DNA of 64,000 nucleotides from Bacillota bacterium. GTDB taxonomy: Bacteria; Bacillota; Clostridia; Christensenellales; DTU072. The stretch covers positions 4,960-68,959 of the forward strand of contig WQYD01000001.1 in assembly GCA_009781445.1 (NCBI GenBank), given 5' to 3'. The position numbers and the translations under genes are program-made. This document shows, piece by piece, positions 1-64,000 of the stretch. The notes below the pieces were generated by a model. That model did not search any database and was not told where the DNA came from. It was given only the letters and a program-made list of their open reading frames with translations. Numbering within the stretch: the first letter of the stretch is position 1; every line of letters begins with the position of its first letter.

Positions 1-1094
1 TGCGCCTCATGTATGTGGGCATGACACGCGCGCGTTACCATTTATATATAACAGGGAAAAATTCTAAAACAATTAAGCCCCGCGAAAAGGATTGTTTGGG
101 CTTTGTGGATTTTATAAATCTTGCGTCAAAAAGGAATCCGCTGATAAATAGCTATAAAGATTCTGCGCACAGCGCAGAAACAATTCAGAATTCAGAATGC
201 AGAATGCAGAATGAAGGAAGGGATTCAGCGCACAGCGCACAGCGCACAGCGCACAATGGCGGATATAATAATAAAGATTCCACCCCTATGCCCTATGCCC
301 TATGCCCTATGCCCTCAACTATTCCCTCTTCCCCAATCCCTAATCCCTCACCTATTCTTAACAAATATTCCGTTTCAGGCTTAAATGCAAGCCTTTCTGA
401 GAGCGGTTTTATGGCGGACGGAACTGCGGTGAACCGTGAAATTGCGTTTTCGGGTACTAAAACCGCGGATTTAGGTAACTCTTATCACAAGTTTATGGAA
501 CTGCATGACTTTAGTAAGCGTAGTTTTGAAGAGATTAGCCTTGAAATTGAGGACTTTGTGGCTATAGGCGCGTTTGATAGCGCGGTTAAGCCCTCTGCAA
601 AGGTACTGCATTCTGCGCTTAAGCACGAAGTATTCAAATCAACGCACAGCGCAGGATTAATTCGTGATCCAGAATTCAGAATTCAGAATGAAGGAAAGGA
701 ATCAGCGCACAGTGCACAGCGCACAGCGCACAATGGCGGATATATTAATAAAGATTCCGCCCCTATGCCCTATGCCCTATGCCCTATGCCCTCATTAAAA
801 GTCTTGCGCGAAAAACCCTTCATTCTCTATCTTCCCGCCAATTCGGTGCTTAACGGCACAGACTGTACGGATAAGGTTTTAGTTCAAGGTGTGTTTGATA
901 TGCTTATTCTTGGCGGAAAGGAAAATATTTTGATTGACTACAAGGTTACAAATGCGTCTGCTGAAGCGGTTAGGGAAAAATATAAAAACCAATTAAATCT
1001 TTACAGGCGCGGGGCAGAAATTGTGTTCGGCGTTAAAATTCACAAAGCGTATATTTTTGTTTTCGGAAGGAATGAAGCGGTAGAAGTATTTTGA
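1..1094 (+). CDS. addA: AddA-type ATP-dependent helicase/nuclease, C-terminal part (5' end lies outside the window); carries two in-frame repeat-element insertions
   Basis: The ORF is open to the window edge. MYVGMTRARYHLYITG resembles SF1 helicase motif VI. DLGNSYHKFMELHDF, REKPF, VLVQGVFDMLIL, LIDYKV and QLNLYRRGAEIVFG match the AddA/RecB-family nuclease module. Stop TGA at 1092-1094. Confidence 0.65.
   Translation, partial: RLMYVGMTRARYHLYITGKNSKTIKPREKDCLGFVDFINLASKRNPLINSYKDSAHSAETIQNSECRMQNEGRDSAHSAQRTAHNGGYNNKDSTPMPYALCPMPSTIPSSPIPNPSPILNKYSVSGLNASLSESGFMADGTAVNREIAFSGTKTADLGNSYHKFMELHDFSKRSFEEISLEIEDFVAIGAFDSAVKPSAKVLHSALKHEVFKSTHSAGLIRDPEFRIQNEGKESAHSAQRTAHNGGYINKDSAPMPYALCPMPSLKVLREKPFILYLPANSVLNGTDCTDKVLVQGVFDMLILGGKENILIDYKVTNASAEAVREKYKNQLNLYRRGAEIVFGVKIHKAYIFVFGRNEAVEVF
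165..316. repeat. Composite heptamer-array/core element, in frame inside addA: [GCGCACA] - [AATTCAG/AATGCAG]x4 - [GCGCACA]x4 - degenerate reverse core ...AAAGATTCCACC - [CCTATGC]x4
   Basis: Read directly from the sequence. Same grammar as the intergenic copies. Confidence 0.9.
641..795. repeat. Second composite heptamer-array/core element in frame inside addA, with the same module order as 165-316
   Basis: Read directly. Its translation (SAHSAQRTAHNGGYINKDSAPMPYALCPMPS) nearly duplicates that of copy 1. Confidence 0.9.
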
Positions 1095-1220
1095 GGGCGT
1101 AGGGCATAGGTTATAGGGTATAGGGGTGGAATTTTATAATATTTCCACAATTCTGAATTCTGCATTCTGAATTCTGAATTAAACCTCAATTCGTACTTTC
1201 TACTTCGTACTTCGTACTTA
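1095..1220. repeat. Heptamer-array element: [CATAGGG-like]x4 - GGTGGAAT core stub - [ATTCTGA]x4 - [TTCGTAC]x3
   Basis: Starts immediately after the addA stop. Confidence 0.9.
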
Positions 1221-1350
1221 TTCTGTTGTTTTAGCTACAGATTTAGCCAAATTTGCTATTATTCTTTAAAAAAACTATTGTACTTCTATAATACTCATGA
1301 TATAATCTTATGTGCAAGTATAAAATATATATGTGTGGAGGCGTGCGCGT

Positions 1351-3015
1351 ATGGCGTTTGTTGATAAAATTTCCGAAGTTTTAAATGAAAAGCTTGATTT
1401 TTTTGGCTTAGGCGCGCAGTATACGCCTGCTTTCTATCTTGCATTGTTTGCTACGCTTCTTGTGGTTGTGGCTTTCGTGATTGCGGTTCTTGTTAAAAAC
1501 GCGTCCGAAGCTAAAAAACTTTCTGTGCTGTTTTTAGAAGTTTCAAAAGAAGTAGACGAACTTGGGATAGTAGACGAAACTAATCTTGGAAAATTAAACC
1601 AAATCGTGGGCAAACTTCCTGCCCCTGTTTACGATGCCTTCGGCAAATTTCTTGAAGCCCCGAACGCAAGCTACCCTTCGGACTATATGCCCGATTCCAT
1701 GGTAATGAACGATCCTGTTATGGTGCCAAAGCACAAAGCGGGGCTTGGCTTGTTCCGCGGGCTAACTTCCGCATTCATAGCACTGGCAGTTATTTTTGCT
1801 TCCATAGGCGAAAGTGCGGTTTGGGGTTTTGCTGTGGAAAATGCAACCTATGTTGCGCTTTGCGTGGCTTCGGTTGTGGCGTTGCCATTTTTAATTTACA
1901 TTCCGCTTGCCGTTCTTTTAAATGCTTCCTACCGCAAACAGCTTTTGGAACTTTCGGAATCTTTTAAAGAATTAAAGCTAACCCTAAATAAGCACAATGC
2001 TTTGTGGGCGGATAGGGAAGATAAATTCGTTACCGAAAATGTGGAAGAAATTAACGCCGCGATAGAAGAAATTCTTAAAAACCGCGTGCAGAACCGCCGT
2101 ATTACCGAACTTCTTGAAGTTGAGGCAGAGGCAAGGCAAGGCGAAGATTTGGCACTTGCGGCAGTTGAGGAAGTGTTTGTTCCCGAAGAGGAATATGAAT
2201 ATGAACCTGTTCCGTTGCCCGCACCAAGAGCGGTTATTGAAGAAGAACCCGTAGTTGAAGAAGCTATTGAAGAAGTTGTTGAAGAACCAATAGTTGAAGA
2301 AGTTGTTGAAGAGGCTGTGGAAGAACCTATAGTTGAAGAAGCCACTGAAGAAGTTGTTGAAGAGGCTGTGGAAGAACCTATAGTTGAAGAAGCCACTGAA
2401 GAAGTTATTGAAGAGGCAATAGAAGAACCTGTGGCGGAAGAACCGATTGTTGAAGAAATTGCGGAAGAAGCGGTAGTTGAAGAAGTCATTGAGGAAATTG
2501 CCGAAGAACCTGCGGTTGAAGAAATTGTTGAAGAGATTATAGAAGAACCTATAGTTGAAGAAGTTGTGGAAGAACCAGTAGTTGAAGAGGTTATAGAAGA
2601 ATCCGCGCAATCTAATGACGATATGTATGCAGAGCTTCTTGGGCTTGTGGAAATTATGGATGGCTTTATGAGTGATCCGAACACCACCGCCGAACATATA
2701 ACCACCTGCCGAGGCATATTGAACGAAGCAAGGCTTAACCCGATATTTAATGAACCCTTGCCCCAACAAATCTTTGATACCTGCCTTGGAATCCTTGCAG
2801 ACGCGCCTCAGCTTAAAGAAGAAGTTACTGATCCCTATGAAGATTTACTGCAACTTGTGCAAATTGTGGACGGCTTAATGCAAGACGAAAATACCACCGC
2901 GGATCAAATTGAAGAATGCAAAGCAATTCTTTCCTCTGCCCGCCAAGGCGAAAACTTTGCCACTGAAGAAATTCAACAAATCTTTGATATTTGCTTCGGA
3001 ATCCTTGAGGGATAA
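1351..3015 (+). CDS. Membrane protein with ~3 TM segments, a long acidic (E-E-x-V/I)n repeat region and two ~60-aa C-terminal repeats; function unknown
   Basis: ATG at 1351 is preceded by GGAGG (1337-1341). Hydrophobic stretches occur near the N-terminus. The EEPIVEEVVEEAVEE repeats have 51-bp periodicity. Duplicated module: LLGLVEIMDGFMSDPNTTAEHI / LLQLVQIVDGLMQDENTTADQI. An intrinsic terminator follows. Confidence 0.7.
   Translation: MAFVDKISEVLNEKLDFFGLGAQYTPAFYLALFATLLVVVAFVIAVLVKNASEAKKLSVLFLEVSKEVDELGIVDETNLGKLNQIVGKLPAPVYDAFGKFLEAPNASYPSDYMPDSMVMNDPVMVPKHKAGLGLFRGLTSAFIALAVIFASIGESAVWGFAVENATYVALCVASVVALPFLIYIPLAVLLNASYRKQLLELSESFKELKLTLNKHNALWADREDKFVTENVEEINAAIEEILKNRVQNRRITELLEVEAEARQGEDLALAAVEEVFVPEEEYEYEPVPLPAPRAVIEEEPVVEEAIEEVVEEPIVEEVVEEAVEEPIVEEATEEVVEEAVEEPIVEEATEEVIEEAIEEPVAEEPIVEEIAEEAVVEEVIEEIAEEPAVEEIVEEIIEEPIVEEVVEEPVVEEVIEESAQSNDDMYAELLGLVEIMDGFMSDPNTTAEHITTCRGILNEARLNPIFNEPLPQQIFDTCLGILADAPQLKEEVTDPYEDLLQLVQIVDGLMQDENTTADQIEECKAILSSARQGENFATEEIQQIFDICFGILEG
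2236..2604 (+). repeat. Coding tandem repeat (51-bp / 17-aa period, EVVEEAVEEPIVEEATE) inside the acidic membrane protein
   Basis: Two perfect 51-bp copies at 2299-2349 and 2350-2400, flanked by degenerate copies. Confidence 0.85.
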
Positions 3016-3045
3016 TAAGAACGAACAAAAAAGCCACCAAACGAA

Positions 3046-3081
3046 CAAAAAGCCACCAAGCTACTGCGGGGTGGCTTTTTC
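3046..3081 (+). terminator. Intrinsic terminator after the acidic membrane protein gene
   Basis: AGCCACC (3051-3057) pairs with GGTGGCT (3070-3076), followed by a T-run. It is preceded by a 20-bp direct duplication ACGAACAAAAAAGCCACCAA. Confidence 0.7.
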
Positions 3082-3085
3082 ATTA

Positions 3086-3403
3086 AGGGGGCAGGTTGCA
3101 GGGGGCAGGTTGCAGGGTTGGAATCTAAATATCATTATGAATCAGCGCACAACGCACAGCGCACAACGCACAGCGCACAACGCACAGCGCACAGCGCACA
3201 ATGGTGGATTCTAAATCTCATTATTGAAAAGTGAAACGAGAAACATGAAACGAGAAACATGGTGGATTCTAAATATCATTATTAGTTAAATAATCCATAA
3301 TTCTACATTCTGAATTCTGAATTCTGAATTAAGCCATAATTCGTACTTCGTACCTAAAAAACAATTCCACCATTGTGCGCTGTGCGCTGTGCGTTGTTCG
3401 CTG
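3086..3403. repeat. Four tandem units: [GGGGGCAGGTTGCA]x2+core; [CAGCGCA/CAACGCA]x8+core; [GTGAAACGAGAAACAT]x2+core; [ATTCTGA]x4-[TTCGTAC]x2-AATTCCACCATT-[GTGCGCT]x4
   Basis: Cores at 3116-3138, 3203-3225 and 3261-3283. The outer GCGCACA and TGTGCGC arrays are inverted relative to each other. Confidence 0.95.
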
Positions 3404-3446
3404 AATAATCACCAAAAAACCACCAAAACCGCCCCAAAAATTTTCC

Positions 3447-3475
3447 TTGACAAATTTATTTTAATGGTTTATACT
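3447..3475 (+). promoter_or_regulatory. Sigma-A-type promoter TTGACA-17-TATACT for the 916-aa lipoprotein gene
   Basis: Hexamers at 3447-3452 and 3470-3475. The SD-containing leader follows. Confidence 0.6.
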
Positions 3476-3514
3476 CATTGTATATAAACAAAAACTTGGA
3501 GGTTTTTATAAATT

Positions 3515-6265
3515 ATGACTAAAAAGAGAATTCTAACACTAATTTTAGTTCTCGTGCTTATAGCATCTGTGGGCATGATGGCTTTCGCGTGTAACAACAA
3601 TAGCACTGGTGGCGGTCGTTGCACAGGTTGTAACAAAACCAAGTGCGATAAGTCTACCCCTAAATGCCCCGGCTACACAGAGCCAGTGGACTACATAGAG
3701 CTTCAAAACTGGGTTGAAACCCTTGTGGAAAGCCTTGATAAAACCGTGGACGCGGCAATAAGGGCAGGGCTTGACTCACAAAAGAAAGGCGGAAAGCTTT
3801 ACGCAGGTGCAACTTTCTACTTAGACCTTGTGGCGGATGCCGCAAAAGGCGAGAAAGTGGAAATGGAATTGGTTGCTAAGGGCAGATTTGATGCCGTTAA
3901 CCCCGGAAACAGCGAAGCTTTCGTGTCTGTTAACCTCGGTTCTACAATTGAAGGACTGCAAGATGTGGGCATTTCAGCCACAAAGTCCCCTCACTTTACT
4001 TTGTACGCAAAGGACGGCGATGCGTGGATTGGGCAAAAACTTCTATCGGGCGCAACAATGCAATGGTCTAAGCTAAGCCAAGGCAAGGGAAAATCACCCG
4101 CTGAAAATGTGTACTCACTTGCTTACGCGCTTTCAAATGTTCCCTCTGCTTTAGGCGGTCTTCTTCCTGAAGATGACGCAGAAGAAGGAATCTTTGATGC
4201 ACCTTTCAGCGGAATTTCTGATCTATATGTTGCTGAGAATATTCCAATGCTCAAGAGCATTAGTAATCTTGTTACCTTAATAGGTCCCCTAATGAGCTGG
4301 GCTTCCGAAATAGACGAATTTGGCGAAGAGATTGAAGGCGATCCTTTCGTGTTCGCACCTAAAGGCTACAATGGCAATAACAGCCCCGCAGGTCTTTACA
4401 CATGGAACATTGCGCTTAGCCAAATAGCAGGGCTTCTTGAGATTGTGGAAGGGCTCTTTGCCGGCGACGACGGCGATGACGACGGTGGCGGTCTTTTAGG
4501 GCTTCTTGAAGGTCTTGTGGGCGACATAAGCATGTTAGACCCGATAATTGAAGCGATTTTCAATGTGGGATTAGAGGATTTCTTAGCCGGCAAAGGCGCA
4601 GATAAGTTCCCCAGCTTGCTTGTGAATTATACGCTTGACACTAAAGGGCATATTACAGGGCTTAACTTTGTTTATGACAACATGAAAGAAAAAGACATAA
4701 GGCTTGAAATCGGCATTAAGAATCTTGAATTCTCAAGCGACACAAGCACTACAGCACACCCTGCGTTTTTAGCCCCCTCGGTTTATCAAAACGCACAGGA
4801 AACAGCAATTAAACTATCGTTTAACCTTTCCACACCAAGCAGAGAATTTGATATGCTTGTGAATGCTTATGTGTATCCTTCATTCGTGATCAATTATTGC
4901 AGTGAAGACGGTGTTTCAATTAGCATTGCAGAAGGCTTACTTGCTGAGGCGGAATTAATCTTAAACGGCGAATCGTTTGGAATAGATGCAGTTTACTATA
5001 TAAACGGCACAACAGGCTACCTTGCATTTGATCTTGCGAATGTGTTTGAGGAAATAGGCGTAGAGGCAGAACACGATATTCCCACCAAATTTATGTGGGA
5101 AGCGGATATCCGCAACCTATTCAGCTTTGTAGAGGGCTATACCGCCCCCGAAACCGTGGCACCTGTGGCTTGCGAAGAATGCGATAAAACCGCTTGCGAA
5201 TGCCCTTGCGCTAAGTGCGATACAGAACCTTGCACTTGCAAGAAGTTCGTTTCTTGGGAAACAGTGTATGTTCGTTGCGAAGAATGCGCCGAATGCATTA
5301 AGACAACCCCCGGAAATTGCTTAAAACCTGTGGCAAAAGAAGTATTTAACTGGGTACCTGAACTTAACAAAACTAACACAATTGATAAAGTTGCCGATGC
5401 GGTTAAAGATATTATTAACGGCTTCATTAAAGACGGCTTTAGCATGGGAATCATTACAGATGTGTTTGATCTTCTTGACGATATCATGGATATCGGCAAC
5501 GCAATCGGCGACATCTTTAACGACAAAGTTATCACAGATAACGGCTTATCCTTCCTTAACTTCCTTACAGGGCTTGTTTCAATCCCTATGGCGAATGAAA
5601 GCGCACTTCTTGAACACATACTTGGCGGAAAGCTCAGCACCCTTGTAGAGGCTTGTGGCGACTGCGAAGGCTGTGAAGATGACGAAGATTGCTTAGCACC
5701 TGTTCTTAAGGACAACGCAGTAGTTGATTTCATTATCAGAATCGTGGCAGAATATTCAAATATAGAACAACCTGAAAGGTTTACCTATGAAGAACTTCTA
5801 AGCATGATTTACCATGTGTTTGAACTTGAAGTTGACTTGCTTAATGCTGACGCGCTTTACATTGGCGGATACGCTTATAACCGCGGGCTTATACTAATAG
5901 GCACAGGCATGGAAATGGGCGATGCTGTTAAATTCTCAGGGCAAACCATGAGTGGCGCAGGCGCAGGAATTATCCTTCAATTAACTTGCGCTAATGTTGC
6001 CCCTAACTTCCAAGGCGGTTGTGACGGCGAAGACGAAGAATGCGAACGCTGTGGCGGTACAGGATTCTTTACAGCAATGACGGCAGGCGTAGGCTTTGAT
6101 ATCGTGGCTAAGAATAAAGGCACCGTTAAACCAGCGTTTAATGTTGGAAACTTAGCAGACTTCGTAAACCTTGGCGATCCTGAAGGATTTGATATCTTCA
6201 CCCAAGCTTTACTTGACGCTTTCAAGGTTTTCAACAACAACTACACATTTCCCGAAGTTGCATAA
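3515..6265 (+). CDS. Cys-rich lipoprotein (916 aa), first of three lipobox proteins; function unknown
   Basis: Consensus promoter at 3447-3475, GGAGG at 3498-3502. Signal peptide with lipobox MMAFAC. Four clusters of CxxC motifs (for example CEECDKTACECPCAKCDTEPCTC). Strong terminator at 6311-6340. Confidence 0.85.
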   Translation: MTKKRILTLILVLVLIASVGMMAFACNNNSTGGGRCTGCNKTKCDKSTPKCPGYTEPVDYIELQNWVETLVESLDKTVDAAIRAGLDSQKKGGKLYAGATFYLDLVADAAKGEKVEMELVAKGRFDAVNPGNSEAFVSVNLGSTIEGLQDVGISATKSPHFTLYAKDGDAWIGQKLLSGATMQWSKLSQGKGKSPAENVYSLAYALSNVPSALGGLLPEDDAEEGIFDAPFSGISDLYVAENIPMLKSISNLVTLIGPLMSWASEIDEFGEEIEGDPFVFAPKGYNGNNSPAGLYTWNIALSQIAGLLEIVEGLFAGDDGDDDGGGLLGLLEGLVGDISMLDPIIEAIFNVGLEDFLAGKGADKFPSLLVNYTLDTKGHITGLNFVYDNMKEKDIRLEIGIKNLEFSSDTSTTAHPAFLAPSVYQNAQETAIKLSFNLSTPSREFDMLVNAYVYPSFVINYCSEDGVSISIAEGLLAEAELILNGESFGIDAVYYINGTTGYLAFDLANVFEEIGVEAEHDIPTKFMWEADIRNLFSFVEGYTAPETVAPVACEECDKTACECPCAKCDTEPCTCKKFVSWETVYVRCEECAECIKTTPGNCLKPVAKEVFNWVPELNKTNTIDKVADAVKDIINGFIKDGFSMGIITDVFDLLDDIMDIGNAIGDIFNDKVITDNGLSFLNFLTGLVSIPMANESALLEHILGGKLSTLVEACGDCEGCEDDEDCLAPVLKDNAVVDFIIRIVAEYSNIEQPERFTYEELLSMIYHVFELEVDLLNADALYIGGYAYNRGLILIGTGMEMGDAVKFSGQTMSGAGAGIILQLTCANVAPNFQGGCDGEDEECERCGGTGFFTAMTAGVGFDIVAKNKGTVKPAFNVGNLADFVNLGDPEGFDIFTQALLDAFKVFNNNYTFPEVA

Positions 6266-6310
6266 CAATCCAAAACACTAAAATAGTGGCAAATTTGTAG
6301 CCACTGCAAC

Positions 6311-6340
6311 AAAAAGCCCACCAATTCGGTGGGCTTTTTT
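6311..6340 (+). terminator. Strong intrinsic terminator after the 916-aa gene
   Basis: AGCCCACC (6315-6322) pairs with GGTGGGCT (6328-6335), followed by T6. Confidence 0.85.
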
Positions 6341-6344
6341 GTTG

Positions 6345-6449
6345 AGCGCACAGCGCACAGCGCACAGCGCACAAAGGTGGAATTATTTATTAATGAGATT
6401 TAGATTCCGCCATGTTTCTCGTTTCTCGTTTCTCGTTTCTCGTTTCATA
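6345..6449. repeat. [GCGCACA]x4 - GGTGGAAT...TTAATGAGATTTAGATTCCGCC (reverse core) - [GTTTCTC]x5
   Basis: Sits between the terminator of the 916-aa gene and the promoter of the 2954-aa gene. Confidence 0.95.
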
Positions 6450-6477
6450 TTTGCCCTTTATTTACCGCGCATATGTA

Positions 6478-6506
6478 TTGACATACGCGCGCATATAATA
6501 TATTAT
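6478..6506 (+). promoter_or_regulatory. Promoter TTGACA-17-TATTAT ending 7 nt before the ATG of the 2954-aa gene (leaderless-type)
   Basis: Hexamers at 6478-6483 and 6501-6506. ATG at 6514. No SD. Confidence 0.55.
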
Positions 6507-6513
6507 ATATATA

Positions 6514-9500
6514 ATGCGTACGCGCTCATTTACAAGGCAAGTTTTTAAAACCGTTGCCGTAGTGTTATCTGCGCTATTTTTGCTTACCATAATTTCTGCT
6601 TGTTCGCCCTATTTAAGCGGTGCGAAAGATAGATTTCCCATAGATCACGATAATAATGAAAATAAGGTTGTTCACCAATATCCCGAACATTCAGACGAAA
6701 GGCGCAATGCGGTTATTGATAGGGCAATCGGCGCAATGGATAATTTGCTTGTTCACCTTGATTCAATTGAAACCTCTGAAACGGGATATTCAATAGGCGC
6801 GGAAATTTTTATAAACACTTATGACGATATTCCTGCGGAAAGATCCGCATTTAAATTAAACCTTCGTGCAAACCTTTACACCTATCCTTACGAAGAAACG
6901 GACGCAGACGGTAACATTATCATGGAATATAGGAAAAGGGACGGCAAACCCCTTTTACCGGGGCAACTTTTACCGGGGAATATGTACCGCGATGAGTACG
7001 GCGAATTGGTAAAGGCGCAAGAACGCCCCATGGTAAACCAAGCTGCGCTTAAAAAGCATAACGAATTGATTAAATATAACGATATTATCCTTGAATGGTA
7101 TGACGCCGTGAACAATCAGCTTATGATAGGCTTTTATTTTGACGGCATAAATCCTAATTCCGCCGATCCGGGGAATAATCTCTATCTTAACCTCTTGGGC
7201 GATAAGCGCAAATTTGAGAACTTCGGCGACACGGTGCTATATCAGCAAATCGTAAGGCTTATCACCAAATTTAATTTAAACACCCTTGTGGGCGGTGTGT
7301 CCGGTGGCGATAATAGCACGGTAGACGATATCAGCACGCTTTTAAGGCTTTTTGTAAGCACCAATTACAAGGAAACGATAAATGACGATGTAACTTCGCT
7401 TTATTTCCACGATGTGGATTTGTTTTACATTGTGGACGATATTACCACTTACATGAGAAGTTTCTTCGCGCCGTTTGAAGATAAACTTGATCCGCTTTCA
7501 AATAAATACCTTGGGTTTAGGCTTTCCACCCTCGGCACGGCGCAAATTGCAAGCCTTGCCACGGATATGCGCTTTTTAGTAAGCACCCCCCGCCAAGCCG
7601 TGGGCGAAATTTTAACGGGGCTTGAACTTGATTTAAGGGGCGTAAGCCGTGTAATGAAAGGCACAATTCAAGATACGGTTGATTTTACTTCTCAAATGAA
7701 ATTTGAATATAACTTGCGCGTTTCCACCGATATAAGAATTGAAAATAAGCAAGAATATAAACTTTACGAACACGGACAATATGAATTTACCGCAGATCTC
7801 TATGTTCCTTTTATTGATTTGAGGGCAGACGGGCTTTTGAGAACAGATGTTAACAGCTATGATAACAGCAAAAACCGCGTGTTCATGGAATTTTACGACA
7901 AAACTAATAACGAAGTTCTAATAGGCGCGTATTATACTAACGAACTTACATATTTAAACATAACAAACCTGCAAGCCCTGTACGGCGGTATAAAATTTGA
8001 GGATATAAATTTGCCGAAGGCTTATAGAGGTGGTTTCAATTTATCCGATTTGCTTAAATTCGTGGGGGATTTTTTAGACGAATACATAGTGCTTTTCGTG
8101 GATAACCTGCTTTACAATGACGATGACGAATCTTACGCTAATTTAACCAAAACGATAATGGACAACATGGAATCCACCATGATTGATCCCGATGTTCCCG
8201 AATCGCGGAACACAATCCGCTTAAGGCTTAACATGGAATTGCTTCGCGCCGTAATGAAAGAAATGAGTGATGACGGCACGGAATATACAAATGATCAAAT
8301 GGTGGGAATGCTTAACGAAATGTTTGGCATAGATATTGAAACAATTGCCGCGCTTATGGGTGTGAATGTGAAAACACTCATGGATAGCATTTATTTTGAT
8401 ATAACTTACGATGTGGATGAGTACACAATAAAAATAGAAGTCTTTACCAAGGAAACAAATCCGCAAGGCGATCTTATGCTAAGGTTAATCCTTACCCCCA
8501 TTAAAATGGGTGAAAGCGTGGTTATCAGCTTCCCAAGTTTTGAAGGCTTTTTACCGCTTTTACCGATAAGGACTTATAGCGGAAATATTGAAGGGCAAAT
8601 CCTTTTTGCAAGCACGGAAGAAGTTGATCTTTCTGCACTTCTTGGTGCATTTGTGGGGGATTTAAGCGGGCTTAACACCCATTACATTCTTCCTGCCGAA
8701 GCCAAAATTGCTTTTACCGCAGGTTACGATCAATATATCCGTGATCAAATTCTTGAAAACGGCAGGTGGACGCGCGCAGGGCGATCTGCCTTCGCGGTTT
8801 CTTTCTTTGCCGTGGACGCCTCAAACAACCGCACAGAAATTATACGGCTTTATGCCAATGATGTCCGCTTTGATACTTCCGCGCCAGTGGAAGAATTTGG
8901 CTATGTGTGGGTGGATTTAATTTGCGTGCCTAATTTCCCGCGCGTGAAAATCCGTGAAGATTTGTTCATGCAATCCCTTTACCTTTATTTAAATCCAGAC
9001 GGGGTTCTTTTGGACGACATGAATTTAACAGTGGGCTTAACCACGGTTATGAATGTGCTAATGGAAGATTCTTGGGTTTCCTTTGAACCCGATGTTATGC
9101 GGATTACAACTTCTAACCAATTATTTAAGGATTTCTTCCGTGTAGACGAACTTATTGCCACGGTGGAACTTCAGCTTGGATTTAAGCAACGCGTGCGCAA
9201 TATAGACGAATTTGAACACCAATTCGCAATGTACACGGTGGGGCATTTTTCAGATATTCAGGGCAATTCACCTTACTCAATAAGGCTTCACCCCACAATC
9301 CCAGTTTATTTTGATTTCGGAAACCGCATTGAACTTAGAGATTTCTTTGTGCTTTACCACCCCAATTCAGTGGAAGTCCTACCCGGCAAGGGGCAGGCGG
9401 ATAATCCTTACTTCCCCACGCTTGACGGGCTTTTCATGGGCGTGTCGCGCACATATAGGGTGCTCGTTACAGGCACGCAGGACGGCGCGCGCGCAAGCAT

Positions 9501-12500
9501 TAACGAACTTGTGGTTAAATATTATAACGATTGGGAACCGCTTACAGGCAGTTTCCCTCAAACTGTTACCGCCACTTACGGTGCTTCAAACCAAGTTGCC
9601 ACATATAACGCGGACTTTGAATTTTACGCATATTTTGATCGCGCCACGGGATATTACATTGTTCCGAATAAACTTGGATACATTGTGCTTTACGATTATG
9701 AAAATAATTGCTACATAGCGGATTTGGGCATAAACGCCAAGTTTGATAAACTTTACGAACATTTGGAAGCAGACGGCATACCGATTTATCAAAGAGTTAT
9801 CCGTGATTTAAACTTTAACGAATATTTTTATGTGGTAGACAGCGAAATTTTTGGTTGGTACATTCTTAAAAATAACAATATCCGCATGATGTACAACATG
9901 GCGGAAGATTTTTACTTAATTTACAGCGAATCTCAGCTTAACCAAGCAAGGCAAATTCTTGCTAATAACAATGCGGATATCCGCTTTGTGGTAAGCACAA
10001 TTTCTGTGGCTTCGGGCGGAAATGTTACTGAGTACGACACAACCCACGAATTTACCTCAGGCTTAAGGCTGGTAAGCACAAACCTTGGCTTCCCTGTGCT
10101 TTACGCTTACGATCCGCTTACAAATTCTTCACGGTTTTATGTGGAATTTCAACATGAAATGTCTTCCGCACTTAACCTTTTCCCTGCAAGCGTAACGGTT
10201 AACACAGATATAAATTGGCAGATTATTGATTTTAACGGCGAAAAATGGGACAATTCAGATTGGGTAGACGCGCGTTTTTGGGCAATAGAACACAAAACCG
10301 AATTCTCGTGGGAAGACATGACTCTTGAGGGCGGTTTATTCATTGTAGAAGTTATCATAGGTAAAGGCATGATGGCAACTTACCGTGAACTCGTGCGTGC
10401 GCTTGTGCTTAACAGGACTATTGTTCCTATCGGCATGGCTTCAATCTTAATTGAAAACCCCGAAGCAGAGGGCGGTTACGAAAGAGTTTTAGTTCCTGTG
10501 ATTGATTCCGTTACGGTAGATCCTTATGCTTTCACCCTTTTAAGGGCGGATTATGAGAATAATTTAAGGATTCCGAGGGAATATCAACCCGAACTTTTAA
10601 ATAATTTTGTGAGGTGGTTCTTTAGCTTTTATGTGGTTTCCATGCACTTCACCGTGATTTATGACGATCCTGCTTACGATACCCGCAGTGAAATAAGGGC
10701 GCACCTTTGGGATTTTGAAGTTTACAATAAGGACAAGAGTGCTTATAAAGAATCCGATATTAACAACGCAGGGAACTTTACTTCCATAACTTATGTGGTG
10801 GCTTACTTCCACGGACAGCGCATTGCACTTCAAATTATCGTTCCGCCAAGGACTATTGCCGTGGCGGATAGCGGTGATTCCAAGATTATGTTCGCGGGCG
10901 AAAAGCGGTTTGGCGAATATACCGTGGACGCACTTTTGGAAGAAACTTATAAATTACCCCAAAAACCCACAATATATTTCACCCAAAGAGATTCAGACGG
11001 ATACGAACTAACTCTTAATTTAAATGATTTTTCACGCAGTGCAAGCACGGTGTTTGCGTCCTTACCCGCAGGGCTTAACATGAGTCGCAATTCTATCGGT
11101 TTGCATTCATTAGTGTCCTGCGTCATTAGTGATTGCTATCAATGCGATAGAGGCATGGGGGTAAATTACCCCGTCCGCAGTGATTCCATAAATTGGTCTA
11201 ACCCTGTGGCAGACAATGTGTATCTTGCAGGAAATGACGGAAAACCGTTCTTAACAAGCGGTACTAACACCACAACCGCGTTTTTTGATTTAAAAAACCA
11301 TGTAGATCCTCTTGGCATTTGGTTTAGCGATGTTTGGCGCAATCCTTTGCTTCGCTTAAGCGTGTTTGTGCCTGATAAGATTGTGGGCAAAATAGATGTT
11401 TCTCACGGCGGTGCGGTTCTTCCCGATAAAGCGTCTAACCTAACTGTGGGTAACGAAAGCAAAAGGGGCGTGCATTATGTGAACCCTTACGATATGAGTA
11501 CATGGGAAATCCCCACGGATTTAACGGTTTACTTCAATCCTGCCGAAGCAGGCGATCCTTATGACGCTAAAAATTACGAAATTTCGTGGAAATTGGAAGA
11601 CGAAAGCGGAAATGCGTACGATTTCATTGAATATAGGAACGGCAGATTCTATGCAACTCAAAACTTTATAGCAAGTTCAGATTCCTTTACCCACCGCGTG
11701 CTTAGGGCGGTAATCGGAAATGAAGGCGCATTAAGCCCGGACGGTGGCGCAATGTTTATTGTGCTTGAAGTGGTGCTAATTAAAGAATCCGCAGTGGTGG
11801 AAAACTTTGCTTACCTTGCTAAGGACGGCACTCACATAATGCTTTCGGCAGGGCTTGGGTTTGATAACAGCGCGCTTCTTGCACCGCCTTTCTATCAATA
11901 CGATCCTGCTAACCCCGAAAAGGTATCGCACATTTATGAGGTTGATACCCACCACAGGTTTGAAATTCCAAGTTTTGTGAGAGTTAAGTTTAATGACGGA
12001 ACTGTGCGGATTTTCAGCGCAAAGTGGACTAATCCCGAATCACCGTTCGCCCCAAATTCAATAAACACCATTCTTACCACAATAGGAAATCCTTTCTTTA
12101 GCGCAGAAATTCCGTTGACTATTCATGTGGCTAACAGGGCAGGGAATTACATAGAAGAAATTGAATTAAGAGATAATACAGACGATAATCTTCTTGGAAA
12201 GCACGGAATTGATTATATTGTGAACCATGACGCAAAGCGGATAGACATTTCGGGCGTTGTGTTCACAAATGACAGGATTAACGGCTTAAGCCCCTATCAG
12301 TTCTTTATGTTTTTATTCTCAAATGTGTATGTTAAACTTACGCCCCAAATTCTAAGCGGTGGTTACGACACGAATTTTGATAGCTTAATCGGAACAGAAA
12401 CGGTTATGAAAGATTTAATGCTTTGGAATGACGATCACAGATATTCCGCTTTCTGGCAAACGCTTTTAACCTTTGATTCACAAAAAATGATAGAAGATTT

Positions 12501-15378
12501 CTTGGGGCAAAGGCTGATTATATACTTCGGGCAGGGCGCAGGGGCAGACGATTATACCGTTTACTTCCATGCCACAGGAATCCCTGTGCTTGAAGGGGGC
12601 GCAATAGAGGAAATCACAGTGTTCCCCTTTGATCCTGCCACAGGCGCAAGCAATTATGAGGACGGGGACGGCTTCGTGTTTGCAAGGGATATTGAACTTA
12701 ACATTAAATATTTCGGGCAAGACTTAAGTTTAGTGCAAACCCCCGAAGTTTGGTATGTGGGCGCACCTGAGGGAATAGACGCGGTTACTTCGGGTTCGGT
12801 AATCCCCGCAGGCACGGCACTTACCATGATAACCAAGGACGAACTTGTGGCAATAGGCAGATATATTTGGATAACCACAATGCTTAGTGATTCTTCAAGG
12901 GTTTACCGCAAAATTAACATTGAGGGCGTTATGCTTGATTTGTTCAATTCCGTGGCTGATATTAACGATCCGAATAACCCTCTTGTGATAAGAAACAGCA
13001 CAATAGTTATAGATAATATTTATGCGGTTCTATGGGCAATAAGGAATATATCAAATGACAGCATTCCTAAAAATATCCGCTTTGCAGGCAGTGAAGCCAC
13101 AATTAGGGTGCTAAATTGGAACTTAAACGCAGAAACCGCAGGATTACTGAGAAACAGCGTTAATTATTTAACAAATTGGCAAGACGAACCGCGCTTGCTT
13201 GCAACCGCTGAAATCTTTGGCGAAACTTTAAAACTTTTCGTGGTGATTCTTCCCACGGAAATAGGCGGTATAGGGCTACACAGCGCGGTGGATTCCACGC
13301 GAAGTTTTGAATCCGAATTAGACGAAGACGGCGTTATCGCAGTGTACATAGACGCATACCATAACCGCGGATATAACGGAAACTTCACGCTACCTTTAAA
13401 TAACTTAAGGCTGTTCTTTATTGATCCGAACAGTAACAATAATCAGCTTTATAACGATCCTTGGATTTATAACGGTGCGACATATCAATCAGTTGCCCTT
13501 GGCATTAACATAACCGCCATAAGGTATAACTACAGCGGAATAATAGGTGATTTAGAGAACGGTATAAGCCGTGTAACGGTAACATTCACCATGCCTTGCG
13601 GTTTGCAAACTGTTACCGTTAGGTTTAACTTCCCCCCTAAAATCGTGAGTGAAATCAGTGTGGAAAACCCCATAGATAGCCTTAACCGCGGTAGAGGGGA
13701 ATATGAGATTGATCCTTACAGCGCAAGAATTCTAAATCACGAAGTAACCGTGTATTTCCAAGACGAAGCTATCGGCGGATATTATAAACCTTACGAATAC
13801 ACCGTTCCTCAGTGGATAGTACCAAGTGATTATGAACTTCTTTATAACACTTATGACAAGGTTTTAAAGGAAAGAGTAAATGATTACTTTGCGTTAACCG
13901 CAAACCTGCTTGGCGGTTCGCCCTCAGCCAACCAAATTTCAGCGCAAACGCTTAATTTAAAGGTGTTTGTGGTGGATAGGCTGTACACGGATTGGCGGTT
14001 CAGATCACAAAGCGCAGGGCTTACCTTAGCCGATACGCTTATCTCAGATTCTGATAACCCTAACGCTTTATATCATTACACGAACCCCTTTGAGGGCAGG
14101 GCAAACGATATGCCCCATGATATATTCGGCACAAACGGCGGAATAGCGAACACAACCTACCCCGTATCATGGGAATTTTATGACGAAAATATCCACAGCA
14201 ACGGTACTAACGGATTTAGGCTTGTACGCGGTACGGTTTACGGGCAGGGCGGGCAACAGGTTACCATAAGGGTTTATATTGATAATTGGGGCATTACCGC
14301 AATCAGCCGTGTGGTAAACGGTTCGCCGATAATTATAGATAGCAGTGATTACCGCTTCTTCTTTAGGCCTGATGACGGGCTTTGCAATGACTTAGTGTTC
14401 CAAGTAAGAATGCGCAAATTAAGGTATGACATAACAAAAGGGACACTGATGGACGCAATTTTTGAGGCAGAATTGTTTTATGCGCACGCAAGCGATGCGC
14501 CTGCGCATAGGAAAGATTACCTTATGCGTTGGGATTCTCAAGCCCTTTTAACCGCAAGCCAAGGAAATATGACTCAAGCCACAGGGCGCGTGGCACTAAT
14601 GGACGCTGACGGCAGAGAAAAGCTGTTAATAACCACGCAAGGGGTTTATCAGTACGAAACCATGAGGATAAACCACATCAATCTTGGATTCGGCGGTACA
14701 ACCGCACAACCGATTAACGGTGGCGGAATTGCAGGAAATCCCGTTTTTGCTGAATACAATGTGCTTTATGTGGTTAATCCGCTTAATATTAACTTCGCGC
14801 TTACCACCGTGGAAGCCTTCGGCGAAAGGCACGGTGTGCTAAATCAAAGCCTTGGCACTGCCACCATAAATTGGAACGGAAACTACGGCACAGGATATTG
14901 GGATAACCCAAGAAACAGAGAACAGTACTTAACAGGCGGTATATTTAACGGCTATAGGATTGAGTTAACCCTTAACTTTCAATTTAACACTTATGAACCC
15001 CAAGGCTTTAGAATCATGCTTGTGTTCCTTGATATGTCCCCCGAACCCACGGTGATTCATTCGGGTTACACTATTGATAATATACCCTTCATAAGCCAAG
15101 GTATGCCAAAGATTACATACCACGCGGAAACATATCTTGGGGTGGCTAACAGCCCTTATATCGTTAATTATTCCGCCCCTGTGATAGACGCATTAAACCT
15201 TGCAAGAAGCACGCTTCTTTCACCCACTTATCAAGTGTCAATACAAATAATATCTTGGCGCGATAATGAATTCCCGCCTAACCCCATTACCACGCGAAGA
15301 TTAGTTCGTTCGCGGACGGTTTCAATAAACGGAATTGTTTACAATTCGGGGATAGCAAGCCTGCAATTTGTGCCGTAA
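6514..15378 (+). CDS. Giant lipoprotein (2954 aa), putative cell-surface protein; function unknown
   Basis: Uninterrupted 8.9-kb ORF. N-terminal signal peptide with lipobox IISAC. Repeated beta-rich segments with motifs such as IPSFVRVKFNDGTVRIFSAKW. No catalytic motif recognised. Confidence 0.9.
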   Translation: MRTRSFTRQVFKTVAVVLSALFLLTIISACSPYLSGAKDRFPIDHDNNENKVVHQYPEHSDERRNAVIDRAIGAMDNLLVHLDSIETSETGYSIGAEIFINTYDDIPAERSAFKLNLRANLYTYPYEETDADGNIIMEYRKRDGKPLLPGQLLPGNMYRDEYGELVKAQERPMVNQAALKKHNELIKYNDIILEWYDAVNNQLMIGFYFDGINPNSADPGNNLYLNLLGDKRKFENFGDTVLYQQIVRLITKFNLNTLVGGVSGGDNSTVDDISTLLRLFVSTNYKETINDDVTSLYFHDVDLFYIVDDITTYMRSFFAPFEDKLDPLSNKYLGFRLSTLGTAQIASLATDMRFLVSTPRQAVGEILTGLELDLRGVSRVMKGTIQDTVDFTSQMKFEYNLRVSTDIRIENKQEYKLYEHGQYEFTADLYVPFIDLRADGLLRTDVNSYDNSKNRVFMEFYDKTNNEVLIGAYYTNELTYLNITNLQALYGGIKFEDINLPKAYRGGFNLSDLLKFVGDFLDEYIVLFVDNLLYNDDDESYANLTKTIMDNMESTMIDPDVPESRNTIRLRLNMELLRAVMKEMSDDGTEYTNDQMVGMLNEMFGIDIETIAALMGVNVKTLMDSIYFDITYDVDEYTIKIEVFTKETNPQGDLMLRLILTPIKMGESVVISFPSFEGFLPLLPIRTYSGNIEGQILFASTEEVDLSALLGAFVGDLSGLNTHYILPAEAKIAFTAGYDQYIRDQILENGRWTRAGRSAFAVSFFAVDASNNRTEIIRLYANDVRFDTSAPVEEFGYVWVDLICVPNFPRVKIREDLFMQSLYLYLNPDGVLLDDMNLTVGLTTVMNVLMEDSWVSFEPDVMRITTSNQLFKDFFRVDELIATVELQLGFKQRVRNIDEFEHQFAMYTVGHFSDIQGNSPYSIRLHPTIPVYFDFGNRIELRDFFVLYHPNSVEVLPGKGQADNPYFPTLDGLFMGVSRTYRVLVTGTQDGARASINELVVKYYNDWEPLTGSFPQTVTATYGASNQVATYNADFEFYAYFDRATGYYIVPNKLGYIVLYDYENNCYIADLGINAKFDKLYEHLEADGIPIYQRVIRDLNFNEYFYVVDSEIFGWYILKNNNIRMMYNMAEDFYLIYSESQLNQARQILANNNADIRFVVSTISVASGGNVTEYDTTHEFTSGLRLVSTNLGFPVLYAYDPLTNSSRFYVEFQHEMSSALNLFPASVTVNTDINWQIIDFNGEKWDNSDWVDARFWAIEHKTEFSWEDMTLEGGLFIVEVIIGKGMMATYRELVRALVLNRTIVPIGMASILIENPEAEGGYERVLVPVIDSVTVDPYAFTLLRADYENNLRIPREYQPELLNNFVRWFFSFYVVSMHFTVIYDDPAYDTRSEIRAHLWDFEVYNKDKSAYKESDINNAGNFTSITYVVAYFHGQRIALQIIVPPRTIAVADSGDSKIMFAGEKRFGEYTVDALLEETYKLPQKPTIYFTQRDSDGYELTLNLNDFSRSASTVFASLPAGLNMSRNSIGLHSLVSCVISDCYQCDRGMGVNYPVRSDSINWSNPVADNVYLAGNDGKPFLTSGTNTTTAFFDLKNHVDPLGIWFSDVWRNPLLRLSVFVPDKIVGKIDVSHGGAVLPDKASNLTVGNESKRGVHYVNPYDMSTWEIPTDLTVYFNPAEAGDPYDAKNYEISWKLEDESGNAYDFIEYRNGRFYATQNFIASSDSFTHRVLRAVIGNEGALSPDGGAMFIVLEVVLIKESAVVENFAYLAKDGTHIMLSAGLGFDNSALLAPPFYQYDPANPEKVSHIYEVDTHHRFEIPSFVRVKFNDGTVRIFSAKWTNPESPFAPNSINTILTTIGNPFFSAEIPLTIHVANRAGNYIEEIELRDNTDDNLLGKHGIDYIVNHDAKRIDISGVVFTNDRINGLSPYQFFMFLFSNVYVKLTPQILSGGYDTNFDSLIGTETVMKDLMLWNDDHRYSAFWQTLLTFDSQKMIEDFLGQRLIIYFGQGAGADDYTVYFHATGIPVLEGGAIEEITVFPFDPATGASNYEDGDGFVFARDIELNIKYFGQDLSLVQTPEVWYVGAPEGIDAVTSGSVIPAGTALTMITKDELVAIGRYIWITTMLSDSSRVYRKINIEGVMLDLFNSVADINDPNNPLVIRNSTIVIDNIYAVLWAIRNISNDSIPKNIRFAGSEATIRVLNWNLNAETAGLLRNSVNYLTNWQDEPRLLATAEIFGETLKLFVVILPTEIGGIGLHSAVDSTRSFESELDEDGVIAVYIDAYHNRGYNGNFTLPLNNLRLFFIDPNSNNNQLYNDPWIYNGATYQSVALGINITAIRYNYSGIIGDLENGISRVTVTFTMPCGLQTVTVRFNFPPKIVSEISVENPIDSLNRGRGEYEIDPYSARILNHEVTVYFQDEAIGGYYKPYEYTVPQWIVPSDYELLYNTYDKVLKERVNDYFALTANLLGGSPSANQISAQTLNLKVFVVDRLYTDWRFRSQSAGLTLADTLISDSDNPNALYHYTNPFEGRANDMPHDIFGTNGGIANTTYPVSWEFYDENIHSNGTNGFRLVRGTVYGQGGQQVTIRVYIDNWGITAISRVVNGSPIIIDSSDYRFFFRPDDGLCNDLVFQVRMRKLRYDITKGTLMDAIFEAELFYAHASDAPAHRKDYLMRWDSQALLTASQGNMTQATGRVALMDADGREKLLITTQGVYQYETMRINHINLGFGGTTAQPINGGGIAGNPVFAEYNVLYVVNPLNINFALTTVEAFGERHGVLNQSLGTATINWNGNYGTGYWDNPRNREQYLTGGIFNGYRIELTLNFQFNTYEPQGFRIMLVFLDMSPEPTVIHSGYTIDNIPFISQGMPKITYHAETYLGVANSPYIVNYSAPVIDALNLARSTLLSPTYQVSIQIISWRDNEFPPNPITTRRLVRSRTVSINGIVYNSGIASLQFVP

Positions 15379-15435
15379 GGGGCGCGCACAAATTGATTAA
15401 ACAAAAAAAGACGGAAGTACACAAAAAGGAACACA

Positions 15436-18400
15436 ATGAAAAAAACCCTTAAGCCCACAATACTAATTCTAATTACGCTTGTTTTAGTGCTTGCGCTTTT
15501 TGCGTGTGCTAATGACGGCGCAGGAAGCGGGGACGACTTCGTGGGCGGTAGCGGTTCAGGCCCTGTGTATAACCCACCCACGCAAAGCGAAATCATTTCA
15601 AAAATTAACCAAGGAATAAGAAACGGCGCAGAAGTGGCAGACGAATCGGTAAGATTCGTTAAAAGTGAATATACCTTTATTGTTCAGCCACGGATAAATG
15701 TTACGATAAGGTACGAAGCTAACTATAATTTAAATATTCGGCAGGACAGCGAATTTTTACTCAAAGTTACCAATAATGAAACCGCCGTTAACTCGCTGTT
15801 CTTTTGGTATAGGCACGGCAATTTATATTATCAATTTAACGATATCCGCATAAGGGAAACCGTGCCGATTGTGGGCAGTAACCCCCCAAGGCAGGAAAAC
15901 ACAGGCAGAGAATTTGTGGGAAGCCGAATTGAAGGCTTTGGCGGTGAAATTGCGTTTAACCTCTTTTTCACACTAATGAGGTTATTTGATTTGGATTCAT
16001 TCTTCTTTGCCGATCCTGATTTGTTTGATGTGAATGACGAATTTCCAGATGAACTCAATGATTTCAGCATGGATACATTTGCAGGATATGTGGCTTCAAT
16101 TATCGGAATGGCGGAAGATAAAAGCATATCAAGCCTTGAAGTAAGCCATGATAGAGAGGTTATCAATATCACAAATGTGGTTGTGGATAATTTAAAGGAT
16201 CGCATTAACAGGTTTTTAAGAGATTCCGTGAGGGACGGGCTTGGCACACGGCTTGACGCTTTAACCACAATACTATTCGGCTTCAATATATCCGATATAG
16301 GATTAACCGCAATTAACACCTTAAATGCGCAAAAAGTAAGCGTTATTCTTGAAAATGAAACGGTTAAGCAGGTGGATATTCTGTTTAACGGCGTTCAATC
16401 AAATAATATTGATAACTTCTCATTATCAATGCACTATGAAATCGGCACAGGTGCAAAAGCTATCAATCCGCCCGCGCTGGACGATCCAAGGAATGAAAAG
16501 AATATTTACGAACCCGTCCGCCTTGGGGAATTCCATTATGTGGGTACGGTTTACATTGATTCAATAGACGAAACATTTTTCTCAGAAATCAAAGGCAATT
16601 TAAACCCTTACGATAATATGCTTAACAGCTTTCTTGTGGATATAAGAAACAGAAGCGTTGGGTTAGATTCAAGTAGCCCCTTTTATAGGGACGATAGCAT
16701 TGCTTCGCTGTTTTTCAAAAATGAAATTTTGTTCATAGGGCTTGAGGGCTATATGAATAATTATATGACTAATAGTATTGCCCTTAAAGATTTAGGCTTA
16801 CCCAATGTAGCCTTTGCAGGGGTAGACACAGCTTCAATATTCAGTTCGCTTTTATCTTCAGTGATTCAGTTTTCTTCCGTAAGTTTAAGCCCTATGGCTT
16901 TGCTTTCACTTCTTTCGGTAGACGCAGGCACGGACAATGGGCTTTCCGTTCTTCTTTCCAAAATTAACACGGTAGACGGCACTAAACTTGAAATCACCAT
17001 TGATAAAGAACTACTTGAAATTTTACTTGAGGGTGATTCCTCTTTAAGCCTGACTTCATTCTTCACAAACCTCACAGGCATAACCCCTGCAATGGCGGAA
17101 AGCCTAATCGGTGGCGGAATGTTTGATAACTTGGTGCTGATTTACCGCTACGATTATGTAACGAAAGATATTGAACTTCAAATCAATTCAGGCAATGAAA
17201 GGCTTTGCATATTCTATCTTACCGCACAAAAGATAACGCTTGAATCGGGGCAAACTTCGTTTGAATTTTCCGCGCCCGAAGGGTTTAATGAAAATGATTA
17301 CGGCGCGTTTGTTCCGCCTGCGACAGTTGCGTTAAGAATGGATATTGAAATGCAACTTCAAGGTGTGGAAATTCAAAACCTATCCCAATTATTCGGCGCG
17401 CTTATCGGCGATAATTCGGGCAAAAATTCCCCCTTTGATTTCAGAATCGGGGATAAGCTATTTATTGAAACCGACATTTGGCTTGTGGGCGAGGATACTT
17501 ACCTTAAAGCCATGTTCTATTTACGCAGAGGCAATTGCACTGATTGCGATAAAACTATAAATGCAAATGAAAAGCTATGCTTAATTAACCCTTACATAAA
17601 CATTTTAAACATTTACACCCTTTCCACAAATGCGGATATCCTGCTTGTGGAAGTAAAAGCCATGCAGGGGTTACCCGAAATCAGTTTTAGGATACCCAAA
17701 AGCGTGGTTCAAGAACAGTTAAGTGAAGTTCAGGGCGAAAAAGGTGCTGGATTATTTAACACAGGAAGCGTTATGGATATCTATAATCTTCTGTTAAGAG
17801 AAAGTTCATATTACTTAATGGAAGACGAATATATAAGGTTTGCCCTAACCCCCGATATGCTTGACGGTGTGGGCAGAGATCCAGTAAGAGATATTATCGG
17901 CATAAGCGGATTTACGGCTGTGTTTAACGCGTCTATCAAATTCAATATGCCCAATGCGCTTTATAACGGAAATGAAAATAAGTTCGTTGTGCCAGAAGCA
18001 ATTATGCTTAACGATTTAGCGTTTGACAGCATTTACGAAGCCTATTGGCAAACTCACGCAGAGATTTCTTTCGGCGCGGAAAGGTTTTTATTTGAACTTT
18101 CGTTTACCGAAGATTCCGCTAAGTTAATATCGGGCGTGTTTCATTACAGCCCTAAAGCAAGGTTATTTGGCTTAAATGTGGGCTATGTAATGATTTTAAG
18201 AGATATTGAAAACGGCACAAAGTACATAGACGCCCTTCTTGAATACACCATTCTTATTGATCCTGCCGAAGAAAACCCCATTCCCGAAACGGTGGTGGTA
18301 AGGTACGATGACGGAACAACAGGACGGCAAAGTTTTGTCCTTGAGGGCTTTTCTTACACCGAAGATAATATTAAAAACGCAATGAACGGCGTGCCACCGA

Positions 18401-21400
18401 TTTCCTATAGGCTTATTATCGGGCTTGGAAGCATGGCGGAAACTTCATTTTTCGTTACGGTTGAAATCCTTTCCCGCCATATTGTAACAAATCACGGTAG
18501 CCAAGGAAATATCCCTGTGGTGGCTGAAATTACCATAGATCCGTACGATTTTTCACAAAAACGCACTCAGAACTCTGAATACGATCCCCTTGCAAGCGTG
18601 AGGGTTATTGATCTTGTGTTCTTAAATCCGGACGGCACAACTTATAGAGAACAAAATCTTACATTTGATTGGGAATTTGATACTTCATTCGTTACTTACG
18701 CAGGTGCAGTGGTTTATGTTCATTCAAACTTTAAAGAACTTGATGTTTATCTAAGAGTTATCGTTACCCCCAAATTTGTGGATTATATATCCATATCTTA
18801 TCTTGACAACGGCGTTAAAACGGCTACGGAAGAAAGAGGTGAGTACACAGTTGATATGCTTTTAAGAGATACTTACAGGATTCCCTTTGTAACTTCAAGC
18901 ACCGTGGAAATCCGCATTTACTTCCGTCAAGCAGGGGACGCAGAACCGCGTTATAGAATTGTGGGCGCAGTGGGTTCGGGAACGCCTTGCGAAGCGTCAG
19001 ACGGTTGGTATCATTTAAGCAATATCCGCTGGGATATAGAAAGCGCGGAAGAAAATAACTTAAGGGCAGAGGGTTCTCTCAACCCCTTAAGGGACGGAAA
19101 TAGGAATACCGCAATTAACAGGGGAACTTTCGCTTTTGGGGATGGTTACGCAGGCGCGCAAAGGTTTGAAATGATTGTTCGTGCGCCAAGCAGGCTTGTT
19201 CAGCCCGAAACCACCATGCGTTGCATTACCACCCTTGTTCAAAATGACGGCATAATCAGCAGTGATTCGGTGTGGGAACATATTCTTGTGTCAAGGGTAA
19301 GCCACGGCAATTTCGGGGACTTAACTTATAACAGGGACGGACACCCGATTGAAATCTTCCCAAGAAAGGACGGCGCAACTAACCGCTTACCCGAACACAT
19401 AAATATGCTTGTGTCCTACGCGGGTTCGGTGGTTAGGCGTGCTTATAAAATTGAATGGATTGAAAATTCTGTAATAGACGCAGACGGCAATATGAAGCAC
19501 TCTCTAATGCAGGAAACTTGGCTTGAAGTTAAGGGCAGAATCGGCAACGGCGCGATTACGCAAATTGTTACCCTTGTGGTGCATAATGCAGGCACAGATG
19601 TGTACGAAATTGTGTTTAGCTTCGCAGGCACGGAAAGTGATATTGTGCATAAGCCCGTGCCTATCCCCAACCCTCAAGATCCCCAAGGGCCTTTTATTGA
19701 AACCAAGGCTGAATGGATAATTAAACCCTATTCCAATCCTCATTTGCCTAATTTCTTAAGGGTAATTTACCTCATTGAGGGCGAAGAACTGCTGATTGAG
19801 ATTCAAAACCCGATTTGGCTTAGAGATATCAATATTCAAACCAACCCAAGTTTACCGCCGATATGGCAGGAAGAAACGGTTAGCCCCACAGAAGTTTTCC
19901 CCTATAACCAAGGCAGATATGAGGTTTATGTGCGCTTGCCCGAAGATAAGGATAAGGGGCTTGTTTCACGCAAAATCCCCCTTGTGGTTGTGGTTGAATT
20001 TGATTGGCTTGTCCGTGCTAATTATATTTATGATATAACCGATCGTTGCAACCCAAGCACAGTTTTAACCACAGGCGCGGTAACGGTAGGCACTTACGAA
20101 GCGGAATCTCAGAGTATTCATTCGCTTTTGGTTACTTATGTGGGCGGGCAAAGAATCGTGAATGATATAACCGTGGGCGCAATGCTTTCATATAACGCAG
20201 GAAATAGCCAAGAAGCCTTCCACGGCTTGCCTGTTTCTTGGAATCTTAATTCGCTTAACACATTTATTGATTGCCTTGAAAGCCCCCTTGGTTCTTCGCT
20301 TTACCCTAACGGCAGGGTGGAACTCTTTGGCTATATTTATCAAGGCACAGTGCTTGAACAAAGGGTTAATATTTGGTTTATCGTTCCCCAAAGCGAAATA
20401 ACGGGGCTTTCGTTCGGAAACTTTGCTTTTGGGCAAAGTGAGGAATATTACAAGATTCTTGAAATAGCGGTTGATTTAAACTTAAGGCTAATAAGCATAA
20501 ACCTTGATTTGGCTTACGCACTCTTTAACACCACATTTGCGTCTATTTACGGCTATCACTCAAGCCCCGAAAACCATAGAAATCTGCTGTATGATTTCAT
20601 TGATTATCTTTTTGCCAAGGTGGGATTTGGCTTTGAGGGCTTGCCGGGGTATCAAGATCATTCCGTTCTTTACAGCGCACCGCCCTTAAATATTTTCCCC
20701 TTGGCAGACGGGGTTGATAGCGTAACCGTGATTTTTGAACTGTATAAACTTGGAATAGGCAGTAATGCCTCTAAATTTGATATAGAATTTACATTTGTAA
20801 GAAGCAACCTGCCCACGGCAACGCTTTCACTGTTTGAAGAAGTGTTTACAGCGCAAGGCGTTTTCGTTTATAACGATTGGGATAGGGGCTTCCCCATGCC
20901 TCACGAAACAAGCGTGGAATACCTGCTTGCCACAAACGGTAACATTTTAGTTCCCACTGGAAACCACCTTGAACCTTACAGGCCGTTAAGTCCCCAAGGC
21001 ACAAGGTATCAAGTTAATTACTTTAACCTTATTTGGTATTCAAGTGAGGATTATTATGCGGATAACGGCAAAGTGCTTTTAAGAGATGCGCGCGTGGATT
21101 TTATCCCGGTGGAATTCTTTTCCCGTGCGGAACACCTAACCTTTTACACCACCCTTTACCCTCAAGGAATAAGGCTTTCGCTTCAAATCACATTCTATCA
21201 AAAGAATATCAATTTAACCGCTTACAATGCTTCTGGTGCAGATTCGCGCTATACGATTTCGGGCGGGCAGATCAATATAAATAACATTTATGATTTTTAT
21301 GAATTTAACCCCGCACTTCTTCCAAATAGGATTGTGCCGATTGTTACCTCTCAAGATACTTCCTATCAATTTAAGTACGATTTAGCCCCCGGCACGCCTG

Positions 21401-24400
21401 TGGGTATGTTCGGATTCTCAATTTTGCAGTGGATTCCGGGTGAAAGGTTTAGAAACGATAGTGATCCTATGAGGTTTGATCAAGCGAAAATCAATAGCTA
21501 TTTCAATTACGGCGGTTATATTTCTCAGCCAAATCAGCCTTTTGCAACTGCGTACATAATAATGTACCCCGGTTCGGGGTTTAGTGGCGATCGCCAACCC
21601 ATTCACCTTTATATAAATGTGGGCGAACTTTTCCATGCAAGAGTTAGCTTTGAGGGCATAGGTGATTTGTTTAGCGGAAACGAAACAGACGGCTTTGTTA
21701 ACAGCCTTGAATTTGATCCTTATGAGATTTTCATGGGCGGTAAATTTGTGTTGCCCACCTCTATAAGCGTTCAATTTAACGGCACAATAACAAGGAATAA
21801 TAACCCCACTCACTTCTCACTTACCACACTCTTAAGCAATGTAAGGTATAAAATTATCAATCCCTTAGGCGGTTGGCATTATATCTTAGATATTGATTAC
21901 GATTCAGAGGGGCATTTACTGCCGAATGAGTTTGGCTACCATGGTAAGAATGACACAATTAAACTTCTTATCGTGCTTATAGACGGGCAAGAGATTCCCT
22001 TTGATTTAACATTCTTAAGGCGCGTGCTGGACGAAGACGGTGTTATCCTCACTAACACAGGATTTAATTTAGGCGGTACGGCAATTTCATGGACGCTTAA
22101 CAACCGCTATTATATTGATCCCTATAACGAAGCCACGCACATATTGCCTTTAAACGCGATATTCACATTTAATGATAATGCAGTTCATAGAGAACTTGCC
22201 ACGGATTGGGAATTCGGAAACAGCAATGCGTTCAGCAAAACCCAAAGCGGATACAAGCTGATTTGGGATACCGAAAACACTTATAAGGGTGCGCAATACT
22301 TGGCTGAAGTGATTCTTGCCGATTACGGCGGTGTTGATCAGCGCGCCTTTGTGGAAATCATTGTTATTGAAAGAGCGTTACGCGAGGCTTATGACGGCTA
22401 TAAATTTATTGAAAATCCTATAACCTATCTTGCTTCGGATCTTGCGCGCGAATTAGCGGTTGACGCACCCTTCTTCCCCACGCTTGACAGTGAATTATAC
22501 AGCGCGTACACAAGCAATCTTGCCGTGCCTGTTCTTCCAAGGATTATTTGGAATATCACGGATAGTGAAATCGGCTTTGGCGGATTTAATAAGAGCATTG
22601 AGGGAAGATTGTCATACGGTAGCTTAAGCGGTGAAAGGGCTTCGGCTACAATCACCGCAAACGAATGGAAATTTATAGAAATCGTGCTTCCGCCCCCTCA
22701 AGCAGGCGAAACCACACAATTTATAAACTTTAATCCGGTAACGCTTGAAAGCGTGGCTACTTCTTTTATGGTTCGGTTTGAGGAATTAACTTCAAGCGGT
22801 GTTGTGATTAGGTTTGTTGAATTCTATCCTTTGGAAGCAATCGGAAGCCATGAAACTGAAAGCTATAAACTTCGTTCTGTAATAGATTGGGGCGAACGCA
22901 CCGCAGATTCCGCGCACGGCACTCTTGGCACAGTAAGATTCTATAACGCGCACAAGCAGGGTAGCGGGCTTATCTTTACCGCCCCTTCGCGGTACGGTTA
23001 CCGCTATATGCAGGTAAGCGTCAATCAAATAGATCTTGGATTCGGCTGGGGCGGGCATTTGCACGAACAATTCCCCCGCCCAGTTCTTGTTATTGATCCC
23101 TTTAACCCCTATGTACCCTCAACCGTTAAAGCGCGCGGAATAGATTTGGGAACAGGTGAGCCAAGCGGAATTGAATTCTTAATGAACATTAGTTACGAAT
23201 CTAAAATCCTTAATTTCAATGCGTTTATGGGTGGCGGTTATCAGGAAATTATTGCCAAGGTAGTGGCTACGGACGGCGGGCTTAGTTTTGATTTCGTAAT
23301 AGATGTGTATTATCTTAACCGCATACCTGTGGCATTCTATACCACAACTTCAGGTTTTTCCACAAATCCTGTGGCAGGCAGGTTCGTTTTGGGCAGGGTG
23401 GTGAACAATGTTCATAACACAAGTTTCTATCTTGATCCATTAAATCCTCTTACCTATGATTCTTCAAGCGGAACTTACAGAATGCCAAATGATATTATTC
23501 TTGAATTTGTAAGGGATTACGATAATTACACCGATATTGATATCAGGTTACTTCTTGAAAGCACCGCACTTAAGTTCGGATTAGAGCATACTCTCACGAA
23601 TATCAGCTTTACCCACGGCGAAATTTTACTAAGCGGTACACTAAGCGGTGCGCCCTTATATGTTTCCTTTAATAAGTATAACCTTAGCTATAACAGCAAT
23701 GACGCAGGGGTTATTACCCAAATAAACAAGGGCGAAGTTGAGCATTCCACGCCTCTTGATATCAGGTTCAGCCTGCACCTTGAAGTAAGGAACTGCACGG
23801 TTTTCTACACTTCCGTTTCCGAACCTTACTGCACAGTTTGTGATCTTCCCAAGCGTGAATTTGTGCAAGGCTTAAGAATATGCACCGAACATGATTTTAG
23901 CTTCAGCGTGCAAATTGCAAATGACGGTTGGCGCGTTGATCCTTATAATATCAGATTCCCTGAAAGGGTTCTTGTTACCTTTGTGGATATTAACCTTCCT
24001 GTGCGCGAATTTGCAATCGGCGGTGCAGGTGCTTCGGGCGCAAGGTGGATTTATGACGAAGCCTACCTTTTAAGACCGGGGGTTATTAACGGCACAGATC
24101 CTGAATCCGCCATGTTTTTACCCTGCCACTTCATTGTGCTTGGCGCAAAAATTGAAATCACATTCCCTATAGTGCCACGGCACATCAATTTGGAAAATGA
24201 AAGCAATCCGCTTGGCATGATTCCTCTTAGCGGTGGCAAACTTTTCGTGCTTAAAGGGCAACCTCTTGACGAACAGTTAAAAACACTTTATCCTTACCTC
24301 TATTATGAATTTGACACGCCAAGCGGTGGCAAGGAAATTGCGCGTGCGCCTTTATCATTCCCGTCCTTAAGCGGATTTAACACGCACGAAGCAGGCACAT

Positions 24401-27072
24401 TCCACGATCTTCGCGGTAGGCTTGGCTTAGTGGGCGCAGGCGGTAACATTGTGTTTACCCTTGAGGTTATAGATCCCAAGGTGTTCAATATCATAATGAT
24501 AAACAATGAATATTATGACGGCGGATTTATCTATGAAAAAATCGCCGTGGCAATGGGCGCAGGCGGGCAACATATCCCGGGGGCGGAAAGATCTCTTCTT
24601 CCCAGCGTAATAATTGTGAATGACAGCCGTGATTTCGTTACCTTTTACCGTGAACCAAGCTATGATATTGCAAGCGGTAAGGTAACTTTCTATTGCGAAT
24701 ACCTTTTTGCAGGGGATTTTGATTCCGCTTTAATTTACGGCAGATTTAATCCCGCCACCGATAAATATGAAAAAACCTTAAGGTTTACTTACGAAATTCC
24801 GCTTTCGGTTTACGATCATCAATTTGTGAACTTGCAGGATTCGTATTACCTTGGCAGGGTGGAAAACGGCAATAACATTGCGGTAAGTGAGATATTTATC
24901 CCTCTTGGAACTCACCTTCATTCCTCACAAATGCCCCTTGCAATCTCAAATGTTCAAGGTACTCAAGCGGTAGAACTCTTTTGGGATATTGAAAATGCGT
25001 TCAACATTTACCGTGCTTCTTCGTACAGGGCTTTCGGATATATCAAAACGCTTACGGGTGCGGATAGAAGTTTTGAACTAACAATTCATGTGGTTCAAGA
25101 TATTTTTGATAGAGAACACCATGTTCTTGGATTGTTGCCCGAAACTGGTGGCACGCTTAATAGGGATATAAATCTATGGCTAATCCGCGGTTACACAGGC
25201 ATTCCGCGCCCCCTTGAAGCTGAAATTGCTTTAGCAGATTTCTATAGGGGCGATAGAGACGGCATAAAGGGCAGACCTTCATTCGTTATGCACTACAGCG
25301 CAGACGGTGGCGAAAACTGGACGGTTGGAAGCGATCCTATTGCTGTGGGCAATTATATGCTAAGAATCACAATGACTGATTTTAATGTAAGCGGTGTTGC
25401 GTTCTATCCCTTTAGCATAGCCCCGTATCAAATTTTTGAAAACTATCCTGTTACATTCACTTTCGGGCATAGTACGATTGGCATGGTGCTTGACGCTAAT
25501 GAAAATTGGATTTATCCCGTTTTCACCAAAACATTTGATAACCTGCCCATGGTGGTTGGGGTTAATAACTTACCGCGCAATTCGCATTACGATTATATTT
25601 ATGAAAGGCGCACGGCAATCGGCGGTTGGGAACAATATATAGGGCAGTACAGCGAACCTCATTTAGTGGGCGAATACCGCTTGGTTCTGCGCCTGAATGC
25701 AGACGAAAGGAATTACACCGGTAATGCAGAATTTATGGTTTACCTTAATATAGTTAAGCATTCCGCGGATTATAGCATTTACACTTCCATGGTATATAAC
25801 GGTTGGGAACGCCACCCCGATATTCACGATAAACCTGCCGTTCTTTTAGACGGAATGGCAATTATTTACCGCTACTATTCTCAGCAAGAGGGCGGTGTAC
25901 TGCTTAATATTAACGGAATTAAGAATGTGGGGCGGTACTTCGTGGAAGTTGAGATAATCGGCGGTGATAATTATGAGGATTGGAAATCAGGGCGCACAGA
26001 GGTAAATATTACCCCCATGCTTATAACCGTGCAGATAAATAAACTTGAAAGCGAATATCTTTCCGCCCTTATGCCACGCGAATCCGCTATTTCGTTCCAT
26101 GATTTTAACGATCACAGCGCAAGCGGGCTTGTGGGCGATGATGCGCGCATTGATAGATTAAGCGAATTCAGAAGTTTCTTTAGAGTGGAATGGGTGGGCG
26201 GTACGCTTTCGCGCTGGCACACAAAGGGCATTTATAATTTAGAGTTCAGGGATATGGATTTATCACGCACGCGTATGCCTAACTATCAAATTATGGATTA
26301 CACCGATACTTCGGGCAACCGCGATATTTATGAAATCACCACCCTTGAAGGGCAACTAATTAACGGTGTTGTGGAACTGATGCACGAAATTTCCGCATTC
26401 GCCATGAATCCCACCCCCAATGTGCGCTGGTATCTCATGCCGGGGCATTATGATCATGTGGTGCTGAATATTGATTCCGCAATATCCATAATAGGCGCGT
26501 ATCAGGACGGCGATCCAAGTAAAATAGGCGTAACCTTTAGCAGTATCACAATACTTCGCGGTTCGCTTACGCTTGATATTGCAGGCTTTACCTCACGGAT
26601 AAATTCCGCCTCACTCACAATCGGCAGGTTTGCAGGCGATGTTATGGTTTCACGCACAGATTTTTCAAGCAATTTAACAGTGGGCTTCCTGTTCGGTTCG
26701 GTGGGAATCCGCGCGGAAGCGGGCTATATAGGTACACTTAACCTTGAAAATTGCCGTTTCCACGGGCTTGCCTCAGCGGTATATCTTTGGGGCGGTTCAA
26801 TAAGGGCGTCCGAATGCGTGCTTGAAAATAACCAAATAGGCATTCACGCGCAAAGCCCTGCAAGCGTTGTGCTTGTTAATAACCGCTTCTTAAGAAGCCA
26901 AACTTCTGCGGTGGTAATATTTAATAAAATAGACAGGGAAAATGTGATAATAAACGCAAACGAATTTAGGGGCAACAATACCGCAATCCGCACCCTTGCA
27001 GAACTAAACGAAGAAATTATGATGATTTCAAACACATTTGTAAATAATGCGATAGCGGTTGAGAGGCTATAA
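15436..27072 (+). CDS. Giant lipoprotein (3878 aa) with C-terminal MBG-like repeats and a right-handed parallel beta-helix region; putative adhesin or surface protein
   Basis: Uninterrupted 11.6-kb ORF, 57 bp after the previous gene with no terminator between them. Lipobox LFAC. The C-terminal ~250 aa show PbH1-like repeats (LENCRFHG..., LENNQIGIH..., VNNRFLRS..., NANEFRGNNTAI..., SNTFVNNAIA). Upstream are VGxY...NY...I modules typical of MBG domains. Confidence 0.9.
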   Translation: MKKTLKPTILILITLVLVLALFACANDGAGSGDDFVGGSGSGPVYNPPTQSEIISKINQGIRNGAEVADESVRFVKSEYTFIVQPRINVTIRYEANYNLNIRQDSEFLLKVTNNETAVNSLFFWYRHGNLYYQFNDIRIRETVPIVGSNPPRQENTGREFVGSRIEGFGGEIAFNLFFTLMRLFDLDSFFFADPDLFDVNDEFPDELNDFSMDTFAGYVASIIGMAEDKSISSLEVSHDREVINITNVVVDNLKDRINRFLRDSVRDGLGTRLDALTTILFGFNISDIGLTAINTLNAQKVSVILENETVKQVDILFNGVQSNNIDNFSLSMHYEIGTGAKAINPPALDDPRNEKNIYEPVRLGEFHYVGTVYIDSIDETFFSEIKGNLNPYDNMLNSFLVDIRNRSVGLDSSSPFYRDDSIASLFFKNEILFIGLEGYMNNYMTNSIALKDLGLPNVAFAGVDTASIFSSLLSSVIQFSSVSLSPMALLSLLSVDAGTDNGLSVLLSKINTVDGTKLEITIDKELLEILLEGDSSLSLTSFFTNLTGITPAMAESLIGGGMFDNLVLIYRYDYVTKDIELQINSGNERLCIFYLTAQKITLESGQTSFEFSAPEGFNENDYGAFVPPATVALRMDIEMQLQGVEIQNLSQLFGALIGDNSGKNSPFDFRIGDKLFIETDIWLVGEDTYLKAMFYLRRGNCTDCDKTINANEKLCLINPYINILNIYTLSTNADILLVEVKAMQGLPEISFRIPKSVVQEQLSEVQGEKGAGLFNTGSVMDIYNLLLRESSYYLMEDEYIRFALTPDMLDGVGRDPVRDIIGISGFTAVFNASIKFNMPNALYNGNENKFVVPEAIMLNDLAFDSIYEAYWQTHAEISFGAERFLFELSFTEDSAKLISGVFHYSPKARLFGLNVGYVMILRDIENGTKYIDALLEYTILIDPAEENPIPETVVVRYDDGTTGRQSFVLEGFSYTEDNIKNAMNGVPPISYRLIIGLGSMAETSFFVTVEILSRHIVTNHGSQGNIPVVAEITIDPYDFSQKRTQNSEYDPLASVRVIDLVFLNPDGTTYREQNLTFDWEFDTSFVTYAGAVVYVHSNFKELDVYLRVIVTPKFVDYISISYLDNGVKTATEERGEYTVDMLLRDTYRIPFVTSSTVEIRIYFRQAGDAEPRYRIVGAVGSGTPCEASDGWYHLSNIRWDIESAEENNLRAEGSLNPLRDGNRNTAINRGTFAFGDGYAGAQRFEMIVRAPSRLVQPETTMRCITTLVQNDGIISSDSVWEHILVSRVSHGNFGDLTYNRDGHPIEIFPRKDGATNRLPEHINMLVSYAGSVVRRAYKIEWIENSVIDADGNMKHSLMQETWLEVKGRIGNGAITQIVTLVVHNAGTDVYEIVFSFAGTESDIVHKPVPIPNPQDPQGPFIETKAEWIIKPYSNPHLPNFLRVIYLIEGEELLIEIQNPIWLRDINIQTNPSLPPIWQEETVSPTEVFPYNQGRYEVYVRLPEDKDKGLVSRKIPLVVVVEFDWLVRANYIYDITDRCNPSTVLTTGAVTVGTYEAESQSIHSLLVTYVGGQRIVNDITVGAMLSYNAGNSQEAFHGLPVSWNLNSLNTFIDCLESPLGSSLYPNGRVELFGYIYQGTVLEQRVNIWFIVPQSEITGLSFGNFAFGQSEEYYKILEIAVDLNLRLISINLDLAYALFNTTFASIYGYHSSPENHRNLLYDFIDYLFAKVGFGFEGLPGYQDHSVLYSAPPLNIFPLADGVDSVTVIFELYKLGIGSNASKFDIEFTFVRSNLPTATLSLFEEVFTAQGVFVYNDWDRGFPMPHETSVEYLLATNGNILVPTGNHLEPYRPLSPQGTRYQVNYFNLIWYSSEDYYADNGKVLLRDARVDFIPVEFFSRAEHLTFYTTLYPQGIRLSLQITFYQKNINLTAYNASGADSRYTISGGQININNIYDFYEFNPALLPNRIVPIVTSQDTSYQFKYDLAPGTPVGMFGFSILQWIPGERFRNDSDPMRFDQAKINSYFNYGGYISQPNQPFATAYIIMYPGSGFSGDRQPIHLYINVGELFHARVSFEGIGDLFSGNETDGFVNSLEFDPYEIFMGGKFVLPTSISVQFNGTITRNNNPTHFSLTTLLSNVRYKIINPLGGWHYILDIDYDSEGHLLPNEFGYHGKNDTIKLLIVLIDGQEIPFDLTFLRRVLDEDGVILTNTGFNLGGTAISWTLNNRYYIDPYNEATHILPLNAIFTFNDNAVHRELATDWEFGNSNAFSKTQSGYKLIWDTENTYKGAQYLAEVILADYGGVDQRAFVEIIVIERALREAYDGYKFIENPITYLASDLARELAVDAPFFPTLDSELYSAYTSNLAVPVLPRIIWNITDSEIGFGGFNKSIEGRLSYGSLSGERASATITANEWKFIEIVLPPPQAGETTQFINFNPVTLESVATSFMVRFEELTSSGVVIRFVEFYPLEAIGSHETESYKLRSVIDWGERTADSAHGTLGTVRFYNAHKQGSGLIFTAPSRYGYRYMQVSVNQIDLGFGWGGHLHEQFPRPVLVIDPFNPYVPSTVKARGIDLGTGEPSGIEFLMNISYESKILNFNAFMGGGYQEIIAKVVATDGGLSFDFVIDVYYLNRIPVAFYTTTSGFSTNPVAGRFVLGRVVNNVHNTSFYLDPLNPLTYDSSSGTYRMPNDIILEFVRDYDNYTDIDIRLLLESTALKFGLEHTLTNISFTHGEILLSGTLSGAPLYVSFNKYNLSYNSNDAGVITQINKGEVEHSTPLDIRFSLHLEVRNCTVFYTSVSEPYCTVCDLPKREFVQGLRICTEHDFSFSVQIANDGWRVDPYNIRFPERVLVTFVDINLPVREFAIGGAGASGARWIYDEAYLLRPGVINGTDPESAMFLPCHFIVLGAKIEITFPIVPRHINLENESNPLGMIPLSGGKLFVLKGQPLDEQLKTLYPYLYYEFDTPSGGKEIARAPLSFPSLSGFNTHEAGTFHDLRGRLGLVGAGGNIVFTLEVIDPKVFNIIMINNEYYDGGFIYEKIAVAMGAGGQHIPGAERSLLPSVIIVNDSRDFVTFYREPSYDIASGKVTFYCEYLFAGDFDSALIYGRFNPATDKYEKTLRFTYEIPLSVYDHQFVNLQDSYYLGRVENGNNIAVSEIFIPLGTHLHSSQMPLAISNVQGTQAVELFWDIENAFNIYRASSYRAFGYIKTLTGADRSFELTIHVVQDIFDREHHVLGLLPETGGTLNRDINLWLIRGYTGIPRPLEAEIALADFYRGDRDGIKGRPSFVMHYSADGGENWTVGSDPIAVGNYMLRITMTDFNVSGVAFYPFSIAPYQIFENYPVTFTFGHSTIGMVLDANENWIYPVFTKTFDNLPMVVGVNNLPRNSHYDYIYERRTAIGGWEQYIGQYSEPHLVGEYRLVLRLNADERNYTGNAEFMVYLNIVKHSADYSIYTSMVYNGWERHPDIHDKPAVLLDGMAIIYRYYSQQEGGVLLNINGIKNVGRYFVEVEIIGGDNYEDWKSGRTEVNITPMLITVQINKLESEYLSALMPRESAISFHDFNDHSASGLVGDDARIDRLSEFRSFFRVEWVGGTLSRWHTKGIYNLEFRDMDLSRTRMPNYQIMDYTDTSGNRDIYEITTLEGQLINGVVELMHEISAFAMNPTPNVRWYLMPGHYDHVVLNIDSAISIIGAYQDGDPSKIGVTFSSITILRGSLTLDIAGFTSRINSASLTIGRFAGDVMVSRTDFSSNLTVGFLFGSVGIRAEAGYIGTLNLENCRFHGLASAVYLWGGSIRASECVLENNQIGIHAQSPASVVLVNNRFLRSQTSAVVIFNKIDRENVIINANEFRGNNTAIRTLAELNEEIMMISNTFVNNAIAVERL

Positions 27073-27207
27073 CAGCGCACAGCGCACAATGCACAGCGCA
27101 CAGTGAAGGATTAATTCAGAATTAAGAATTCAGAATGCAGAATTGTGGATTGATTAACTAATAATGAGATTTAGATTCCACCATTGTGCGCTGTGCGCTG
27201 TGCGCTG
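27073..27207. repeat. [CAGCGCA]x4 - [AATTCAG-like]x4 - reverse core (27159-27182) - ATT - [GTGCGCT]x3; fills the whole convergent intergenic gap
   Basis: It begins at the base after the stop of the 3878-aa gene. The terminal arrays are inverted and could pair into a ~25-bp stem. Confidence 0.95.
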
Positions 27208-27215
27208 AAAATTCA

Positions 27216-27983
27216 TTACGCGTTCTTCATTGCAAGTTCCACGAAGAATTGAATTTTTTCAGGATTATTCATATTCTTTCCGATATAAAAATCAAGTTTT
27301 TCTGCGACTAAGGGATAATTTTCGGGGTTTTTGCAGTAATTTAGCAGAGTTGGCAGATATAAGATTTCGGCTAAATCTTTGGGAATGTCCTCTGTTTTTA
27401 AGTGCAGATTGTGGGGGCAGTGCAGTTGGCAGGCTTCACAGCCAAGGATATTTCCATTAAGTTTTTCAAAAGGGGCGGTGCTTTCCTTATAGTTGTTCAT
27501 TTCTGCGCGCAGGCATATTATTGCATTAAAGCCGTTATCAAGCGCACCCACGGGGCAGTTCTTTTTGCATAAATTGCATTTTTTGCAATATTGCTTTTCT
27601 TGGCTTAAATCAATTAGTTTTTCTTCGTAGTTTCCTAAAATATCCAAAATTTCAATGGAAACGCGCGTGCCGTAAGGGGGAATCATTAGTAGGTTATTAT
27701 TTAGCCTTAGCCCCAAACCTGCGTCATAAAAGGCTTTTTTTAAATCCCCCTTAAAGCGCACAGGGCTTAAATCCGAAAGCGCGTGCGATACCTCTTTGGC
27801 AATTCTGGTTAGCCTTGGATACGCAAGGTAGTTAGGGTTAATCTTTGCGTGAGTTTTTGGCAGGGGGTTAAAGGGCAAGTGCGGTTCGTATAAAAATATA
27901 CGCGCGCGTCCGCAATCAAGATTTTTTAAAAAATAGTTTTTTGTTATTTCGTTCAGGCGGTTTAGTGTCATACTTATCAGCAT
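27216..27983 (-). CDS. 4Fe-4S di-cluster protein, epoxyqueuosine reductase (QueG)-like, short form
   Basis: CKKCNLCKKNCPVGAL and CEACQLHCP ferredoxin-type motifs, with a QueG-like N-terminal region. The start (27983, or ATG at 27971) overlaps the upstream gene by 56-68 nt. Confidence 0.5.
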   Translation of the reverse strand: MLISMTLNRLNEITKNYFLKNLDCGRARIFLYEPHLPFNPLPKTHAKINPNYLAYPRLTRIAKEVSHALSDLSPVRFKGDLKKAFYDAGLGLRLNNNLLMIPPYGTRVSIEILDILGNYEEKLIDLSQEKQYCKKCNLCKKNCPVGALDNGFNAIICLRAEMNNYKESTAPFEKLNGNILGCEACQLHCPHNLHLKTEDIPKDLAEILYLPTLLNYCKNPENYPLVAEKLDFYIGKNMNNPEKIQFFVELAMKNA

Positions 27984-29040
27984 ACAGCACGCGCATTAAA
28001 TTGTCAACAAACGCGACTGTGGGAACGCCAAGGACAAGCCCCCAAAAGCCGAAAAGCGCACCGCCCACGGCAACGGCGAACAGCGTCCAAAATGCAGAAA
28101 TGCCCACATATTTGCCCACAATCACGGGATAAGTGGTTAATTGTTCCACTTGTTGGATAATTATAACCGCAATTAAGCCAATAACCGCTTTTTCGGGGCT
28201 TAAGGTGAAAACCAAAAGAAAACTTGCAATGCCTGCGCTAAGCGCGCCCACGATAGGAATTAAATTGCCTATTCCAAGTATAACAGAGGCAAGTGGCGCG
28301 TAAGGAACTTTTAAAAGGGTTAAAGCAATGTAGCAAGACACACCGAAGATTACCGCCTCAATTATCTGCCCCCCAAGGAAAAGCGAAAATTTATGCGTTG
28401 CGCTGGCTGTAACTGCAAGCGTCTTTTTTGCGCTGATTTCACCGCGGAAATGAGTGAGAAGCCTATAGGCTTGCTGGGCTAATTTATCCTTAGATAGGAT
28501 TGCAAGCACCGCAAGCCCCAACCCTATAATCACATTTAAACCGCCCTTTAAAAGCCCAAGAACCCTTTCACCGCCCAAATAATTTGTGCGAAACCGTGAG
28601 ATTAAGCTATCAATTTGGGTGGAAAATTTGGTGATTATGCCGTGCAAAAAGGGCGAACTCTCAAAAAGAGGCGCGATTCCCACCGCGCTAAACTCTGTAA
28701 TTTTACCTTTAAATGCGGTTAGGCTTTCCGAAACCTTGGGCGCAATAAGCAAAACCGCAAGCAAAACCGCGCCCGAAATTATGGTTAGCGTTAAAAAAAG
28801 CGAAAGCGCACGCCTTATCCTTTTAAGCCTTTTCCACTTGAAAACCGTCTTTTCAAAGAACTTTACAGGCCCGTTTAAAATTAAAGCAAAGATAATTCCG
28901 AGGAATACAGGCTGAAACGCAGATAGCACCCTACCCAAAGCCCCCCTGAAAACCGTGTAATTAAGCAGGGCAAAAAGGGCGATAAATATAGCTGTGAATG
29001 TGAAGAGTTTTTGCTTTTTGGTTAAATTGGTTAAGGGCAT
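27916..29040 (-). CDS. AI-2E family (PerM/UPF0118) transporter
   Basis: Polytopic membrane protein of ~374 aa with typical AI-2E family sequence character (LILNGPVKFFEK..., GALSAGIASFLLVF..., QQVEQLTTYPVIVGK). The start ATG is embedded in a CCCTATG heptamer array. Confidence 0.8.
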   Translation of the reverse strand: MPLTNLTKKQKLFTFTAIFIALFALLNYTVFRGALGRVLSAFQPVFLGIIFALILNGPVKFFEKTVFKWKRLKRIRRALSLFLTLTIISGAVLLAVLLIAPKVSESLTAFKGKITEFSAVGIAPLFESSPFLHGIITKFSTQIDSLISRFRTNYLGGERVLGLLKGGLNVIIGLGLAVLAILSKDKLAQQAYRLLTHFRGEISAKKTLAVTASATHKFSLFLGGQIIEAVIFGVSCYIALTLLKVPYAPLASVILGIGNLIPIVGALSAGIASFLLVFTLSPEKAVIGLIAVIIIQQVEQLTTYPVIVGKYVGISAFWTLFAVAVGGALFGFWGLVLGVPTVAFVDNLMRVLYADKYDTKPPERNNKKLFFKKS

Positions 29041-29225
29041 AGGTTATAGGGCATAGGGCATAGGGGTGGAATCTAAATCTCATTATTGAGGGTGCAGGTT
29101 GCAGGATGCAGGATGCAGGGTTGGAATCTAAATCTCATTATTAATTAATCCGTAATTTATATTTCATATTTTTCCTTAATTCTGAATTCTTAATTCTGAA
29201 TTCTTAATTAGTTATCGTACTTATT
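29041..29225. repeat. [CATAGGG]x3+core (29065-29087); [GGTGCAG/GATGCAG]x4+core (29119-29142); ATATTT-type and [ATTCTGA/ATTCTTA]x4 arrays
   Basis: Abuts, and provides, the ATG of the AI-2E transporter gene. Confidence 0.95.
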
Positions 29226-29333
29226 TAGCATACACAACCACGCGAAGAACCACGCCAAGAACCTTACATTTTGCAAAACTTACCATATTACTACAAATAA
29301 ACCGTGCTATAATTGAATGCTTTGTGCGTTTTT

Positions 29334-29362
29334 AGCCTGCAAAATAGGGGCAGGCTTTATTT
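29334..29362 (+). terminator. Terminator-like hairpin in the leader of the 29387 gene
   Basis: AGCCTGC (29334-29340) pairs with GCAGGCT (29350-29356), followed by TTTATTT. It lies ~20 nt downstream of an extended -10 (TGcTATAAT, 29305-29313). Confidence 0.4.
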
Positions 29363-29386
29363 GCGCCGTCCTGAAACAAAAATAAA

Positions 29387-30376
29387 GTGGCAACAGTTTT
29401 CTCAAAAACACCTATAGAAGTAGCCTTAGCTTACGCAAAGGAACACTGCCGAACGGCAGGGCTTTTTTGCACCGCCGATAAAAGCCATGAACTTTCTAAA
29501 ACATTTTTAAGCGGTGGGATTACGGTTAATTTAATAGAGGACGGGGATAAGGTTAAAGAACACATAAGGTGCTTAATTGCAGTGGGCGGTGAGGCGGAAG
29601 TGGCAAGGGCAAAGGCACAAAAATCGGATAGGATTCTGATTGTTATTCCCGATTCGGTTTTTAGGGGTTTATACACAAATTTTGCGTGTATGGGATACCA
29701 ATACGAAGAAACAGGTAGCCCCGATATGGTAATTTTTAACAGTAGCGATTCAAACACCCGCAGTAAAAGCCTAATAAATTGCGCCTTTTCTTTGCTTACG
29801 GATTTAATTGATTTTTATAGCCACAGCTTAAATTTACCGCCTGTGTTTACCCAGTTAAAGCAAATGCTTTTATCGGCTTTAATCAATCCTTTGCCATTTG
29901 AAAGCGGGGTAAAAATTTGCGAAAACGCACAGCAAATTCTTTCAGCGGAAGGCATTAAGGGCGGTTATGAACATTTAAACGCAAGGGGGAATTTCGGTAA
30001 AGACGCGCACGCGGATCGCTTTTATTTATTATATTTAATAAATTTATGCTTTTTACAGTTTACAACCGCCCGCATAAGTGATATTCTTATACGGGGCGAT
30101 TCTGTGCGCGCAAGAGATTGTTTTCCAAAAAACTTCCTTCCTAATGCCACCGTCCGCCACGAACTTCCTAAAACACTTAACGGCATTTTAACCAAAGAGG
30201 AACTTAGTTCCGTGGCAAATGCGTTCAAAAGCGTGTGTGGCGGAAAAATGAAAAGCACAAATTTTAATAAAACCCTAAGGCTTATTGCTTCGGTTTCGTG
30301 CTATCCGAATTGGAACGGCACACTGCCAAGGCTTGCGGACGCAGGGTTTTTAGAAGGAATACTAAGGCAATGTTAA
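29387..30376 (+). CDS. Hypothetical protein (329 aa); weak resemblance to the DHQS/Fe-ADH/glycerol-1-phosphate dehydrogenase-like fold
   Basis: GTG start with no obvious SD. IAVGGEAEVARAK is reminiscent of the GGGxxxDxAK motif. It is translationally coupled (ATGTTAA overlap) to the downstream HAD-IIA gene. Confidence 0.45.
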   Translation: MATVFSKTPIEVALAYAKEHCRTAGLFCTADKSHELSKTFLSGGITVNLIEDGDKVKEHIRCLIAVGGEAEVARAKAQKSDRILIVIPDSVFRGLYTNFACMGYQYEETGSPDMVIFNSSDSNTRSKSLINCAFSLLTDLIDFYSHSLNLPPVFTQLKQMLLSALINPLPFESGVKICENAQQILSAEGIKGGYEHLNARGNFGKDAHADRFYLLYLINLCFLQFTTARISDILIRGDSVRARDCFPKNFLPNATVRHELPKTLNGILTKEELSSVANAFKSVCGGKMKSTNFNKTLRLIASVSCYPNWNGTLPRLADAGFLEGILRQC

Positions 30377-31149
30377 GAGCAGAAATAGACGCAGATGTTT
30401 TTTTGTTTGATTTAGACGGAACTGTTTTTTTGGGCGATACCCCGATTGGGGATTCTTTGAACACGCTTAAAAAACTTGAAGCACTCGGCAAAACTATTTT
30501 CTTCCTTACTAACAACAGCAGTAAGGACAAAAAGGAATATGTAACCAAACTTACAAAACTTGGCTATCCTGCTAAAATTCACCAAATAGTTTCCTCAACC
30601 CTTGCTTCAATTCAATATCTTAAAACGCGTTGCCCCGGGAAAAGCGTGTTTCCCGTTGGCACAAAGGCTTTTGAAAACGAACTTAAGTCCGCAGGAATAG
30701 AAATCAAAGAGGACGGGGCAGATATCCTGCTTCTTGCATTTGACACCACGCTTACTTACGATAAAATTTGGAAAGCAAATGTATTGCTTGAAAAGGGCAA
30801 GGAATTCTTTGCCACTCACCCAGATATTGTTTGCCCTTCGGATATCGGCGATATGCCCGATGTGGGTTCGCTTATGGCACTTCTTGAATGTTCTTCGGGC
30901 AGAGGCCCAAGCGTTATTTGCGGAAAGCCTTATTCACCTATGGCAGAAATTATTGAAAGTTTGGTGAGTGTGCCAAGAGATAGAATTATGATGATCGGGG
31001 ATAGGCTTTACACAGATATCCTCTTTGGCATAAATAACGGTTATAAATCCATGCTTGTGTTTTCGGGCGAAACCACACCCCAAATGCTTGCAGATAGCGG
31101 AATAAAACCCACTTACACACTTCCCACAATTAACGATTTAATAGTATAA
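30370..31149 (+). CDS. HAD-IIA family phosphatase (NagD/AraL-like)
   Basis: DVFLFDLDGTVFLGD (motif I DxDGT), FLTNNSS (motif II) and GDRLYTDILFG (motif IV). ATG at 30370 overlaps the upstream stop. Confidence 0.8.
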   Translation: MLRAEIDADVFLFDLDGTVFLGDTPIGDSLNTLKKLEALGKTIFFLTNNSSKDKKEYVTKLTKLGYPAKIHQIVSSTLASIQYLKTRCPGKSVFPVGTKAFENELKSAGIEIKEDGADILLLAFDTTLTYDKIWKANVLLEKGKEFFATHPDIVCPSDIGDMPDVGSLMALLECSSGRGPSVICGKPYSPMAEIIESLVSVPRDRIMMIGDRLYTDILFGINNGYKSMLVFSGETTPQMLADSGIKPTYTLPTINDLIV

Positions 31150-31190
31150 ATTGGCAATTACGGCTTGCCAAAACGAAAAAAGGAATAAAT

Positions 31191-32648
31191 ATGGTTAAAA
31201 AAATTCTTATAGCAGTAGTATGTTTAGTAATGGTTACGGCAGTCCTTGTTGCCTGTTCGGAAGGCTTTAAGTGGGGTTCAGTTACCACAAGCATTGCGCA
31301 AAATGCAGAAATTGAGGGCAACGGCGGGCTTGCGGTTAGAGTGGGTGGCTACCTTTATTTTATAAACGGTTATGCGGGTAACGATGCCGATAACACTTCG
31401 GGCAATGTTATTAAAGGCGCAATCTGCCGTGTTAAGATAAACGAAGCGGGCGTTATAGACGATAGCAAGATTGAAACTATCGTTCACAAAAATGTTTTCC
31501 ACAAATCCTCAGAACAAGGCATTCAAATAAGCGGTGGATATATTTATTACACAACCCCTTCCGTGGATAAAGATAAAAACGGCAATTTAAGAATTAACGA
31601 AGCGGTGCTAATGAGGACGAAACTTAACGGTAGCGATACGGAAGAGATTAAAGTTTTTAAAGACGATTTTCAAACCACATTCAAAGTTATCGGCAACCGC
31701 TTAATTTATGCAGACGGTAGCAGGTTAAGAGAAATCAACTTAAGCGCGAAAGGCTTCCCCGAAAGGACTGTGGATTCTGATGTAAGCAACATAACAATCC
31801 CCAAATTTGAAGAAAAATATGCTTTAAATGCGCCTCACGCACTTGCCGATACAATTTTTTACACAAAGCAAACCACGGAAAAAAACGCAACTAACAATGA
31901 AATTTGGGCTTACCGCGCTTCCACAGGCGTGAAAAAATGCGTGGTTAAGGGCAATAAAGATTCTTACGGCGAATTCTTATTCACAGAGGACACTTCTCTT
32001 ACTTTCCAGCTTGTGGAAACGGTTTTCCTAAGCGGTGGCAAAATTTGCTTGGTGTACACCCGTGAGGACGCAGGCACCTTTAAATCCACCCGCGCCACAT
32101 TCTCATTCACATTTGACGATAAGTTTGAATTTGACGCCGAAAAAGAAGAACAATATACGCTTAACGACAAAGCATTCACGAACTTTCATTTCTTGAGTGA
32201 TAACTATGCGATAGTAAGCGAATCAGGCACAATCCGCCTAATCAAGAAAGGCGCGGAAATTTGGGAAGAAATCAAACTTCCTGAAACAAGCGGAATTATC
32301 CCCTCAAGCGCATTTGCCACAATTATTAAAATAGACGCAGGCGAAACCGAAAGCGGAAAGGTTATTATTGATTACCTAAGTTCGGATAAGGTTTTCCGTT
32401 TGCATGTTCTTAATATAGACGGCGAAGATTTCGCCCCTGTGTATAACCAAACAAGAGAAATTTTTACAGGTTCAGTATTTACAAACTGGCTTAAAATGCA
32501 AAGAATAGGTAACAACTATTATTTCTTTAACCGCAATCTTCTTAATTATGCTTACTACGCAACCCCCAACACGGATAGCGAACTTGCAAAGCCAAAGCTA
32601 CTATCAAAAATTGATCCTGCGGATTGGGAAGCGGTTTTGAATGCCTAA
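31191..32648 (+). CDS. Lipoprotein, beta-propeller-like (DUF5050-like) repeats
   Basis: AAGGA SD sequence. Signal peptide with lipobox LVAC. Recurrent GGYLYFIN / GGYIYYTT / NRLIYAD motifs. Confidence 0.6.
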   Translation: MVKKILIAVVCLVMVTAVLVACSEGFKWGSVTTSIAQNAEIEGNGGLAVRVGGYLYFINGYAGNDADNTSGNVIKGAICRVKINEAGVIDDSKIETIVHKNVFHKSSEQGIQISGGYIYYTTPSVDKDKNGNLRINEAVLMRTKLNGSDTEEIKVFKDDFQTTFKVIGNRLIYADGSRLREINLSAKGFPERTVDSDVSNITIPKFEEKYALNAPHALADTIFYTKQTTEKNATNNEIWAYRASTGVKKCVVKGNKDSYGEFLFTEDTSLTFQLVETVFLSGGKICLVYTREDAGTFKSTRATFSFTFDDKFEFDAEKEEQYTLNDKAFTNFHFLSDNYAIVSESGTIRLIKKGAEIWEEIKLPETSGIIPSSAFATIIKIDAGETESGKVIIDYLSSDKVFRLHVLNIDGEDFAPVYNQTREIFTGSVFTNWLKMQRIGNNYYFFNRNLLNYAYYATPNTDSELAKPKLLSKIDPADWEAVLNA

Positions 32649-32657
32649 AGGCATTTT

Positions 32658-32998
32658 AAAGGGCATAGGGTTTAGGGCATAGGGCATAGGGGTGGATTCT
32701 AAATCTAATTAATAATTCCGCAAGAACCCCGCAGGGGTGAAATGTGCATAACCCCGTGCAAGCGAAAGCGTAGCGCGGGGAAATGGAACAGAATATGATT
32801 CTATAAAAAACACCGCCCCCTTCAGCCATGGGCTGAAGGGGGCGGTGTTTTGATTTGTGTGTGGCTTATGCCGTTTGTGCCGTGGGTTTCACCCACGGTT
32901 ATGCAAATCGCGCCCCTTTGGGGGCTTTATGCGGATTGACTAATAATGAGATTTAGAATCCACCCCTATGCCCTATGCCCTAAACCCTATGCCCTTTA
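32658..32998. repeat. Large composite palindrome: ~65-bp inverted arms ([CATAGGG/TTTAGGG]x4+core) flanking GC-rich imperfectly inverted segments and a central terminator hairpin
   Basis: The left arm (32658-32722) is close to the reverse complement of the right arm (32930-32997). Cores at 32691-32713 and 32941-32964. Confidence 0.9.
32805..32852. terminator. Bidirectional intrinsic terminator (17-bp stem) at the centre of the composite palindrome
   Basis: CACCGCCCCCTTCAGCC-ATG-GGCTGAAGGGGGCGGTG, flanked by A6 and T4. Confidence 0.85.
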
Positions 32999-33026
32999 AA
33001 AAAGCCACCTCTCAGGTGGCTTTTTC
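32997..33026 (-). terminator. Intrinsic terminator of the zinc-ribbon gene
   Basis: AGCCACC (33003-33009) pairs with GGTGGCT (33015-33021), with flanking A and T runs. Confidence 0.8.
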
Positions 33027-33027
33027 A

Positions 33028-33531
33028 TTAGTCTTCCTCTTCCTCGTCCTCAAAGTCGTCTTCGTCATCGTCTTCGTCCTCGTCTTCGTCAAGAAGTCCG
33101 TCCATGCCGTCTAAGTCAAGATCGGGATCAATTTCGCTTTCCATATTTTCCTCGTCCTCAAATTCTTCTTCCTCAAAGCTTTCCTCTTCTTCCTTAAATT
33201 CTTCAAGCGAAACTTCGTCTGGCGGTAAAATATCGTCATCAAGCGGATCGCCTTCCAAGAGTTCGTCCTCGGCAGGGGTAACAGTATCTTCCCATTCTTC
33301 CACTTCGGTTTTCTTGCGCTTGTCTATCGCGTCTGCGCAGTGTTCGCAGTATTTTTCACCGTCACCAAGATAGTTTTGCTTGCACCTCGGGCAAAGTTCG
33401 CCTTCGCCTTCGTCATCAAGATCTATGTGGAAATTTAGCCCCCTCATTTCAAGTTTGCAAACTTCGCAGTAGTCCGTTTCATAAGGAATGTAATTTATTT
33501 CGCACCTTGGGCATTTTTTGAACTTAGGCAT
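33028..33531 (-). CDS. Double zinc-ribbon protein with a highly acidic C-terminal tail
   Basis: CPRC...CEVC and CPRC...CEHC pairs, followed by a D/E-rich tail. Terminator at 32997-33026. Confidence 0.7.
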   Translation of the reverse strand: MPKFKKCPRCEINYIPYETDYCEVCKLEMRGLNFHIDLDDEGEGELCPRCKQNYLGDGEKYCEHCADAIDKRKKTEVEEWEDTVTPAEDELLEGDPLDDDILPPDEVSLEEFKEEEESFEEEEFEDEENMESEIDPDLDLDGMDGLLDEDEDEDDDEDDFEDEEEED

Positions 33532-33764
33532 CTTTCCTCTCGCTTTTTTCGTTGCTTCCTTAAAAGGATATCGTTAATCCGTTTTTTTATGCAGATTTAC
33601 GCAAAGATATAATATTTATATTGAAAGCAAATGTCAACAGTTTTTACATAATTTTTTTGCAATCTTTTGGCTTTTTTGCGGGCTTGATTAGTTGGGATTT
33701 TTTGGGCGCGCGTATATAATAAACAAATGCGCGTATTATTTAAATAAAAGAATAGTAAAAATAA

Positions 33765-33793
33765 TGGATATTCGCGTGCGCGTATGGTACAAT
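33765..33793 (+). promoter_or_regulatory. Extended -10 promoter (TGGATA-17-TGgTACAAT) for the 2027-aa gene
   Basis: TG at 33785-33786 and TACAAT at 33788-33793. Confidence 0.45.
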
Positions 33794-33847
33794 ATGTATC
33801 GTAACCTCGTTAGTTTTAGCGGTGTTGCGCTGAGAAAGTCGGTAATA

Positions 33848-36800
33848 ATGGCAATAAACAGGCAAATATTTAAAAAAACTGCAATCGCTTTAATAATTTT
33901 GGTTATTTCAGCGTTAATTCTCGCTATCGGCGCATTTTCCGCCGGTAGTTTTTCTGCAAACGCAAACACCTCTGCAAATATACCCGTTTTCACACTCGGC
34001 GCTTGGAACACCGCAGATTCAGGCGGTTCGGGCGGTGAAGTTAAAATAGGTGAGTACATAAACGGTGCGTGCGTAACGCGTGCGCCTATAATCGGCTTTG
34101 CGCTTGAAAAGGATTCAAACGGCAGGCTTGTTATTGGTTCAATGAATGTGCCTTTTGTGCAATTTCAGTACGCGGAAAGAGAAACAATCGGCGTTCCCTC
34201 AAGAGAAGAAGATTGGATTCCGTTCGGCGATTGGTTTGCGGATCCCGATACGGGCGAACTTGAAATATCTTCCTCATTTTTTATCGGTGGCAGAGAATTT
34301 TATAAATCGTACATTTATTTCCGTGCTGTTTTCAATAACTCAATCAGCAGGGTAACTTTTATTTGTGAAGAATTTTTAAACCTTGTGGTTGATTCAACCG
34401 CAAACCCCGATAATTACTCTATCGCAAGCGTAACCGCCACTTATGAATCCGAATTCGGCGATGCGCCGTTGCCGTATAATAAGGACACACACCCTTGGGT
34501 AGGCGGTGCAATTACTTTTAGAATAACCACCAAAAGCCCCAATACCCCCGTGAATATCATTTACACGCTTGAGGGTAGCGTGCAGGCAGACGGCACGGTT
34601 AAAGATCCCGAATGGCTTTATAACGCAGTTGAACATAAGGACGAATTCGGCGTTACATATTACACAGTAACCGTTAACGAAACTTTTAGCGGTGATGTTA
34701 TATTTGCTTCGCAAAGCGTGGGCGGGGATTATACCACCGCCATTATTGAACATTATTTTACAATAAGGGTGGATTTGCGCTATCCTGCCTTCCGCGTTTC
34801 CGCTTATATGTTGCAAAATGTGTACGGCGATGTTACCCTTAACCCCGAATATAAGCGCGGAAGCGTTTCCCCTGTTTCGGTGAGATATGTGGTAACCCAA
34901 TTAAATCCGTTTGACGAACACGATAACGAAATCACCGATCCAAGAAGAAAGGGTTCTGATGCCAAGTTCTTCGTTTCCACAGGCGAAAGAAACCTTGGCG
35001 AATTCGTGTGGCACGAAATGGAACGCACAGGAACAGAAGGCAATTATGTTTATTTCTTTACAGCTAATCAATCCTTACCTATAATTTTATTCAGGGGGGA
35101 AAGTTCGGCAGGGAAGTGTAGCACCAAAGATCCTTCAATGAATGTTAGTGAATATAGCTTTGAAGCACGGATAGATACCCGCACCCCCCAAATAAATGTT
35201 ACCGCCACGGATGCCACAAGCACCGCGGTTCGCCCCCTCGGCACGGTAGTTGGGGATAATTCAAAGGTGGGCTACGCTACCGATAGAGTTAATTTCCGAA
35301 TCCAGCTTTCAAACACAAGCGCGGAAACAAGGAATATTTACACCGTTTCAATCCACCTTTCAAGGGACGGCGGTGCTTCGTACGAACTTATAGGCAACAT
35401 AAATCCAAGCAACCCCGGCGCGGAAGTTACGATAGTGTTCAATGCGCCTGTAATCGGTGGCGAATTTTTATTTGAAGCGCGTTCAAGCGCACACATTCCC
35501 AATCTTATTGAAAGAAAGAGTTCGGTTAACTTCGGGGTATCCGTGCTAAAAAGCGGTTACCAAATGGTTTTGCACCAACAGCCCAATATTAACTTCGCCA
35601 TTTGGCAAAAAGATGCTATTGAACTTTATTTCAGAGTTCCCAACTTATTTACTAACCATGCTGACGCAGTAAAGGAATATTCGTTTCACCGCCGTGTGGC
35701 TGGGGCATCGGGGGATACAGGCGTAAGGGTTGATAACGCGGAATGGATTTCGTTTTATGAAGAAAACGAAGAGAGGTTCTCAGTATTTAAGGTTCTTATT
35801 GATATATCCTTAAATTCCGAACGCATTGAATTTTACGCAAGGGACGGCGCACGAAATATATCAAACGCTTACCAAACACCGCTAACACGGCTTGATCTTG
35901 AAGTGCCTAAAGCGGAAATTAACAGCTATCTTTACGGCGATACCACAAATAAACCACTTGGCGCAAACGATTGGGCAAGCGGTAGGGTGGAAATAAGGCT
36001 TACCCCGCTTTCTGAAAATATTTCGGGCTTAAGGTGCTTTGTGTGGGAATGGATTAACTATTCAGACGGCAGAGGCTTAAAAGCGCAGGAATTACCGCTT
36101 GTTGGCGGGCAATTTGTGTACTCAATCGCGCTTGCTGGCACATATTGGTTTATCGTGGAAAGCGGTGCAGGGCATTTTGTGCATAAAAGCACGGTAATTA
36201 ACATTGATTCAAGCCAAATAACCTTTGACGAAATCAAAGTTTTCGGGCTTGATTGGTCTGGAACTTTGCCAGAAGAAAAGCAATTTGACACAGTGAGAAG
36301 CGGTATTACCTTCACACTTACGAACAAACTTGGCGCAGGCGCAACGGTTGAATTTGAAACAAACCAAAAAGGGCGGTTCACATTCTATTGGGAAATGTCT
36401 AATTCCATTCAAGGATTCACAGGGGATTATACCCACGAAACGAATAGAGAACATTTTATAATTAACCCTTCGCTTTTCCCTCAATTGGAAGGAACGGTGT
36501 TCTTTGCTTTTGTGCTTGAATCGCGCGCGGTGGACAGGTTCGGAACTAAAAGCGAATCCGAAAGGCTTATTCTCAGAATAGATTATGATCTTGAGGGCTT
36601 TAGCATTGCTTTAAGGGCGCAAACCGATTCAGGCTGGCAGTTTGAACCTATAGAATTCAGAATTGATATAATTTCTGCCACAGATATAAGCATTTCCGCA
36701 TTCCAATTCAGGCTTATTCCAAATAGCGGTGCAATCGGAAATTGGCGCGGTGCGGATAGGAAAGAAAGCAATCCCAATTCCCCTTGGCATTATGAAGTTA

Positions 36801-39800
36801 GCGGGCAATCAATTTATTTCACATTTGCAGGCGTGGATTACGGCTTGCCTCATATGCCCAATGTGCCTCAAGGTTCTGCCCCCCCGCGCGGGTTTAACGG
36901 GCATTTGGAATTTAGGGCAATTAACACAGCAGGCACGCTAAGCGATAATCCCGTGCTAACCCAGCAAGAGGTTTTAATAGACGATTCTGTGCCTAATCCC
37001 TTTTACGCAATCGTAAAAACGGGTGAAATCGTGCATAATTTGGACATTTGGGAAATTCATTCTTTTGCAACCGTCCGCTATGAAAACCCCCGAAATTCAG
37101 CAAGTAGCCCCTTAAGGCATTATGCACCTGTGGATTATTATTTCATGCCTGTGGCGGATAGCCCCACCGTTCCTTCACCTATAGACATTCGCAAAGAAGA
37201 ATATTTGCTTTCGCAAACAGGCGCAAACCTTGCAGGCGAATTTTATGTGTTTGCCCAAAGCGTACATATATCTAACAGGTTTAGCGATGTGTACCGCGTG
37301 CGCGTGGTATTTGGGTCTGTTATGCCCACTGCAACCTTAAATGCAGTGGGTGGCGGTGCAATAAATGTCGTTACTAATATGATTGAAGTGGATTGGTCTG
37401 AATCCGCCACAATTACCATTCAGGTTTCTTCTTCCACCAAAGTTTATGTTGAGTACAGTATCGGCAACAGAACTGATTGGAAGCAATACCGCTTTGAAGG
37501 CGATATGGCGGTAGACGGAACAGCCCTGCACATTCTTTTCAACCACGACACACTAATCAATCAATTCAAAATGGACGGCGGTATGGATGCCACCATTTAC
37601 TTCCGCGTAAGAAACCTTGCAGGGGCTTATGCCACATTTACCGCGCATGATTCCGTTTGGGTTAAAATGGATGTCCGCACACCCTTCTTCCGCTACGATA
37701 TAACAAATAATGACGGTCAGCATTTAAGTGCAAGCGCGCTTTCGGAATGGCAGAATACACATTTATTTATTAGGCTTTTCCCTGTGGAATCTGCAGAAAG
37801 CGATTCCGCTATTTTAGATCCCAAAACCGCCAACCCCGGCGGGGTAGAATATTTTTACCGCGTGGTAACAAGCGCGTGGTCGCATGAATTTTGGGGAAAA
37901 ACCCCTGGGGACGGAACTTATCTTTCCACAAAAGCCGATCTTGGGTTTAACGGCATAGGAAGTTTCCGCCTATATATCTTGGCAAGGGCAAATAAGTCCT
38001 CTGAAAGCTATGAATTGTATATTGATTTAAAAATTGATACCGTGGAAGCGGATTTTGATATAATCGGCGAAATTGAAGAGGGAAGCCTAAGCAACAGGCG
38101 CACCATAACTTCAGGCACTTGGGTAGCTGTAGACAAGGTGTTTATATCGCTTAAAATGAATCCTCTCTTCACCCCTGTTTCTGAAGTTAAATTCCACATT
38201 CTTGAAACGCAAGATAAGGTTAACCAAATCTCGCTTGAAAATTATCAGGATTGGAATCTTGCCACGCGTGAAATTAACACACTTATAAGGGTGTATGTGG
38301 CAATAAGCAGTTGTAGTGGCAAAAATGTAACGATTAAATACTTTGATGTTAACATTGATAATGTTCCGCCGTCTATAGACGGGGGCGGTATCGTTAACGC
38401 GCTTGACGCGTTCGGAAATATTGATAGGCTTAAGCCAAACACTTATTATATTGATCGCGCAATTACCTTTGTTTGTTCTAACTTAAAGTACGCGCGCTAT
38501 AATAATTTCCCCTTGCAAAACGGGCAAGTTATCGGCACAAATGTGGTGGATAACAGCAACACAGGCGGTATTCCGGGGGGCAAGGGCGGTTATGTTCACA
38601 TTATTGTGGAAAATATGGCAGGGCTTAGGGCAGAACTCATTTTCTATATGGTTCCCTTTGAACTAACCGTGAACACAATTACCACAAGCCCCGAACATGA
38701 GGATTTACTCTATCACTTTGAACGCGAATTTATTTTAAATAGGGATAGCCTCACGGGTTCGCGCCAAGCAATGTTCCTTTCGCAAATCAACCGCCTTAAA
38801 GATAGGGTTGCCACCCTTAAGGCTTTAATAAGGGATTATCAAGCCTTCCTTGATCGTATTGACACGCAAAGCCTCTTCACACTGATAGACGATTACCCCC
38901 AAATGCACGAATATATTAACTATTTCACCACAAGGGACACAAGTATCTTATACCCGAAATGGTTGCAAGATTCCATTAAAGAGGGTGATTATGCAAGGAA
39001 GTTTACCCGCTTTGAACAGCGGTTTGACGAACTTCACCGCCTGCAACGGCGCGTGAACGATGTGCAAAGCGAAGTAGCCCAGCTTCCTGCCACAAATATA
39101 GTGGCGCGTTCGGATTATTCAGCAATTTTAACCGTGTATAATGCGTATCAATCCTTAAACGATATTCAAAAAGGTGTGTTCCTGCCCACATATTTCAATA
39201 AATTGCAAATCCTTTGGCACGAGGTTCATATGCTAAGATTGCAGGTTGAAACTGAGGACGGAACAATAAGCATAGACGGCGATAACCTTGCAGGCACAGC
39301 GTCCCTTGTGGTTTCGCCCAAAGCAAAAACCGCTGAATTTGGCGAAGGTGTGCAAAGAAGTTTGCTTGAAAGTTTTTCGGCAGGCGTTCCGCGCGCGGTT
39401 ATTTTTATCACAGAATTAGGGCTTGAGGGTATCGGTTCAGAGGCAAACACAGGCACGGTAAGAATCAATTTACCTATTCCCGAGGAATTTAGGAACTATA
39501 AAAACTTCACGGTGTACAGGGTAACCACGGATATTTCAATAACCGCAGTAAGCGTAGCCCACCTTGATGCAGGCGGTAACCACATTAGCTTTAGCGTGGC
39601 AAACCTTTACCACCCAAGCAGTATATTTGTGCTTGCGGTTGAAGCGGAAGTGGATAGAATGCCCGCGTCAACTTTGAGTTACGGTTCTATCGGCGATATT
39701 GAAATAGACGGCACGCTTTTAATGTACATAACCTATTCCGCGTCTGCAATGTTTGTTATGTTGCTTGCGGTGGTTATTTTCATGGGCGTTAAGCACAGGG

Positions 39801-39931
39801 CTTTCCTTAAGAAGTACAATAAATCTTACAAGCGTTCCTTGCAAGCACGCGGAATCAGCGAAGTTCCCAAAGGCAACCCCGAAGCGCGATCCAATCCCAA
39901 GGACATGAAGCAAAAGTTTAAGTATGACTAA
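33848..39931 (+). CDS. Giant surface protein (~2027 aa) with N-terminal signal peptide and C-terminal TM anchor plus a basic cytoplasmic tail
   Basis: The likely start is ATG 33848 (MAINRQIFKKTAIALIILVISALILAIGAFSA), not the ORF-track start at 33692. Extended -10 promoter at 33765-33793. Beta-rich, Ig-like sequence character. A coiled-coil-like segment lies near the C-terminus. TM anchor: LLMYITYSASAMFVMLLAVVIFMGV. Confidence 0.85.
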   Translation: MAINRQIFKKTAIALIILVISALILAIGAFSAGSFSANANTSANIPVFTLGAWNTADSGGSGGEVKIGEYINGACVTRAPIIGFALEKDSNGRLVIGSMNVPFVQFQYAERETIGVPSREEDWIPFGDWFADPDTGELEISSSFFIGGREFYKSYIYFRAVFNNSISRVTFICEEFLNLVVDSTANPDNYSIASVTATYESEFGDAPLPYNKDTHPWVGGAITFRITTKSPNTPVNIIYTLEGSVQADGTVKDPEWLYNAVEHKDEFGVTYYTVTVNETFSGDVIFASQSVGGDYTTAIIEHYFTIRVDLRYPAFRVSAYMLQNVYGDVTLNPEYKRGSVSPVSVRYVVTQLNPFDEHDNEITDPRRKGSDAKFFVSTGERNLGEFVWHEMERTGTEGNYVYFFTANQSLPIILFRGESSAGKCSTKDPSMNVSEYSFEARIDTRTPQINVTATDATSTAVRPLGTVVGDNSKVGYATDRVNFRIQLSNTSAETRNIYTVSIHLSRDGGASYELIGNINPSNPGAEVTIVFNAPVIGGEFLFEARSSAHIPNLIERKSSVNFGVSVLKSGYQMVLHQQPNINFAIWQKDAIELYFRVPNLFTNHADAVKEYSFHRRVAGASGDTGVRVDNAEWISFYEENEERFSVFKVLIDISLNSERIEFYARDGARNISNAYQTPLTRLDLEVPKAEINSYLYGDTTNKPLGANDWASGRVEIRLTPLSENISGLRCFVWEWINYSDGRGLKAQELPLVGGQFVYSIALAGTYWFIVESGAGHFVHKSTVINIDSSQITFDEIKVFGLDWSGTLPEEKQFDTVRSGITFTLTNKLGAGATVEFETNQKGRFTFYWEMSNSIQGFTGDYTHETNREHFIINPSLFPQLEGTVFFAFVLESRAVDRFGTKSESERLILRIDYDLEGFSIALRAQTDSGWQFEPIEFRIDIISATDISISAFQFRLIPNSGAIGNWRGADRKESNPNSPWHYEVSGQSIYFTFAGVDYGLPHMPNVPQGSAPPRGFNGHLEFRAINTAGTLSDNPVLTQQEVLIDDSVPNPFYAIVKTGEIVHNLDIWEIHSFATVRYENPRNSASSPLRHYAPVDYYFMPVADSPTVPSPIDIRKEEYLLSQTGANLAGEFYVFAQSVHISNRFSDVYRVRVVFGSVMPTATLNAVGGGAINVVTNMIEVDWSESATITIQVSSSTKVYVEYSIGNRTDWKQYRFEGDMAVDGTALHILFNHDTLINQFKMDGGMDATIYFRVRNLAGAYATFTAHDSVWVKMDVRTPFFRYDITNNDGQHLSASALSEWQNTHLFIRLFPVESAESDSAILDPKTANPGGVEYFYRVVTSAWSHEFWGKTPGDGTYLSTKADLGFNGIGSFRLYILARANKSSESYELYIDLKIDTVEADFDIIGEIEEGSLSNRRTITSGTWVAVDKVFISLKMNPLFTPVSEVKFHILETQDKVNQISLENYQDWNLATREINTLIRVYVAISSCSGKNVTIKYFDVNIDNVPPSIDGGGIVNALDAFGNIDRLKPNTYYIDRAITFVCSNLKYARYNNFPLQNGQVIGTNVVDNSNTGGIPGGKGGYVHIIVENMAGLRAELIFYMVPFELTVNTITTSPEHEDLLYHFEREFILNRDSLTGSRQAMFLSQINRLKDRVATLKALIRDYQAFLDRIDTQSLFTLIDDYPQMHEYINYFTTRDTSILYPKWLQDSIKEGDYARKFTRFEQRFDELHRLQRRVNDVQSEVAQLPATNIVARSDYSAILTVYNAYQSLNDIQKGVFLPTYFNKLQILWHEVHMLRLQVETEDGTISIDGDNLAGTASLVVSPKAKTAEFGEGVQRSLLESFSAGVPRAVIFITELGLEGIGSEANTGTVRINLPIPEEFRNYKNFTVYRVTTDISITAVSVAHLDAGGNHISFSVANLYHPSSIFVLAVEAEVDRMPASTLSYGSIGDIEIDGTLLMYITYSASAMFVMLLAVVIFMGVKHRAFLKKYNKSYKRSLQARGISEVPKGNPEARSNPKDMKQKFKYD

Positions 39932-40053
39932 TTTATCGGGATAAGGGGGTTGATGCTTTGTCAATCCAATAAATTTGCGCAGTCGTTTACGATTAGTAAA
40001 GTCCTTTGCAAATTTATTGATTTCCGCGCCTGAACCCCCTTCTGCCGATAAAT
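39931..40053. repeat. ~120-nt imperfect palindrome immediately after the stop of the 2027-aa gene
   Basis: ATTTATCGG/CCGATAAAT, GGGGGTT/AACCCCC and AATAAATTTGC/GCAAATTTATT arm pairs. Confidence 0.7.
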
Positions 40054-40087
40054 TACCCCTGCATATACAAAGTTGAAGTTGGAAAAC

Positions 40088-40149
40088 AATTCCACCACTG
40101 TGCGCTGTGCGCTGTGCGCTGTGCGTTGTGCGCTGTGCGTTGTGCGCTG
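40088..40149. repeat. AATTCCACCACT junction + [GTGCGCT/GTGCGTT]x7, ending 10 nt before the rmuC ATG
   Basis: Read directly. Confidence 0.95.
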
Positions 40150-40159
40150 AAAGAAATCA

Positions 40160-41341
40160 ATGATTGAGGCAATAATTGCAATTTTAATATTCTTAGCTGT
40201 TCTGCAATTTGCGGTTATTTTTCTTCTCTTTAAAAGCCAAGGTGATATTAGAAATGAACTTAAGAGTACGCTTAAGGATATAATGACTGATAGTTCTTTA
40301 AAACTTGATAAAATTAGGGATAACACAGCGGAACAGCTTGAGAAAATGAGGGATAATAGCGGGGCGCAACTTGATAAGATTAGGTTGGCGGTAGACGATA
40401 AGCTGGATAAAATGCGCGAGGATAGCGAAAAACAGCTTAATATAATTAAGAGTTCGGTGGAAGAAAAACTTGAAAAAACCTTGTCTGAAAGGCTTGAAAC
40501 GGCGTTTAAAACGGTTTACGGAAGCCTTGAGGGTTTGCAAAAGTCCTTGGGGGCAATGCAGGAACTTTCGGGCGGTGTTAATGATTTAAAGAAAGCCCTA
40601 ACCAATATTAAAACGCGTGGTACTTGGGGCGAAGTTTCGCTTGAGGCAATTTTATCAGATATTTTAACCCCCGAACAATATGAAAAGAATGCCAATGTGG
40701 GTGGCGCAGGCTGTAGGGAAAGGGTGGATTTTGCAATAAGATTGCCGGGGGCAGAGGGCGAAACGATTTATTTGCCCATAGATGTCAAGTTCCCCATTGC
40801 GGATTATGAAAGGCTTTTTGAGGCTTCGCTGGCAGGGGAAAAGGAAAGCTATAACGAAAGTTTAAAGCAACTTATTTCCACGGTTAGGTTTGAAGCAAAG
40901 AAGATTCATGATAAGTATATAACCGCAAAAACCACGGATTTCGCCGTTATGTATCTGCCGATTGAGGGGCTTTATGCGGAAATTTTGAAGCAAAGCGGGC
41001 TTATTGACGAAATTCAGCAAAAATATAAGGTTATTCCCGCAGGGCCCACCAATATATCCGCCATGCTTTCCACCGTGAGAATGGGCTTTAAAACTCTTGC
41101 AATCCAAAAGCATTCACGAGAGATTTACGATGTCTTGGCGGTGTTCAGAAAGGAATTTGAAAGGTTCACAGAAATTATGGCAAAGGCGCAAGGGCAATTA
41201 AGCACCGCGTCAAAAAGCCTTGAAGAGGCAGGAAGAAAAACCGAGGCGATTACAAAAAAACTTTCACGGCTTGATACGATAGCCGTACCCGAAGACGCCG
41301 ATGCGCCAGAGGAAATCACATTAACAAGGGGGGCAGGTTAA
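40160..41341 (+). CDS. rmuC: DNA recombination protein RmuC
   Basis: N-terminal TM segment, coiled-coil repeats (LDKIRDN.../LEKMRDN.../LDKMRED...), then TRGTWGE...DFAIRLPG...LPIDVKFP, characteristic of RmuC. Confidence 0.9.
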   Translation: MIEAIIAILIFLAVLQFAVIFLLFKSQGDIRNELKSTLKDIMTDSSLKLDKIRDNTAEQLEKMRDNSGAQLDKIRLAVDDKLDKMREDSEKQLNIIKSSVEEKLEKTLSERLETAFKTVYGSLEGLQKSLGAMQELSGGVNDLKKALTNIKTRGTWGEVSLEAILSDILTPEQYEKNANVGGAGCRERVDFAIRLPGAEGETIYLPIDVKFPIADYERLFEASLAGEKESYNESLKQLISTVRFEAKKIHDKYITAKTTDFAVMYLPIEGLYAEILKQSGLIDEIQQKYKVIPAGPTNISAMLSTVRMGFKTLAIQKHSREIYDVLAVFRKEFERFTEIMAKAQGQLSTASKSLEEAGRKTEAITKKLSRLDTIAVPEDADAPEEITLTRGAG

Positions 41342-41346
41342 GCCAA

Positions 41347-42888
41347 ATGAAAGAACCAAAGAATATTAACGAAACAAGAATCCAAAATTTAGAACCCGTA
41401 AAGCCTGAGGACAAAGTTCCTTTTTCCGAAAAACTTTGGTACGGCATAGGTGATTTGTACGGCGGTGGCAATGCCACAATGATTGCTTTAATCCTGCTTA
41501 TCTTTTTCACCGATGTGGTGGGGTTGCTTCCCTTCCTTGCAGGTTTGGTTATCATGGTTGCCAAGTTTGCAGATGCGTTTTCTGATCCCTTTGTGGGGGT
41601 TATAAGCGATAATATCAGGGGAAAATTTGCGGATAAATACGGCAGAAGAAAGCCCTTTATGTTTATCGGCGGTTTAATCATTATCCCCTCTCTTTTAATG
41701 ATTTTTGCGCCCATTCACCAAGTTACGGATAATCAAGCGGTTAAAACCATTTATATGCTTGTGGCTTATGTGATTTATTGCATAGTTACCACCGTGGCGC
41801 AAGTGCCTTATACGGCAATGGCAAATGAAATTTCCCTTGACTACCGCGAAAGGGATAGTGCGAATTTTTACAAACTTATCTTTAATATGGTAGCCGCCGC
41901 GGTTTGCTACTTAGTGCCAAGCCTGCTTTATGAAGCGTATCAGGACGGAAAGATTGGTTTTTACACCTTTTATATCGTTATTTCAGTGGGAATAGGCGCG
42001 CTTTTCACCATTCCGCTGTGTATCGCCGCCCTTGTGGTTAAGGAAAGAGTGCCGTATTCCAAGGAAAAAACCAAATTTGACATTAAAAAGTGGTTCAAAA
42101 GTTTTAAAATTAAATCCTTTAAGTACCATATATTTATGTACATTGCAGGCTTCCTTTGCATGGATATCGTTTCCGCGCTTGCGCTTTATTACAGCGGAAT
42201 TATCTTAGTGGGGCAAACAATTAGCATTTTTGGAAATTCCATTGAACTTCAATCCACATTTATCATTGCGCCAATGATGGTGGTGGCAGGCATTAGCATT
42301 CTCTTTTACCTTAAAGTTATCAAAACGCGCCCCAAGCAATTCGGTTACCGCCTTGGCTTACCGCTTTACATAATCGGCGGTATCGGCATTGCGATTTGGC
42401 AACCGGGGTGGAATCCTTTCTTGCCCACAATTTTCGCCATGATAATGGGTGTGGGGCTTGGCGGTGCGCAAATGATGCCTTGGCTTATCTTCCCCGATGT
42501 TATAGATGCCGCCGAGTTGCGCCTTGGTTACCGCCCTACAGGTAGTTTTAGCAGTATGATGACACTTGCACGAAAACTTGCCACAGCCTTTGCCTTGCAA
42601 CTTGTGGGAATCGTGCTTTCAATAGCGGGCTACCGCGAGGCACAGCAAGGGCAATCCATGGTTGCGGATCAGCCTGCCTCTGTTATCCTTGCAATAAGGG
42701 TAATGTTCGGCGCGTCTATCACCGTGCTGATTTCATGGGCAATTTATTCTTCGCTTAAATATAAGGTAACAAATCACAAACTTTTAAGGCTAAGATATTT
42801 CACCGAACTTCAGCGCGAGGGCAGAATTAAAGAACTCACGCGTGAGGAAAGGGAAGAAAGAGTTCTTCTCATGAAAGAATTAACTTAA
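41347..42888 (+). CDS. GPH-family (glycoside-pentoside-hexuronide):cation symporter
   Basis: KLWYGIGDLYGGG..., DAFSDPFVGVISDN...GRRKPFMFIG signature and ~12 TM segments. It starts 5 nt after the rmuC stop. Confidence 0.85.
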   Translation: MKEPKNINETRIQNLEPVKPEDKVPFSEKLWYGIGDLYGGGNATMIALILLIFFTDVVGLLPFLAGLVIMVAKFADAFSDPFVGVISDNIRGKFADKYGRRKPFMFIGGLIIIPSLLMIFAPIHQVTDNQAVKTIYMLVAYVIYCIVTTVAQVPYTAMANEISLDYRERDSANFYKLIFNMVAAAVCYLVPSLLYEAYQDGKIGFYTFYIVISVGIGALFTIPLCIAALVVKERVPYSKEKTKFDIKKWFKSFKIKSFKYHIFMYIAGFLCMDIVSALALYYSGIILVGQTISIFGNSIELQSTFIIAPMMVVAGISILFYLKVIKTRPKQFGYRLGLPLYIIGGIGIAIWQPGWNPFLPTIFAMIMGVGLGGAQMMPWLIFPDVIDAAELRLGYRPTGSFSSMMTLARKLATAFALQLVGIVLSIAGYREAQQGQSMVADQPASVILAIRVMFGASITVLISWAIYSSLKYKVTNHKLLRLRYFTELQREGRIKELTREEREERVLLMKELT

Positions 42889-42933
42889 TTATAAATTTAC
42901 GCAGTAAAAGAATTTATATAGTAAAAACTTGGT

Positions 42934-43575
42934 ATGCTTACACCTATTGAAATAAGGGCAATTTTAAATAAAAAAACCGTGGCTGTTATCGGCGCGGGCG
43001 GTTTGGGTGGCTTTGTTCTTGAATCCCTTGCAAGGCTAAATTTCAAAGAAATCAGAATTTTTGACGGTGATTCTTTTAGTGAAAGCAACTTAGATCGTCA
43101 GCTTTATTCAAATATAAATAACTTAAGCCAAATGAAGGCGGAAGAGGGCGCGAAAAGGATTAGCCTGATATCAAAAGATATTAGAGTTAAGGTTTACACT
43201 CTCATGTTTTTAGAAAAGCACGCCCCCTTACTTGAGGGCGCAGATATAGTGTTTGATTGCACGGATAATATAGCCACGCGCTTTATCCTTGAAGCTGTGT
43301 GCGAAAGGCTGAATATCCCCCTTGTCCACGGCGCAATAAATGACACAATGGGGCAAATTTCCTTAATTCTGCCCAAGGATAGCACAATTTCGCGCCTTTA
43401 TAAAAATCAACAAAACGAAAAGAACAAAACTCTTGCCTTTATCCCCTCAGCCACCGCTTCCCTAATGGTTAGCGAAGGCGTTAAGCACCTCACCGCCCAA
43501 GGCGAAACCCTAAGCGGTGGCAAGATTTTAATAATTGATTTTTTAACAAACGACTTCCGAATCTTAAAGGTTTAA
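42934..43575 (+). CDS. ThiF/MoeB/HesA-family E1-like adenylyltransferase
   Basis: VAVIGAGGLGG Rossmann motif, then DGDSFSESNLDRQ. Length is 213 aa. Confidence 0.8.
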   Translation: MLTPIEIRAILNKKTVAVIGAGGLGGFVLESLARLNFKEIRIFDGDSFSESNLDRQLYSNINNLSQMKAEEGAKRISLISKDIRVKVYTLMFLEKHAPLLEGADIVFDCTDNIATRFILEAVCERLNIPLVHGAINDTMGQISLILPKDSTISRLYKNQQNEKNKTLAFIPSATASLMVSEGVKHLTAQGETLSGGKILIIDFLTNDFRILKV

Positions 43576-43785
43576 AAAAATTCCCCTACAAGAAAAACCG
43601 CGCCATTCCGCTATCGCCATTTGATAGCACACTCTAAATACCGCGACAAGGAAAATCGCACTTTTCCGCTGTCGCCCCTTAAGGCTTTAAGACGCAAAGC
43701 GCGCGCAAAAGCCCGAAAAGGGGTGAATTTCGCTTTAGCGAAAGAGGGGAAAATCGGCGAGTATCACGAGTATTTTTCCCCTAAG

Positions 43786-43824
43786 CAGAACAGCGAAAAA
43801 TCCGCAGGATTTTTAGTTGTTCTG
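43786..43824 (-). terminator. Hairpin directly after the MoaD-like gene stop (possible bidirectional terminator)
   Basis: CAGAACA...AAAAATCC-GCA-GGATTTTT...TGTTCTG. Confidence 0.45.
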
Positions 43825-43826
43825 AA

Positions 43827-44093
43827 TCAGCCCCCCGACACGGGTGACATGAGTACAATTTCGTCCCCTGCTTTAAGTTTTGTGGCTTGCCTTTTTAGCT
43901 TATAAATGTTAATGCCGTTCACAAAGGTTATGTAATCCTTTAAGTCTTTTGCCGTAGGCGCGTTTTCAATGCCCTTGGCTTTTAAGTCGGCTTCCACAGC
44001 TTCGTAAGCCTTTTTAACCGTCTTTGCTTCCACTTCCACGCTTGCAATCTTCGTTTCAAGCCTTAATACCCCAAAAAATTTCACTTTAACCAT
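43827..44093 (-). CDS. MoaD/ThiS-family ubiquitin-like sulfur-carrier protein (C-terminal GG)
   Basis: ~88 aa ending ...GDEIVLMSPVSGG. AAGGAAG SD lies 7 nt upstream of ATG 44093 (the ORF track begins 6 nt earlier at TTG). Confidence 0.7.
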   Translation of the reverse strand: MVKVKFFGVLRLETKIASVEVEAKTVKKAYEAVEADLKAKGIENAPTAKDLKDYITFVNGINIYKLKRQATKLKAGDEIVLMSPVSGG

Positions 44094-44127
44094 AATCAAT
44101 CTTCCTTATAAATATGCGCGCGCGCTT

Positions 44128-46044
44128 TTAAACCGTGGTGTCAAGTTTTAGCTTTTTAATCAGCTTTTTGGGCGGAACGCCGTCTTTACCCCAACCCCTC
44201 ATTAAATAGTACCTTTTTTTCATAAATTCAAGCGGAACGAATGATTTTTTGTCGCTTGCGTCTTGAAGTTCGTGGGTTAAGCGTTTTGGCAGAGTGTCGT
44301 CCTCAGCTTTAAGCCCAAGCCTTATATTAACTATGCGTTCCATATTGTAACCGCGTTCGCCAATCCTTATAAATTTACCCATATTCAGCTTGCTTCCTGT
44401 GGCGTGCTTGCAGGCTATTGCGTGGGGTAACATTGCGGAAAGGTTTAATGCCAAAAGTTCGGGCTTTTTGCCTGCGAAATAAAGAACACCGCCAAGATAG
44501 GGCGCAAGTTTATTAACCGTTCTTGTGATAAAACTATTGGGTTTTTTAATCATAAACCCGGGGACAAAGCAATACACGGTAAATAAGCAGTTTCCGCCTG
44601 CGCTAACCGCTTCCATAATATTTTGGAAAAGCGTGGTTAAAGAAGCCTTGCCCTTGGGGGTTCTCGGATTTGCTGAAAGCCCCAAGCCCTCGGCAAACAC
44701 AAGGTAGCCTGCATTTAGGTGGCAACCGCCACGGTTAGCAACCGCGTAGCCAAGCCCTTGCCCCACCGCACTGCGCGGTTCGTATGCGCTAAGTTCAAGC
44801 CCCTTGCTGTGTGGCGCAAAATCTTTTCCGCCAAACTTTTCACTCATGCGCTTCACGCCTTCTGCAAGTTCGTTGCCCCTTTCGGTGGATCTTTCGCCCA
44901 TTTCAATAATTGCGTCAAGCACATTATCGGTTTCGCCGAATTTAAGCCCGCTGTCCCAAAGCCCTTTTTCATTAAGTTCCATGGCAAATGAAATAACGCC
45001 TGAGGCGGAAATTGTATCCATACCCAATTCGTCCATTTCATAATTCCAACGGATAATTTTTTCTAAATCGTTATTCAAAATTCCTGCACCGAGAAGCCCT
45101 ATAATTTCAACCTCAGGGCCTTTGATTAACTTGCCGTTAAGTTCCACTGCGCGCGCGCATTGAATGGGGCAGGATTTACAGCTTTTGCCCTTAGCGTCCT
45201 TTCTGTGGAAATTTTCAGCGAGATAATCACCGCTAAGTTTTTCATAATCCTCATATTGCCCTTTGGCAAAGTTCTTTGTGGCAAGCATATGCTTCATTTG
45301 CATGGCGGTTAAAAGCCCTGCCGTGCCGAGTTGGGGAAGCTGTTTGCCCGTGAGAGGGTGATCTTTAAGTGCCTTAACCCACTTTTTATTGAATTCTTGA
45401 AGTTTTTCTTTATCGTAAGCCTCAGGGCCTTTTTTACCGCTTGCGGTTACCGCCTTAAGGTTCTTACTGCCGAAAACCGCACCAAGCCCCCCTCTGCCCG
45501 CCGCTCTTTCCTCATTTATAATGCACGCGTAGCGAACCAATTTTTCACCCGCAGGCCCGATAACAAGTTTTCCGCACCTTCCGCCGATTTTAGTTTGAAC
45601 TTCACTTGTGTGCAAACCCCAAAGCGAATCTGCGTTTTTAAATTCCACGCCTTCGTCTGTAATTTGCAAAAGGGTTTTTTCCTCAGCTTTTCCTGTGATA
45701 ATAACCGCGTCATATCCTGCTTTCTTCAAATTGATTCCGAAATCGCCACCGCAGTTGCTTGAAGTTAAAAGCCCTGTAAGCGGTGAAACTGCCGAAATGT
45801 TAAAGCGGGAAGAAGAGGGCGCAGGCATTCCGTTAAGCGGGCTTGTGCTGATAACAACCATGTTATTTTCGTCATAAGCGTCTATCTTTTCAAAAAGATT
45901 ATCATAAAAGATTTTTGAAGCCATTATCTTTCCGCCCAAAAACAATTCGCGTTGCTTTTCAGAAAAAGGATAATCCGCGATAGTTTTATCGGTAAGGTTA
46001 ATTTTTATCACCTTGCCCGTGTACGCGCCGAGTTTTTTTGCCAT
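44128..46044 (-). CDS. Aldehyde:ferredoxin oxidoreductase (tungsten/molybdopterin AOR family)
   Basis: N-terminal GKVIKINLTD...FLGGK, typical of AOR. A CxxCxxxC-type segment (CKSCPIQCAR). Full-length family character. The true start is ATG 46044 (MAKKLGAYTG); the ORF-track N-terminal extension merely reads through a GCGCACA array. Confidence 0.88.
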   Translation of the reverse strand: MAKKLGAYTGKVIKINLTDKTIADYPFSEKQRELFLGGKIMASKIFYDNLFEKIDAYDENNMVVISTSPLNGMPAPSSSRFNISAVSPLTGLLTSSNCGGDFGINLKKAGYDAVIITGKAEEKTLLQITDEGVEFKNADSLWGLHTSEVQTKIGGRCGKLVIGPAGEKLVRYACIINEERAAGRGGLGAVFGSKNLKAVTASGKKGPEAYDKEKLQEFNKKWVKALKDHPLTGKQLPQLGTAGLLTAMQMKHMLATKNFAKGQYEDYEKLSGDYLAENFHRKDAKGKSCKSCPIQCARAVELNGKLIKGPEVEIIGLLGAGILNNDLEKIIRWNYEMDELGMDTISASGVISFAMELNEKGLWDSGLKFGETDNVLDAIIEMGERSTERGNELAEGVKRMSEKFGGKDFAPHSKGLELSAYEPRSAVGQGLGYAVANRGGCHLNAGYLVFAEGLGLSANPRTPKGKASLTTLFQNIMEAVSAGGNCLFTVYCFVPGFMIKKPNSFITRTVNKLAPYLGGVLYFAGKKPELLALNLSAMLPHAIACKHATGSKLNMGKFIRIGERGYNMERIVNIRLGLKAEDDTLPKRLTHELQDASDKKSFVPLEFMKKRYYLMRGWGKDGVPPKKLIKKLKLDTTV

Positions 46045-46086
46045 ATGTAATATACCCCCGTTTTTTTTATAATTAAGAATTACTTT

Positions 46087-46235
46087 CAGCGCACAGCGCA
46101 CAATGCACAGCGCACAATGGTGGATTCTAAATCTCATTAAGATATACTCTTAATAAAATATTCCACAATTTATATTTTATATTTCATATTTTATATTTTT
46201 CCATAGTCATTGTGCGCTGTGCGTTGTGCGCTGTG
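46087..46235. repeat. [CAGCGCA]x4+core (46119-46140) - ATTCCACAATT - [TATATTT]x4 - [GTGCGCT]x3
   Basis: Intergenic between the U32 and AOR genes. The terminal arrays are inverted. Confidence 0.95.
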
Positions 46236-46258
46236 TAACGCATTCTGCGTTACTTACA

Positions 46259-47488
46259 TTATACCATGTGTTCGCGCAAAATATCGCCCTTTTTAAGATT
46301 AAAAGGGCAATCAATATATAATATTTGTTGCACAAGTTTGCAATCCCCAACCGCATTGCCTTTTTCGTCAGTTATTTTGGTAAGTTTAAACGGTTTATTA
46401 AAGTTTTCAGAGGGGCTTAGAATGTTCACCGTGTCGCCAAGTTTAAACCTGTTCCGCATTTCGCATTTGATTGTGTAAGGGTTATTTTTATCAGCATTCT
46501 CTTTAGAATCTTCAAGCACAACCGCCAAAAACGAAGCACCGCTTTCCTGCCCGCCATTGAGGTTCACTGTTTCTGTGTTGTCGCCCAAAAGGTAAGCATT
46601 TGTGTAACCGCGGTTTACCACCTTGTTCAATTCATTGAGATATAGTTGCCCGTTTATCAGCTTTCTGTTACCCAAAACCTCATTTAGCGCACGGCGGTAA
46701 GCGTTTACCACAGTTGCCAAGTAGTATTCACTTTTCATGCGCCCCTCAATTTTAAATGAGGCAACGCCTGCGTCAATTAAATCATTCAAGTGTTCCACCA
46801 AGCACAAATCTTTTGAATTTAAAAGATAAGTTCCTCTTTTATCTTCCTCAATCAAAAGGGCATCGCCGTCTTTTTCGCTTTTTAAGCCAAATTGCCAACG
46901 GCAAGCCTGCACGCATTCACCGCGGTTAGCATCGCGCTTTGATAGGTAATTGCTAAGCAAGCACCTTCCGCTGTACGAAATACACATTGCGCCATGCACA
47001 AAAACTTCCGTTTCAATCTGCGAAAATCCGCTGATTTCCTTAATTTCCTTTAAATTTAACTCTCTTGCCAAAACCACGCGCTTAGCACCCATTTCGGCGT
47101 AACTTCTCACGGCAAATTTATTTAGCGTGTTTGCCTGCGTTGAAATGTGGATTTTTAATTTTGGCGCAACCTCTTTGCAAAGAGAAAATAGCCCTAAATC
47201 CGTTATCAAAACCGCGTCTACCCCCGCGCTTTCCAAAAACCTAAATTGCTTTTCGCATTTATCAAAATCGTCATTCTTTGCAAAAATGTTTACTGTGGCA
47301 TAAAGTTTTTTATTTAGCTTTTTTGCATAGTCGCAAGCAAGCAAAATTTCGTCATTGTCTAAATTGCCCGCGTAAGCCCTCAGCGAAAAATCCTTACCCC
47401 CAAAATACACCGCATCCGCGCCGTAATAAAAAACCAACTTAAGTTTTTCAAGATTGCCCGCCGGGGCAAGAAGTTCACACTTGTTCAT
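46259..47488 (-). CDS. Peptidase U32 family protein (YegQ/TrhP-like)
   Basis: MNKCELLAPAGNLEKLKLVFYYGADAVYFGG N-terminus, plus ISTQ and E..VHGAMC.SYSGRC motifs typical of U32. Confidence 0.9.
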   Translation of the reverse strand: MNKCELLAPAGNLEKLKLVFYYGADAVYFGGKDFSLRAYAGNLDNDEILLACDYAKKLNKKLYATVNIFAKNDDFDKCEKQFRFLESAGVDAVLITDLGLFSLCKEVAPKLKIHISTQANTLNKFAVRSYAEMGAKRVVLARELNLKEIKEISGFSQIETEVFVHGAMCISYSGRCLLSNYLSKRDANRGECVQACRWQFGLKSEKDGDALLIEEDKRGTYLLNSKDLCLVEHLNDLIDAGVASFKIEGRMKSEYYLATVVNAYRRALNEVLGNRKLINGQLYLNELNKVVNRGYTNAYLLGDNTETVNLNGGQESGASFLAVVLEDSKENADKNNPYTIKCEMRNRFKLGDTVNILSPSENFNKPFKLTKITDEKGNAVGDCKLVQQILYIDCPFNLKKGDILREHMV

Positions 47489-47499
47489 AATTTACAAAC

Positions 47500-47529
47500 A
47501 TTTTAGCACTTTTTATTGGCTAAAGTCAA
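47500..47529 (-). promoter_or_regulatory. Promoter TTGACT-18-TGcTAAAAT for the U32 gene; the ATG is 11 nt after the -10 (very short leader, no SD)
   Basis: Minus-strand hexamers correspond to plus-strand 47524-47529 and 47500-47505. Confidence 0.5.
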
Positions 47530-47558
47530 TGCGAATTATGTAACAGACAATAGTGCTT

Positions 47559-47660
47559 AAATATAAAATATAAAATAAAAAATATAAGTTGAGGAATCTA
47601 AATCTCATTAATAAATAAATCCGCAATTCTGAATTCTGAATTCTTAATTCTGAATTAATC
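47559..47660. repeat. [AAATATA]x4 + core variant GAGGAATCTAAATCTCATTAAT (47591-47612) + AATCCGCA-[ATTCTGA/ATTCTTA]x4
   Basis: Lies between the divergent U32 and trxB promoters. Confidence 0.95.
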
Positions 47661-47665
47661 AATAG

Positions 47666-47694
47666 TTGAAAATTAGTTTCTTATAGTGTATAAT
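47666..47694 (+). promoter_or_regulatory. Consensus promoter TTGAAA-17-TATAAT ending 6 nt before the trxB ATG (leaderless-type)
   Basis: Hexamers at 47666-47671 and 47689-47694. ATG at 47701. No SD. Confidence 0.65.
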
Positions 47695-47700
47695 TCCATT

Positions 47701-48591
47701 ATGACTTACGATGTAATTATTATTGGTTCAGGCCCTGCGGGGCTAACGGCAGGGATTTATGCCACGAGGGGCGGAAAGAAAGCCCTTATAATTGAGGGCG
47801 GAAATCGCGGTGGCGCAATCATTTTAACCGATATTATTGAGAATTATAGCGGTTTTAAGCATATAGACGGCTTTACGCTTGCGGAAAATATGCGCGAACA
47901 AGCGGAACTTTTTGGCACGGAATTTTTATCTGATACGGTTACGGAATATCGGCTTGACGGCGTCAAAAAGAGTGTGGTAACCGAACTTAACGGTGAAATT
48001 TTTGCAAAAAATATCATTTTGTGCATGGGAACGGAAAGCAGGCGGTTGGGGCTTGCAAATGAAGATAAACTTATCGGCAGGGGGGTTTCGTACTGCGCCA
48101 CTTGTGACGGATTCTTTTTTAAAAACAAAACCGTGGTGGTTAACGGCGGTGGCGACACGGCTTTAACCGAAGCCATGTATCTTAAAAAGATATGCAAAGA
48201 GGTTTACCTTGTGCATCGCAGGCACGGCTTTAAGGCAAGCGCGGTTCTTGCAAAGCGGTTGCTTGATAGCGGGGTTAAACTTGTGCTTGATTCCGTAATT
48301 GAAAAGTTAAACGGCGAACCGCTTAAAAGCATAACGGTTAAAAATGTGGTTAGCGGTGAAACTAAAGAAATTGAAACGGACGGATTGTTTGTGGCAATAG
48401 GCACAATTCCAAGAACCGAACTTCTCAAAGGTAAAATTGATTTAAACGAAAGCGGTTATATAATCACAGACGAAGATATGAAAACCAATATCGCAGGCGT
48501 GTTCGGCGCAGGCGATATCCGCCAAAAATCCTTGCGCCAAGTTATCACCGCGTGCGCAGACGGGGCAATAGCGTCATTTCAGATTGATTAA
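47701..48591 (+). CDS. trxB: Thioredoxin-disulfide reductase
   Basis: GSGPAG FAD motif, redox-active CATCDG, GGGDTALTEA NADPH motif, GAGD near the C-terminus. ATG 47701 lies 6 nt after a consensus -10. Confidence 0.85.
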   Translation: MTYDVIIIGSGPAGLTAGIYATRGGKKALIIEGGNRGGAIILTDIIENYSGFKHIDGFTLAENMREQAELFGTEFLSDTVTEYRLDGVKKSVVTELNGEIFAKNIILCMGTESRRLGLANEDKLIGRGVSYCATCDGFFFKNKTVVVNGGGDTALTEAMYLKKICKEVYLVHRRHGFKASAVLAKRLLDSGVKLVLDSVIEKLNGEPLKSITVKNVVSGETKEIETDGLFVAIGTIPRTELLKGKIDLNESGYIITDEDMKTNIAGVFGAGDIRQKSLRQVITACADGAIASFQID

Positions 48592-48681
48592 AAACCTATA
48601 ATGTTTTTCGCCACTCTGCTGTGAAAAGCGTGGGTTTCCTCATTGCTAACCGACTGAAATTGTAGGCGGTTAAATTTTAGG

Positions 48682-48906
48682 TTAGTAGGTTTTAATGCCC
48701 AACAAGTAGTCTGCCGAAACATCAAATAGGGCGCAGACCGTAATCAATTGCGAGTAGTTTAATTCAAAAATTCCGTTTTCAAAACGACTGTATTGTTGTT
48801 GTGTCATAAATAATTCTTTTGCCACCATACTTTGTGTGTATCCTGTGGCACGGCGACTCTCTTTTAAGCGGTTGCCAACCTCTTTCTTTATATCCATTGA
48901 AGACAT
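48682..48906 (-). CDS. XRE-family helix-turn-helix transcriptional regulator
   Basis: GNRLKESRRATGYTQSMVAKELFMTQQQYSRFENG is a classic HTH_3 pattern. The start is uncertain (GTG 48912, ATG 48906 or ATG 48897). Confidence 0.75.
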   Translation of the reverse strand: MSSMDIKKEVGNRLKESRRATGYTQSMVAKELFMTQQQYSRFENGIFELNYSQLITVCALFDVSADYLLGIKTY

Positions 48907-48931
48907 TTTCACATATACATCATTTTATGTG

Positions 48932-48960
48932 TTGACTTACATCACAAAACGATGTATAAT
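48932..48960 (+). promoter_or_regulatory. Consensus promoter TTGACT-17-TATAAT for the Sel1-like gene
   Basis: Hexamers at 48932-48937 and 48955-48960. AAGGAG SD lies downstream. Confidence 0.6.
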
Positions 48961-48987
48961 TATTTCATACTCAAGGAGAAAGCCTTT

Positions 48988-49821
48988 ATGAATATAAAAA
49001 GCAAGGCAGATAGTGGAGATGCAAAGGCGTGCTATCAATACGGATACTATCTTCAGCACGAAAAAAATAACCCACATGAGGCGACTGTTTATTACCAAAA
49101 GGGGATTGAAGCAGGACGCAAGCCTAACGCGAACTGCTTGTTTGCGCTTGGTGAGGCTTATTGGGACGGAGATGGCGTTCCGCAAGACCACGAAAAAGCA
49201 GAACAGCTTTTTTCCATGGCAGTTCCGTTACTTGTAAAAATTGCAAAAAAGAAAAAAGACCCTTTTGCGCAAGCGTCTTCTCAATTCTTTTTAGGGGTAA
49301 TTTATCTAAAGTCAAACAAGCTTAGGGATGACCAAAAAGCCTACAACTATTTTGTTGCCAGCTATAAAAACAGCTGTAGTGATACGGCAAAAAGCATGGC
49401 GGAACTCATTGAAAAATGTAGCCCAGCGGGCATTAAAACCAAAAAAATAAAGTACAAAGAACGAGCGCAAAGTAGCGCGACTCTTGATGTTGTGTTTCGT
49501 TTTGCACTCAGAGCAACGCCAGAAAACATTTCAAGTGCAATAACCGCTATAGAAAAAACGGTGAACTTCGCATCGCTTCTTTTCGGTGGCAGTGGGATTT
49601 CTTCCTCGCTTGGTGCAAGATCTACGCCGAGCGAGTATCCTTACAATGCGCCAAAAACCGTGGGAAGAGGGCGCATGGTGCTTGACGGCGTGCATTATTA
49701 TTTTGAGAAGAGCAACGGCGAGCGTATCGCAATTGAGCAATACGATAGAGCAACGGGTGAGGCGAAGGGTTATGACGGTAAAACCTACAATGTTGACGGT
49801 GGCGGATTAGATTACAAATAG
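48988..49821 (+). CDS. Sel1-like repeat (SLR) protein with an unrelated C-terminal domain
   Basis: Consensus promoter at 48932-48960 and AAGGAG SD. The N-terminus has SLR-type repeats (ACYQYGYYL..., LFALGEAYWDGDGVPQDHEKAEQLF). Confidence 0.6.
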   Translation: MNIKSKADSGDAKACYQYGYYLQHEKNNPHEATVYYQKGIEAGRKPNANCLFALGEAYWDGDGVPQDHEKAEQLFSMAVPLLVKIAKKKKDPFAQASSQFFLGVIYLKSNKLRDDQKAYNYFVASYKNSCSDTAKSMAELIEKCSPAGIKTKKIKYKERAQSSATLDVVFRFALRATPENISSAITAIEKTVNFASLLFGGSGISSSLGARSTPSEYPYNAPKTVGRGRMVLDGVHYYFEKSNGERIAIEQYDRATGEAKGYDGKTYNVDGGGLDYK

Positions 49822-49866
49822 TAAACAAAAACAACAAACAAAAACAACAAACAAAGGAGAATTTTT

Positions 49867-50400
49867 ATGAACTATGACTACAAAACAGTAAAAGCCTACC
49901 CAGACGAAGAGGGTTTGAGGATTGCCTTAGAGCGTTGGAGAAAGTATGGGTATGTATTGCATGACCACAAAACCGTAACGGTAAACTGTCATTCTTCCAC
50001 CGCCAAGTATTTTACCGAAGATGAAGTGAAGAACGAACGCAAATTCATAAAGCTTAGAAAAGATATCGCTGGGTATGACTACGGTGAGATAACACTAAAA
50101 AGACCCACCGACATTGCGAATTATGCAAAAATCGTTGAGACTGAAAGAGAGGTAGACGGACTTTTACGCCAAAGGCAAGCTGTGGCAGACGAAGAAAGAG
50201 AACTTGAAAAAAAGCTTCTCAAATTTAGCGCGTCAAAATTTGGATGCCTCTTTATGTTTTTCCTAATTCCAGGTTTACTTTACTACTACTCAGCGAGAAA
50301 AAAGAGCGAGAATTTTCGCAGTAGTCCCGCTGTAGCGCCTATTATGGCGAAGTATATGGCGATAGACGAACAGATAGCCAAGTTAGAGAGGCAACTTTAG
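49867..50400 (+). CDS. Hypothetical protein with one TM segment and a coiled-coil
   Basis: AAAGGAG SD. FGCLFMFFLIPGLLYYY is hydrophobic. No recognisable domain. Confidence 0.55.
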   Translation: MNYDYKTVKAYPDEEGLRIALERWRKYGYVLHDHKTVTVNCHSSTAKYFTEDEVKNERKFIKLRKDIAGYDYGEITLKRPTDIANYAKIVETEREVDGLLRQRQAVADEERELEKKLLKFSASKFGCLFMFFLIPGLLYYYSARKKSENFRSSPAVAPIMAKYMAIDEQIAKLERQL

Positions 50401-50403
50401 GGA

Positions 50404-51858
50404 TTAATTCTGCTTAAATGTTACCACGCTATCACTTATCCATGCGTCAAGCATAAATCCGATATCTTTGCGTTTTACTCTGAATGCGGTAAGCAAGGAT
50501 TCTTTGGTGGCGAATTTGAAAGCGTTTTGTTCGTAATAATATCTTAATGCCTTATCAAAACTTTTTTCACCTGCGTAGCTGAACACATTGTCAAAGAATA
50601 AGCTACCGCGGGTGTAAACTGCCATTGAGTATTCGTAAGCGGTGCTAAATGCGTAAATGCTTTGGGTAAAATTAAGAGAAGTTTCGGGATTAATGGGCTT
50701 TTGCAGGCGCACATAGGAATCATATTCATTTTTTGCCCTGCCCCTTAGGGTTTTGAATCTTGCGCTGTTTCCGCTTTTAAGATAATAATAATCGCTTAAA
50801 AAGGTAACGAGTGCTTCGTCAAGCCATGCGGAATTAACATGATCCGAACCCACCACCATGCCGAACCATTGGTGCAGGGTTTCATGAATCACGATTGCTT
50901 CCTTATCTGTCGCCGTGCGGTTTATAAACACAAGCCCCGAATATTCCATACCGCCGTAATAAAAATTAATATCCGCAAGCGAAAATGAGGGGTAAGGATA
51001 ATCACCGATAATCTCATTAAAAACCTTTAAGGTGTTTTTCGCCGTTTCAAAAGCGGACACGGGGGGCTTATCCGAAGAGGGGTAATAGTAAAAAATATCT
51101 GTGCCGTTAACCTCACCGCTTAGCACATTAAATGTGTAAGATGCCACAAAAGCAAAATCTCTGATTCCCTCTGCGTTGATTTCCACCCTCTTATAGCTTC
51201 TGCCGAAAGTTTCGCTTGATTGGCTACCGCTTGACGCAATTACAAGCGCGGGATTACATTCAATTATAACCTTGTAATTTGCTATCTCTTGATAAAAGGG
51301 ATCACCTGTACGGGAATAAATATCCTCTCTGAAACTTCCGTTTTCAAAAACCGAAAGCACAGGGTAAAAGCTACCCATGTTCAAAATGTTTGCGCTAAGC
51401 CCCATGCGCAGGTTGCACACAGGCACATTTATTTTTGCCTCAAATCTGATTAACGCCTTTTCGCCCACGGCAATCGGCGCGTTAAGCGATAGAGTCATAA
51501 TAGTGGTGTTTTTAATAGAATAGGTAACCTTTTCACCGTTTACGGTTACCGAAAGCATATCAATTCCGCCATAACCCGCAGGGCGGGAAAGATAAGCTGT
51601 GTGTTCCGCGCCTTCACGGAAAGCGTTGGCATAAAGATAAAAAACGAGGCTGTTTAAATCTTTGCTTTCGGTATTCGTGTAAGTTATTGTTTGCTTTAAA
51701 TCAAGCGTTCTTAAATCGTCACTGATAGAAATCAAAATTTCATATTCATTTAAATTTTTCGGAAGTTCAACCGCGCCGTCACCGCTGTTTTTTGCGCAGG
51801 CAGTAAGCACGCAACACATAAGAATGAGTATGGCGGTAATTAAAATTAGTTTTTTCAT
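50404..51858 (-). CDS. M1-family (gluzincin) zinc metallopeptidase, lipoprotein
   Basis: HETLH-x18-E zinc signature. Signal peptide with lipobox LTAC when started at ATG 51858 (GGAAG SD upstream). Confidence 0.85.
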   Translation of the reverse strand: MKKLILITAILILMCCVLTACAKNSGDGAVELPKNLNEYEILISISDDLRTLDLKQTITYTNTESKDLNSLVFYLYANAFREGAEHTAYLSRPAGYGGIDMLSVTVNGEKVTYSIKNTTIMTLSLNAPIAVGEKALIRFEAKINVPVCNLRMGLSANILNMGSFYPVLSVFENGSFREDIYSRTGDPFYQEIANYKVIIECNPALVIASSGSQSSETFGRSYKRVEINAEGIRDFAFVASYTFNVLSGEVNGTDIFYYYPSSDKPPVSAFETAKNTLKVFNEIIGDYPYPSFSLADINFYYGGMEYSGLVFINRTATDKEAIVIHETLHQWFGMVVGSDHVNSAWLDEALVTFLSDYYYLKSGNSARFKTLRGRAKNEYDSYVRLQKPINPETSLNFTQSIYAFSTAYEYSMAVYTRGSLFFDNVFSYAGEKSFDKALRYYYEQNAFKFATKESLLTAFRVKRKDIGFMLDAWISDSVVTFKQN

Positions 51859-52138
51859 AATAACACTTCCGCAAATAGTAAATGCTTGAGGGGGGCTTCG
51901 TAAAATCATTTTTACTTTAAATTTACCTTTTTATGCGCTTGTAAAAAGGTGCAGAACCTTAGAAGAATATGTTATATTATTGAAGATATATCTTGCTTTT
52001 TGAGAGGTATTCATATTTTTCCCCCTTGTGGCAGGAAGGAATCCTTAAATGGTGGGTTCCTTTTTGTCTGTTATGAACCAATTTTTTGCCCCCGCTTGAA
52101 CCTCAACAGCTATTTGAGAGAAATATAGCTTTTTAGTA

Positions 52139-52167
52139 TTGAAAAATTTTCCAAATAGTTATATAAT
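52139..52167 (+). promoter_or_regulatory. Consensus promoter TTGAAA-17-TATAAT ending 7 nt before the ATG of the lipase-like gene (leaderless-type)
   Basis: Hexamers at 52139-52144 and 52162-52167. ATG at 52175. Confidence 0.65.
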
Positions 52168-52174
52168 AATAGGT

Positions 52175-53551
52175 ATGAAACGCAAAATTAGTATTTTTAT
52201 TATAGTAACAATAATTTTAAGCTTATCGCTTTTCACCCTTATTGCCTGTGGCAACGGCGGTAACGGTGGTAACGGTGGTAACGGCGGTGAGGAAGGCGAA
52301 GATTTGCTTAGCAGTCTTAGGCTAAAAGACCCTGTGGATTATGCGGAAGAAGTTAAGTTTGACACAGCCAGATTTCCTGCCTTGGCAGAGCAAGGGCTTT
52401 TTTGGGCAAAGTTTGATCAAGACAATTTAAAAATTGACCTTGTAAAGGCAGATGCAGACGGCGCGGAAACGCTTGTTGATCCTAACAAGCCCACTATAAT
52501 ATATATCCACGGATTGCTTTCGGACACGGGCAGAAAGGGCTATGAAAAGTTTACGCTCACAGACCCGATTATAAAGTCGCCCACCTTTGATTTTTACGAT
52601 ATTCTTAATTGGGACAAGGAAAAGAACAGCGATATTGAGCTTGCAGCACTTTGGATAATGCAAGGTTGGAATGTGGGGCTTTATCAGTACAATAGGTTTT
52701 CGGACGAGGAATTTGGTGCCATTAATCAAGCAGAGGGCAAAATTTGGGGCGTAGGGAAACAAAGAAACTTTTTGGGAATGAATTTCCGAAACAGCCAAGG
52801 CAGTTCGGTAAACCATGTTTCAGAATATTCTCTTGCCGAACATTTTGCAGGGGACTATATCCGTGCCACCCGCAAGATTGAGGGCTTCGGAAATGCAGAA
52901 ATCCGCCTTGCAGGGCATTCATTGGGCGGTGAGTTCACGGTAGCGTCTATGTTTTTATTAACGGAACTTGTTAGAGTGGGGCAACTTCCTTTAAAGGTTT
53001 TACCCCAAAGGCTTGCGCTGTTAGACCCGTTATTCGGTGCGTCGTTTCTTGAGTTTGGCGTGTTGAGGCTTAGGTTTTTTTATGGGTTTGAAGTTCGTTG
53101 GTCTGGCGGACGCCTTATCAAAGACAACATTACGGATACCATGCTTGCTATCACAAATGAATTCGGCGCAAACGGCATTGCTGTGGAAGTTTATGCCGTT
53201 AACGGAAACCAAACAAGCGTAGCAGTACCTTTTGCTGTGGGCGAAAGTAAAGGTATGGTAGTATGCCGTATGTTCACGAACTACAACGACTTTACGGTGG
53301 GACCGTACTCAGTAGGCGAAAGCTATAGCCCTTATGACGGGCACACAGGCATAAGAGATTGGTACTTCCTTTCACTTCTTCATGATAAAGTTAAAGATAC
53401 CACTACGGAAGGCGTAACCGCTTTCGGCCCAAGTGCAAGCTTGCCCACGGAAACGCTTAAAAGCTTTATAGGCACATTCTTTTTGCAGGATCAAGGCAGA
53501 ACCAGCGTATTCTCTTTTGATACCACATACAAAAGAGTTACCGCAAGCTAA
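52175..53551 (+). CDS. Lipase-like alpha/beta-hydrolase lipoprotein
   Basis: Lipobox LIAC followed by a (GNG)n linker. GHSLGG nucleophile elbow. ATG 52175 lies 7 nt after a consensus -10. Confidence 0.7.
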   Translation: MKRKISIFIIVTIILSLSLFTLIACGNGGNGGNGGNGGEEGEDLLSSLRLKDPVDYAEEVKFDTARFPALAEQGLFWAKFDQDNLKIDLVKADADGAETLVDPNKPTIIYIHGLLSDTGRKGYEKFTLTDPIIKSPTFDFYDILNWDKEKNSDIELAALWIMQGWNVGLYQYNRFSDEEFGAINQAEGKIWGVGKQRNFLGMNFRNSQGSSVNHVSEYSLAEHFAGDYIRATRKIEGFGNAEIRLAGHSLGGEFTVASMFLLTELVRVGQLPLKVLPQRLALLDPLFGASFLEFGVLRLRFFYGFEVRWSGGRLIKDNITDTMLAITNEFGANGIAVEVYAVNGNQTSVAVPFAVGESKGMVVCRMFTNYNDFTVGPYSVGESYSPYDGHTGIRDWYFLSLLHDKVKDTTTEGVTAFGPSASLPTETLKSFIGTFFLQDQGRTSVFSFDTTYKRVTAS

Positions 53552-53591
53552 TTAAAAGTTTCGGTGAAATAATCAAAAATAATCTTTCATT

Positions 53592-53627
53592 AAACGGCGT
53601 AATCATAGTGGGTTGCGCCGTTTTTTG
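53592..53627 (+). terminator. Intrinsic terminator after the lipase-like gene
   Basis: AACGGCG pairs with CGCCGTT, followed by T6. Confidence 0.6.
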
Positions 53628-53664
53628 TGGTGTTAATCGGTATAACTGCGCATATATTGTGAGT

Positions 53665-54501
53665 ATGGAAAGTATAGCTTACTATAACGGCAATATCGGG
53701 CGTCCTGAAGAATTAAGCATTCCGTTTAATGATCGCGTTCATTTTTTTGGTGACGGGGTTTACGATGCCACTTACACAATTAACTTTAAGCCCCTCACCC
53801 TTAACCGCCATATCGGACGGTTTTTTAACAGCGCAGGGCTTATCGGCTTAAATTTGCCGATTTCTCAGCAAGAATTAAGGGATATTATTTTAAATTTGCT
53901 TTCGCAAGCGGATAACCCTGAGTGCCTTGTTTATTGGCAAGCCACGCGTGGCACGGATATTAGAAATCATTCCTTTCCGCATGATATGCGCGCAAACATT
54001 TGGGTTTTAATAAAGCCCGCGCCTCTTTTTGATATAAACGAAAAATTCAAAACGATAACCGTTGAAGATAAACGCTTCAAGCTATGCAATGTTAAAACTC
54101 TAAACCTTTTACCCAATATCCTTGCTTACCGCGAAGCGGAAGATAAGGGCGCAGGCGAGGCGATATTTGTGCGCGAGGGGCGCGTTACCGAATGTTCGCA
54201 CAGCAATGTAAGCATGATAAAAGGCGGTTGCTTTTTTACCCCCCCTGCGGATAATTTAATCCTTGCAGGCGTAACGCGCCAAATCGCCATTGAAGCCTGC
54301 CACAATCTTTCTATCCCCGTAAAAGAAGAACCCTTCAGCCTCAGCGATTTAATGGATTCAGACGAACCAATAATCACCAGCGCAGGCAAACTCTTCATAG
54401 GAATCTCACACATAAACGGCACGCCAGTAGGTGGCAAAGACGAATCTTTGCTTAAAAAGATACAAGCTGAAGTGGGAAGAATTGTGAGAAGTGAAGAATA
54501 A
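53665..54501 (+). CDS. Class IV aminotransferase (D-amino-acid / branched-chain aminotransferase family)
   Basis: FFGDGVYD, LNLLPNILA..EA and E...SNV motifs, length ~278 aa. Confidence 0.8.
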   Translation: MESIAYYNGNIGRPEELSIPFNDRVHFFGDGVYDATYTINFKPLTLNRHIGRFFNSAGLIGLNLPISQQELRDIILNLLSQADNPECLVYWQATRGTDIRNHSFPHDMRANIWVLIKPAPLFDINEKFKTITVEDKRFKLCNVKTLNLLPNILAYREAEDKGAGEAIFVREGRVTECSHSNVSMIKGGCFFTPPADNLILAGVTRQIAIEACHNLSIPVKEEPFSLSDLMDSDEPIITSAGKLFIGISHINGTPVGGKDESLLKKIQAEVGRIVRSEE

Positions 54502-54520
54502 GTACTTCGTACTTATTCTT
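54494..54520. terminator. 12-bp-stem hairpin overlapping the stop codons of two convergent genes
   Basis: AAGAATAAGTAC-TTC-GTACTTATTCTT. The TAA at 54499-54501 and the minus-strand TAA at 54513-54515 lie in opposite arms. Confidence 0.5.
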
Positions 54521-56048
54521 TCTCAAGTTGGTGTCTTCGCACAGCCAACTCTGCCACGATTCTTGCGTGTTCTTTATCGTCAAGCGCGTAGTTTAGCGTG
54601 GGGATAATTGCAAGCAGGCTTCCGATTAGCGGGGGGATTGACACGAGGAAGAAGAGGATAAACATAAAGGGTTGATATTGTTCCATTACGCGCGGAACAC
54701 CGCCAGCGTCTATAAAGGCATTTAGTTCTTCCACATTTTTATCCGAAAAGCCCACGATTGCGTAGCCCCCTGCGGAAATTAGTGCGGCGATGCCTGCGGA
54801 AAGTTTTGCAAGGAAAGTTTGCCCGCTGAAGAAAACCCCGTCTGGCCTGCCACCGTAATGGTATTCCTCGTAATCAATCGCGTCTGCTATCATAAAGGAT
54901 TGCAGAACCGTTGTCATGCCGAAACCGCCACCCACATTAAAATATAAAAGGAAACACAGCACAAGCGCAATAGGATCGGTGAGGTTCATTGGGGCAATGA
55001 GATAAAGCCCGAAAATCATGGCAAAGGGAATTGCCATTAAAATGTGCGATGCGTTATAAAGCGTTTTTTTGGAAAAGAGGTGCAAGAATTTTGGGGCGAG
55101 TGCCATGAACACAAATTGCCCCACGAAAAGCCCGCCACCGAGAAGTGCCATATAAAGCATTGCAAGCAAACCGTCCTTACTTGCGAAATAGTACGAAACT
55201 ATGGGAAGCGCAACAGTGGCAATAAGCATTTTTGGGCTACCGATAATGCCAGAAATGAGTACCTGACGGAAGGGTTTATTGCGCCACATGATTTTAAGGT
55301 TTTCTTTTAGAGTCGGCTTTTTTTCGGATTGTTTTACCCTTTCTTTAACCACAAAACCGCATAATTGAAACAGTATTCCTGAGAAAATCGCAAAGGACGA
55401 AGCCACAATCAAAAATGCGTATCTTTCTGCATTTCTTGGATCTGAAAAATGCGGTGCAAGCGCGTCCCTTAAACCAAAAACAATGGATTGCATGGAAAAT
55501 ATCACTATTCCTGCACCCAAAGCACCCACAATCCTCGCCACGCTTAAAAGTTTGTTCCGTTCCTTTGTATCTTCCGTCATAAGTGCGGAAACGCCCCAAA
55601 GCGGAATGTCTGCGCCTGTGTAAACCATTCCCCACAAAAGGTAACTAAACGCTGCCCACGAAATCATGGCTACCCTCATGCCCGAATCCATATCTGTGTA
55701 AAAACCAAAACTTGTGAAGCAAAGAATGGTTACAATCGTGATAGGAATGGGCATAATTTTAAGATACGGCACACACTTTCCGCCAAGCCTTTTGGAATTG
55801 GTTTTATCCACAATTGTACCCATAATAGGATCGTTAAATGCGTCCCACACCCTTGCAATGCCAAATATAACGCCGATAGTTACGGCAGGAATAAGGATTG
55901 TGAACTGCAAATAGTACGCAAAACAAGCGTTAATAATGTTATAAATCATGTTTTGCCCGAACATAGACATGAGATAAACATTCATTTCCTTTTTGGTGTA
56001 AGTGTTAAGTTTTAAAGAAGATTGATTTATTTGTGCATTTGTTTCCAT
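54513..56048 (-). CDS. GPH-family glycoside/cation symporter
   Basis: RVWDAFNDPIMGTIVDKT signature and ~12 TM segments. ATG 56048 lies 7 nt after a consensus -10. Confidence 0.85.
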   Translation of the reverse strand: METNAQINQSSLKLNTYTKKEMNVYLMSMFGQNMIYNIINACFAYYLQFTILIPAVTIGVIFGIARVWDAFNDPIMGTIVDKTNSKRLGGKCVPYLKIMPIPITIVTILCFTSFGFYTDMDSGMRVAMISWAAFSYLLWGMVYTGADIPLWGVSALMTEDTKERNKLLSVARIVGALGAGIVIFSMQSIVFGLRDALAPHFSDPRNAERYAFLIVASSFAIFSGILFQLCGFVVKERVKQSEKKPTLKENLKIMWRNKPFRQVLISGIIGSPKMLIATVALPIVSYYFASKDGLLAMLYMALLGGGLFVGQFVFMALAPKFLHLFSKKTLYNASHILMAIPFAMIFGLYLIAPMNLTDPIALVLCFLLYFNVGGGFGMTTVLQSFMIADAIDYEEYHYGGRPDGVFFSGQTFLAKLSAGIAALISAGGYAIVGFSDKNVEELNAFIDAGGVPRVMEQYQPFMFILFFLVSIPPLIGSLLAIIPTLNYALDDKEHARIVAELAVRRHQLEKE

Positions 56049-56055
56049 ATAACAC

Positions 56056-56083
56056 ATTATAAACTATCGGAAGTTAATTTCAA
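56056..56083 (-). promoter_or_regulatory. Consensus promoter TTGAAA-16-TATAAT ending 7 nt before the ATG of the GPH symporter (leaderless-type)
   Basis: Minus-strand -35 corresponds to plus-strand 56078-56083, and the -10 to 56056-56061. ATG at 56048. Confidence 0.6.
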
Positions 56084-56099
56084 AACAAGTTTTGAAATT
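56076..56099. promoter_or_regulatory. Perfect 11-2-11 palindrome AATTTCAAAAC-AA-GTTTTGAAATT overlapping the -35 of the GPH symporter promoter; candidate repressor operator
   Basis: Read directly. Its position over the -35 hexamer suits a repressor. Confidence 0.55.
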
Positions 56100-56176
56100 T
56101 GAGAAATCTGCGCTTGCGCTTGTTTTCTTGGCAATGCTTGCCGACTTCCTCGTTTGAATAACACTTGTTGCAACTC

Positions 56177-56204
56177 TTGCAAGCAAGTTGCAACTTCGTA
56201 TAAT
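56177..56204 (+). promoter_or_regulatory. Promoter TTGCAA-16-TATAAT for the yitT-family gene (~105-nt leader)
   Basis: Hexamers at 56177-56182 and 56199-56204. Confidence 0.5.
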
Positions 56205-56315
56205 ATAAACCACGGTGTGGCATTTTTCAATTGCATTGTAAGCAGATAAGATATAAAATTGTGTTAGTGAGATTTTAGTAAAGATTTTAAATTGTGTTAA
56301 GGGGAATGCGAAAAA

Positions 56316-57287
56316 ATGACGAACGACAAAACAACCTTTGATTCCGCCTTAAAAGCCTTGAGCTTTTACGGTGCTTTGATTTTGCTTAGTGCGATAGGCG
56401 CGCTTGGCGTTTATGTGTTTATTTTGCCTAACAATTTCACAATCGGCGGATTTAACGGCATTGCCATAATCGTTTATAATATTGTTGCGAAATATAACCA
56501 AACTCTTGCTTCGGGCATTTTTAACCCCGGAATATTTTCATTCATTTTAAATGTTCCGCTTTTTATTGTGGCGGCGATAAAAATCAATAAGCAATTCGCG
56601 CTTAACACCCTGCTTTCCGTTTCGGTTTACGCATTTTTGGTGTGGCTTTTTGAATTTGTGAGTTTTCCGCAATTCGCCGTGCCAAATCCTGATTCGGCAG
56701 GCATGATTCTTGCCGTGGTTATGGCGGGGCTTCTTATCGGAATCCGCCTCGGCTTTATGCTACTCATGAACCTTTCCGCAGGCGGAACGGATACAATCGC
56801 AAGGCTTGTGTACAACCATAATCCCACCATAAACGCCCAATGGCTTGTGCTGATTTTTGATGCGATTGTGGTTATTTCTTCGGGCATACTTGGCATTTCC
56901 GCACTTGAAAGCGGACATGACGCTTCGCAAGCATTCGTAATCATAATGTCGCCTGTGCTGTTTTCCTTTATCCATATGTACATTTGCAGTAAAACCGCCG
57001 ATGTTATCTTTAACGGAATTGAATCAAGCGTAGTTTTTAATATAATCACGGATAAACCCACCGAAATATCCGATTATGTGGTTAAAACTCTTGGCAGAAG
57101 CACCACAATCCTAACAGGCGAAGGGCATTTCACGCGCACAAGCCACAAATTGGTGCTTGTGGTGGTATCGCGAAAACAACGCGTAAATTTCCGCCGTCTA
57201 ATCCAAAACCTTGATCCTGATTGCTTTATGTATGTAACAACCACGAAAGAAGTGTCGGGTAAGGGGTTTGGCGGAAGAAAACTTTAG
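56316..57287 (+). CDS. YitT-family membrane protein (with C-terminal DUF2179-like domain)
   Basis: Typical YitT N-terminus (IGALGVYVFILPNNFTIGGFNGIA) and a soluble C-terminal domain. AAGGGGA SD. Confidence 0.85.
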   Translation: MTNDKTTFDSALKALSFYGALILLSAIGALGVYVFILPNNFTIGGFNGIAIIVYNIVAKYNQTLASGIFNPGIFSFILNVPLFIVAAIKINKQFALNTLLSVSVYAFLVWLFEFVSFPQFAVPNPDSAGMILAVVMAGLLIGIRLGFMLLMNLSAGGTDTIARLVYNHNPTINAQWLVLIFDAIVVISSGILGISALESGHDASQAFVIIMSPVLFSFIHMYICSKTADVIFNGIESSVVFNIITDKPTEISDYVVKTLGRSTTILTGEGHFTRTSHKLVLVVVSRKQRVNFRRLIQNLDPDCFMYVTTTKEVSGKGFGGRKL

Positions 57288-57467
57288 TTTTCAGGCTGTT
57301 GATAAAACCTGTGATAGGCACAAAAAGCGGAACTTTACGCTTAGTCATGTACGCTTCAGTACATTCCTGCGCCTAAAAACCACGCTTTTTTGCCTCTGAC
57401 AGGCTTTCTGAACAGCCTGAAGAAACACTCTTCACAATCAATGGTTTTGCTACGCGCCAAAAATAAG

Positions 57468-57515
57468 CAAGAAAGTATGCAAGAAAGTATGCAAGAAAGT
57501 ACGCAAGAAAACATA
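57468..57515. repeat. 12-bp tandem repeat GCAAGAAAGTAT x4 directly upstream of the DUF4405-like gene
   Basis: Copies at 57468, 57480, 57492 and 57504. The last copy is degenerate. Confidence 0.85.
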
Positions 57516-57533
57516 TAAGAAAGATGGGCAGTT

Positions 57534-57974
57534 ATGAAAAATAAAATACCCAAGATAATAACAGACATTCTAATGCTTGCAACGCAAATTGCTACGCTTG
57601 CTACTATGCGTGGCAATATGGTGGCGCATACGGTTGTCGGTTTTTCGTTTTTGTTCTTTATGATAGTGCATACTTGCCTAAATCGGAAATGGCTTAAAGG
57701 AATCACAAAAAGATTTTTAAAAGTTAAACCTAAAATCAAAGCGCAATACATTATAAGCGTATTGCTTACGGCTTTGTGGCTTGCCGTAGCAATAACGGCG
57801 GTTTTGGCTTTGGTGGGTTTACACGGTGTGAGAAGAATGCACGGAATACTTGGTGCAGTATCCTCTGTTTTTACGCTGGTTCATATCATTTTGCACCACA
57901 AGCGGATTGTGGCGTTTTTCAAAAGAAAGCAGGGGCAAAAAGAGGACGGCGCACAGCACACAGTGGCGGAATGA
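57534..57974 (+). CDS. Small polytopic membrane protein (DUF4405-like); the last codons are contributed by a repeat element
   Basis: Four hydrophobic segments with conserved His residues (AHTVVGFSF..., VHIILHH). The C-terminal GAQHTVAE is encoded by GCGCACA-type repeat sequence. Confidence 0.55.
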   Translation: MKNKIPKIITDILMLATQIATLATMRGNMVAHTVVGFSFLFFMIVHTCLNRKWLKGITKRFLKVKPKIKAQYIISVLLTALWLAVAITAVLALVGLHGVRRMHGILGAVSSVFTLVHIILHHKRIVAFFKRKQGQKEDGAQHTVAE

Positions 57975-58071
57975 TTTATTTAAGTACGAAGTACAAGGTA
58001 CGAAGTACGAATTGTGGTTTAATTCAGAATGCAGAATTATGGATTAATTAATAATGAGATTTAGAATCCAA
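57949..58071. repeat. GCGCACA remnant - [GTACGAA]x3 - [TTCAGAA/TGCAGAA] - reverse core (58049-58071)
   Basis: Its reverse complement is nearly collinear with 3261-3375. Confidence 0.9.
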
Positions 58072-58095
58072 TCTTTTTGTCTATTGCCCAAGAAT

Positions 58096-58116
58096 CGCGC
58101 CGAGTGGCGCGTTTTT
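58096..58116 (+). terminator. Intrinsic terminator after the DUF4405-like gene and its repeat block
   Basis: CGCGCC-GAGT-GGCGCG, followed by T5. Confidence 0.7.
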
Positions 58117-58147
58117 AGTTCAAGGCATTTTATTTTCGCGGAAGATA

Positions 58148-58176
58148 TTGACAATTTATCCCAAATATGGTAGATT
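58148..58176 (+). promoter_or_regulatory. Promoter TTGACA-17-TGgTAGATT driving a ~125-nt structured leader or small RNA upstream of the FokI-like nuclease gene
   Basis: Hexamers at 58148-58153 and 58171-58176, with TG at 58168-58169. Confidence 0.55.
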
Positions 58177-58284
58177 ATCAGTGCTAAACAATTTCATAAC
58201 CAATTACAGGTACGAGTTTTGCCATTCGTGCTTTCCGCCTGTAATTAGGAAATTGTGTAGCAACATAGGAGTAGCCGTTTGGGG

Positions 58285-58309
58285 TGCGCCCCTATGTGGG
58301 CGCATTTTT
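58285..58309 (+). terminator. Intrinsic terminator inside the leader of the FokI-like nuclease gene
   Basis: TGCGCCC-CTATGT-GGGCGCA followed by TTTTTATTTT. The SD and ATG follow within 25 nt. Confidence 0.7.
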
Positions 58310-58331
58310 ATTTTGAGGAGAAGAAAGACAA

Positions 58332-59849
58332 ATGAAATTTGAAAAATGTATTGAAAACATAGGAACAACGCTTGATTTAAAGCGTATAGCTTCGGCTTAT
58401 GTAGTTGACGGCAAAAACCTAAGTGATGACGAACTTAGAAAAGCCCTGTTAAAAACAGCGGGACAGTATTTTGACAAAAACAACATTCAAAAAAGGCTAA
58501 AGGAGCTTTTGTTAGCCGACAAGCGAGACGATAGAATGCTATCGTACATGATTTTAAGGGAAATTTTACTAAACAAAGACGATTTTATGCAGGAGCAAAA
58601 AGTGCTTGATAGCGAAATTATTGCTTATGAGCAACGCATTGTTGACGCTTCAAACGAACTTGACGAAAAAGCTATTAGCACCGATATGCAGTTTTTGAAA
58701 TTCGTGCTTGATGTGGCGTGGGAAAGCGGTGGCGAAATTTCACCAGACGAAAAAAATCTTATTGAGAATATTAGAAAAAGGCTAAATATCACATGGCGTG
58801 AATACAAAATACTTGAGGCAAAAATGGGAAAATTCCCAAAACAAAACAACGAGGTGCATTTAACAAGCGAAATTGATGCAGTTAGAAAAACCTTGCAACG
58901 CTGTGGCTTAATTTTCTCTATTAGAAATAATAGCGTGAATTTCGATATTATTCCCGAAGAAATTGCCGCCGTTTTACGCGAAGTGTACGCTAAAGAAATG
59001 AAGGATTTTGGCTACAAGCAACTATTGGGATCGAAATACATAAAAAGCAAAGATTTTTTAACAAATGCCCTAATCCGTGCTAACATTAAATGCAACCCGT
59101 ACGCTACAATCAGTCAACTTCAAGATTTAATTATTGAAAGAATAAAGCCCACAAATTTAATAGGTGGGTATTCGCCAAAAGACGGTTTGGCAAAGGAAGT
59201 ATTGGCACAATGGTGCATTGATTTGAAGTTGCAAAATTTCGCCAACTGCACGAAAGAAGAGATTATCAGGAGAATTATAAAATATTATGACGACATTAGG
59301 GAAATTAAGGTTGACACAAGTGACCCACGCGAAGCCCTTTTTGCGCTGTACGAACACCTTGCAAAGCGCGATTTGAAGCATTTAAGACAGCAGGGTATTA
59401 TCTGTAAGGATTTAGAATGTGAACGAAAATTTGAAGAAGCCACAAGCTATATGTTTGAAAAACTATTTAGACATAAGCCACTTCTGTTAGCCGGCACAGA
59501 AAGACCAGACGGCATTCTATCTTACCAAAACAAGCTGATAATGTGGGACAACAAGTCAAAAGAAACCCCCGTAAGGCTTAAAGATCACATAGCACAGTTT
59601 GATAGATACATAAATTTATCTGACAAACCTGTGGGCATATTTATGGTTATAGCAACCGATTTTACTGAGTGTTCCATTGCCGAATGCGCTAAACACGCAC
59701 TAAATAGCGACACGGTAATTTTGTTAGTTAGGGCGACAGATATAAAAGAACTTGCCCTGCAATGGCGTGCAAAAAATGATGAAGCGTCATTTAATCTTGG
59801 CTACTTCAAACAAAACGGTATATTTAAAAAAGACCATATTTTATTTTAG
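58332..59849 (+). CDS. Orphan nuclease: FokI-like PD-(D/E)xK cleavage domain fused to a TerB-like/SAP-like N-terminal region
   Basis: The C-terminus, FEEATSYMFEKL...RPDGILSYQNKLIMWDNKSK...HIAQFDRYI...IFMVIATDF, parallels the FokI catalytic domain (PDG...D-x-K). GAGGAG SD. AT-richer than its neighbours by eye. No methyltransferase is adjacent. Confidence 0.65.
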   Translation: MKFEKCIENIGTTLDLKRIASAYVVDGKNLSDDELRKALLKTAGQYFDKNNIQKRLKELLLADKRDDRMLSYMILREILLNKDDFMQEQKVLDSEIIAYEQRIVDASNELDEKAISTDMQFLKFVLDVAWESGGEISPDEKNLIENIRKRLNITWREYKILEAKMGKFPKQNNEVHLTSEIDAVRKTLQRCGLIFSIRNNSVNFDIIPEEIAAVLREVYAKEMKDFGYKQLLGSKYIKSKDFLTNALIRANIKCNPYATISQLQDLIIERIKPTNLIGGYSPKDGLAKEVLAQWCIDLKLQNFANCTKEEIIRRIIKYYDDIREIKVDTSDPREALFALYEHLAKRDLKHLRQQGIICKDLECERKFEEATSYMFEKLFRHKPLLLAGTERPDGILSYQNKLIMWDNKSKETPVRLKDHIAQFDRYINLSDKPVGIFMVIATDFTECSIAECAKHALNSDTVILLVRATDIKELALQWRAKNDEASFNLGYFKQNGIFKKDHILF

Positions 59850-59882
59850 TTGCAAACCATGTAAATCAATGTCTTGTTGGCA

Positions 59883-59914
59883 GAAAAAAGCAAGCCGTTT
59901 TCAGGCTTGCCTTT
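59883..59914. terminator. Bidirectional terminator between the nuclease gene (+) and the kinase gene (-)
   Basis: GCAAGCC (59890-59896) pairs with GGCTTGC (59904-59910). The A6 upstream gives a U-run on the minus strand. Confidence 0.65.
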
Positions 59915-59962
59915 GGCTTAGATTATTCTTAATACTAATTTCTACGCTTTGGTCAACTATAT

Positions 59963-61018
59963 TTATTCTTGACAAAGCAATTCTCTTTCTATTTCCTCTA
60001 CAAGCTTAAATTGAGTTCGCGCCCTGAAAAGATTGTGGTTTTGTTTGTGAATTTTGAAATAGGTGTCGCCGTTTAAATAATCGGTTAAAAAGCGCACACC
60101 GCATTCAAGCGTCATGATTAGTGCGCTAACGCTAAGGTGTTCTTTTTCGCAAGGGGTGATTTTATCGCCGAGGGCGGTGAGGTAGCCGTTTAAAAATGCT
60201 TGGTAATAATCTTTTAAAAAGGTTACCTTTGATAAATCTTCTTCGTCCTCAGTGGCGGAATTGCAACCCGAACGGATAGCATCGCCGAAATCGTAAAGAA
60301 GCGAACCGCGCATAACCGTGTCAAGATCAATTACCGCAAGGGCTTTATTTGTTAGTGCGTCAAACAGCACATTATTAAGTTTTGTGTCGTTGTGGGTTAC
60401 TCTTAGCGGAATTTTGCCTGATTTTAAAAGATTTGTGATAATAGGCGCGTATTTTTTCATTTTTAAAGCAAAAGCGATTTCGCTTTCCGCGCTTTTTACT
60501 CTTTTGAAAGAATCTTCGTTTACGGCTTTTTCAAATGCGGTATATCTTTTTTCGGTATCATGAAAATCTTTAATCGTATCCGAAAGTAAATTTGCGTTAA
60601 AATCGGACAAAAGGTTCGCAAAATTCCCGAATCCTATAGCGGTTTCATAAAAAATTTCCTCATTTTCTGCCGTTTGATAGCAAATTGCGCCCTCAATAAA
60701 CACGCAAACGCGATAATAATCATTCCTCTCAGCATAAAATCGTTCACCGTTTAAGGTTTTTATAAGAGTTAAGCCGTTACGCAAAGGATCTTTACCTGAG
60801 TTTATTAACTTTGTGCGCAAAAAATCCGTAACGAATTCCACATTGCGCATAAGCGCAGGAACATTTTTAAAGACATTCGCATTGATTTTTTGCAAAAGAT
60901 ACTTTTCACCGCTATCAAACACGCAAAGAAAGGTTTCGTTAATATGCCCCTCACCGTAAGCCTGATAGCTTAAGAGTTTGCCGTTTATGTTAAAATTTTT
61001 AAGTATTTGTTCAATCAT
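59963..61018 (-). CDS. APH/ChoK-fold sugar kinase, N-acetylhexosamine 1-kinase-like
   Basis: GEGHINETF nucleotide-loop-like motif, HNDTKLNNVLFD catalytic loop, IDLDT metal-binding motif. Confidence 0.7.
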   Translation of the reverse strand: MIEQILKNFNINGKLLSYQAYGEGHINETFLCVFDSGEKYLLQKINANVFKNVPALMRNVEFVTDFLRTKLINSGKDPLRNGLTLIKTLNGERFYAERNDYYRVCVFIEGAICYQTAENEEIFYETAIGFGNFANLLSDFNANLLSDTIKDFHDTEKRYTAFEKAVNEDSFKRVKSAESEIAFALKMKKYAPIITNLLKSGKIPLRVTHNDTKLNNVLFDALTNKALAVIDLDTVMRGSLLYDFGDAIRSGCNSATEDEEDLSKVTFLKDYYQAFLNGYLTALGDKITPCEKEHLSVSALIMTLECGVRFLTDYLNGDTYFKIHKQNHNLFRARTQFKLVEEIERELLCQE

Positions 61019-61028
61019 TTGTTTATAT

Positions 61029-61182
61029 CAGCGCACAGCGCACAGCGCACAGCGCACAATGGTGGAATCTAAATCTCATTAAGATAAACTCTTAATATAA
61101 TAATTCCTCAATTTTAGCCGAGCCACATAGTGGCGAACGCCAAGGTTCTGCCACAGGCAGGTTCTTATATTTTATATTTTTC
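61029..61182. repeat. [CAGCGCA]x4+core (61061-61083) - AAGATAAACTCTTAATATAATAATTCCTCAATT - unique ~50 nt - [TTATATT]x2
   Basis: Intergenic inside the GH2-kinase operon. The core-proximal linker is nearly identical to 46141-46177. Confidence 0.9.
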
Positions 61183-61192
61183 TGCGATATTT

Positions 61193-62914
61193 TTAAAGCA
61201 GAACGAGTTTTGAGTTAATTTCCCTAAGCGTATCCATAGGAATTTTGATTATTTTTCTATCGTAAGTTATTAAACCGTTGATTTCGTCCTCTACATCGGT
61301 GATTTGAGTGTAGACTGTGGCGGAAAGCCCCTTGTTTATCAGCGGAATAATTTCATTTTCGTAAAGCAATTTGTATGCTTTTGAAAAATCTTCCGTGGTT
61401 TTGAATTTTTTATAGCCGAAAGCCTTATCGTTATTAAACACATGGTTTGGAACTTTTACGCTGTAGCCACCGAATTCGGATAAAATTATGGGGCGGTTAT
61501 CCTTTTTAATCTTAACTTTGCGGAAATAGATATGCAGGCTTTTAAAATCACCGCCCCCTTGATCGTGCCAACCGCTTGCGTGATCTATCGGGCGCGTGTT
61601 ATCCTGCTTTTTCACAAAATCGTACACCTTTAATGCGTCAAATTGCCCCCAACTTTCATTGAAAGGAACCCAAAGGCAAAGGCTTACGGAATTATATAGC
61701 GTGCTTATGGTTTTTTCCGTTTCTTCAAAAAATTCATTTCTGCCTTGTTCGCAGGTTCTGCCTGTTCTTTTGTAGCCACGGCTACCGAAATCCTTTGTTT
61801 TTATGCCAAGAAATCCCCTAATGCCGTTCTCAGGCGTGTTTGCACCGCTACCGCCGTTTATCATATCTTGCCAAACAAGCATACCAAGGCGATCACAATG
61901 GTAGTACCAACGCAAGGGTTCAATCTTTATATGCTTTCTAAGCATATTGAATCCCATTTCCTTGGCGGTTTTTATGTCGTAAACCATTGCTTCGTCTGAC
62001 GGGGGTGTATAAAGCCCGTCTGGAAAGTAGCCTTGATCCAAAAGCCCGTTATGAAAACAGGGTTCATTGTTCAAAAATAAACGATTAAATCCTTCTTTAT
62101 CCGTACCTATGGAAAATTTACGCATACCGAAGTAGCTTTTTACTTCGTCCTCGCCTGCGGTAAGGGTTAAATCGTAAAGATTGGGCGAATCAGGACACCA
62201 GAGTTTGGCATTTTTAATTTTAATATCGCATTCACCGCTAAACGAAATATCTTCAACCGCCGTACCTTTAAATGAAATTTTTGCCTTTACGGTAACAGGC
62301 GCATTGGTTTCAACCGATATTCTAATAGTTTCTTTATCAATATCGGGCGTTAACTTAATATTTTTTATATAAGTTTTCGGCACGCTTTCAAGCCAAACCG
62401 TTTGCCAAATGCCCGATTGGGGTGTGTAAAAAATCCCGCCCCTCTTAAGCCTTTGCTTTCCACGCGCTTGCGTTCCTAAATCTGTGGGATCAAGCACGAT
62501 AACTTCAAGCGTATTTTCCTTGTCCTCAAAAATGCTATCCGTTATATCGCAAGAAAAGGGGAAATATCCCCCGCGGTTCTCGCCCACCTTTTTGCCGTTA
62601 CAAAAAACTTCTGAAAAATAATCCACCGCGCCGAAGTTAATAAAAACTCTATCTTTAATAAAGCCGTTAGGAAGATTGAAAACTTTTTTGTAAGCCAAAA
62701 TATCGCTTGGCAAAACAAGCTGTTCCACACCGCTTAAAATGCTTTCGGGGGAAAACGGCACTAAAATCTTGCCTTCGCTGATTGAGGCAGGACTTTTTAA
62801 AGAGTAATCCCAAATTCCGTTAAGGTTGAAAAAAGAATCCCTTTCAAGCTGAGGGCGCGGATACTCATTTAAAGGAACGGTGTCTACCGAAAAGGGGGTA
62901 AATAACCTGTTCAT
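61193..62914 (-). CDS. Glycoside hydrolase family 2 (beta-galactosidase/beta-glucuronidase-like)
   Basis: N-terminal sugar-binding domain character, WVPFNESWG (acid/base NE) and ILSEFGGY (nucleophile E). Its ATG overlaps the upstream stop (ATGA). Confidence 0.85.
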   Translation of the reverse strand: MNRLFTPFSVDTVPLNEYPRPQLERDSFFNLNGIWDYSLKSPASISEGKILVPFSPESILSGVEQLVLPSDILAYKKVFNLPNGFIKDRVFINFGAVDYFSEVFCNGKKVGENRGGYFPFSCDITDSIFEDKENTLEVIVLDPTDLGTQARGKQRLKRGGIFYTPQSGIWQTVWLESVPKTYIKNIKLTPDIDKETIRISVETNAPVTVKAKISFKGTAVEDISFSGECDIKIKNAKLWCPDSPNLYDLTLTAGEDEVKSYFGMRKFSIGTDKEGFNRLFLNNEPCFHNGLLDQGYFPDGLYTPPSDEAMVYDIKTAKEMGFNMLRKHIKIEPLRWYYHCDRLGMLVWQDMINGGSGANTPENGIRGFLGIKTKDFGSRGYKRTGRTCEQGRNEFFEETEKTISTLYNSVSLCLWVPFNESWGQFDALKVYDFVKKQDNTRPIDHASGWHDQGGGDFKSLHIYFRKVKIKKDNRPIILSEFGGYSVKVPNHVFNNDKAFGYKKFKTTEDFSKAYKLLYENEIIPLINKGLSATVYTQITDVEDEINGLITYDRKIIKIPMDTLREINSKLVLL

Positions 62915-63600
62915 TTCTTAAGCATTCTTTTTAAGTGTGCGTTAAGTTCTTTAAACGCACTTCTCACGCAAATATCGTCAAGAATTTCCATAAGTGCGCC
63001 AAGTTCCTTATCCGAAATTCCGATTTTATTTTTAGAAAGGTTTTCCGCACGGTTTTTTACCACAAATTTAACAATTTCGTCTACCGCAGTTTTATCTGCA
63101 ATTAGCTTATCTACCACTTTGCTTTTTGAGGCAAATTGTATAAATTCCTTATTCATGCGCTGAAAGCTTAATTTACCGCTGTTAATATCGGAATATTCCT
63201 TAATAATAGCAAGGTATTCAGGGCTGAAAGCCATGCAAACCCTTTCGTCTTCCTCGCAGGTGATTTCTTCCGCTACAAGTTCGGGTTCGGGTTCACTTAC
63301 CTCTGCAACTGTAGCCTTGGCTACAGAAACAACGGGTTTTGATACCATTCCGCGTGAGGAATAAGGCAAACCTGCCGTTAAGCTAACGGCTTCCGCTTGC
63401 GCATTTAATGGGAAAACTTCCAAAATCACCTTACCGTAAGGCACAAGCGTGCCTGTGCGCTTATCCACCGTAAAGGTTGCAATATCTGGCGTATCCAATC
63501 TGTGGATTTTTACGCCTGCGCCACCCGTTTTAATCTTCAATTTGTAAGCTATTGCAGGAATTGAGGAAAGTTCTATTGCCGTGGTTCTTATAATGTTCAT
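62911..63600 (-). CDS. Hypothetical protein (229 aa), first gene of the GH2/kinase operon
   Basis: ATG 63600 is preceded by AGAGGT SD. The ORF-track extension to 63708 just reads through a CCCTATG array. Confidence 0.55.
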   Translation of the reverse strand: MNIIRTTAIELSSIPAIAYKLKIKTGGAGVKIHRLDTPDIATFTVDKRTGTLVPYGKVILEVFPLNAQAEAVSLTAGLPYSSRGMVSKPVVSVAKATVAEVSEPEPELVAEEITCEEDERVCMAFSPEYLAIIKEYSDINSGKLSFQRMNKEFIQFASKSKVVDKLIADKTAVDEIVKFVVKNRAENLSKNKIGISDKELGALMEILDDICVRSAFKELNAHLKRMLKK

Positions 63601-63680
63601 TTTTACCTCTTTAATTTTTTTACTAATTTGCTTTTCACTAATAATAACACAGTTTCCAAATTTAGGCAATAGGCGAAATG

Positions 63681-63840
63681 AGGGCATAGGGCATAGGTTA
63701 TAGGGCATAGGGGCGGAATCTAAATCTCATTATGAGTAATGACGACTTACGATTTACGACTTACGAATGGTGGAATCTAAATCTCATTATTGAGGCAACA
63801 GGCAACAGGCAATAGGGGTGGAATCTAAATCTCATTAATG
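63681..63840. repeat. Three tandem units: [GCATAGG]x4+core (63712-63734); [ACGACTT-like]x3+core (63769-63792); [GGCAACA]x3+core (63817-63840)
   Basis: Read directly. The same core follows three different heptamers. Confidence 0.95.
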
Positions 63841-64000
63841 AATTTCCTTAACTATTTTTGTTCCAAATAGTAAACAATTCCATAGACGCTACATTGATTA
63901 TATCTTCTGCTGAGCAGAAAGCCACTGTATTTGTGGGATGTTGCGCCCAGCCGATAAATGTATAGCCTTCACGATAAGGGGCAAGTATTGTGTTGCCTAT

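Follow-up and report, generated by a model that had tools for sequence, protein, structure and literature searches.

In-frame heptamer repeat modules in addA of an uncultured Bacillota bacterium: a lineage-specific dispersed family that is likely carried as unstructured protein loops

The window, i.e. the whole 64,000-nt stretch of DNA analysed here, opens within addA of an uncultured gut-type Bacillota bacterium, and a preliminary description reported two composite repeat blocks to interrupt the coding sequence of this double-strand-break repair gene. What are these blocks, and how does an open gene come to carry them? addA extends past the left edge of the window, and frame 3 of the plus strand is open from base 3 to the stop codon at 1092-1094. 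Its translation carries MTRAR, DLGNSYHKFMELHDF, REKPF, QGVFDML..IDYK and QLNLY, which are all the AddA C-terminal motifs previously said to be kept. A profile built from the fragment and two orthologues matched residues 865-1229 of Bacillus subtilis AddA (3U44_A; E=4e-20), and the best Foldseek matches of an AlphaFold model of the fragment were AddA chains (4CEH_A, 4CEI_A and 3U44_A). The full-length protein (P0007), whose C-terminus is identical to the window translation, is a 1314-aa AddA (E=7e-80 against 3U44_A) in which the SF1 helicase motifs of the UvrD-like N-terminal two thirds (GSGKT, DEYQD, VGDPKQAIY, LHKSKGLEFP and MTRAR) are all present; Pfam assigned UvrD-helicase and UvrD_C to addA. 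In an alignment of 26 sequences, the RecB-type PD-(D/E)XK nuclease residues E270, D299, D312, K314, Q330 and Y334 were invariant. Directly upstream, and overlapping the addA start, lies addB (gene L009, 2..2152), the product of which (P0008, 'PD-(D/E)XK nuclease family protein') has an AddB-type C-terminal Cys motif. The 3945-nt addA ORF is open through four repeat inserts, with its catalytic motifs intact. The earlier concern that a disrupted upstream part might make addA a pseudogene thus falls away, since full-length AddA is intact and both its helicase and nuclease motifs are conserved.

Two of the four inserts lie in the window (Table 1), where TRF returned period-7 arrays at 182-213, 226-255, 284-315, 670-689, 703-732 and 761-792. 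The block formerly placed at ~641-795 (insert 2) was confirmed, with exact limits of 642-794. It encodes the peptide THSAGLIRDPEFRIQNEGKESAHSAQRTAHNGGYINKDSAPMPYALCPMPS, is missing from all 25 orthologues compared and constitutes a true net insertion, the GTxxH-RExPF interval measuring 111 aa as compared to a median of 67 aa (net gain 44-51 aa). Regarding insert 1, formerly given as ~165-316, the repeat block as such stands, but it reaches ~350 and replaces sequence rather than adding to it: its peptide, AHSAETIQNSECRMQNEGRDSAHSAQRTAHNGGYNNKDSTPMPYALCPMPSTIPSSPIPNPSPI, takes the place of the native linker, leaving the motif VI-KxSVS interval at 110 aa versus a median of 111.5 aa in 24 orthologues. 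There is consequently no net length gain, and the native linker is itself length-variable among orthologues. In the addB insert, the CCCTATG array is succeeded by a CACCAAT array, and the degenerate fourth array at the end of insert 1 holds the corresponding place. Loss of the conserved [FW]xYP[YH] motif region at insert 1 implies, from sequence, that AddA may be impaired. As a side observation, the conserved YP[YH] motif is matched in the alignment by PMPY of insert 1, whether coincidentally or not.

Table 1 Repeat-derived features at the left end of the window
Feature	Position	Strand	Basis
3' end of addA	3..1094	+	last 363 codons and stop; helicase motif VI and RecB-type nuclease domain
Insert 1, repeat-derived block between motif VI and KxSVS motif	165..350	+	arrays, linker length, pLDDT
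Insert 1: GCGCACA array remnant, two units	165..178	+	1 mismatch
Insert 1: AATTCAG/AATGCAG array, ~4.6-4.9 units	180..213	+	TRF (182-213)
Insert 1: coding-type linker AAGGAAGGGATT, part of ...NEGRDS	214..225	+	linker comparison
Insert 1: GCGCACA array, 4.3 units, perfect	226..255	+	TRF, pattern search
Insert 1: short hairpin core ATGGCGGAT-ATAATAATAAAG-ATTCCAC, two truncated cores fused head-to-head	256..283	+	
Insert 1: CCCTATG array, 4.6 units, perfect	284..315	+	TRF, pattern search
Insert 1: degenerate fourth array, CTAATCC-like, 78% matches	319..348	+	TRF; borderline call
Insert 2, 51 codons, just before REKPF strand of nuclease domain	642..794	+	orthologue alignment
Insert 2: AATTCAG array, ~3 units	667..689	+	TRF (670-689)
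Insert 2: coding-type linker GAAGGAAAGGAAT, ...NEGKES	690..702	+	1 mismatch to linker consensus
Insert 2: GCGCACA array, 4.3 units, one substitution	703..732	+	TRF, pattern search
Insert 2: short hairpin core ATGGCGGAT-ATATTAATAAAG-ATTCCGC, predicted GGCGGA/TCCGCC stem	733..760	+	folding
Insert 2: CCCTATG array, 4.6 units, perfect	761..792	+	TRF, pattern search
Intergenic family member right after addA stop	1094..1220	-	arrays, folding z=-3.1

Translation bore out that inserts 1 and 2 are read through without stops into near-duplicate peptides. At the nucleotide level, the two are 91% identical over 152 nt; among their 13 codon differences, 12 are nonsynonymous and one is synonymous, and thus the insert peptide is unconstrained. 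At the addA insert sites, orthologues and B. subtilis AddA vary or lack the segment altogether; for example, addA insert A measures 68 aa where the B. subtilis protein has 7 aa. In the AlphaFold model, the nuclease core scores pLDDT >90 and the inserts surround it as low-confidence loops, mostly <50 (insert 1, <50 for residues 49-114; insert 2, block mean 41-56 over residues ~221-260, with <50 at 236-250 and 252-260), although low pLDDT is expected for any segment that lacks alignment support and is weak evidence for a loop. Together with the intact AddA and the variable insertion sites, the model supports the suggestion made at the outset that the blocks are tolerated loops of repeat-derived protein sequence.

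Both blocks belong to a multi-copy family dispersed within one genome, comprising 73 arrays in ~131 kb and at least ten heptamer types. Its basic unit is a ~31-nt array (4.3-4.6 heptamer copies) abutting a hairpin-forming core, GGTGGAWTCTAAATCTCATTATT, and arrays plus core recur at ~14 intergenic loci in the window, chained in either orientation. The word GCGCACAGCGCACA occurs 35 times in the window when up to one mismatch is allowed (0.02 expected), and CCCTATGCCCTATG 12 times (0.01 expected). The addA blocks are, as had been proposed, built like the intergenic repeats, from the same GCGCACA, AATTCAG and CCCTATG arrays plus hairpin core. The further claim of an identical module order did not hold: the building blocks are common to both, but the linker AATGAAGGAAAGGAATC is found in the coding copies only. 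What had been called a degenerate reverse core is a short variant of the hairpin core that also occurs between genes, at ~1127-1152 (the GGTGGAATTTTATAATATTTCCACAA stretch). This latter copy belongs to the family member directly downstream of addA, which on the minus strand reads AAGTACG array, AATTCAG array, short hairpin core and CCCTATR array.

Intergenic and coding copies differ in their predicted folding. Folding z-scores relative to shuffled sequences were -8.6 and -9.2 for intergenic copies as compared to +0.4 and -1.0 for coding copies; hence, only some intergenic copies are strong hairpins, and coding copies fold no better than shuffles. Likewise, terminal inverted repeats are present in some copies (27072-27207, 46087-46232 and 32660-32995) and not in coding copies. 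In the copy at 32660-32995, long inverted termini consisting of array and core flank a 230-nt interior. No Rfam family exceeded its gathering threshold in the window.

In total, 11 coding sites are known in seven genes, all in one metagenome-assembled genome (MAG) and all in frame and stop-free. Four sites lie in addA and one in addB. In a dihydroorotase, the segment measures 45 aa as opposed to 9 in S. aureus 3GRI, and in a PFL-activase 80 aa as opposed to 7 in E. coli 3C8F; further carriers are an asparagine synthase, an NFACT protein (two inserts) and a GH-like protein. As a heptamer array cycles through the three frames every 21 nt, it is tolerable in a gene only if stop-free in every phase. 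Indeed, the coding copies use stop-free orientations only: GCGCACA is translated as AHSAQRT, AATTCAG as NSEFRIQ and CCCTATG as PYALCPM, with CCTGCAN and CACCAAY arrays also in use, and stops arise when AATTCAG, CCCTATG or CACCAAT is read in reverse complement. In the coding copies, the NEGKES linker (14-16 nt) stands in for the stop-containing core of 24-26 nt. The resulting coding modules measure 45 nt, i.e. exactly 15 codons, and are therefore duplicable without loss of frame. Perfect arrays made up 19 of 32 in coding copies versus 2 of 41 in intergenic ones (Fisher p=5e-7), and this higher homogeneity is consistent with a recent spread of the coding subfamily.

The clustering of inserts within addAB suggests local copying. 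These two genes hold five sites, as compared to none in ~110 kb of other coding DNA, a comparison biased by the fact that detection was seeded with the addA insert. Separately, we note that such clustering would be odd under a purely neutral process.

We consider it likely that the addA blocks represent a selfish or neutral, lineage-specific modular dispersed repeat lodged in the addA frame and, most likely, translated as unstructured loops; the blocks were probably acquired selfishly or neutrally and not for a function. In such a scenario, modular repeat copies would have entered the addA reading frame, and stop-free heptamer orientations would have let them persist within genes. The NEGKES linker in place of the core would then have given rise to 15-codon modules that can duplicate safely in frame, and this coding-competent subfamily would have spread through variable loops and linkers of addA, addB and at least five other proteins. 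Mobility and its timing are what we infer in place of an empty-site comparison: the AddA orthologues closest to the window fragment share only ~20-32% identity with it, and searches of GTDB representatives, JGI metagenomes and IMG/VR did not recover the family.

These three collections were searched with different parts of the family. Among GTDB species representatives, a 21-mer core pattern gave no match and a looser 20-mer core gave four, one per contig (~9 expected by chance); the one inspected (L004) was without arrays. JGI metagenomes scanned with the AddA fragment yielded no close orthologue; all that came back was an AddA of 30% identity (L006) and two matches confined to arrays (L007 and L008). 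The latter are unrelated, GC-rich metagenome contigs in which (AATGCAG)x4.3-4.6 is followed by the same AAYGARGGA linker, hinting, from sequence resemblance, that such modules may have a distribution far wider than this genome. In IMG/VR, neither the core nor the GCGCACA array nor the AATGCAG module gave a genuine match. A word-index protein search with the 82-aa composite insert peptide scored nothing, for which low complexity and the limits of a word index are the probable reason, and a literature search for the heptamer strings gave no relevant match.

The closest parallel in kind is provided by Rickettsia palindromic elements (RPEs), dispersed repeats of ~100-150 bp that occur in frame in many unrelated housekeeping genes as well as between genes (reviewed in PMC10969869). 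The addA-family repeats likewise add a conserved peptide in frame, leave the protein undestroyed and have intergenic copies. However, a sequence relationship is not expected; the RPE host is an alphaproteobacterium and the host here an uncultured Bacillota bacterium; the present elements consist of heptamer arrays plus a small core; and their coding copies are not palindromic. We know of no RPE counterpart to the 15-codon modular design. The family would add a second instance, of independent origin and distinct architecture, to the RPE phenomenon of selfish repeats entering essential genes and persisting as protein sequence, here in a lineage of uncultured Bacillota. All-phase stop-free heptamers, along with a linker that brings each module to 15 codons, offer a route by which a non-coding repeat can become translatable and a source of protein loops.

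In architecture, the family is reminiscent of the cyanobacterial STRR heptamer repeats and small dispersed repeats (SDRs), which Elhai et al. reportedly described in 2008 as few-unit heptanucleotide arrays flanking a hairpin core of ~21-27 nt. On that description, the two share heptamer arrays with a hairpin core, modularity, nesting and high repetition within one lineage, but differ in phylum, heptamers and core. To our knowledge, neither a codon-phased coding subfamily nor multiple insertions into DNA-repair genes have been reported for STRRs or SDRs. MITEs, BOX, REP-BIME and Correia elements are similar in being non-coding, multi-copy and hairpin-forming, often beside terminators. In contrast to MITEs, the addA family shows no visible target-site duplications (no direct repeats at the six coding insert boundaries inspected), no transposase was detected by Pfam among the window's gene-like ORFs of >=120 aa (overlapping and antisense ORFs being skipped), and its termini consist of tandem heptamers that hardly vary in length, a feature atypical of MITE inverted repeats.

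A rather unlikely alternative is that the family constitutes an undescribed type of modular mobile DNA defined by fixed-length heptamer arrays and a hairpin core, with the codon-phased module amplifying within genes. The fixed array length of ~31 nt may correspond to roughly three helical turns. The concentration in addAB may reflect a mechanistic tie to end processing, either through mobilisation during break repair or through weakening of an enzyme that holds the element in check, and the family core includes TGGTGG, which we take to resemble the proteobacterial Chi. If the addAB clustering is not a detection artefact, it raises the question of whether the element interacts with double-strand-break processing.

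Exaptation, i.e. recruitment of the inserted low-complexity peptides by AddAB and other enzymes as tethers, interaction sites or regulatory loops, appears improbable to us. The concentration of five sites in one two-gene complex would agree with it, as would the replacement of a same-length native linker by insert 1, with PMPY aligned to the conserved motif. However, enzymes of unrelated function carry the same peptide, its sequence is wholly dictated by the DNA repeat, and the 12 nonsynonymous and one synonymous differences between the addA copies speak for no purifying selection on it.

The preliminary description had put forward the arrays as making addA a potential contingency locus. In this scenario, strand slippage that adds or removes a single heptamer at any one of the ~13 addA arrays would reversibly frameshift the gene; such switching of double-strand-break repair off and on may, e.g., raise or lower recombination or favour DNA uptake. 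While formally possible, this is very improbable, and nothing found favours it. In its support, the 7-nt unit is not a multiple of three and lies inside the addA frame, and the 19 perfect coding arrays are in the most slippage-prone state. Furthermore, intergenic arrays range from 22 to 58 nt and include two doubled GCGCACA arrays (7.3 and 8.3 units), and therefore unit gain does occur over evolutionary time. The parallel would be hmw1A/hmw2A of H. influenzae, likewise with a 7-nt unit whose copy number could alter expression; yet, heptanucleotide phase variation there involves 13-24 units in the promoter of a surface adhesin (PMC8262952), as opposed to tracts of ~4.4 units (4.3-4.6) inside housekeeping genes. 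Arguing further against switching, all but two of the 32 coding arrays measure 28-34 nt, many arrays have acquired point substitutions at unchanged length, and the carriers include dihydroorotase, PFL-activase and asparagine synthase, all implausible as phase-variable genes. Two assemblies, possibly of the same sample, are base-identical over addA and so show no length polymorphism there, yet a 51-nt repeat lying 1.2 kb downstream sets them apart by 69 nt. Finally, a gene with ~13 tracts slipping independently would be unlikely to revert.

Removal of the inserts before the mature protein forms, be it from the mRNA, by ribosome bypass or by protein excision, has next to no likelihood: the core can form a small mRNA hairpin (predicted for insert 2), but the blocks fall short of intron or intein size and lack such motifs, the window is without an Rfam family, and we reject the idea because all 11 sites keep the frame and are stop-free in modules of exactly 15 codons, which would be needless if they were removed. 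Mis-assembly of repeats into addA, or decay of the gene, has a similarly negligible chance of being correct; the source is a single MAG and a conserved motif region is lost at insert 1, but artefacts would not keep the frame intact at every one of 11 sites, and we reject this explanation because the 137-kb NCBI/JGI contig and the 31-kb ENA contig agree in sequence and the addA ORF is intact. In both assemblies, the contig ends within addB, in line with what repeat-rich DNA would be expected to cause; in practical terms, arrays of this kind fragment assemblies and inflate the tally of low-complexity regions deemed 'novel' among MAG proteins.

On the + strand, frame 3 is open from window base 3 to a stop codon at 1092-1094, and its product combines helicase motif VI (MTRAR) with a nuclease domain of RecB type in which GNSYHKF, REKPF, QGVFDM, IDYK and QLNLY are found. 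Pfam by itself was weak for assigning this fragment to AddA; a profile built from three sequences matched B. subtilis AddA (3U44_A, residues 865-1229) at E=4e-20, and AddA chains (4CEH_A, 4CEI_A, 3U44_A) were the top Foldseek matches of the predicted AlphaFold structure. A HMMER search with the peptide of insert 2 against 1.8 billion cluster representatives returned five proteins, headed by P0007, a 1314-aa AddA whose final 363 residues are identical to the window translation and whose match to B. subtilis AddA (E=7e-80) includes every helicase motif. On L009, the ENA contig with both genes, addB lies directly upstream of addA, whose 3945-nt ORF is uninterrupted. Thus, the upstream part of the gene is intact, not disrupted as under the pseudogene reading considered in the preliminary description.

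Two heptamer-array blocks do lie in frame in addA, as originally described: the frame stays open through insert 1 (165 to ~350) and insert 2 (642-794), TRF detects period-7 arrays in both (see table), and the two are 91% identical across 152 nt. Within the window, GCGCACAGCGCACA occurs 35 times (0.02 expected) and CCCTATGCCCTATG 12 times (0.01 expected). The full-length gene carries four such blocks (residues about 79-140, 735-790, 1005-1070 and 1165-1216; P0007/L009) and addB on L009 one more; insert A of P0007 comprises 68 residues versus 7 at the same place in B. subtilis AddA. The repeat inserts are therefore a real feature of addA, and what matters most is their multiplicity in addAB together with the coding-adapted module of which they are built.

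Insert boundaries were derived from an alignment of 26 AddA C-termini, in which this AddA retains all ten invariant residues, combined with a motif-to-motif length test. Insert 2 (51 codons) is missing from 25 of 25 orthologues and is a net insertion, with 111 aa from GTxxH to RExPF versus an orthologue median of 67 aa (range 48-79). Insert 1 leaves the overall length about the same (110 aa from motif VI to KxSVS; orthologue median 111.5 aa, range 50-147) and is a linker replacement, ~62-66 repeat-derived residues standing in place of the native linker, including the conserved [FW]xYP[YH] motif region. In the AlphaFold model, the nuclease core has pLDDT >90, while residues 49-114, 236-250 and 252-260, covering both inserts, fall below 50 (block means 41-56 over ~221-260). 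This predicted profile is consistent with both inserts being loops, as had been proposed, albeit as weak support because unaligned segments always score low.

The inserts extend to other genes. A first protein search found only two AddA orthologues, and four unrelated proteins matched via the insert peptide alone; the cluster-representative search added AddB and a GH-like protein, and together with those of addA there are 11 in-frame sites in 7 genes. All insert-bearing proteins come from one NCBI MAG ('Firmicutes bacterium', MCL2629888-MCL2631387), with AddA, AddB and the PFL-activase on a single 137-kb contig. The dihydroorotase insert measures 45 aa versus 9 in S. aureus 3GRI, and that of the PFL-activase, directly after the CxxxCxxC loop, 80 aa versus 7 in E. 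coli PflA.

Repeat features and neighbouring genes in the window, and further insert-bearing genes of the genome
Feature	Window position	Basis or detail
Period-7 array, insert 1	182-213	TRF
Period-7 array, insert 1	226-255	TRF
Period-7 array, insert 1	284-315	TRF
Period-7 array, insert 1	319-348	TRF; degenerate, borderline
Period-7 array, insert 2	670-689	TRF
Period-7 array, insert 2	703-732	TRF
Period-7 array, insert 2	761-792	TRF
Short core GGTGGAATTTTATAATATTTCCACAA	about 1127-1152	just 3′ of addA stop
Inverted-array copy	27068-27210	folding z=-8.6
Inverted-array copy	46083-46232	folding z=-9.2
MITE-like copy	32660-32995	~230-nt interior
Doubled GCGCACA array	3143-3200	8.3 units
Doubled GCGCACA array	40096-40146	7.3 units
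Serial modules	3086-3403	three modules, period ~55-57 nt
Serial modules	63681-63840	three modules, period ~55-57 nt
Second doubled array (as TGTGCGC) plus core	40089-40146	7.3 units
RmuC-family gene	40160-41341	DNA recombination
E/V-rich repeat protein	1333-3015	L009 6350-7963
Giant ORF	3515-6265	916 aa
Giant ORF	6514-15378	2954 aa
Giant ORF	15436-27072	3878 aa
Giant ORF	33692-39931	2079 aa
NFACT, two inserts		matched via insert peptide
PFL-activating radical-SAM enzyme, insert		matched via insert peptide
Dihydroorotase, insert		matched via insert peptide
Asparagine synthase, insert		matched via insert peptide
AddB, insert		added by cluster-representative search
GH-like protein, insert		added by cluster-representative search

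Between genes, ~14 loci in the window share one grammar, in which a ~31-nt array (4.3-4.6 heptamers) adjoins the conserved core GGTGGAWTCTAAATCTCATTATT, also in mirror image; this core comes in two forms, a long, self-complementary one of about 52 nt and a short one of about 26 nt. At least ten heptamer types are used (among them GCGCACA, AATTCAG/AATGCAG, CCCTATG, CCTGCAN, GAAACGA, AAGTACG, ATATAAA, AAGTCGT, GTTGCCT, CACCAAY). Some copies have inverted arrays and fold into strong hairpins, and in the MITE-like copy a CATAGGG array with its core forms each of two inverted termini around an interior that holds two GC-rich hairpins, one of them terminator-like; terminator-like hairpins also lie on both flanks of the unit. 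No Rfam family matched anywhere in the window. The two doubled arrays alternate GCGCACA and ACGCACA with a 14-nt period, implying that arrays are able to expand by multi-unit duplication; the RmuC-family gene lies directly downstream of the TGTGCGC array and core. The serial modules, with a constant 24-nt core and a variable 31-nt array, superficially look like a miniature CRISPR with heptamer repeats as "spacers"; the window contains no cas genes.

The first description, in which the inserts share one module order with these intergenic copies, holds only loosely: the building blocks are common to both, but the coding copies have a linker and a module length of their own. They lack the 24-26-nt core, which has stops and gives 55-57-nt modules; instead, a 14-16-nt linker AATGAAGGAAAGGAATC (NEGKES), confined to coding copies in the ~131 kb of this genome scanned, joins the arrays into 45-nt, 15-codon modules, and the copy ends with head-to-head truncated cores (ATGGCGGAT...ATTCCRCC) and a CCCTATG or CCTGCAN array. 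Since a 7-nt array passes through three frames per 21 nt, it is tolerable in a gene only if stop-free in every phase, its peptide being a circular permutation of one 7-mer in any frame. GCGCACA, AATTCAG, CCCTATG, CCTGCAN and CACCAAY are stop-free in forward orientation; reverse-complemented, AATTCAG, CCCTATG and CACCAAT have stops. Every coding array uses the open orientation. Perfect arrays are far commoner in coding copies (19/32 versus 2/41 intergenic; Fisher p=5e-7), which fits a recent spread of a coding-competent variant. Between inserts 1 and 2, 13 codons differ, 12 nonsynonymously and one synonymously, the sites numbering roughly 120 nonsynonymous and 33 synonymous. The insert peptide thus shows no purifying selection, the open frame alone being maintained, which speaks for a selfish or neutral origin rather than for exaptation.

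It is very improbable that the addA tracts constitute a slipped-strand contingency locus, as had been suggested. While their unit is 7 nt, 19 coding tracts are perfect, and the range of intergenic arrays (22 to 58 nt, including the doubled ones) indicates unit gain or loss over evolutionary time, the tracts count about 4.4 units versus 13-24 in the H. influenzae hmw heptanucleotide switch (PMC8262952). Moreover, coding array length is 28-34 nt in 30 of 32 cases, substitutions accumulate without length change, and the same tracts occur in core metabolic enzymes. Across addA, the ENA and NCBI/JGI assemblies show no difference, although 1.2 kb downstream they differ by 69 nt in a 51-nt repeat; they also differ by one substitution in asparagine synthase. 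The heptamer tracts pose a risk of frameshifting but are not demonstrated to act as a switch. The acidic E/V-rich protein, built on 39/51-nt tandem repeats, has 560 aa in the window versus 537 aa in ENA (69 nt), the sole differing repeat in the assembly overlap, which is due either to genuine variation in copy number or to collapse during assembly.

In architecture, the family is nearest to cyanobacterial STRR/SDR elements, in which heptamer arrays (STRR) accompany small hairpin-forming cores (SDR), as reportedly described by Elhai in 2008. In behaviour, it is nearest to Rickettsia palindromic elements, which enter many unrelated genes in frame (PMC10969869); unlike these, the coding copies here are not palindromic and their modules are codon-phased. 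A MITE identity is not demonstrated because no target-site duplications were found at the six coding insert boundaries inspected and no transposase is encoded within the window.

The core had no matches beyond chance expectation in 185,579 GTDB species representatives and was not found in IMG/VR, and a scan of JGI metagenomes by AddA-derived peptide patterns (not by core) found no close AddA. The scan did find two GC-rich contigs from unrelated organisms (L007, 1738-1769; L008, 3677-3750) on which (AATGCAG)x4.3-4.6 arrays lie between genes with an AAYGARGGA linker after them; on L008, a hairpin of inverted repeats, one arm of which is the array, immediately precedes a gene start. These arrays share copy number and linker with the window family, suggesting that such modules also occur in other phyla.

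Five coding insertions fall within the 6.1 kb of addAB; about 110 kb of coding DNA of this genome holds no others once locus-fetching genes are set aside, an enrichment to be read in light of an addA insert having served as the seed for detection. Copies in addA and addB share 89-93% identity, and the clustering is most simply explained by local copying together with the tolerance of a large multi-domain protein; a functional link to break processing may also be involved. Cores (including 256-283 and 733-760) start (A)TGGTGG or TGGCGG, resembling the proteobacterial Chi sequence GCTGGTGG; this likeness, and the concentration of elements in genes for Chi-recognising AddAB, may be coincidence. 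In both assemblies addB is cut off at almost the same point (716 residues kept at the L009 start, 703 at the NCBI contig start), and the NCBI AddB, P0008, is annotated partial; addB may carry more than one insert, since another repeat block at that point would be expected to cause such a break. The four giant ORFs contain no heptamer arrays and no Pfam match except Beta_helix at the end of the 3878-aa protein; as the 916-aa protein begins with a lipoprotein-like signal, all four probably encode giant surface proteins.

Follow-up and report, generated by a model that had tools for sequence, protein, structure and literature searches.

What might a run of neighbouring clostridial genes for an acidic-repeat membrane protein and three very large lipoproteins build at the cell surface? 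The original prediction for the 64-kb window, that is, the whole stretch of DNA analysed here, read the locus as a group of envelope giants that could act as adhesins or as a scaffold. The four co-oriented reading frames that it described agree with the coordinates and translations: A560, which opens at 1333/1351, is followed by genes for proteins of 916 (B916), 2954 (C2954) and 3878 aa (D3878; Table 1). B916 does have its own promoter and a strong terminator, and a GGAGG ribosome-binding site precedes its ATG. The promoter ahead of C2954 ends 7 nt upstream of the start codon, without a Shine-Dalgarno sequence in between, and the short spacer that separates C2954 from D3878 is, as predicted, free of any terminator. 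B916 would form a separate transcription unit, and the operon layout of C2954 and D3878 predicts that the two are co-transcribed. The long hairpin behind D3878, one copy of a genome-wide intergenic repeat, is likely to be a bidirectional terminator. A search with Rfam detected no RNA families in the window.

Table 1. Features of the locus, with positions in the window.
Feature	Position	Strand	Detail
A560	1351..3015	+	Membrane protein with acidic EEV/EEP repeats; TM segments, repeats
B916 promoter	3447..3475	+	Sigma-70-like, TTGACA-17-TATACT; 11/12 match
B916	3515..6265	+	916-aa lipoprotein, lipobox Cys26; positionally conserved partner of C2954 and D3878
Main Cys-rich (CxxC) insertion of B916	5171..5320	+	aa 553-602; one of four
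Intrinsic terminator 3' of B916	6307..6344	+	-23.9 kcal/mol, z -5.6, then T-run
C2954-D3878 operon promoter	6478..6506	+	Sigma-70-like, TTGACA-17-TATTAT
C2954	6514..15378	+	Giant lipoprotein, Cys30; D3878 paralog without beta-helix tip
C2954 base module	7081..9510	+	aa 190-999, homologous to D-family base; domain E 1.2e-79
Second D-homologous region of C2954	10348..11646	+	aa 1279-1711; domain E 1.3e-20
C2954-D3878 spacer	15379..15435	+	57 nt, terminator-free, unstructured; minimum free energy 0 kcal/mol
D3878	15436..27072	+	Giant lipoprotein, Cys24
D3878 base module	15568..17985	+	aa 45-850; AF2 pLDDT 79.9, pTM 0.73
Most conserved stretch of the D family	17968..19035	+	aa 845-1200; Big_4-style strand motifs, partly common to C2954; conservation profile
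D3878 tip	25633..27069	+	aa 3400-3878; MBG-type Ig-like domains, then right-handed parallel beta-helix; AF2 pLDDT 89.8
Pfam Beta_helix (PF13229) match	26641..27051	+	aa 3736-3872; E 6e-7, 29.7 bits versus cut-off 25.9
Long hairpin of heptamer repeats	27073..27207	.	Immediately 3' of D3878 stop codon; -59.8 kcal/mol, z -7.9
AI-2E family transporter	27916..29040	-	Pfam E 7e-39; inverted in the window relative to related loci

Each of the three large proteins contains a single N-terminal hydrophobic segment that follows a K/R-rich start, together with a lipobox of the PROSITE PS51257 type (MAFAC26 in B916, ISAC30 in C2954 and LFAC24 in D3878), confirming the lipoprotein signal peptides originally proposed; in C2954 and D3878 the lipobox leads into a short tether rich in Gly, Ser, Asn and Asp. 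About 50 of the 59 members of the D family keep the lipobox, and those without it mostly appear N-terminally truncated, while C-like and B-like homologs with an unambiguous start have it too. We predict that all three proteins are processed by Lgt and Lsp and would then be held by a diacylglyceryl-Cys on the outer face of the cytoplasmic membrane. No LPXTG-type anchor was found: the C-termini (...TFPEVA, ...SLQFVP and ...NAIAVERL) lack a hydrophobic segment and do not match Gram_pos_anchor in Pfam. SLH domains gave no match in the four locus proteins or in the homologs scanned, and Pfam and NCBIfam searches of the four proteins also bear out the reported absence of sortase signals, ATPases and glycosyltransferases.

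A comparison with related genomes separates the conserved part of the locus from its surroundings. Among 1.84 billion representatives, the D family is small: it has 59 clusters, nearly all lipoproteins of 3.4-6.8k aa. Full-length collinear homologs of 3666-4002 aa occur in 8 GTDB MAGs (Christensenellaceae, Ca. Stercoripulliclostridium and uncultured Clostridia), which together with 10 metagenome contigs constitute our related loci. The clade that carries these genes is one of Christensenellaceae / Ca. Stercoripulliclostridium-type MAGs. Every related locus with enough sequence shows the order B-like lipoprotein, C-like, D-like, over a GC range of 32-55%; a C-like gene lies directly upstream of the D-like gene in 8 of 8 GTDB loci and in 9 of 10 metagenome loci (all that reach past the C-like gene), and B916-homologous lipoproteins of 670-1007 aa precede the C-like gene in 8 loci (blastp E 4e-15 to 1e-4), with all seven full-length B916 homologs recovered by jackhmmer. 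The flanks, an AI-2E transporter and a G329-like gene, are conserved as well, the transporter lying directly downstream of the D-like gene on the same strand in L005, L007, L009 and L010. B916, C2954 and D3878 appear to form a conserved three-gene lipoprotein cassette that is confined to a clade of Clostridia that are anaerobic and uncultured. The acidic-repeat protein, which the original prediction had included in the set, is real (22% D+E, with DNA tandem repeats of period 39/51) but stands outside the conserved unit: it has its own terminator at 3047-3080, and its homolog was found only in the related locus L011, where two genes separate it from the B-like gene. A560 is probably a mere neighbour.

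Some of the homolog searches contributed little to this picture. A word-index search gave no useful information on these proteins, returning nothing for D3878 aa 1-1200, two short fragments for C2954 aa 588-1000 and only itself for the B-family alignment, and a GTDB scan with C2954 alone as the query had no match. The GTDB patterns were taken from a 5-sequence alignment, a 17-sequence alignment being too diverse for patterns.

Such conservation brings forward the possibility that the cassette builds a core envelope scaffold or non-classical surface layer, in which a constitutive layer of lipid-tethered fibrils replaces the S-layer, rather than niche-specific adhesins. The same order recurs in 18 related loci as far as the sequence reaches and across several named taxa, vertical inheritance is suggested because the flanking genes are conserved too, the D homologs are collinear end to end, and the locus encodes neither SLH domains nor other wall anchors. 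A core structural role is favoured because adhesins, which tend to vary from strain to strain, seldom form syntenic cassettes next to housekeeping genes. However, nothing points to self-assembly domains, the stalks diverge fast and vary in length from 3.4k to 6.8k aa as in adhesins, and the modelled beta-helix at the end of D3878 resembles a ligand-directed tip. We consider a scaffold a serious rival, though a less probable one, of the adhesin-like reading developed below.

The three large proteins had been thought to share several features by eye, and for two of them this likeness proved to be homology. The N-terminal profile of the D family matches C2954 at E 4e-97, the base module of C2954 contains the shared motif GAFVGDLSGLNT, and blastp aligns C2954 aa 1279-1482 with D3878 aa 992-1150 at E 9e-8. 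Judged by their sequences, C2954 and D3878 are true paralogs. The same was not shown for B916, which had no match in Pfam, NCBIfam or PDB: profile-profile comparison with C2954 and D3878 gave E 0.004-0.006 and a probability of 6-9% when signal peptides were removed, and an hhalign probability of 96% obtained with them was discarded as the product of the signal peptides. Profiles of single D units do score four real B-like proteins higher than any of 180 shuffles, at only 7-15 bits, and as a sign of kinship of B916 with C2954 and D3878 this is suggestive only. We therefore treat B916 as a conserved neighbour of C2954 and D3878 whose putative paralogy lies below significance.

The CxxC-D motifs singled out in the original prediction are truly enriched, as are CxxC motifs in general: B916 has 26 Cys, and its 8 CxxC motifs compare with 0.65 in shuffled sequences. 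They are not a family trait. The Cys-rich inserts of B916 are missing from all 8 B-like homologs, and the CxxC motifs of C2954 and D3878 from nearly all homologs. An origin of the inserts from the TGCGC-rich heptamer intergenic repeats was ruled out on reading the DNA.

D3878 can be divided, from the N-terminus onwards, into the lipid anchor, a base of about 800 aa, a long divergent stalk and a C-terminus with MBG domains and a beta-helix. The AF2 model of the base consists of three antiparallel beta-meander sheets with helical segments between them, and the base of C2954 would be expected to adopt the same fold. Foldseek found no global match for the D3878 base in the PDB (TMq 0.15 or less), a PDB profile search was empty, none of 20 members has a Pfam match in this region, and NCBIfam holds no relative; PDB sequence searches with C2954, D3878 and four family profiles were also without a match. 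With a confident model and no Pfam, NCBIfam or PDB relative, the base, some 800 aa long, is predicted to be a new domain. The most conserved stretch of the family directly follows it, with 23 invariant columns, and a PDB profile search with this stretch was likewise empty. Each family member has exactly one base module; we had considered that the members of 5-6.8k aa are fusions of a C-like and a D-like protein, and reject this because a single base module in each indicates that they are simply longer.

Local structural matches of the base point in a different direction, towards the LolA-like carrier 4mxt (probability 0.85), S. aureus 4eg9 (probability 0.94), TbpB and the microsomal triglyceride transfer protein. 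On this evidence the base units could be LolA-like half-barrels for hydrophobic cargo such as lipids or precursors of lipoteichoic acid, which they would bind, with the remainder of the protein secondary. These matches are weak (TMt 0.32-0.40, E above 0.01), open beta-sheets are a very common fold among lipoproteins, and 3,000 further residues and the beta-helix tip would be left unexplained, and we regard a role in lipid handling as very improbable.

The region between base and tip is divergent, and its internal sequence repeats are barely detectable. The Big_4-like strand motifs reported for all three proteins occur, in strict form, once in C2954, once in D3878 and not in B916. Big_4 (PF07532) itself stays below threshold in C2954 (14.1 bits, E 0.036, against a gathering score of 22.1 bits), whereas homologs pass it, with 33.3 bits in P0036 and 28 bits in the C-like protein of L013. 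These few weak Big_4 matches, together with those to MBG, suggest that the stalk is presumably Ig-like. An iterated profile search gave no count of the stalk domains, which are too divergent; the stretch from base to tip, 2,000-2,800 residues, would correspond to some 20-30 divergent Ig-like domains and to a stalk of about 75-110 nm, which would cross the wall.

At the C-terminal end of D3878, the beta-helix occupies the last 230 aa or so (AF2 pLDDT above 90), the isolated tip scores 34 bits for Beta_helix, and NosD, of the CASH superfamily, matches in Pfam too; among 22 family members, Beta_helix was found in 10 and MBG in 5. No comparable tip was recognised in C2954. The statement that the locus lacks recognisable enzymatic domains otherwise holds, but D3878 does end in a Beta_helix/CASH-type domain that clears the Pfam cut-off (29.7 versus 25.9 bits), and its C-terminus falls into known families (Beta_helix, MBG), whereas the N-terminal 800 aa and B916 match nothing known. 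Assignment to known families, which the original prediction had named as a refuting result, is thus seen in part. In Foldseek the tip was assigned to the beta-helix class with a probability of up to 1.0, the matches including the HK620 tailspike (1.0), PL6 chondroitinase/alginate lyases (0.97-0.98), RbmB (0.95) and the Lam55A glucanase, with best E values of 0.0098-0.04, identities of 9-15% and TM-scores of 0.33 or less. The Ig-like domains near the tip resemble the repeats of the Lar_0958 adhesin at TMt 0.51-0.52, which is not significant (E about 0.5). The beta-helix fold is common to many glycan-active enzymes.

These structural neighbours, which extend to tailspike endoglycosidases, and the Beta_helix and NosD matches are what would be expected if the D3878 beta-helix were a tethered lyase or hydrolase that acts on insoluble glycans from the end of a long stalk, with C2954 and B916 as accessory proteins. 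An enzyme of this kind seems unlikely to us: the domain is short, the Foldseek matches all have E values above 0.009, and the tip matches neither PDB sequences nor Pfam enzyme or CAZy-type families. Binding and catalysis are not separable for the tip, because it has no significant match to a specific PDB family (all E above 0.009). The HK620 match would also suit an origin as cargo of a phage or mobile element, for instance as a giant protein of the tail-fibre type. This origin is essentially refuted, given that the cassette proteins have no relatives in IMG/VR and no match in PHROGs, that their chromosomal neighbours are housekeeping genes in conserved synteny, and that a lipoprotein signal peptide is present.

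Taken together, we propose that the cassette encodes surface fibres akin to fibrillar adhesins, lipid-anchored at the N-terminus and ending in a tip that binds or cleaves glycans, and we assign this reading a probability of roughly 0.55. The CASH-type beta-helix of D3878 would bind, or possibly cleave, polysaccharide on the host, on a food particle or on a neighbouring cell, and C2954, which is tipless, and B916 could associate with D3878 at the membrane through related base modules. The original view of envelope giants that act as adhesin or scaffold stands in so far as the lipobox (about 50 of 59 members), the Ig-like/MBG domains and the beta-helix all fit it; it has to be narrowed in that only C2954 and D3878 are demonstrably paralogs and that A560 is outside the unit. 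A bolder version of the scaffold, which we regard as doubtful, would see a constitutive superstructure of the envelope that defines Christensenellales-type Clostridia as a lineage, in which B916, C2954 and D3878 assemble through the base fold into lipid-tethered fibrils of more than 100 nm that replace a conventional S-layer, and the CxxC "knuckle" inserts serve as metal or cross-link sites. If this is true, the superstructure would be the main determinant of how these gut anaerobes, which are associated with health, encounter their environment.

The Christensenellaceae-like Clostridia that carry the cassette are almost entirely uncultured, and members of the wider group are prominent and heritable in the gut communities of animals. 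The three lipoproteins, conserved and predicted to be lipid-anchored at the surface, amount to about 7,750 residues and could make up a major part of what these bacteria display to hosts, phages and neighbours, and the conserved B-C-D order offers a concrete three-component system.

Several known systems share individual traits with these proteins. The large surface lipoproteins of the wall-less Mollicutes, such as the Lmp family of Mycoplasma hominis, are very large, contain repeats and have an N-terminal lipid anchor; compared by description, they resemble C2954 and D3878 as huge surface proteins anchored in this way, but they belong to another phylogenetic group and are not known to carry the base module or the beta-helix tip. 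The LolA/LppX-like open beta-barrel lipoproteins show a local likeness to single beta-sheet units of the D3878 base, at TM-scores of 0.40 or less and without sequence similarity, whereas three such units with helical inserts make up an 800-aa module not seen in the PDB. With the beta-helix proteins (CASH / PF13229; the PL6 and RbmB lyases and phage tailspikes), D3878 has in common the fold of its C-terminal 230 aa or so, but it has no significant match to a particular family, and the domain is fused to a lipoprotein of 3,600 aa.

The closest counterparts are the fibrillar adhesin-like proteins, among them SasG, Ebh and the Lactobacillus reuteri Lar_0958 adhesin. By the criteria of Monzon et al. 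2021 (PMC8286594), such proteins are recognised by a stalk of tandem domains, a terminal adhesive region and a surface anchor, and the Gram-positive ones usually have an N-terminal adhesive domain and a C-terminal anchor. C2954 and D3878 are likewise very long single chains with an anchor, a putative stalk of the Ig-like (Big_4/MBG) type and, in D3878, a terminal domain; in B916, C2954 and D3878 alike the surface anchor is the lipobox. They differ in that the anchor is an N-terminal lipobox and not a C-terminal LPXTG, SLH or TM element, in that D3878 has the opposite polarity, its predicted working end being C-terminal, and in that the pair has an 800-aa base without a known relative. Moreover, they occur as a conserved paralogous pair with a third lipoprotein and have no known adhesive domain, the terminal beta-helix of D3878 not being one. 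The word "lipoprotein" has 0 occurrences in the main text of that survey (PMC8286594), and, as far as this text goes, a fibre lipid-anchored at its N-terminus and tipped at its C-terminus appears to be a design uncatalogued in surveys of Gram-positive adhesins. The base module is undescribed; the kind of protein, a fibrillar surface protein, is familiar.

Our analyses best support the reading that three large lipobox proteins, B916, C2954 and D3878 (hereafter B, C and D), belong to a conserved cassette of surface proteins that are probably lipid-anchored. The ORFs of these three and of the acidic-repeat membrane protein A560 (A) are all present and share one orientation, as originally described. 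In B, C and D the N-terminus holds a single hydrophobic segment, and each protein has a lipobox of the PROSITE type (Cys26, Cys30 and Cys24, respectively), in agreement with the lipoprotein signal peptides proposed for them. The regulatory layout also stands: B has its own promoter and a strong terminator, and the 57-nt spacer between C and D lacks structure. C2954 has no Shine-Dalgarno sequence and a -10-like hexamer ends 7 nt upstream of its ATG (window 6478-6516), which raises the possibility of a leaderless C-D transcript; the C-like homologs of three related loci (L011, L012, L013) carry GGAGG instead.

Features of the cassette and its surroundings (window nucleotides unless residues or another locus are named)
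Feature	Position	Details
A560	1333/1351-3015	co-oriented with B, C, D; ORF listing and translation
A terminator	3047-3080	A's own
B promoter	3447-3475	sigma-70-like, 11/12 match
B ribosome-binding site		GGAGG
B916	3515-6265	co-oriented with A, C, D; ORF listing and translation
Cys-rich stretches of B916	aa 36-51, 553-602, 714-726, 825-846 (window 3515-6265)	insertions missing from all eight B-like homologs
B terminator	6307-6344	strong; -23.9 kcal/mol, z -5.6
Promoter ahead of C	6478-6506	second 11/12 sigma-70-like match in the region
C2954	6514-15378	co-oriented with A, B, D; ORF listing and translation
D3878	15436-27072	co-oriented with A, B, C; ORF listing and translation
CxxC site in D	aa 701-715	base-module loop
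CxxC site in L010 D-like protein	aa 765-823	Cys-rich CxxC insertion
Hairpin 3' of D		145 nt, -59.8 kcal/mol
AI-2E transporter	27916-29040	inverted; wider stretch with its neighbours 27216-30376
DUF5050 protein	31191-32648	predicted lipoprotein
Fourth giant ORF	33692-39931 (+)	2079 codons as listed from upstream TTG
M1-family peptidase	50404-51909	predicted lipoprotein
470-aa protein	52139-53551	predicted lipoprotein, (GN)n tether
Opposite-strand ORF	L014 6155-6733 (minus strand)	~190 aa
22-nt core sites	3117-3282, 6390-6411, 27161-27182, 29065-29141, 32691-32964, 46119, 47590, 58051, 61061, 63712-63838	

The locus also proved syntenic in related genomes. Scanning GTDB species representatives with sequence patterns gave eight loci (MAG labels: Christensenellaceae bacterium, two; Clostridiales bacterium Firm_09, one; Candidatus Stercoripulliclostridium, which NCBI places in Bacillota; Clostridia, two; uncultured Clostridia or Eubacteriales, three), and in 8/8 a C-like giant ORF stands immediately upstream of a D-like ORF (3666-4002 aa) that aligns collinearly with D from end to end. 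A metagenome scan with a C-family alignment added ten further loci (GC 32-55%), in which the C-D tandem is found wherever the sequence reaches far enough. Moreover, wherever the flanking DNA suffices, the C-like gene is preceded on its own strand by a gene for a B916-homologous lipoprotein of 670-1007 aa (blastp E 4e-15 to 1e-4), and jackhmmer finds all seven of those that are full-length. Some loci have a small gene on the opposite strand between the B-like and C-like genes, consistent with the separate transcription unit of B in the window; a conserved ORF of this kind in L014, L017, L018 and L019, whose N-terminal sequence (MLEYL..IGVYFIIFFGKI...) suggests a hydrophobic protein, is missing from the window. 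A560, originally counted as a member of the locus, has a homolog only in the closest locus, L011, with two genes between it and the B-like gene, and on gene order is therefore a neighbour, not a component, of the cassette. At least four loci (among L005 and L007-L010) carry an AI-2E family transporter 3' of the D-like gene and in the same orientation, and a homolog of an unannotated 329-aa ORF is also 3' of D-like genes in L008 and L009. The window has the transporter too, but in reverse orientation and overlapping a 4Fe-4S protein gene, a sign of local rearrangement. It is unusual for adhesins that cassette and flanks are so strictly conserved between divergent genomes, and this lends real weight to the alternative that the proteins form a core envelope scaffold or a non-classical surface layer, a rather unlikely but serious rival. 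Phage origin is essentially excluded by the lack of PHROGs matches and IMG/VR relatives and by the chromosomal context.

With D aa 1-1200 as query, a full HMMER search through 1.84 billion cluster representatives defined a D family of 59 proteins (54 at E 1e-10 or better). Nearly all full-length members measure 3.4-6.8k aa with a lipobox near residue 24, and those without one mostly appear N-terminally truncated. Each contains exactly one base module, the ~800-aa region that follows the lipid anchor in C and D, which rules out the longest members as C-D fusions; their extra length is a longer stalk. The kinship suggested for all three proteins holds for C and D, which sequence comparison identifies as paralogs: two collinear blastp alignments link C1279-1482 to D992-1150 (E 9e-8) and C324-724 to D272-667 (E 2e-4), and a profile of 41 D-family members over their N-terminal 1350 aa matches C at E 4e-97 (C aa 190-999 and 1279-1711). 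It could not be established for B, where the profile match is confined to the signal peptide and the 96% hhalign probability against C/D, rejected as a sign of homology, falls to 6-9% (E 0.004-0.006) once signal peptides are removed. Profiles of a ~90-aa beta-unit present twice in the D base module score four genuine B-like proteins, each at the same N-terminal site, higher than any of 180 shuffled sequences, though at just 7-15 bits; B would thus be at best a distant relative of C/D. Likewise, the strict strand motif said to recur in all three has one occurrence in C, one in D and none in B.

The absence of recognisable enzymatic domains was borne out for A, B and C, which had no match in Pfam or NCBIfam, whereas D ends in a Beta_helix domain, its only match (PF13229, aa 3736-3872, 29.7 bits, cut-off 25.9). 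PDB sequence searches gave no match; Big_4, an Ig-like Pfam domain, exceeds threshold in the homolog P0036 and the L013 C-like protein. In an AlphaFold2 model of the base module (D aa 45-850, 20 family sequences; mean pLDDT 79.9, pTM 0.73), three antiparallel beta-meander sheets of long strands are separated by helical segments, the CxxC insert lying among low-confidence loops. Foldseek against the PDB gave no match to the module as a whole (TMq 0.15 or less), 0/20 members match any Pfam family, and a profile search of PDB sequences was empty. Only local likeness was seen, to open beta-barrel lipoproteins including LolA-like ones (4mxt, probability 0.85; 4eg9, probability 0.94, TMt 0.40); lipid handling by such units would account for little of the protein and is highly improbable. 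The C-terminal 479 aa of D (the tip; 22 sequences, pLDDT 89.8) are modelled as Ig-like beta-sandwich domains that lead into a right-handed parallel beta-helix, classed by Foldseek with tailspikes, PL6 lyases, RbmB, Lam55A and pectate lyases (probability up to 1.0, with no E-value < 0.009 and identities of 9-15%). A tethered glycan-degrading enzyme, argued on fold grounds only, seems improbable to us. Among family tips, Pfam detects Beta_helix in 10/22 and MBG_2/MBG_3 in 5/22; in the middle 2,000-2,800 residues, putatively Ig-like, sequence repeats are barely detectable.

CxxC-D motifs are indeed present in B, C and D, and CxxC is enriched in B (8 versus 0.65 in shuffles), but the Cys-rich insertions of B lack homolog counterparts (26 Cys versus 0-3 in its eight B-like homologs), and the CxxC of C and D are missing from nearly all homologs. 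CxxC arrays occupy the same D base-module loop in two other lineages, and B and D share a recurring C-x-x-C-[DN]-K-T motif. These 'knuckle' insertions could be a metal site or a cross-link.

Elsewhere in the window, a fourth giant ORF has an N-terminal hydrophobic segment (aa 58-89; probable signal peptide or anchor, without lipobox) and a C-terminal TM anchor with basic tail, with neither a Pfam match nor similarity to B, C or D. Three more lipoproteins are predicted by lipobox pattern, and this organism seems to make frequent use of lipoproteins at its surface. A 22-nt core, GGTGGAWTCTAAATMTCATTAT, occurs 16 times between listed ORFs (0 expected). The 7-bp tandem repeats that flank it (CAGCGCA, GAATTCT, GAAACGA) base-pair to form long hairpins, for example 3' of D; core and repeats together look like a genome-wide REP/MITE-like intergenic element.

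Lipoboxes, tip and synteny thus fit the proposed lipid-anchored envelope giants, adhesin or scaffold, with A560 outside the unit and B at best distantly akin to C/D. On the cassette reading, C and D would be fibrillar-adhesin-like chains of about 75-110 nm, in which an N-terminal anchor and new base module precede a long divergent stalk, and D only would carry a glycan-directed beta-helix at its far end; B, C and D may form a complex of some kind. Giant surface proteins built on Ig-like repeats are already known; new here are a lipobox-anchored architecture of inverted polarity, an undescribed domain of about 800 aa, and a conserved paralog pair with a partner lipoprotein, confined to a poorly known clade. 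The Ig-like part of the D tip resembles the Lar_0958 adhesin repeats by Foldseek. Fibrillar adhesin-like proteins are defined, as a working definition, by a stalk, a terminal functional region and a surface anchor (PMC8286594), a combination that C and D would match with their putative stalk and, in D, a putative functional tip. The word 'lipoprotein' is absent from the main text of that survey, and the polarity of C and D is opposite to the usual Gram-positive arrangement it describes (PMC8286594).
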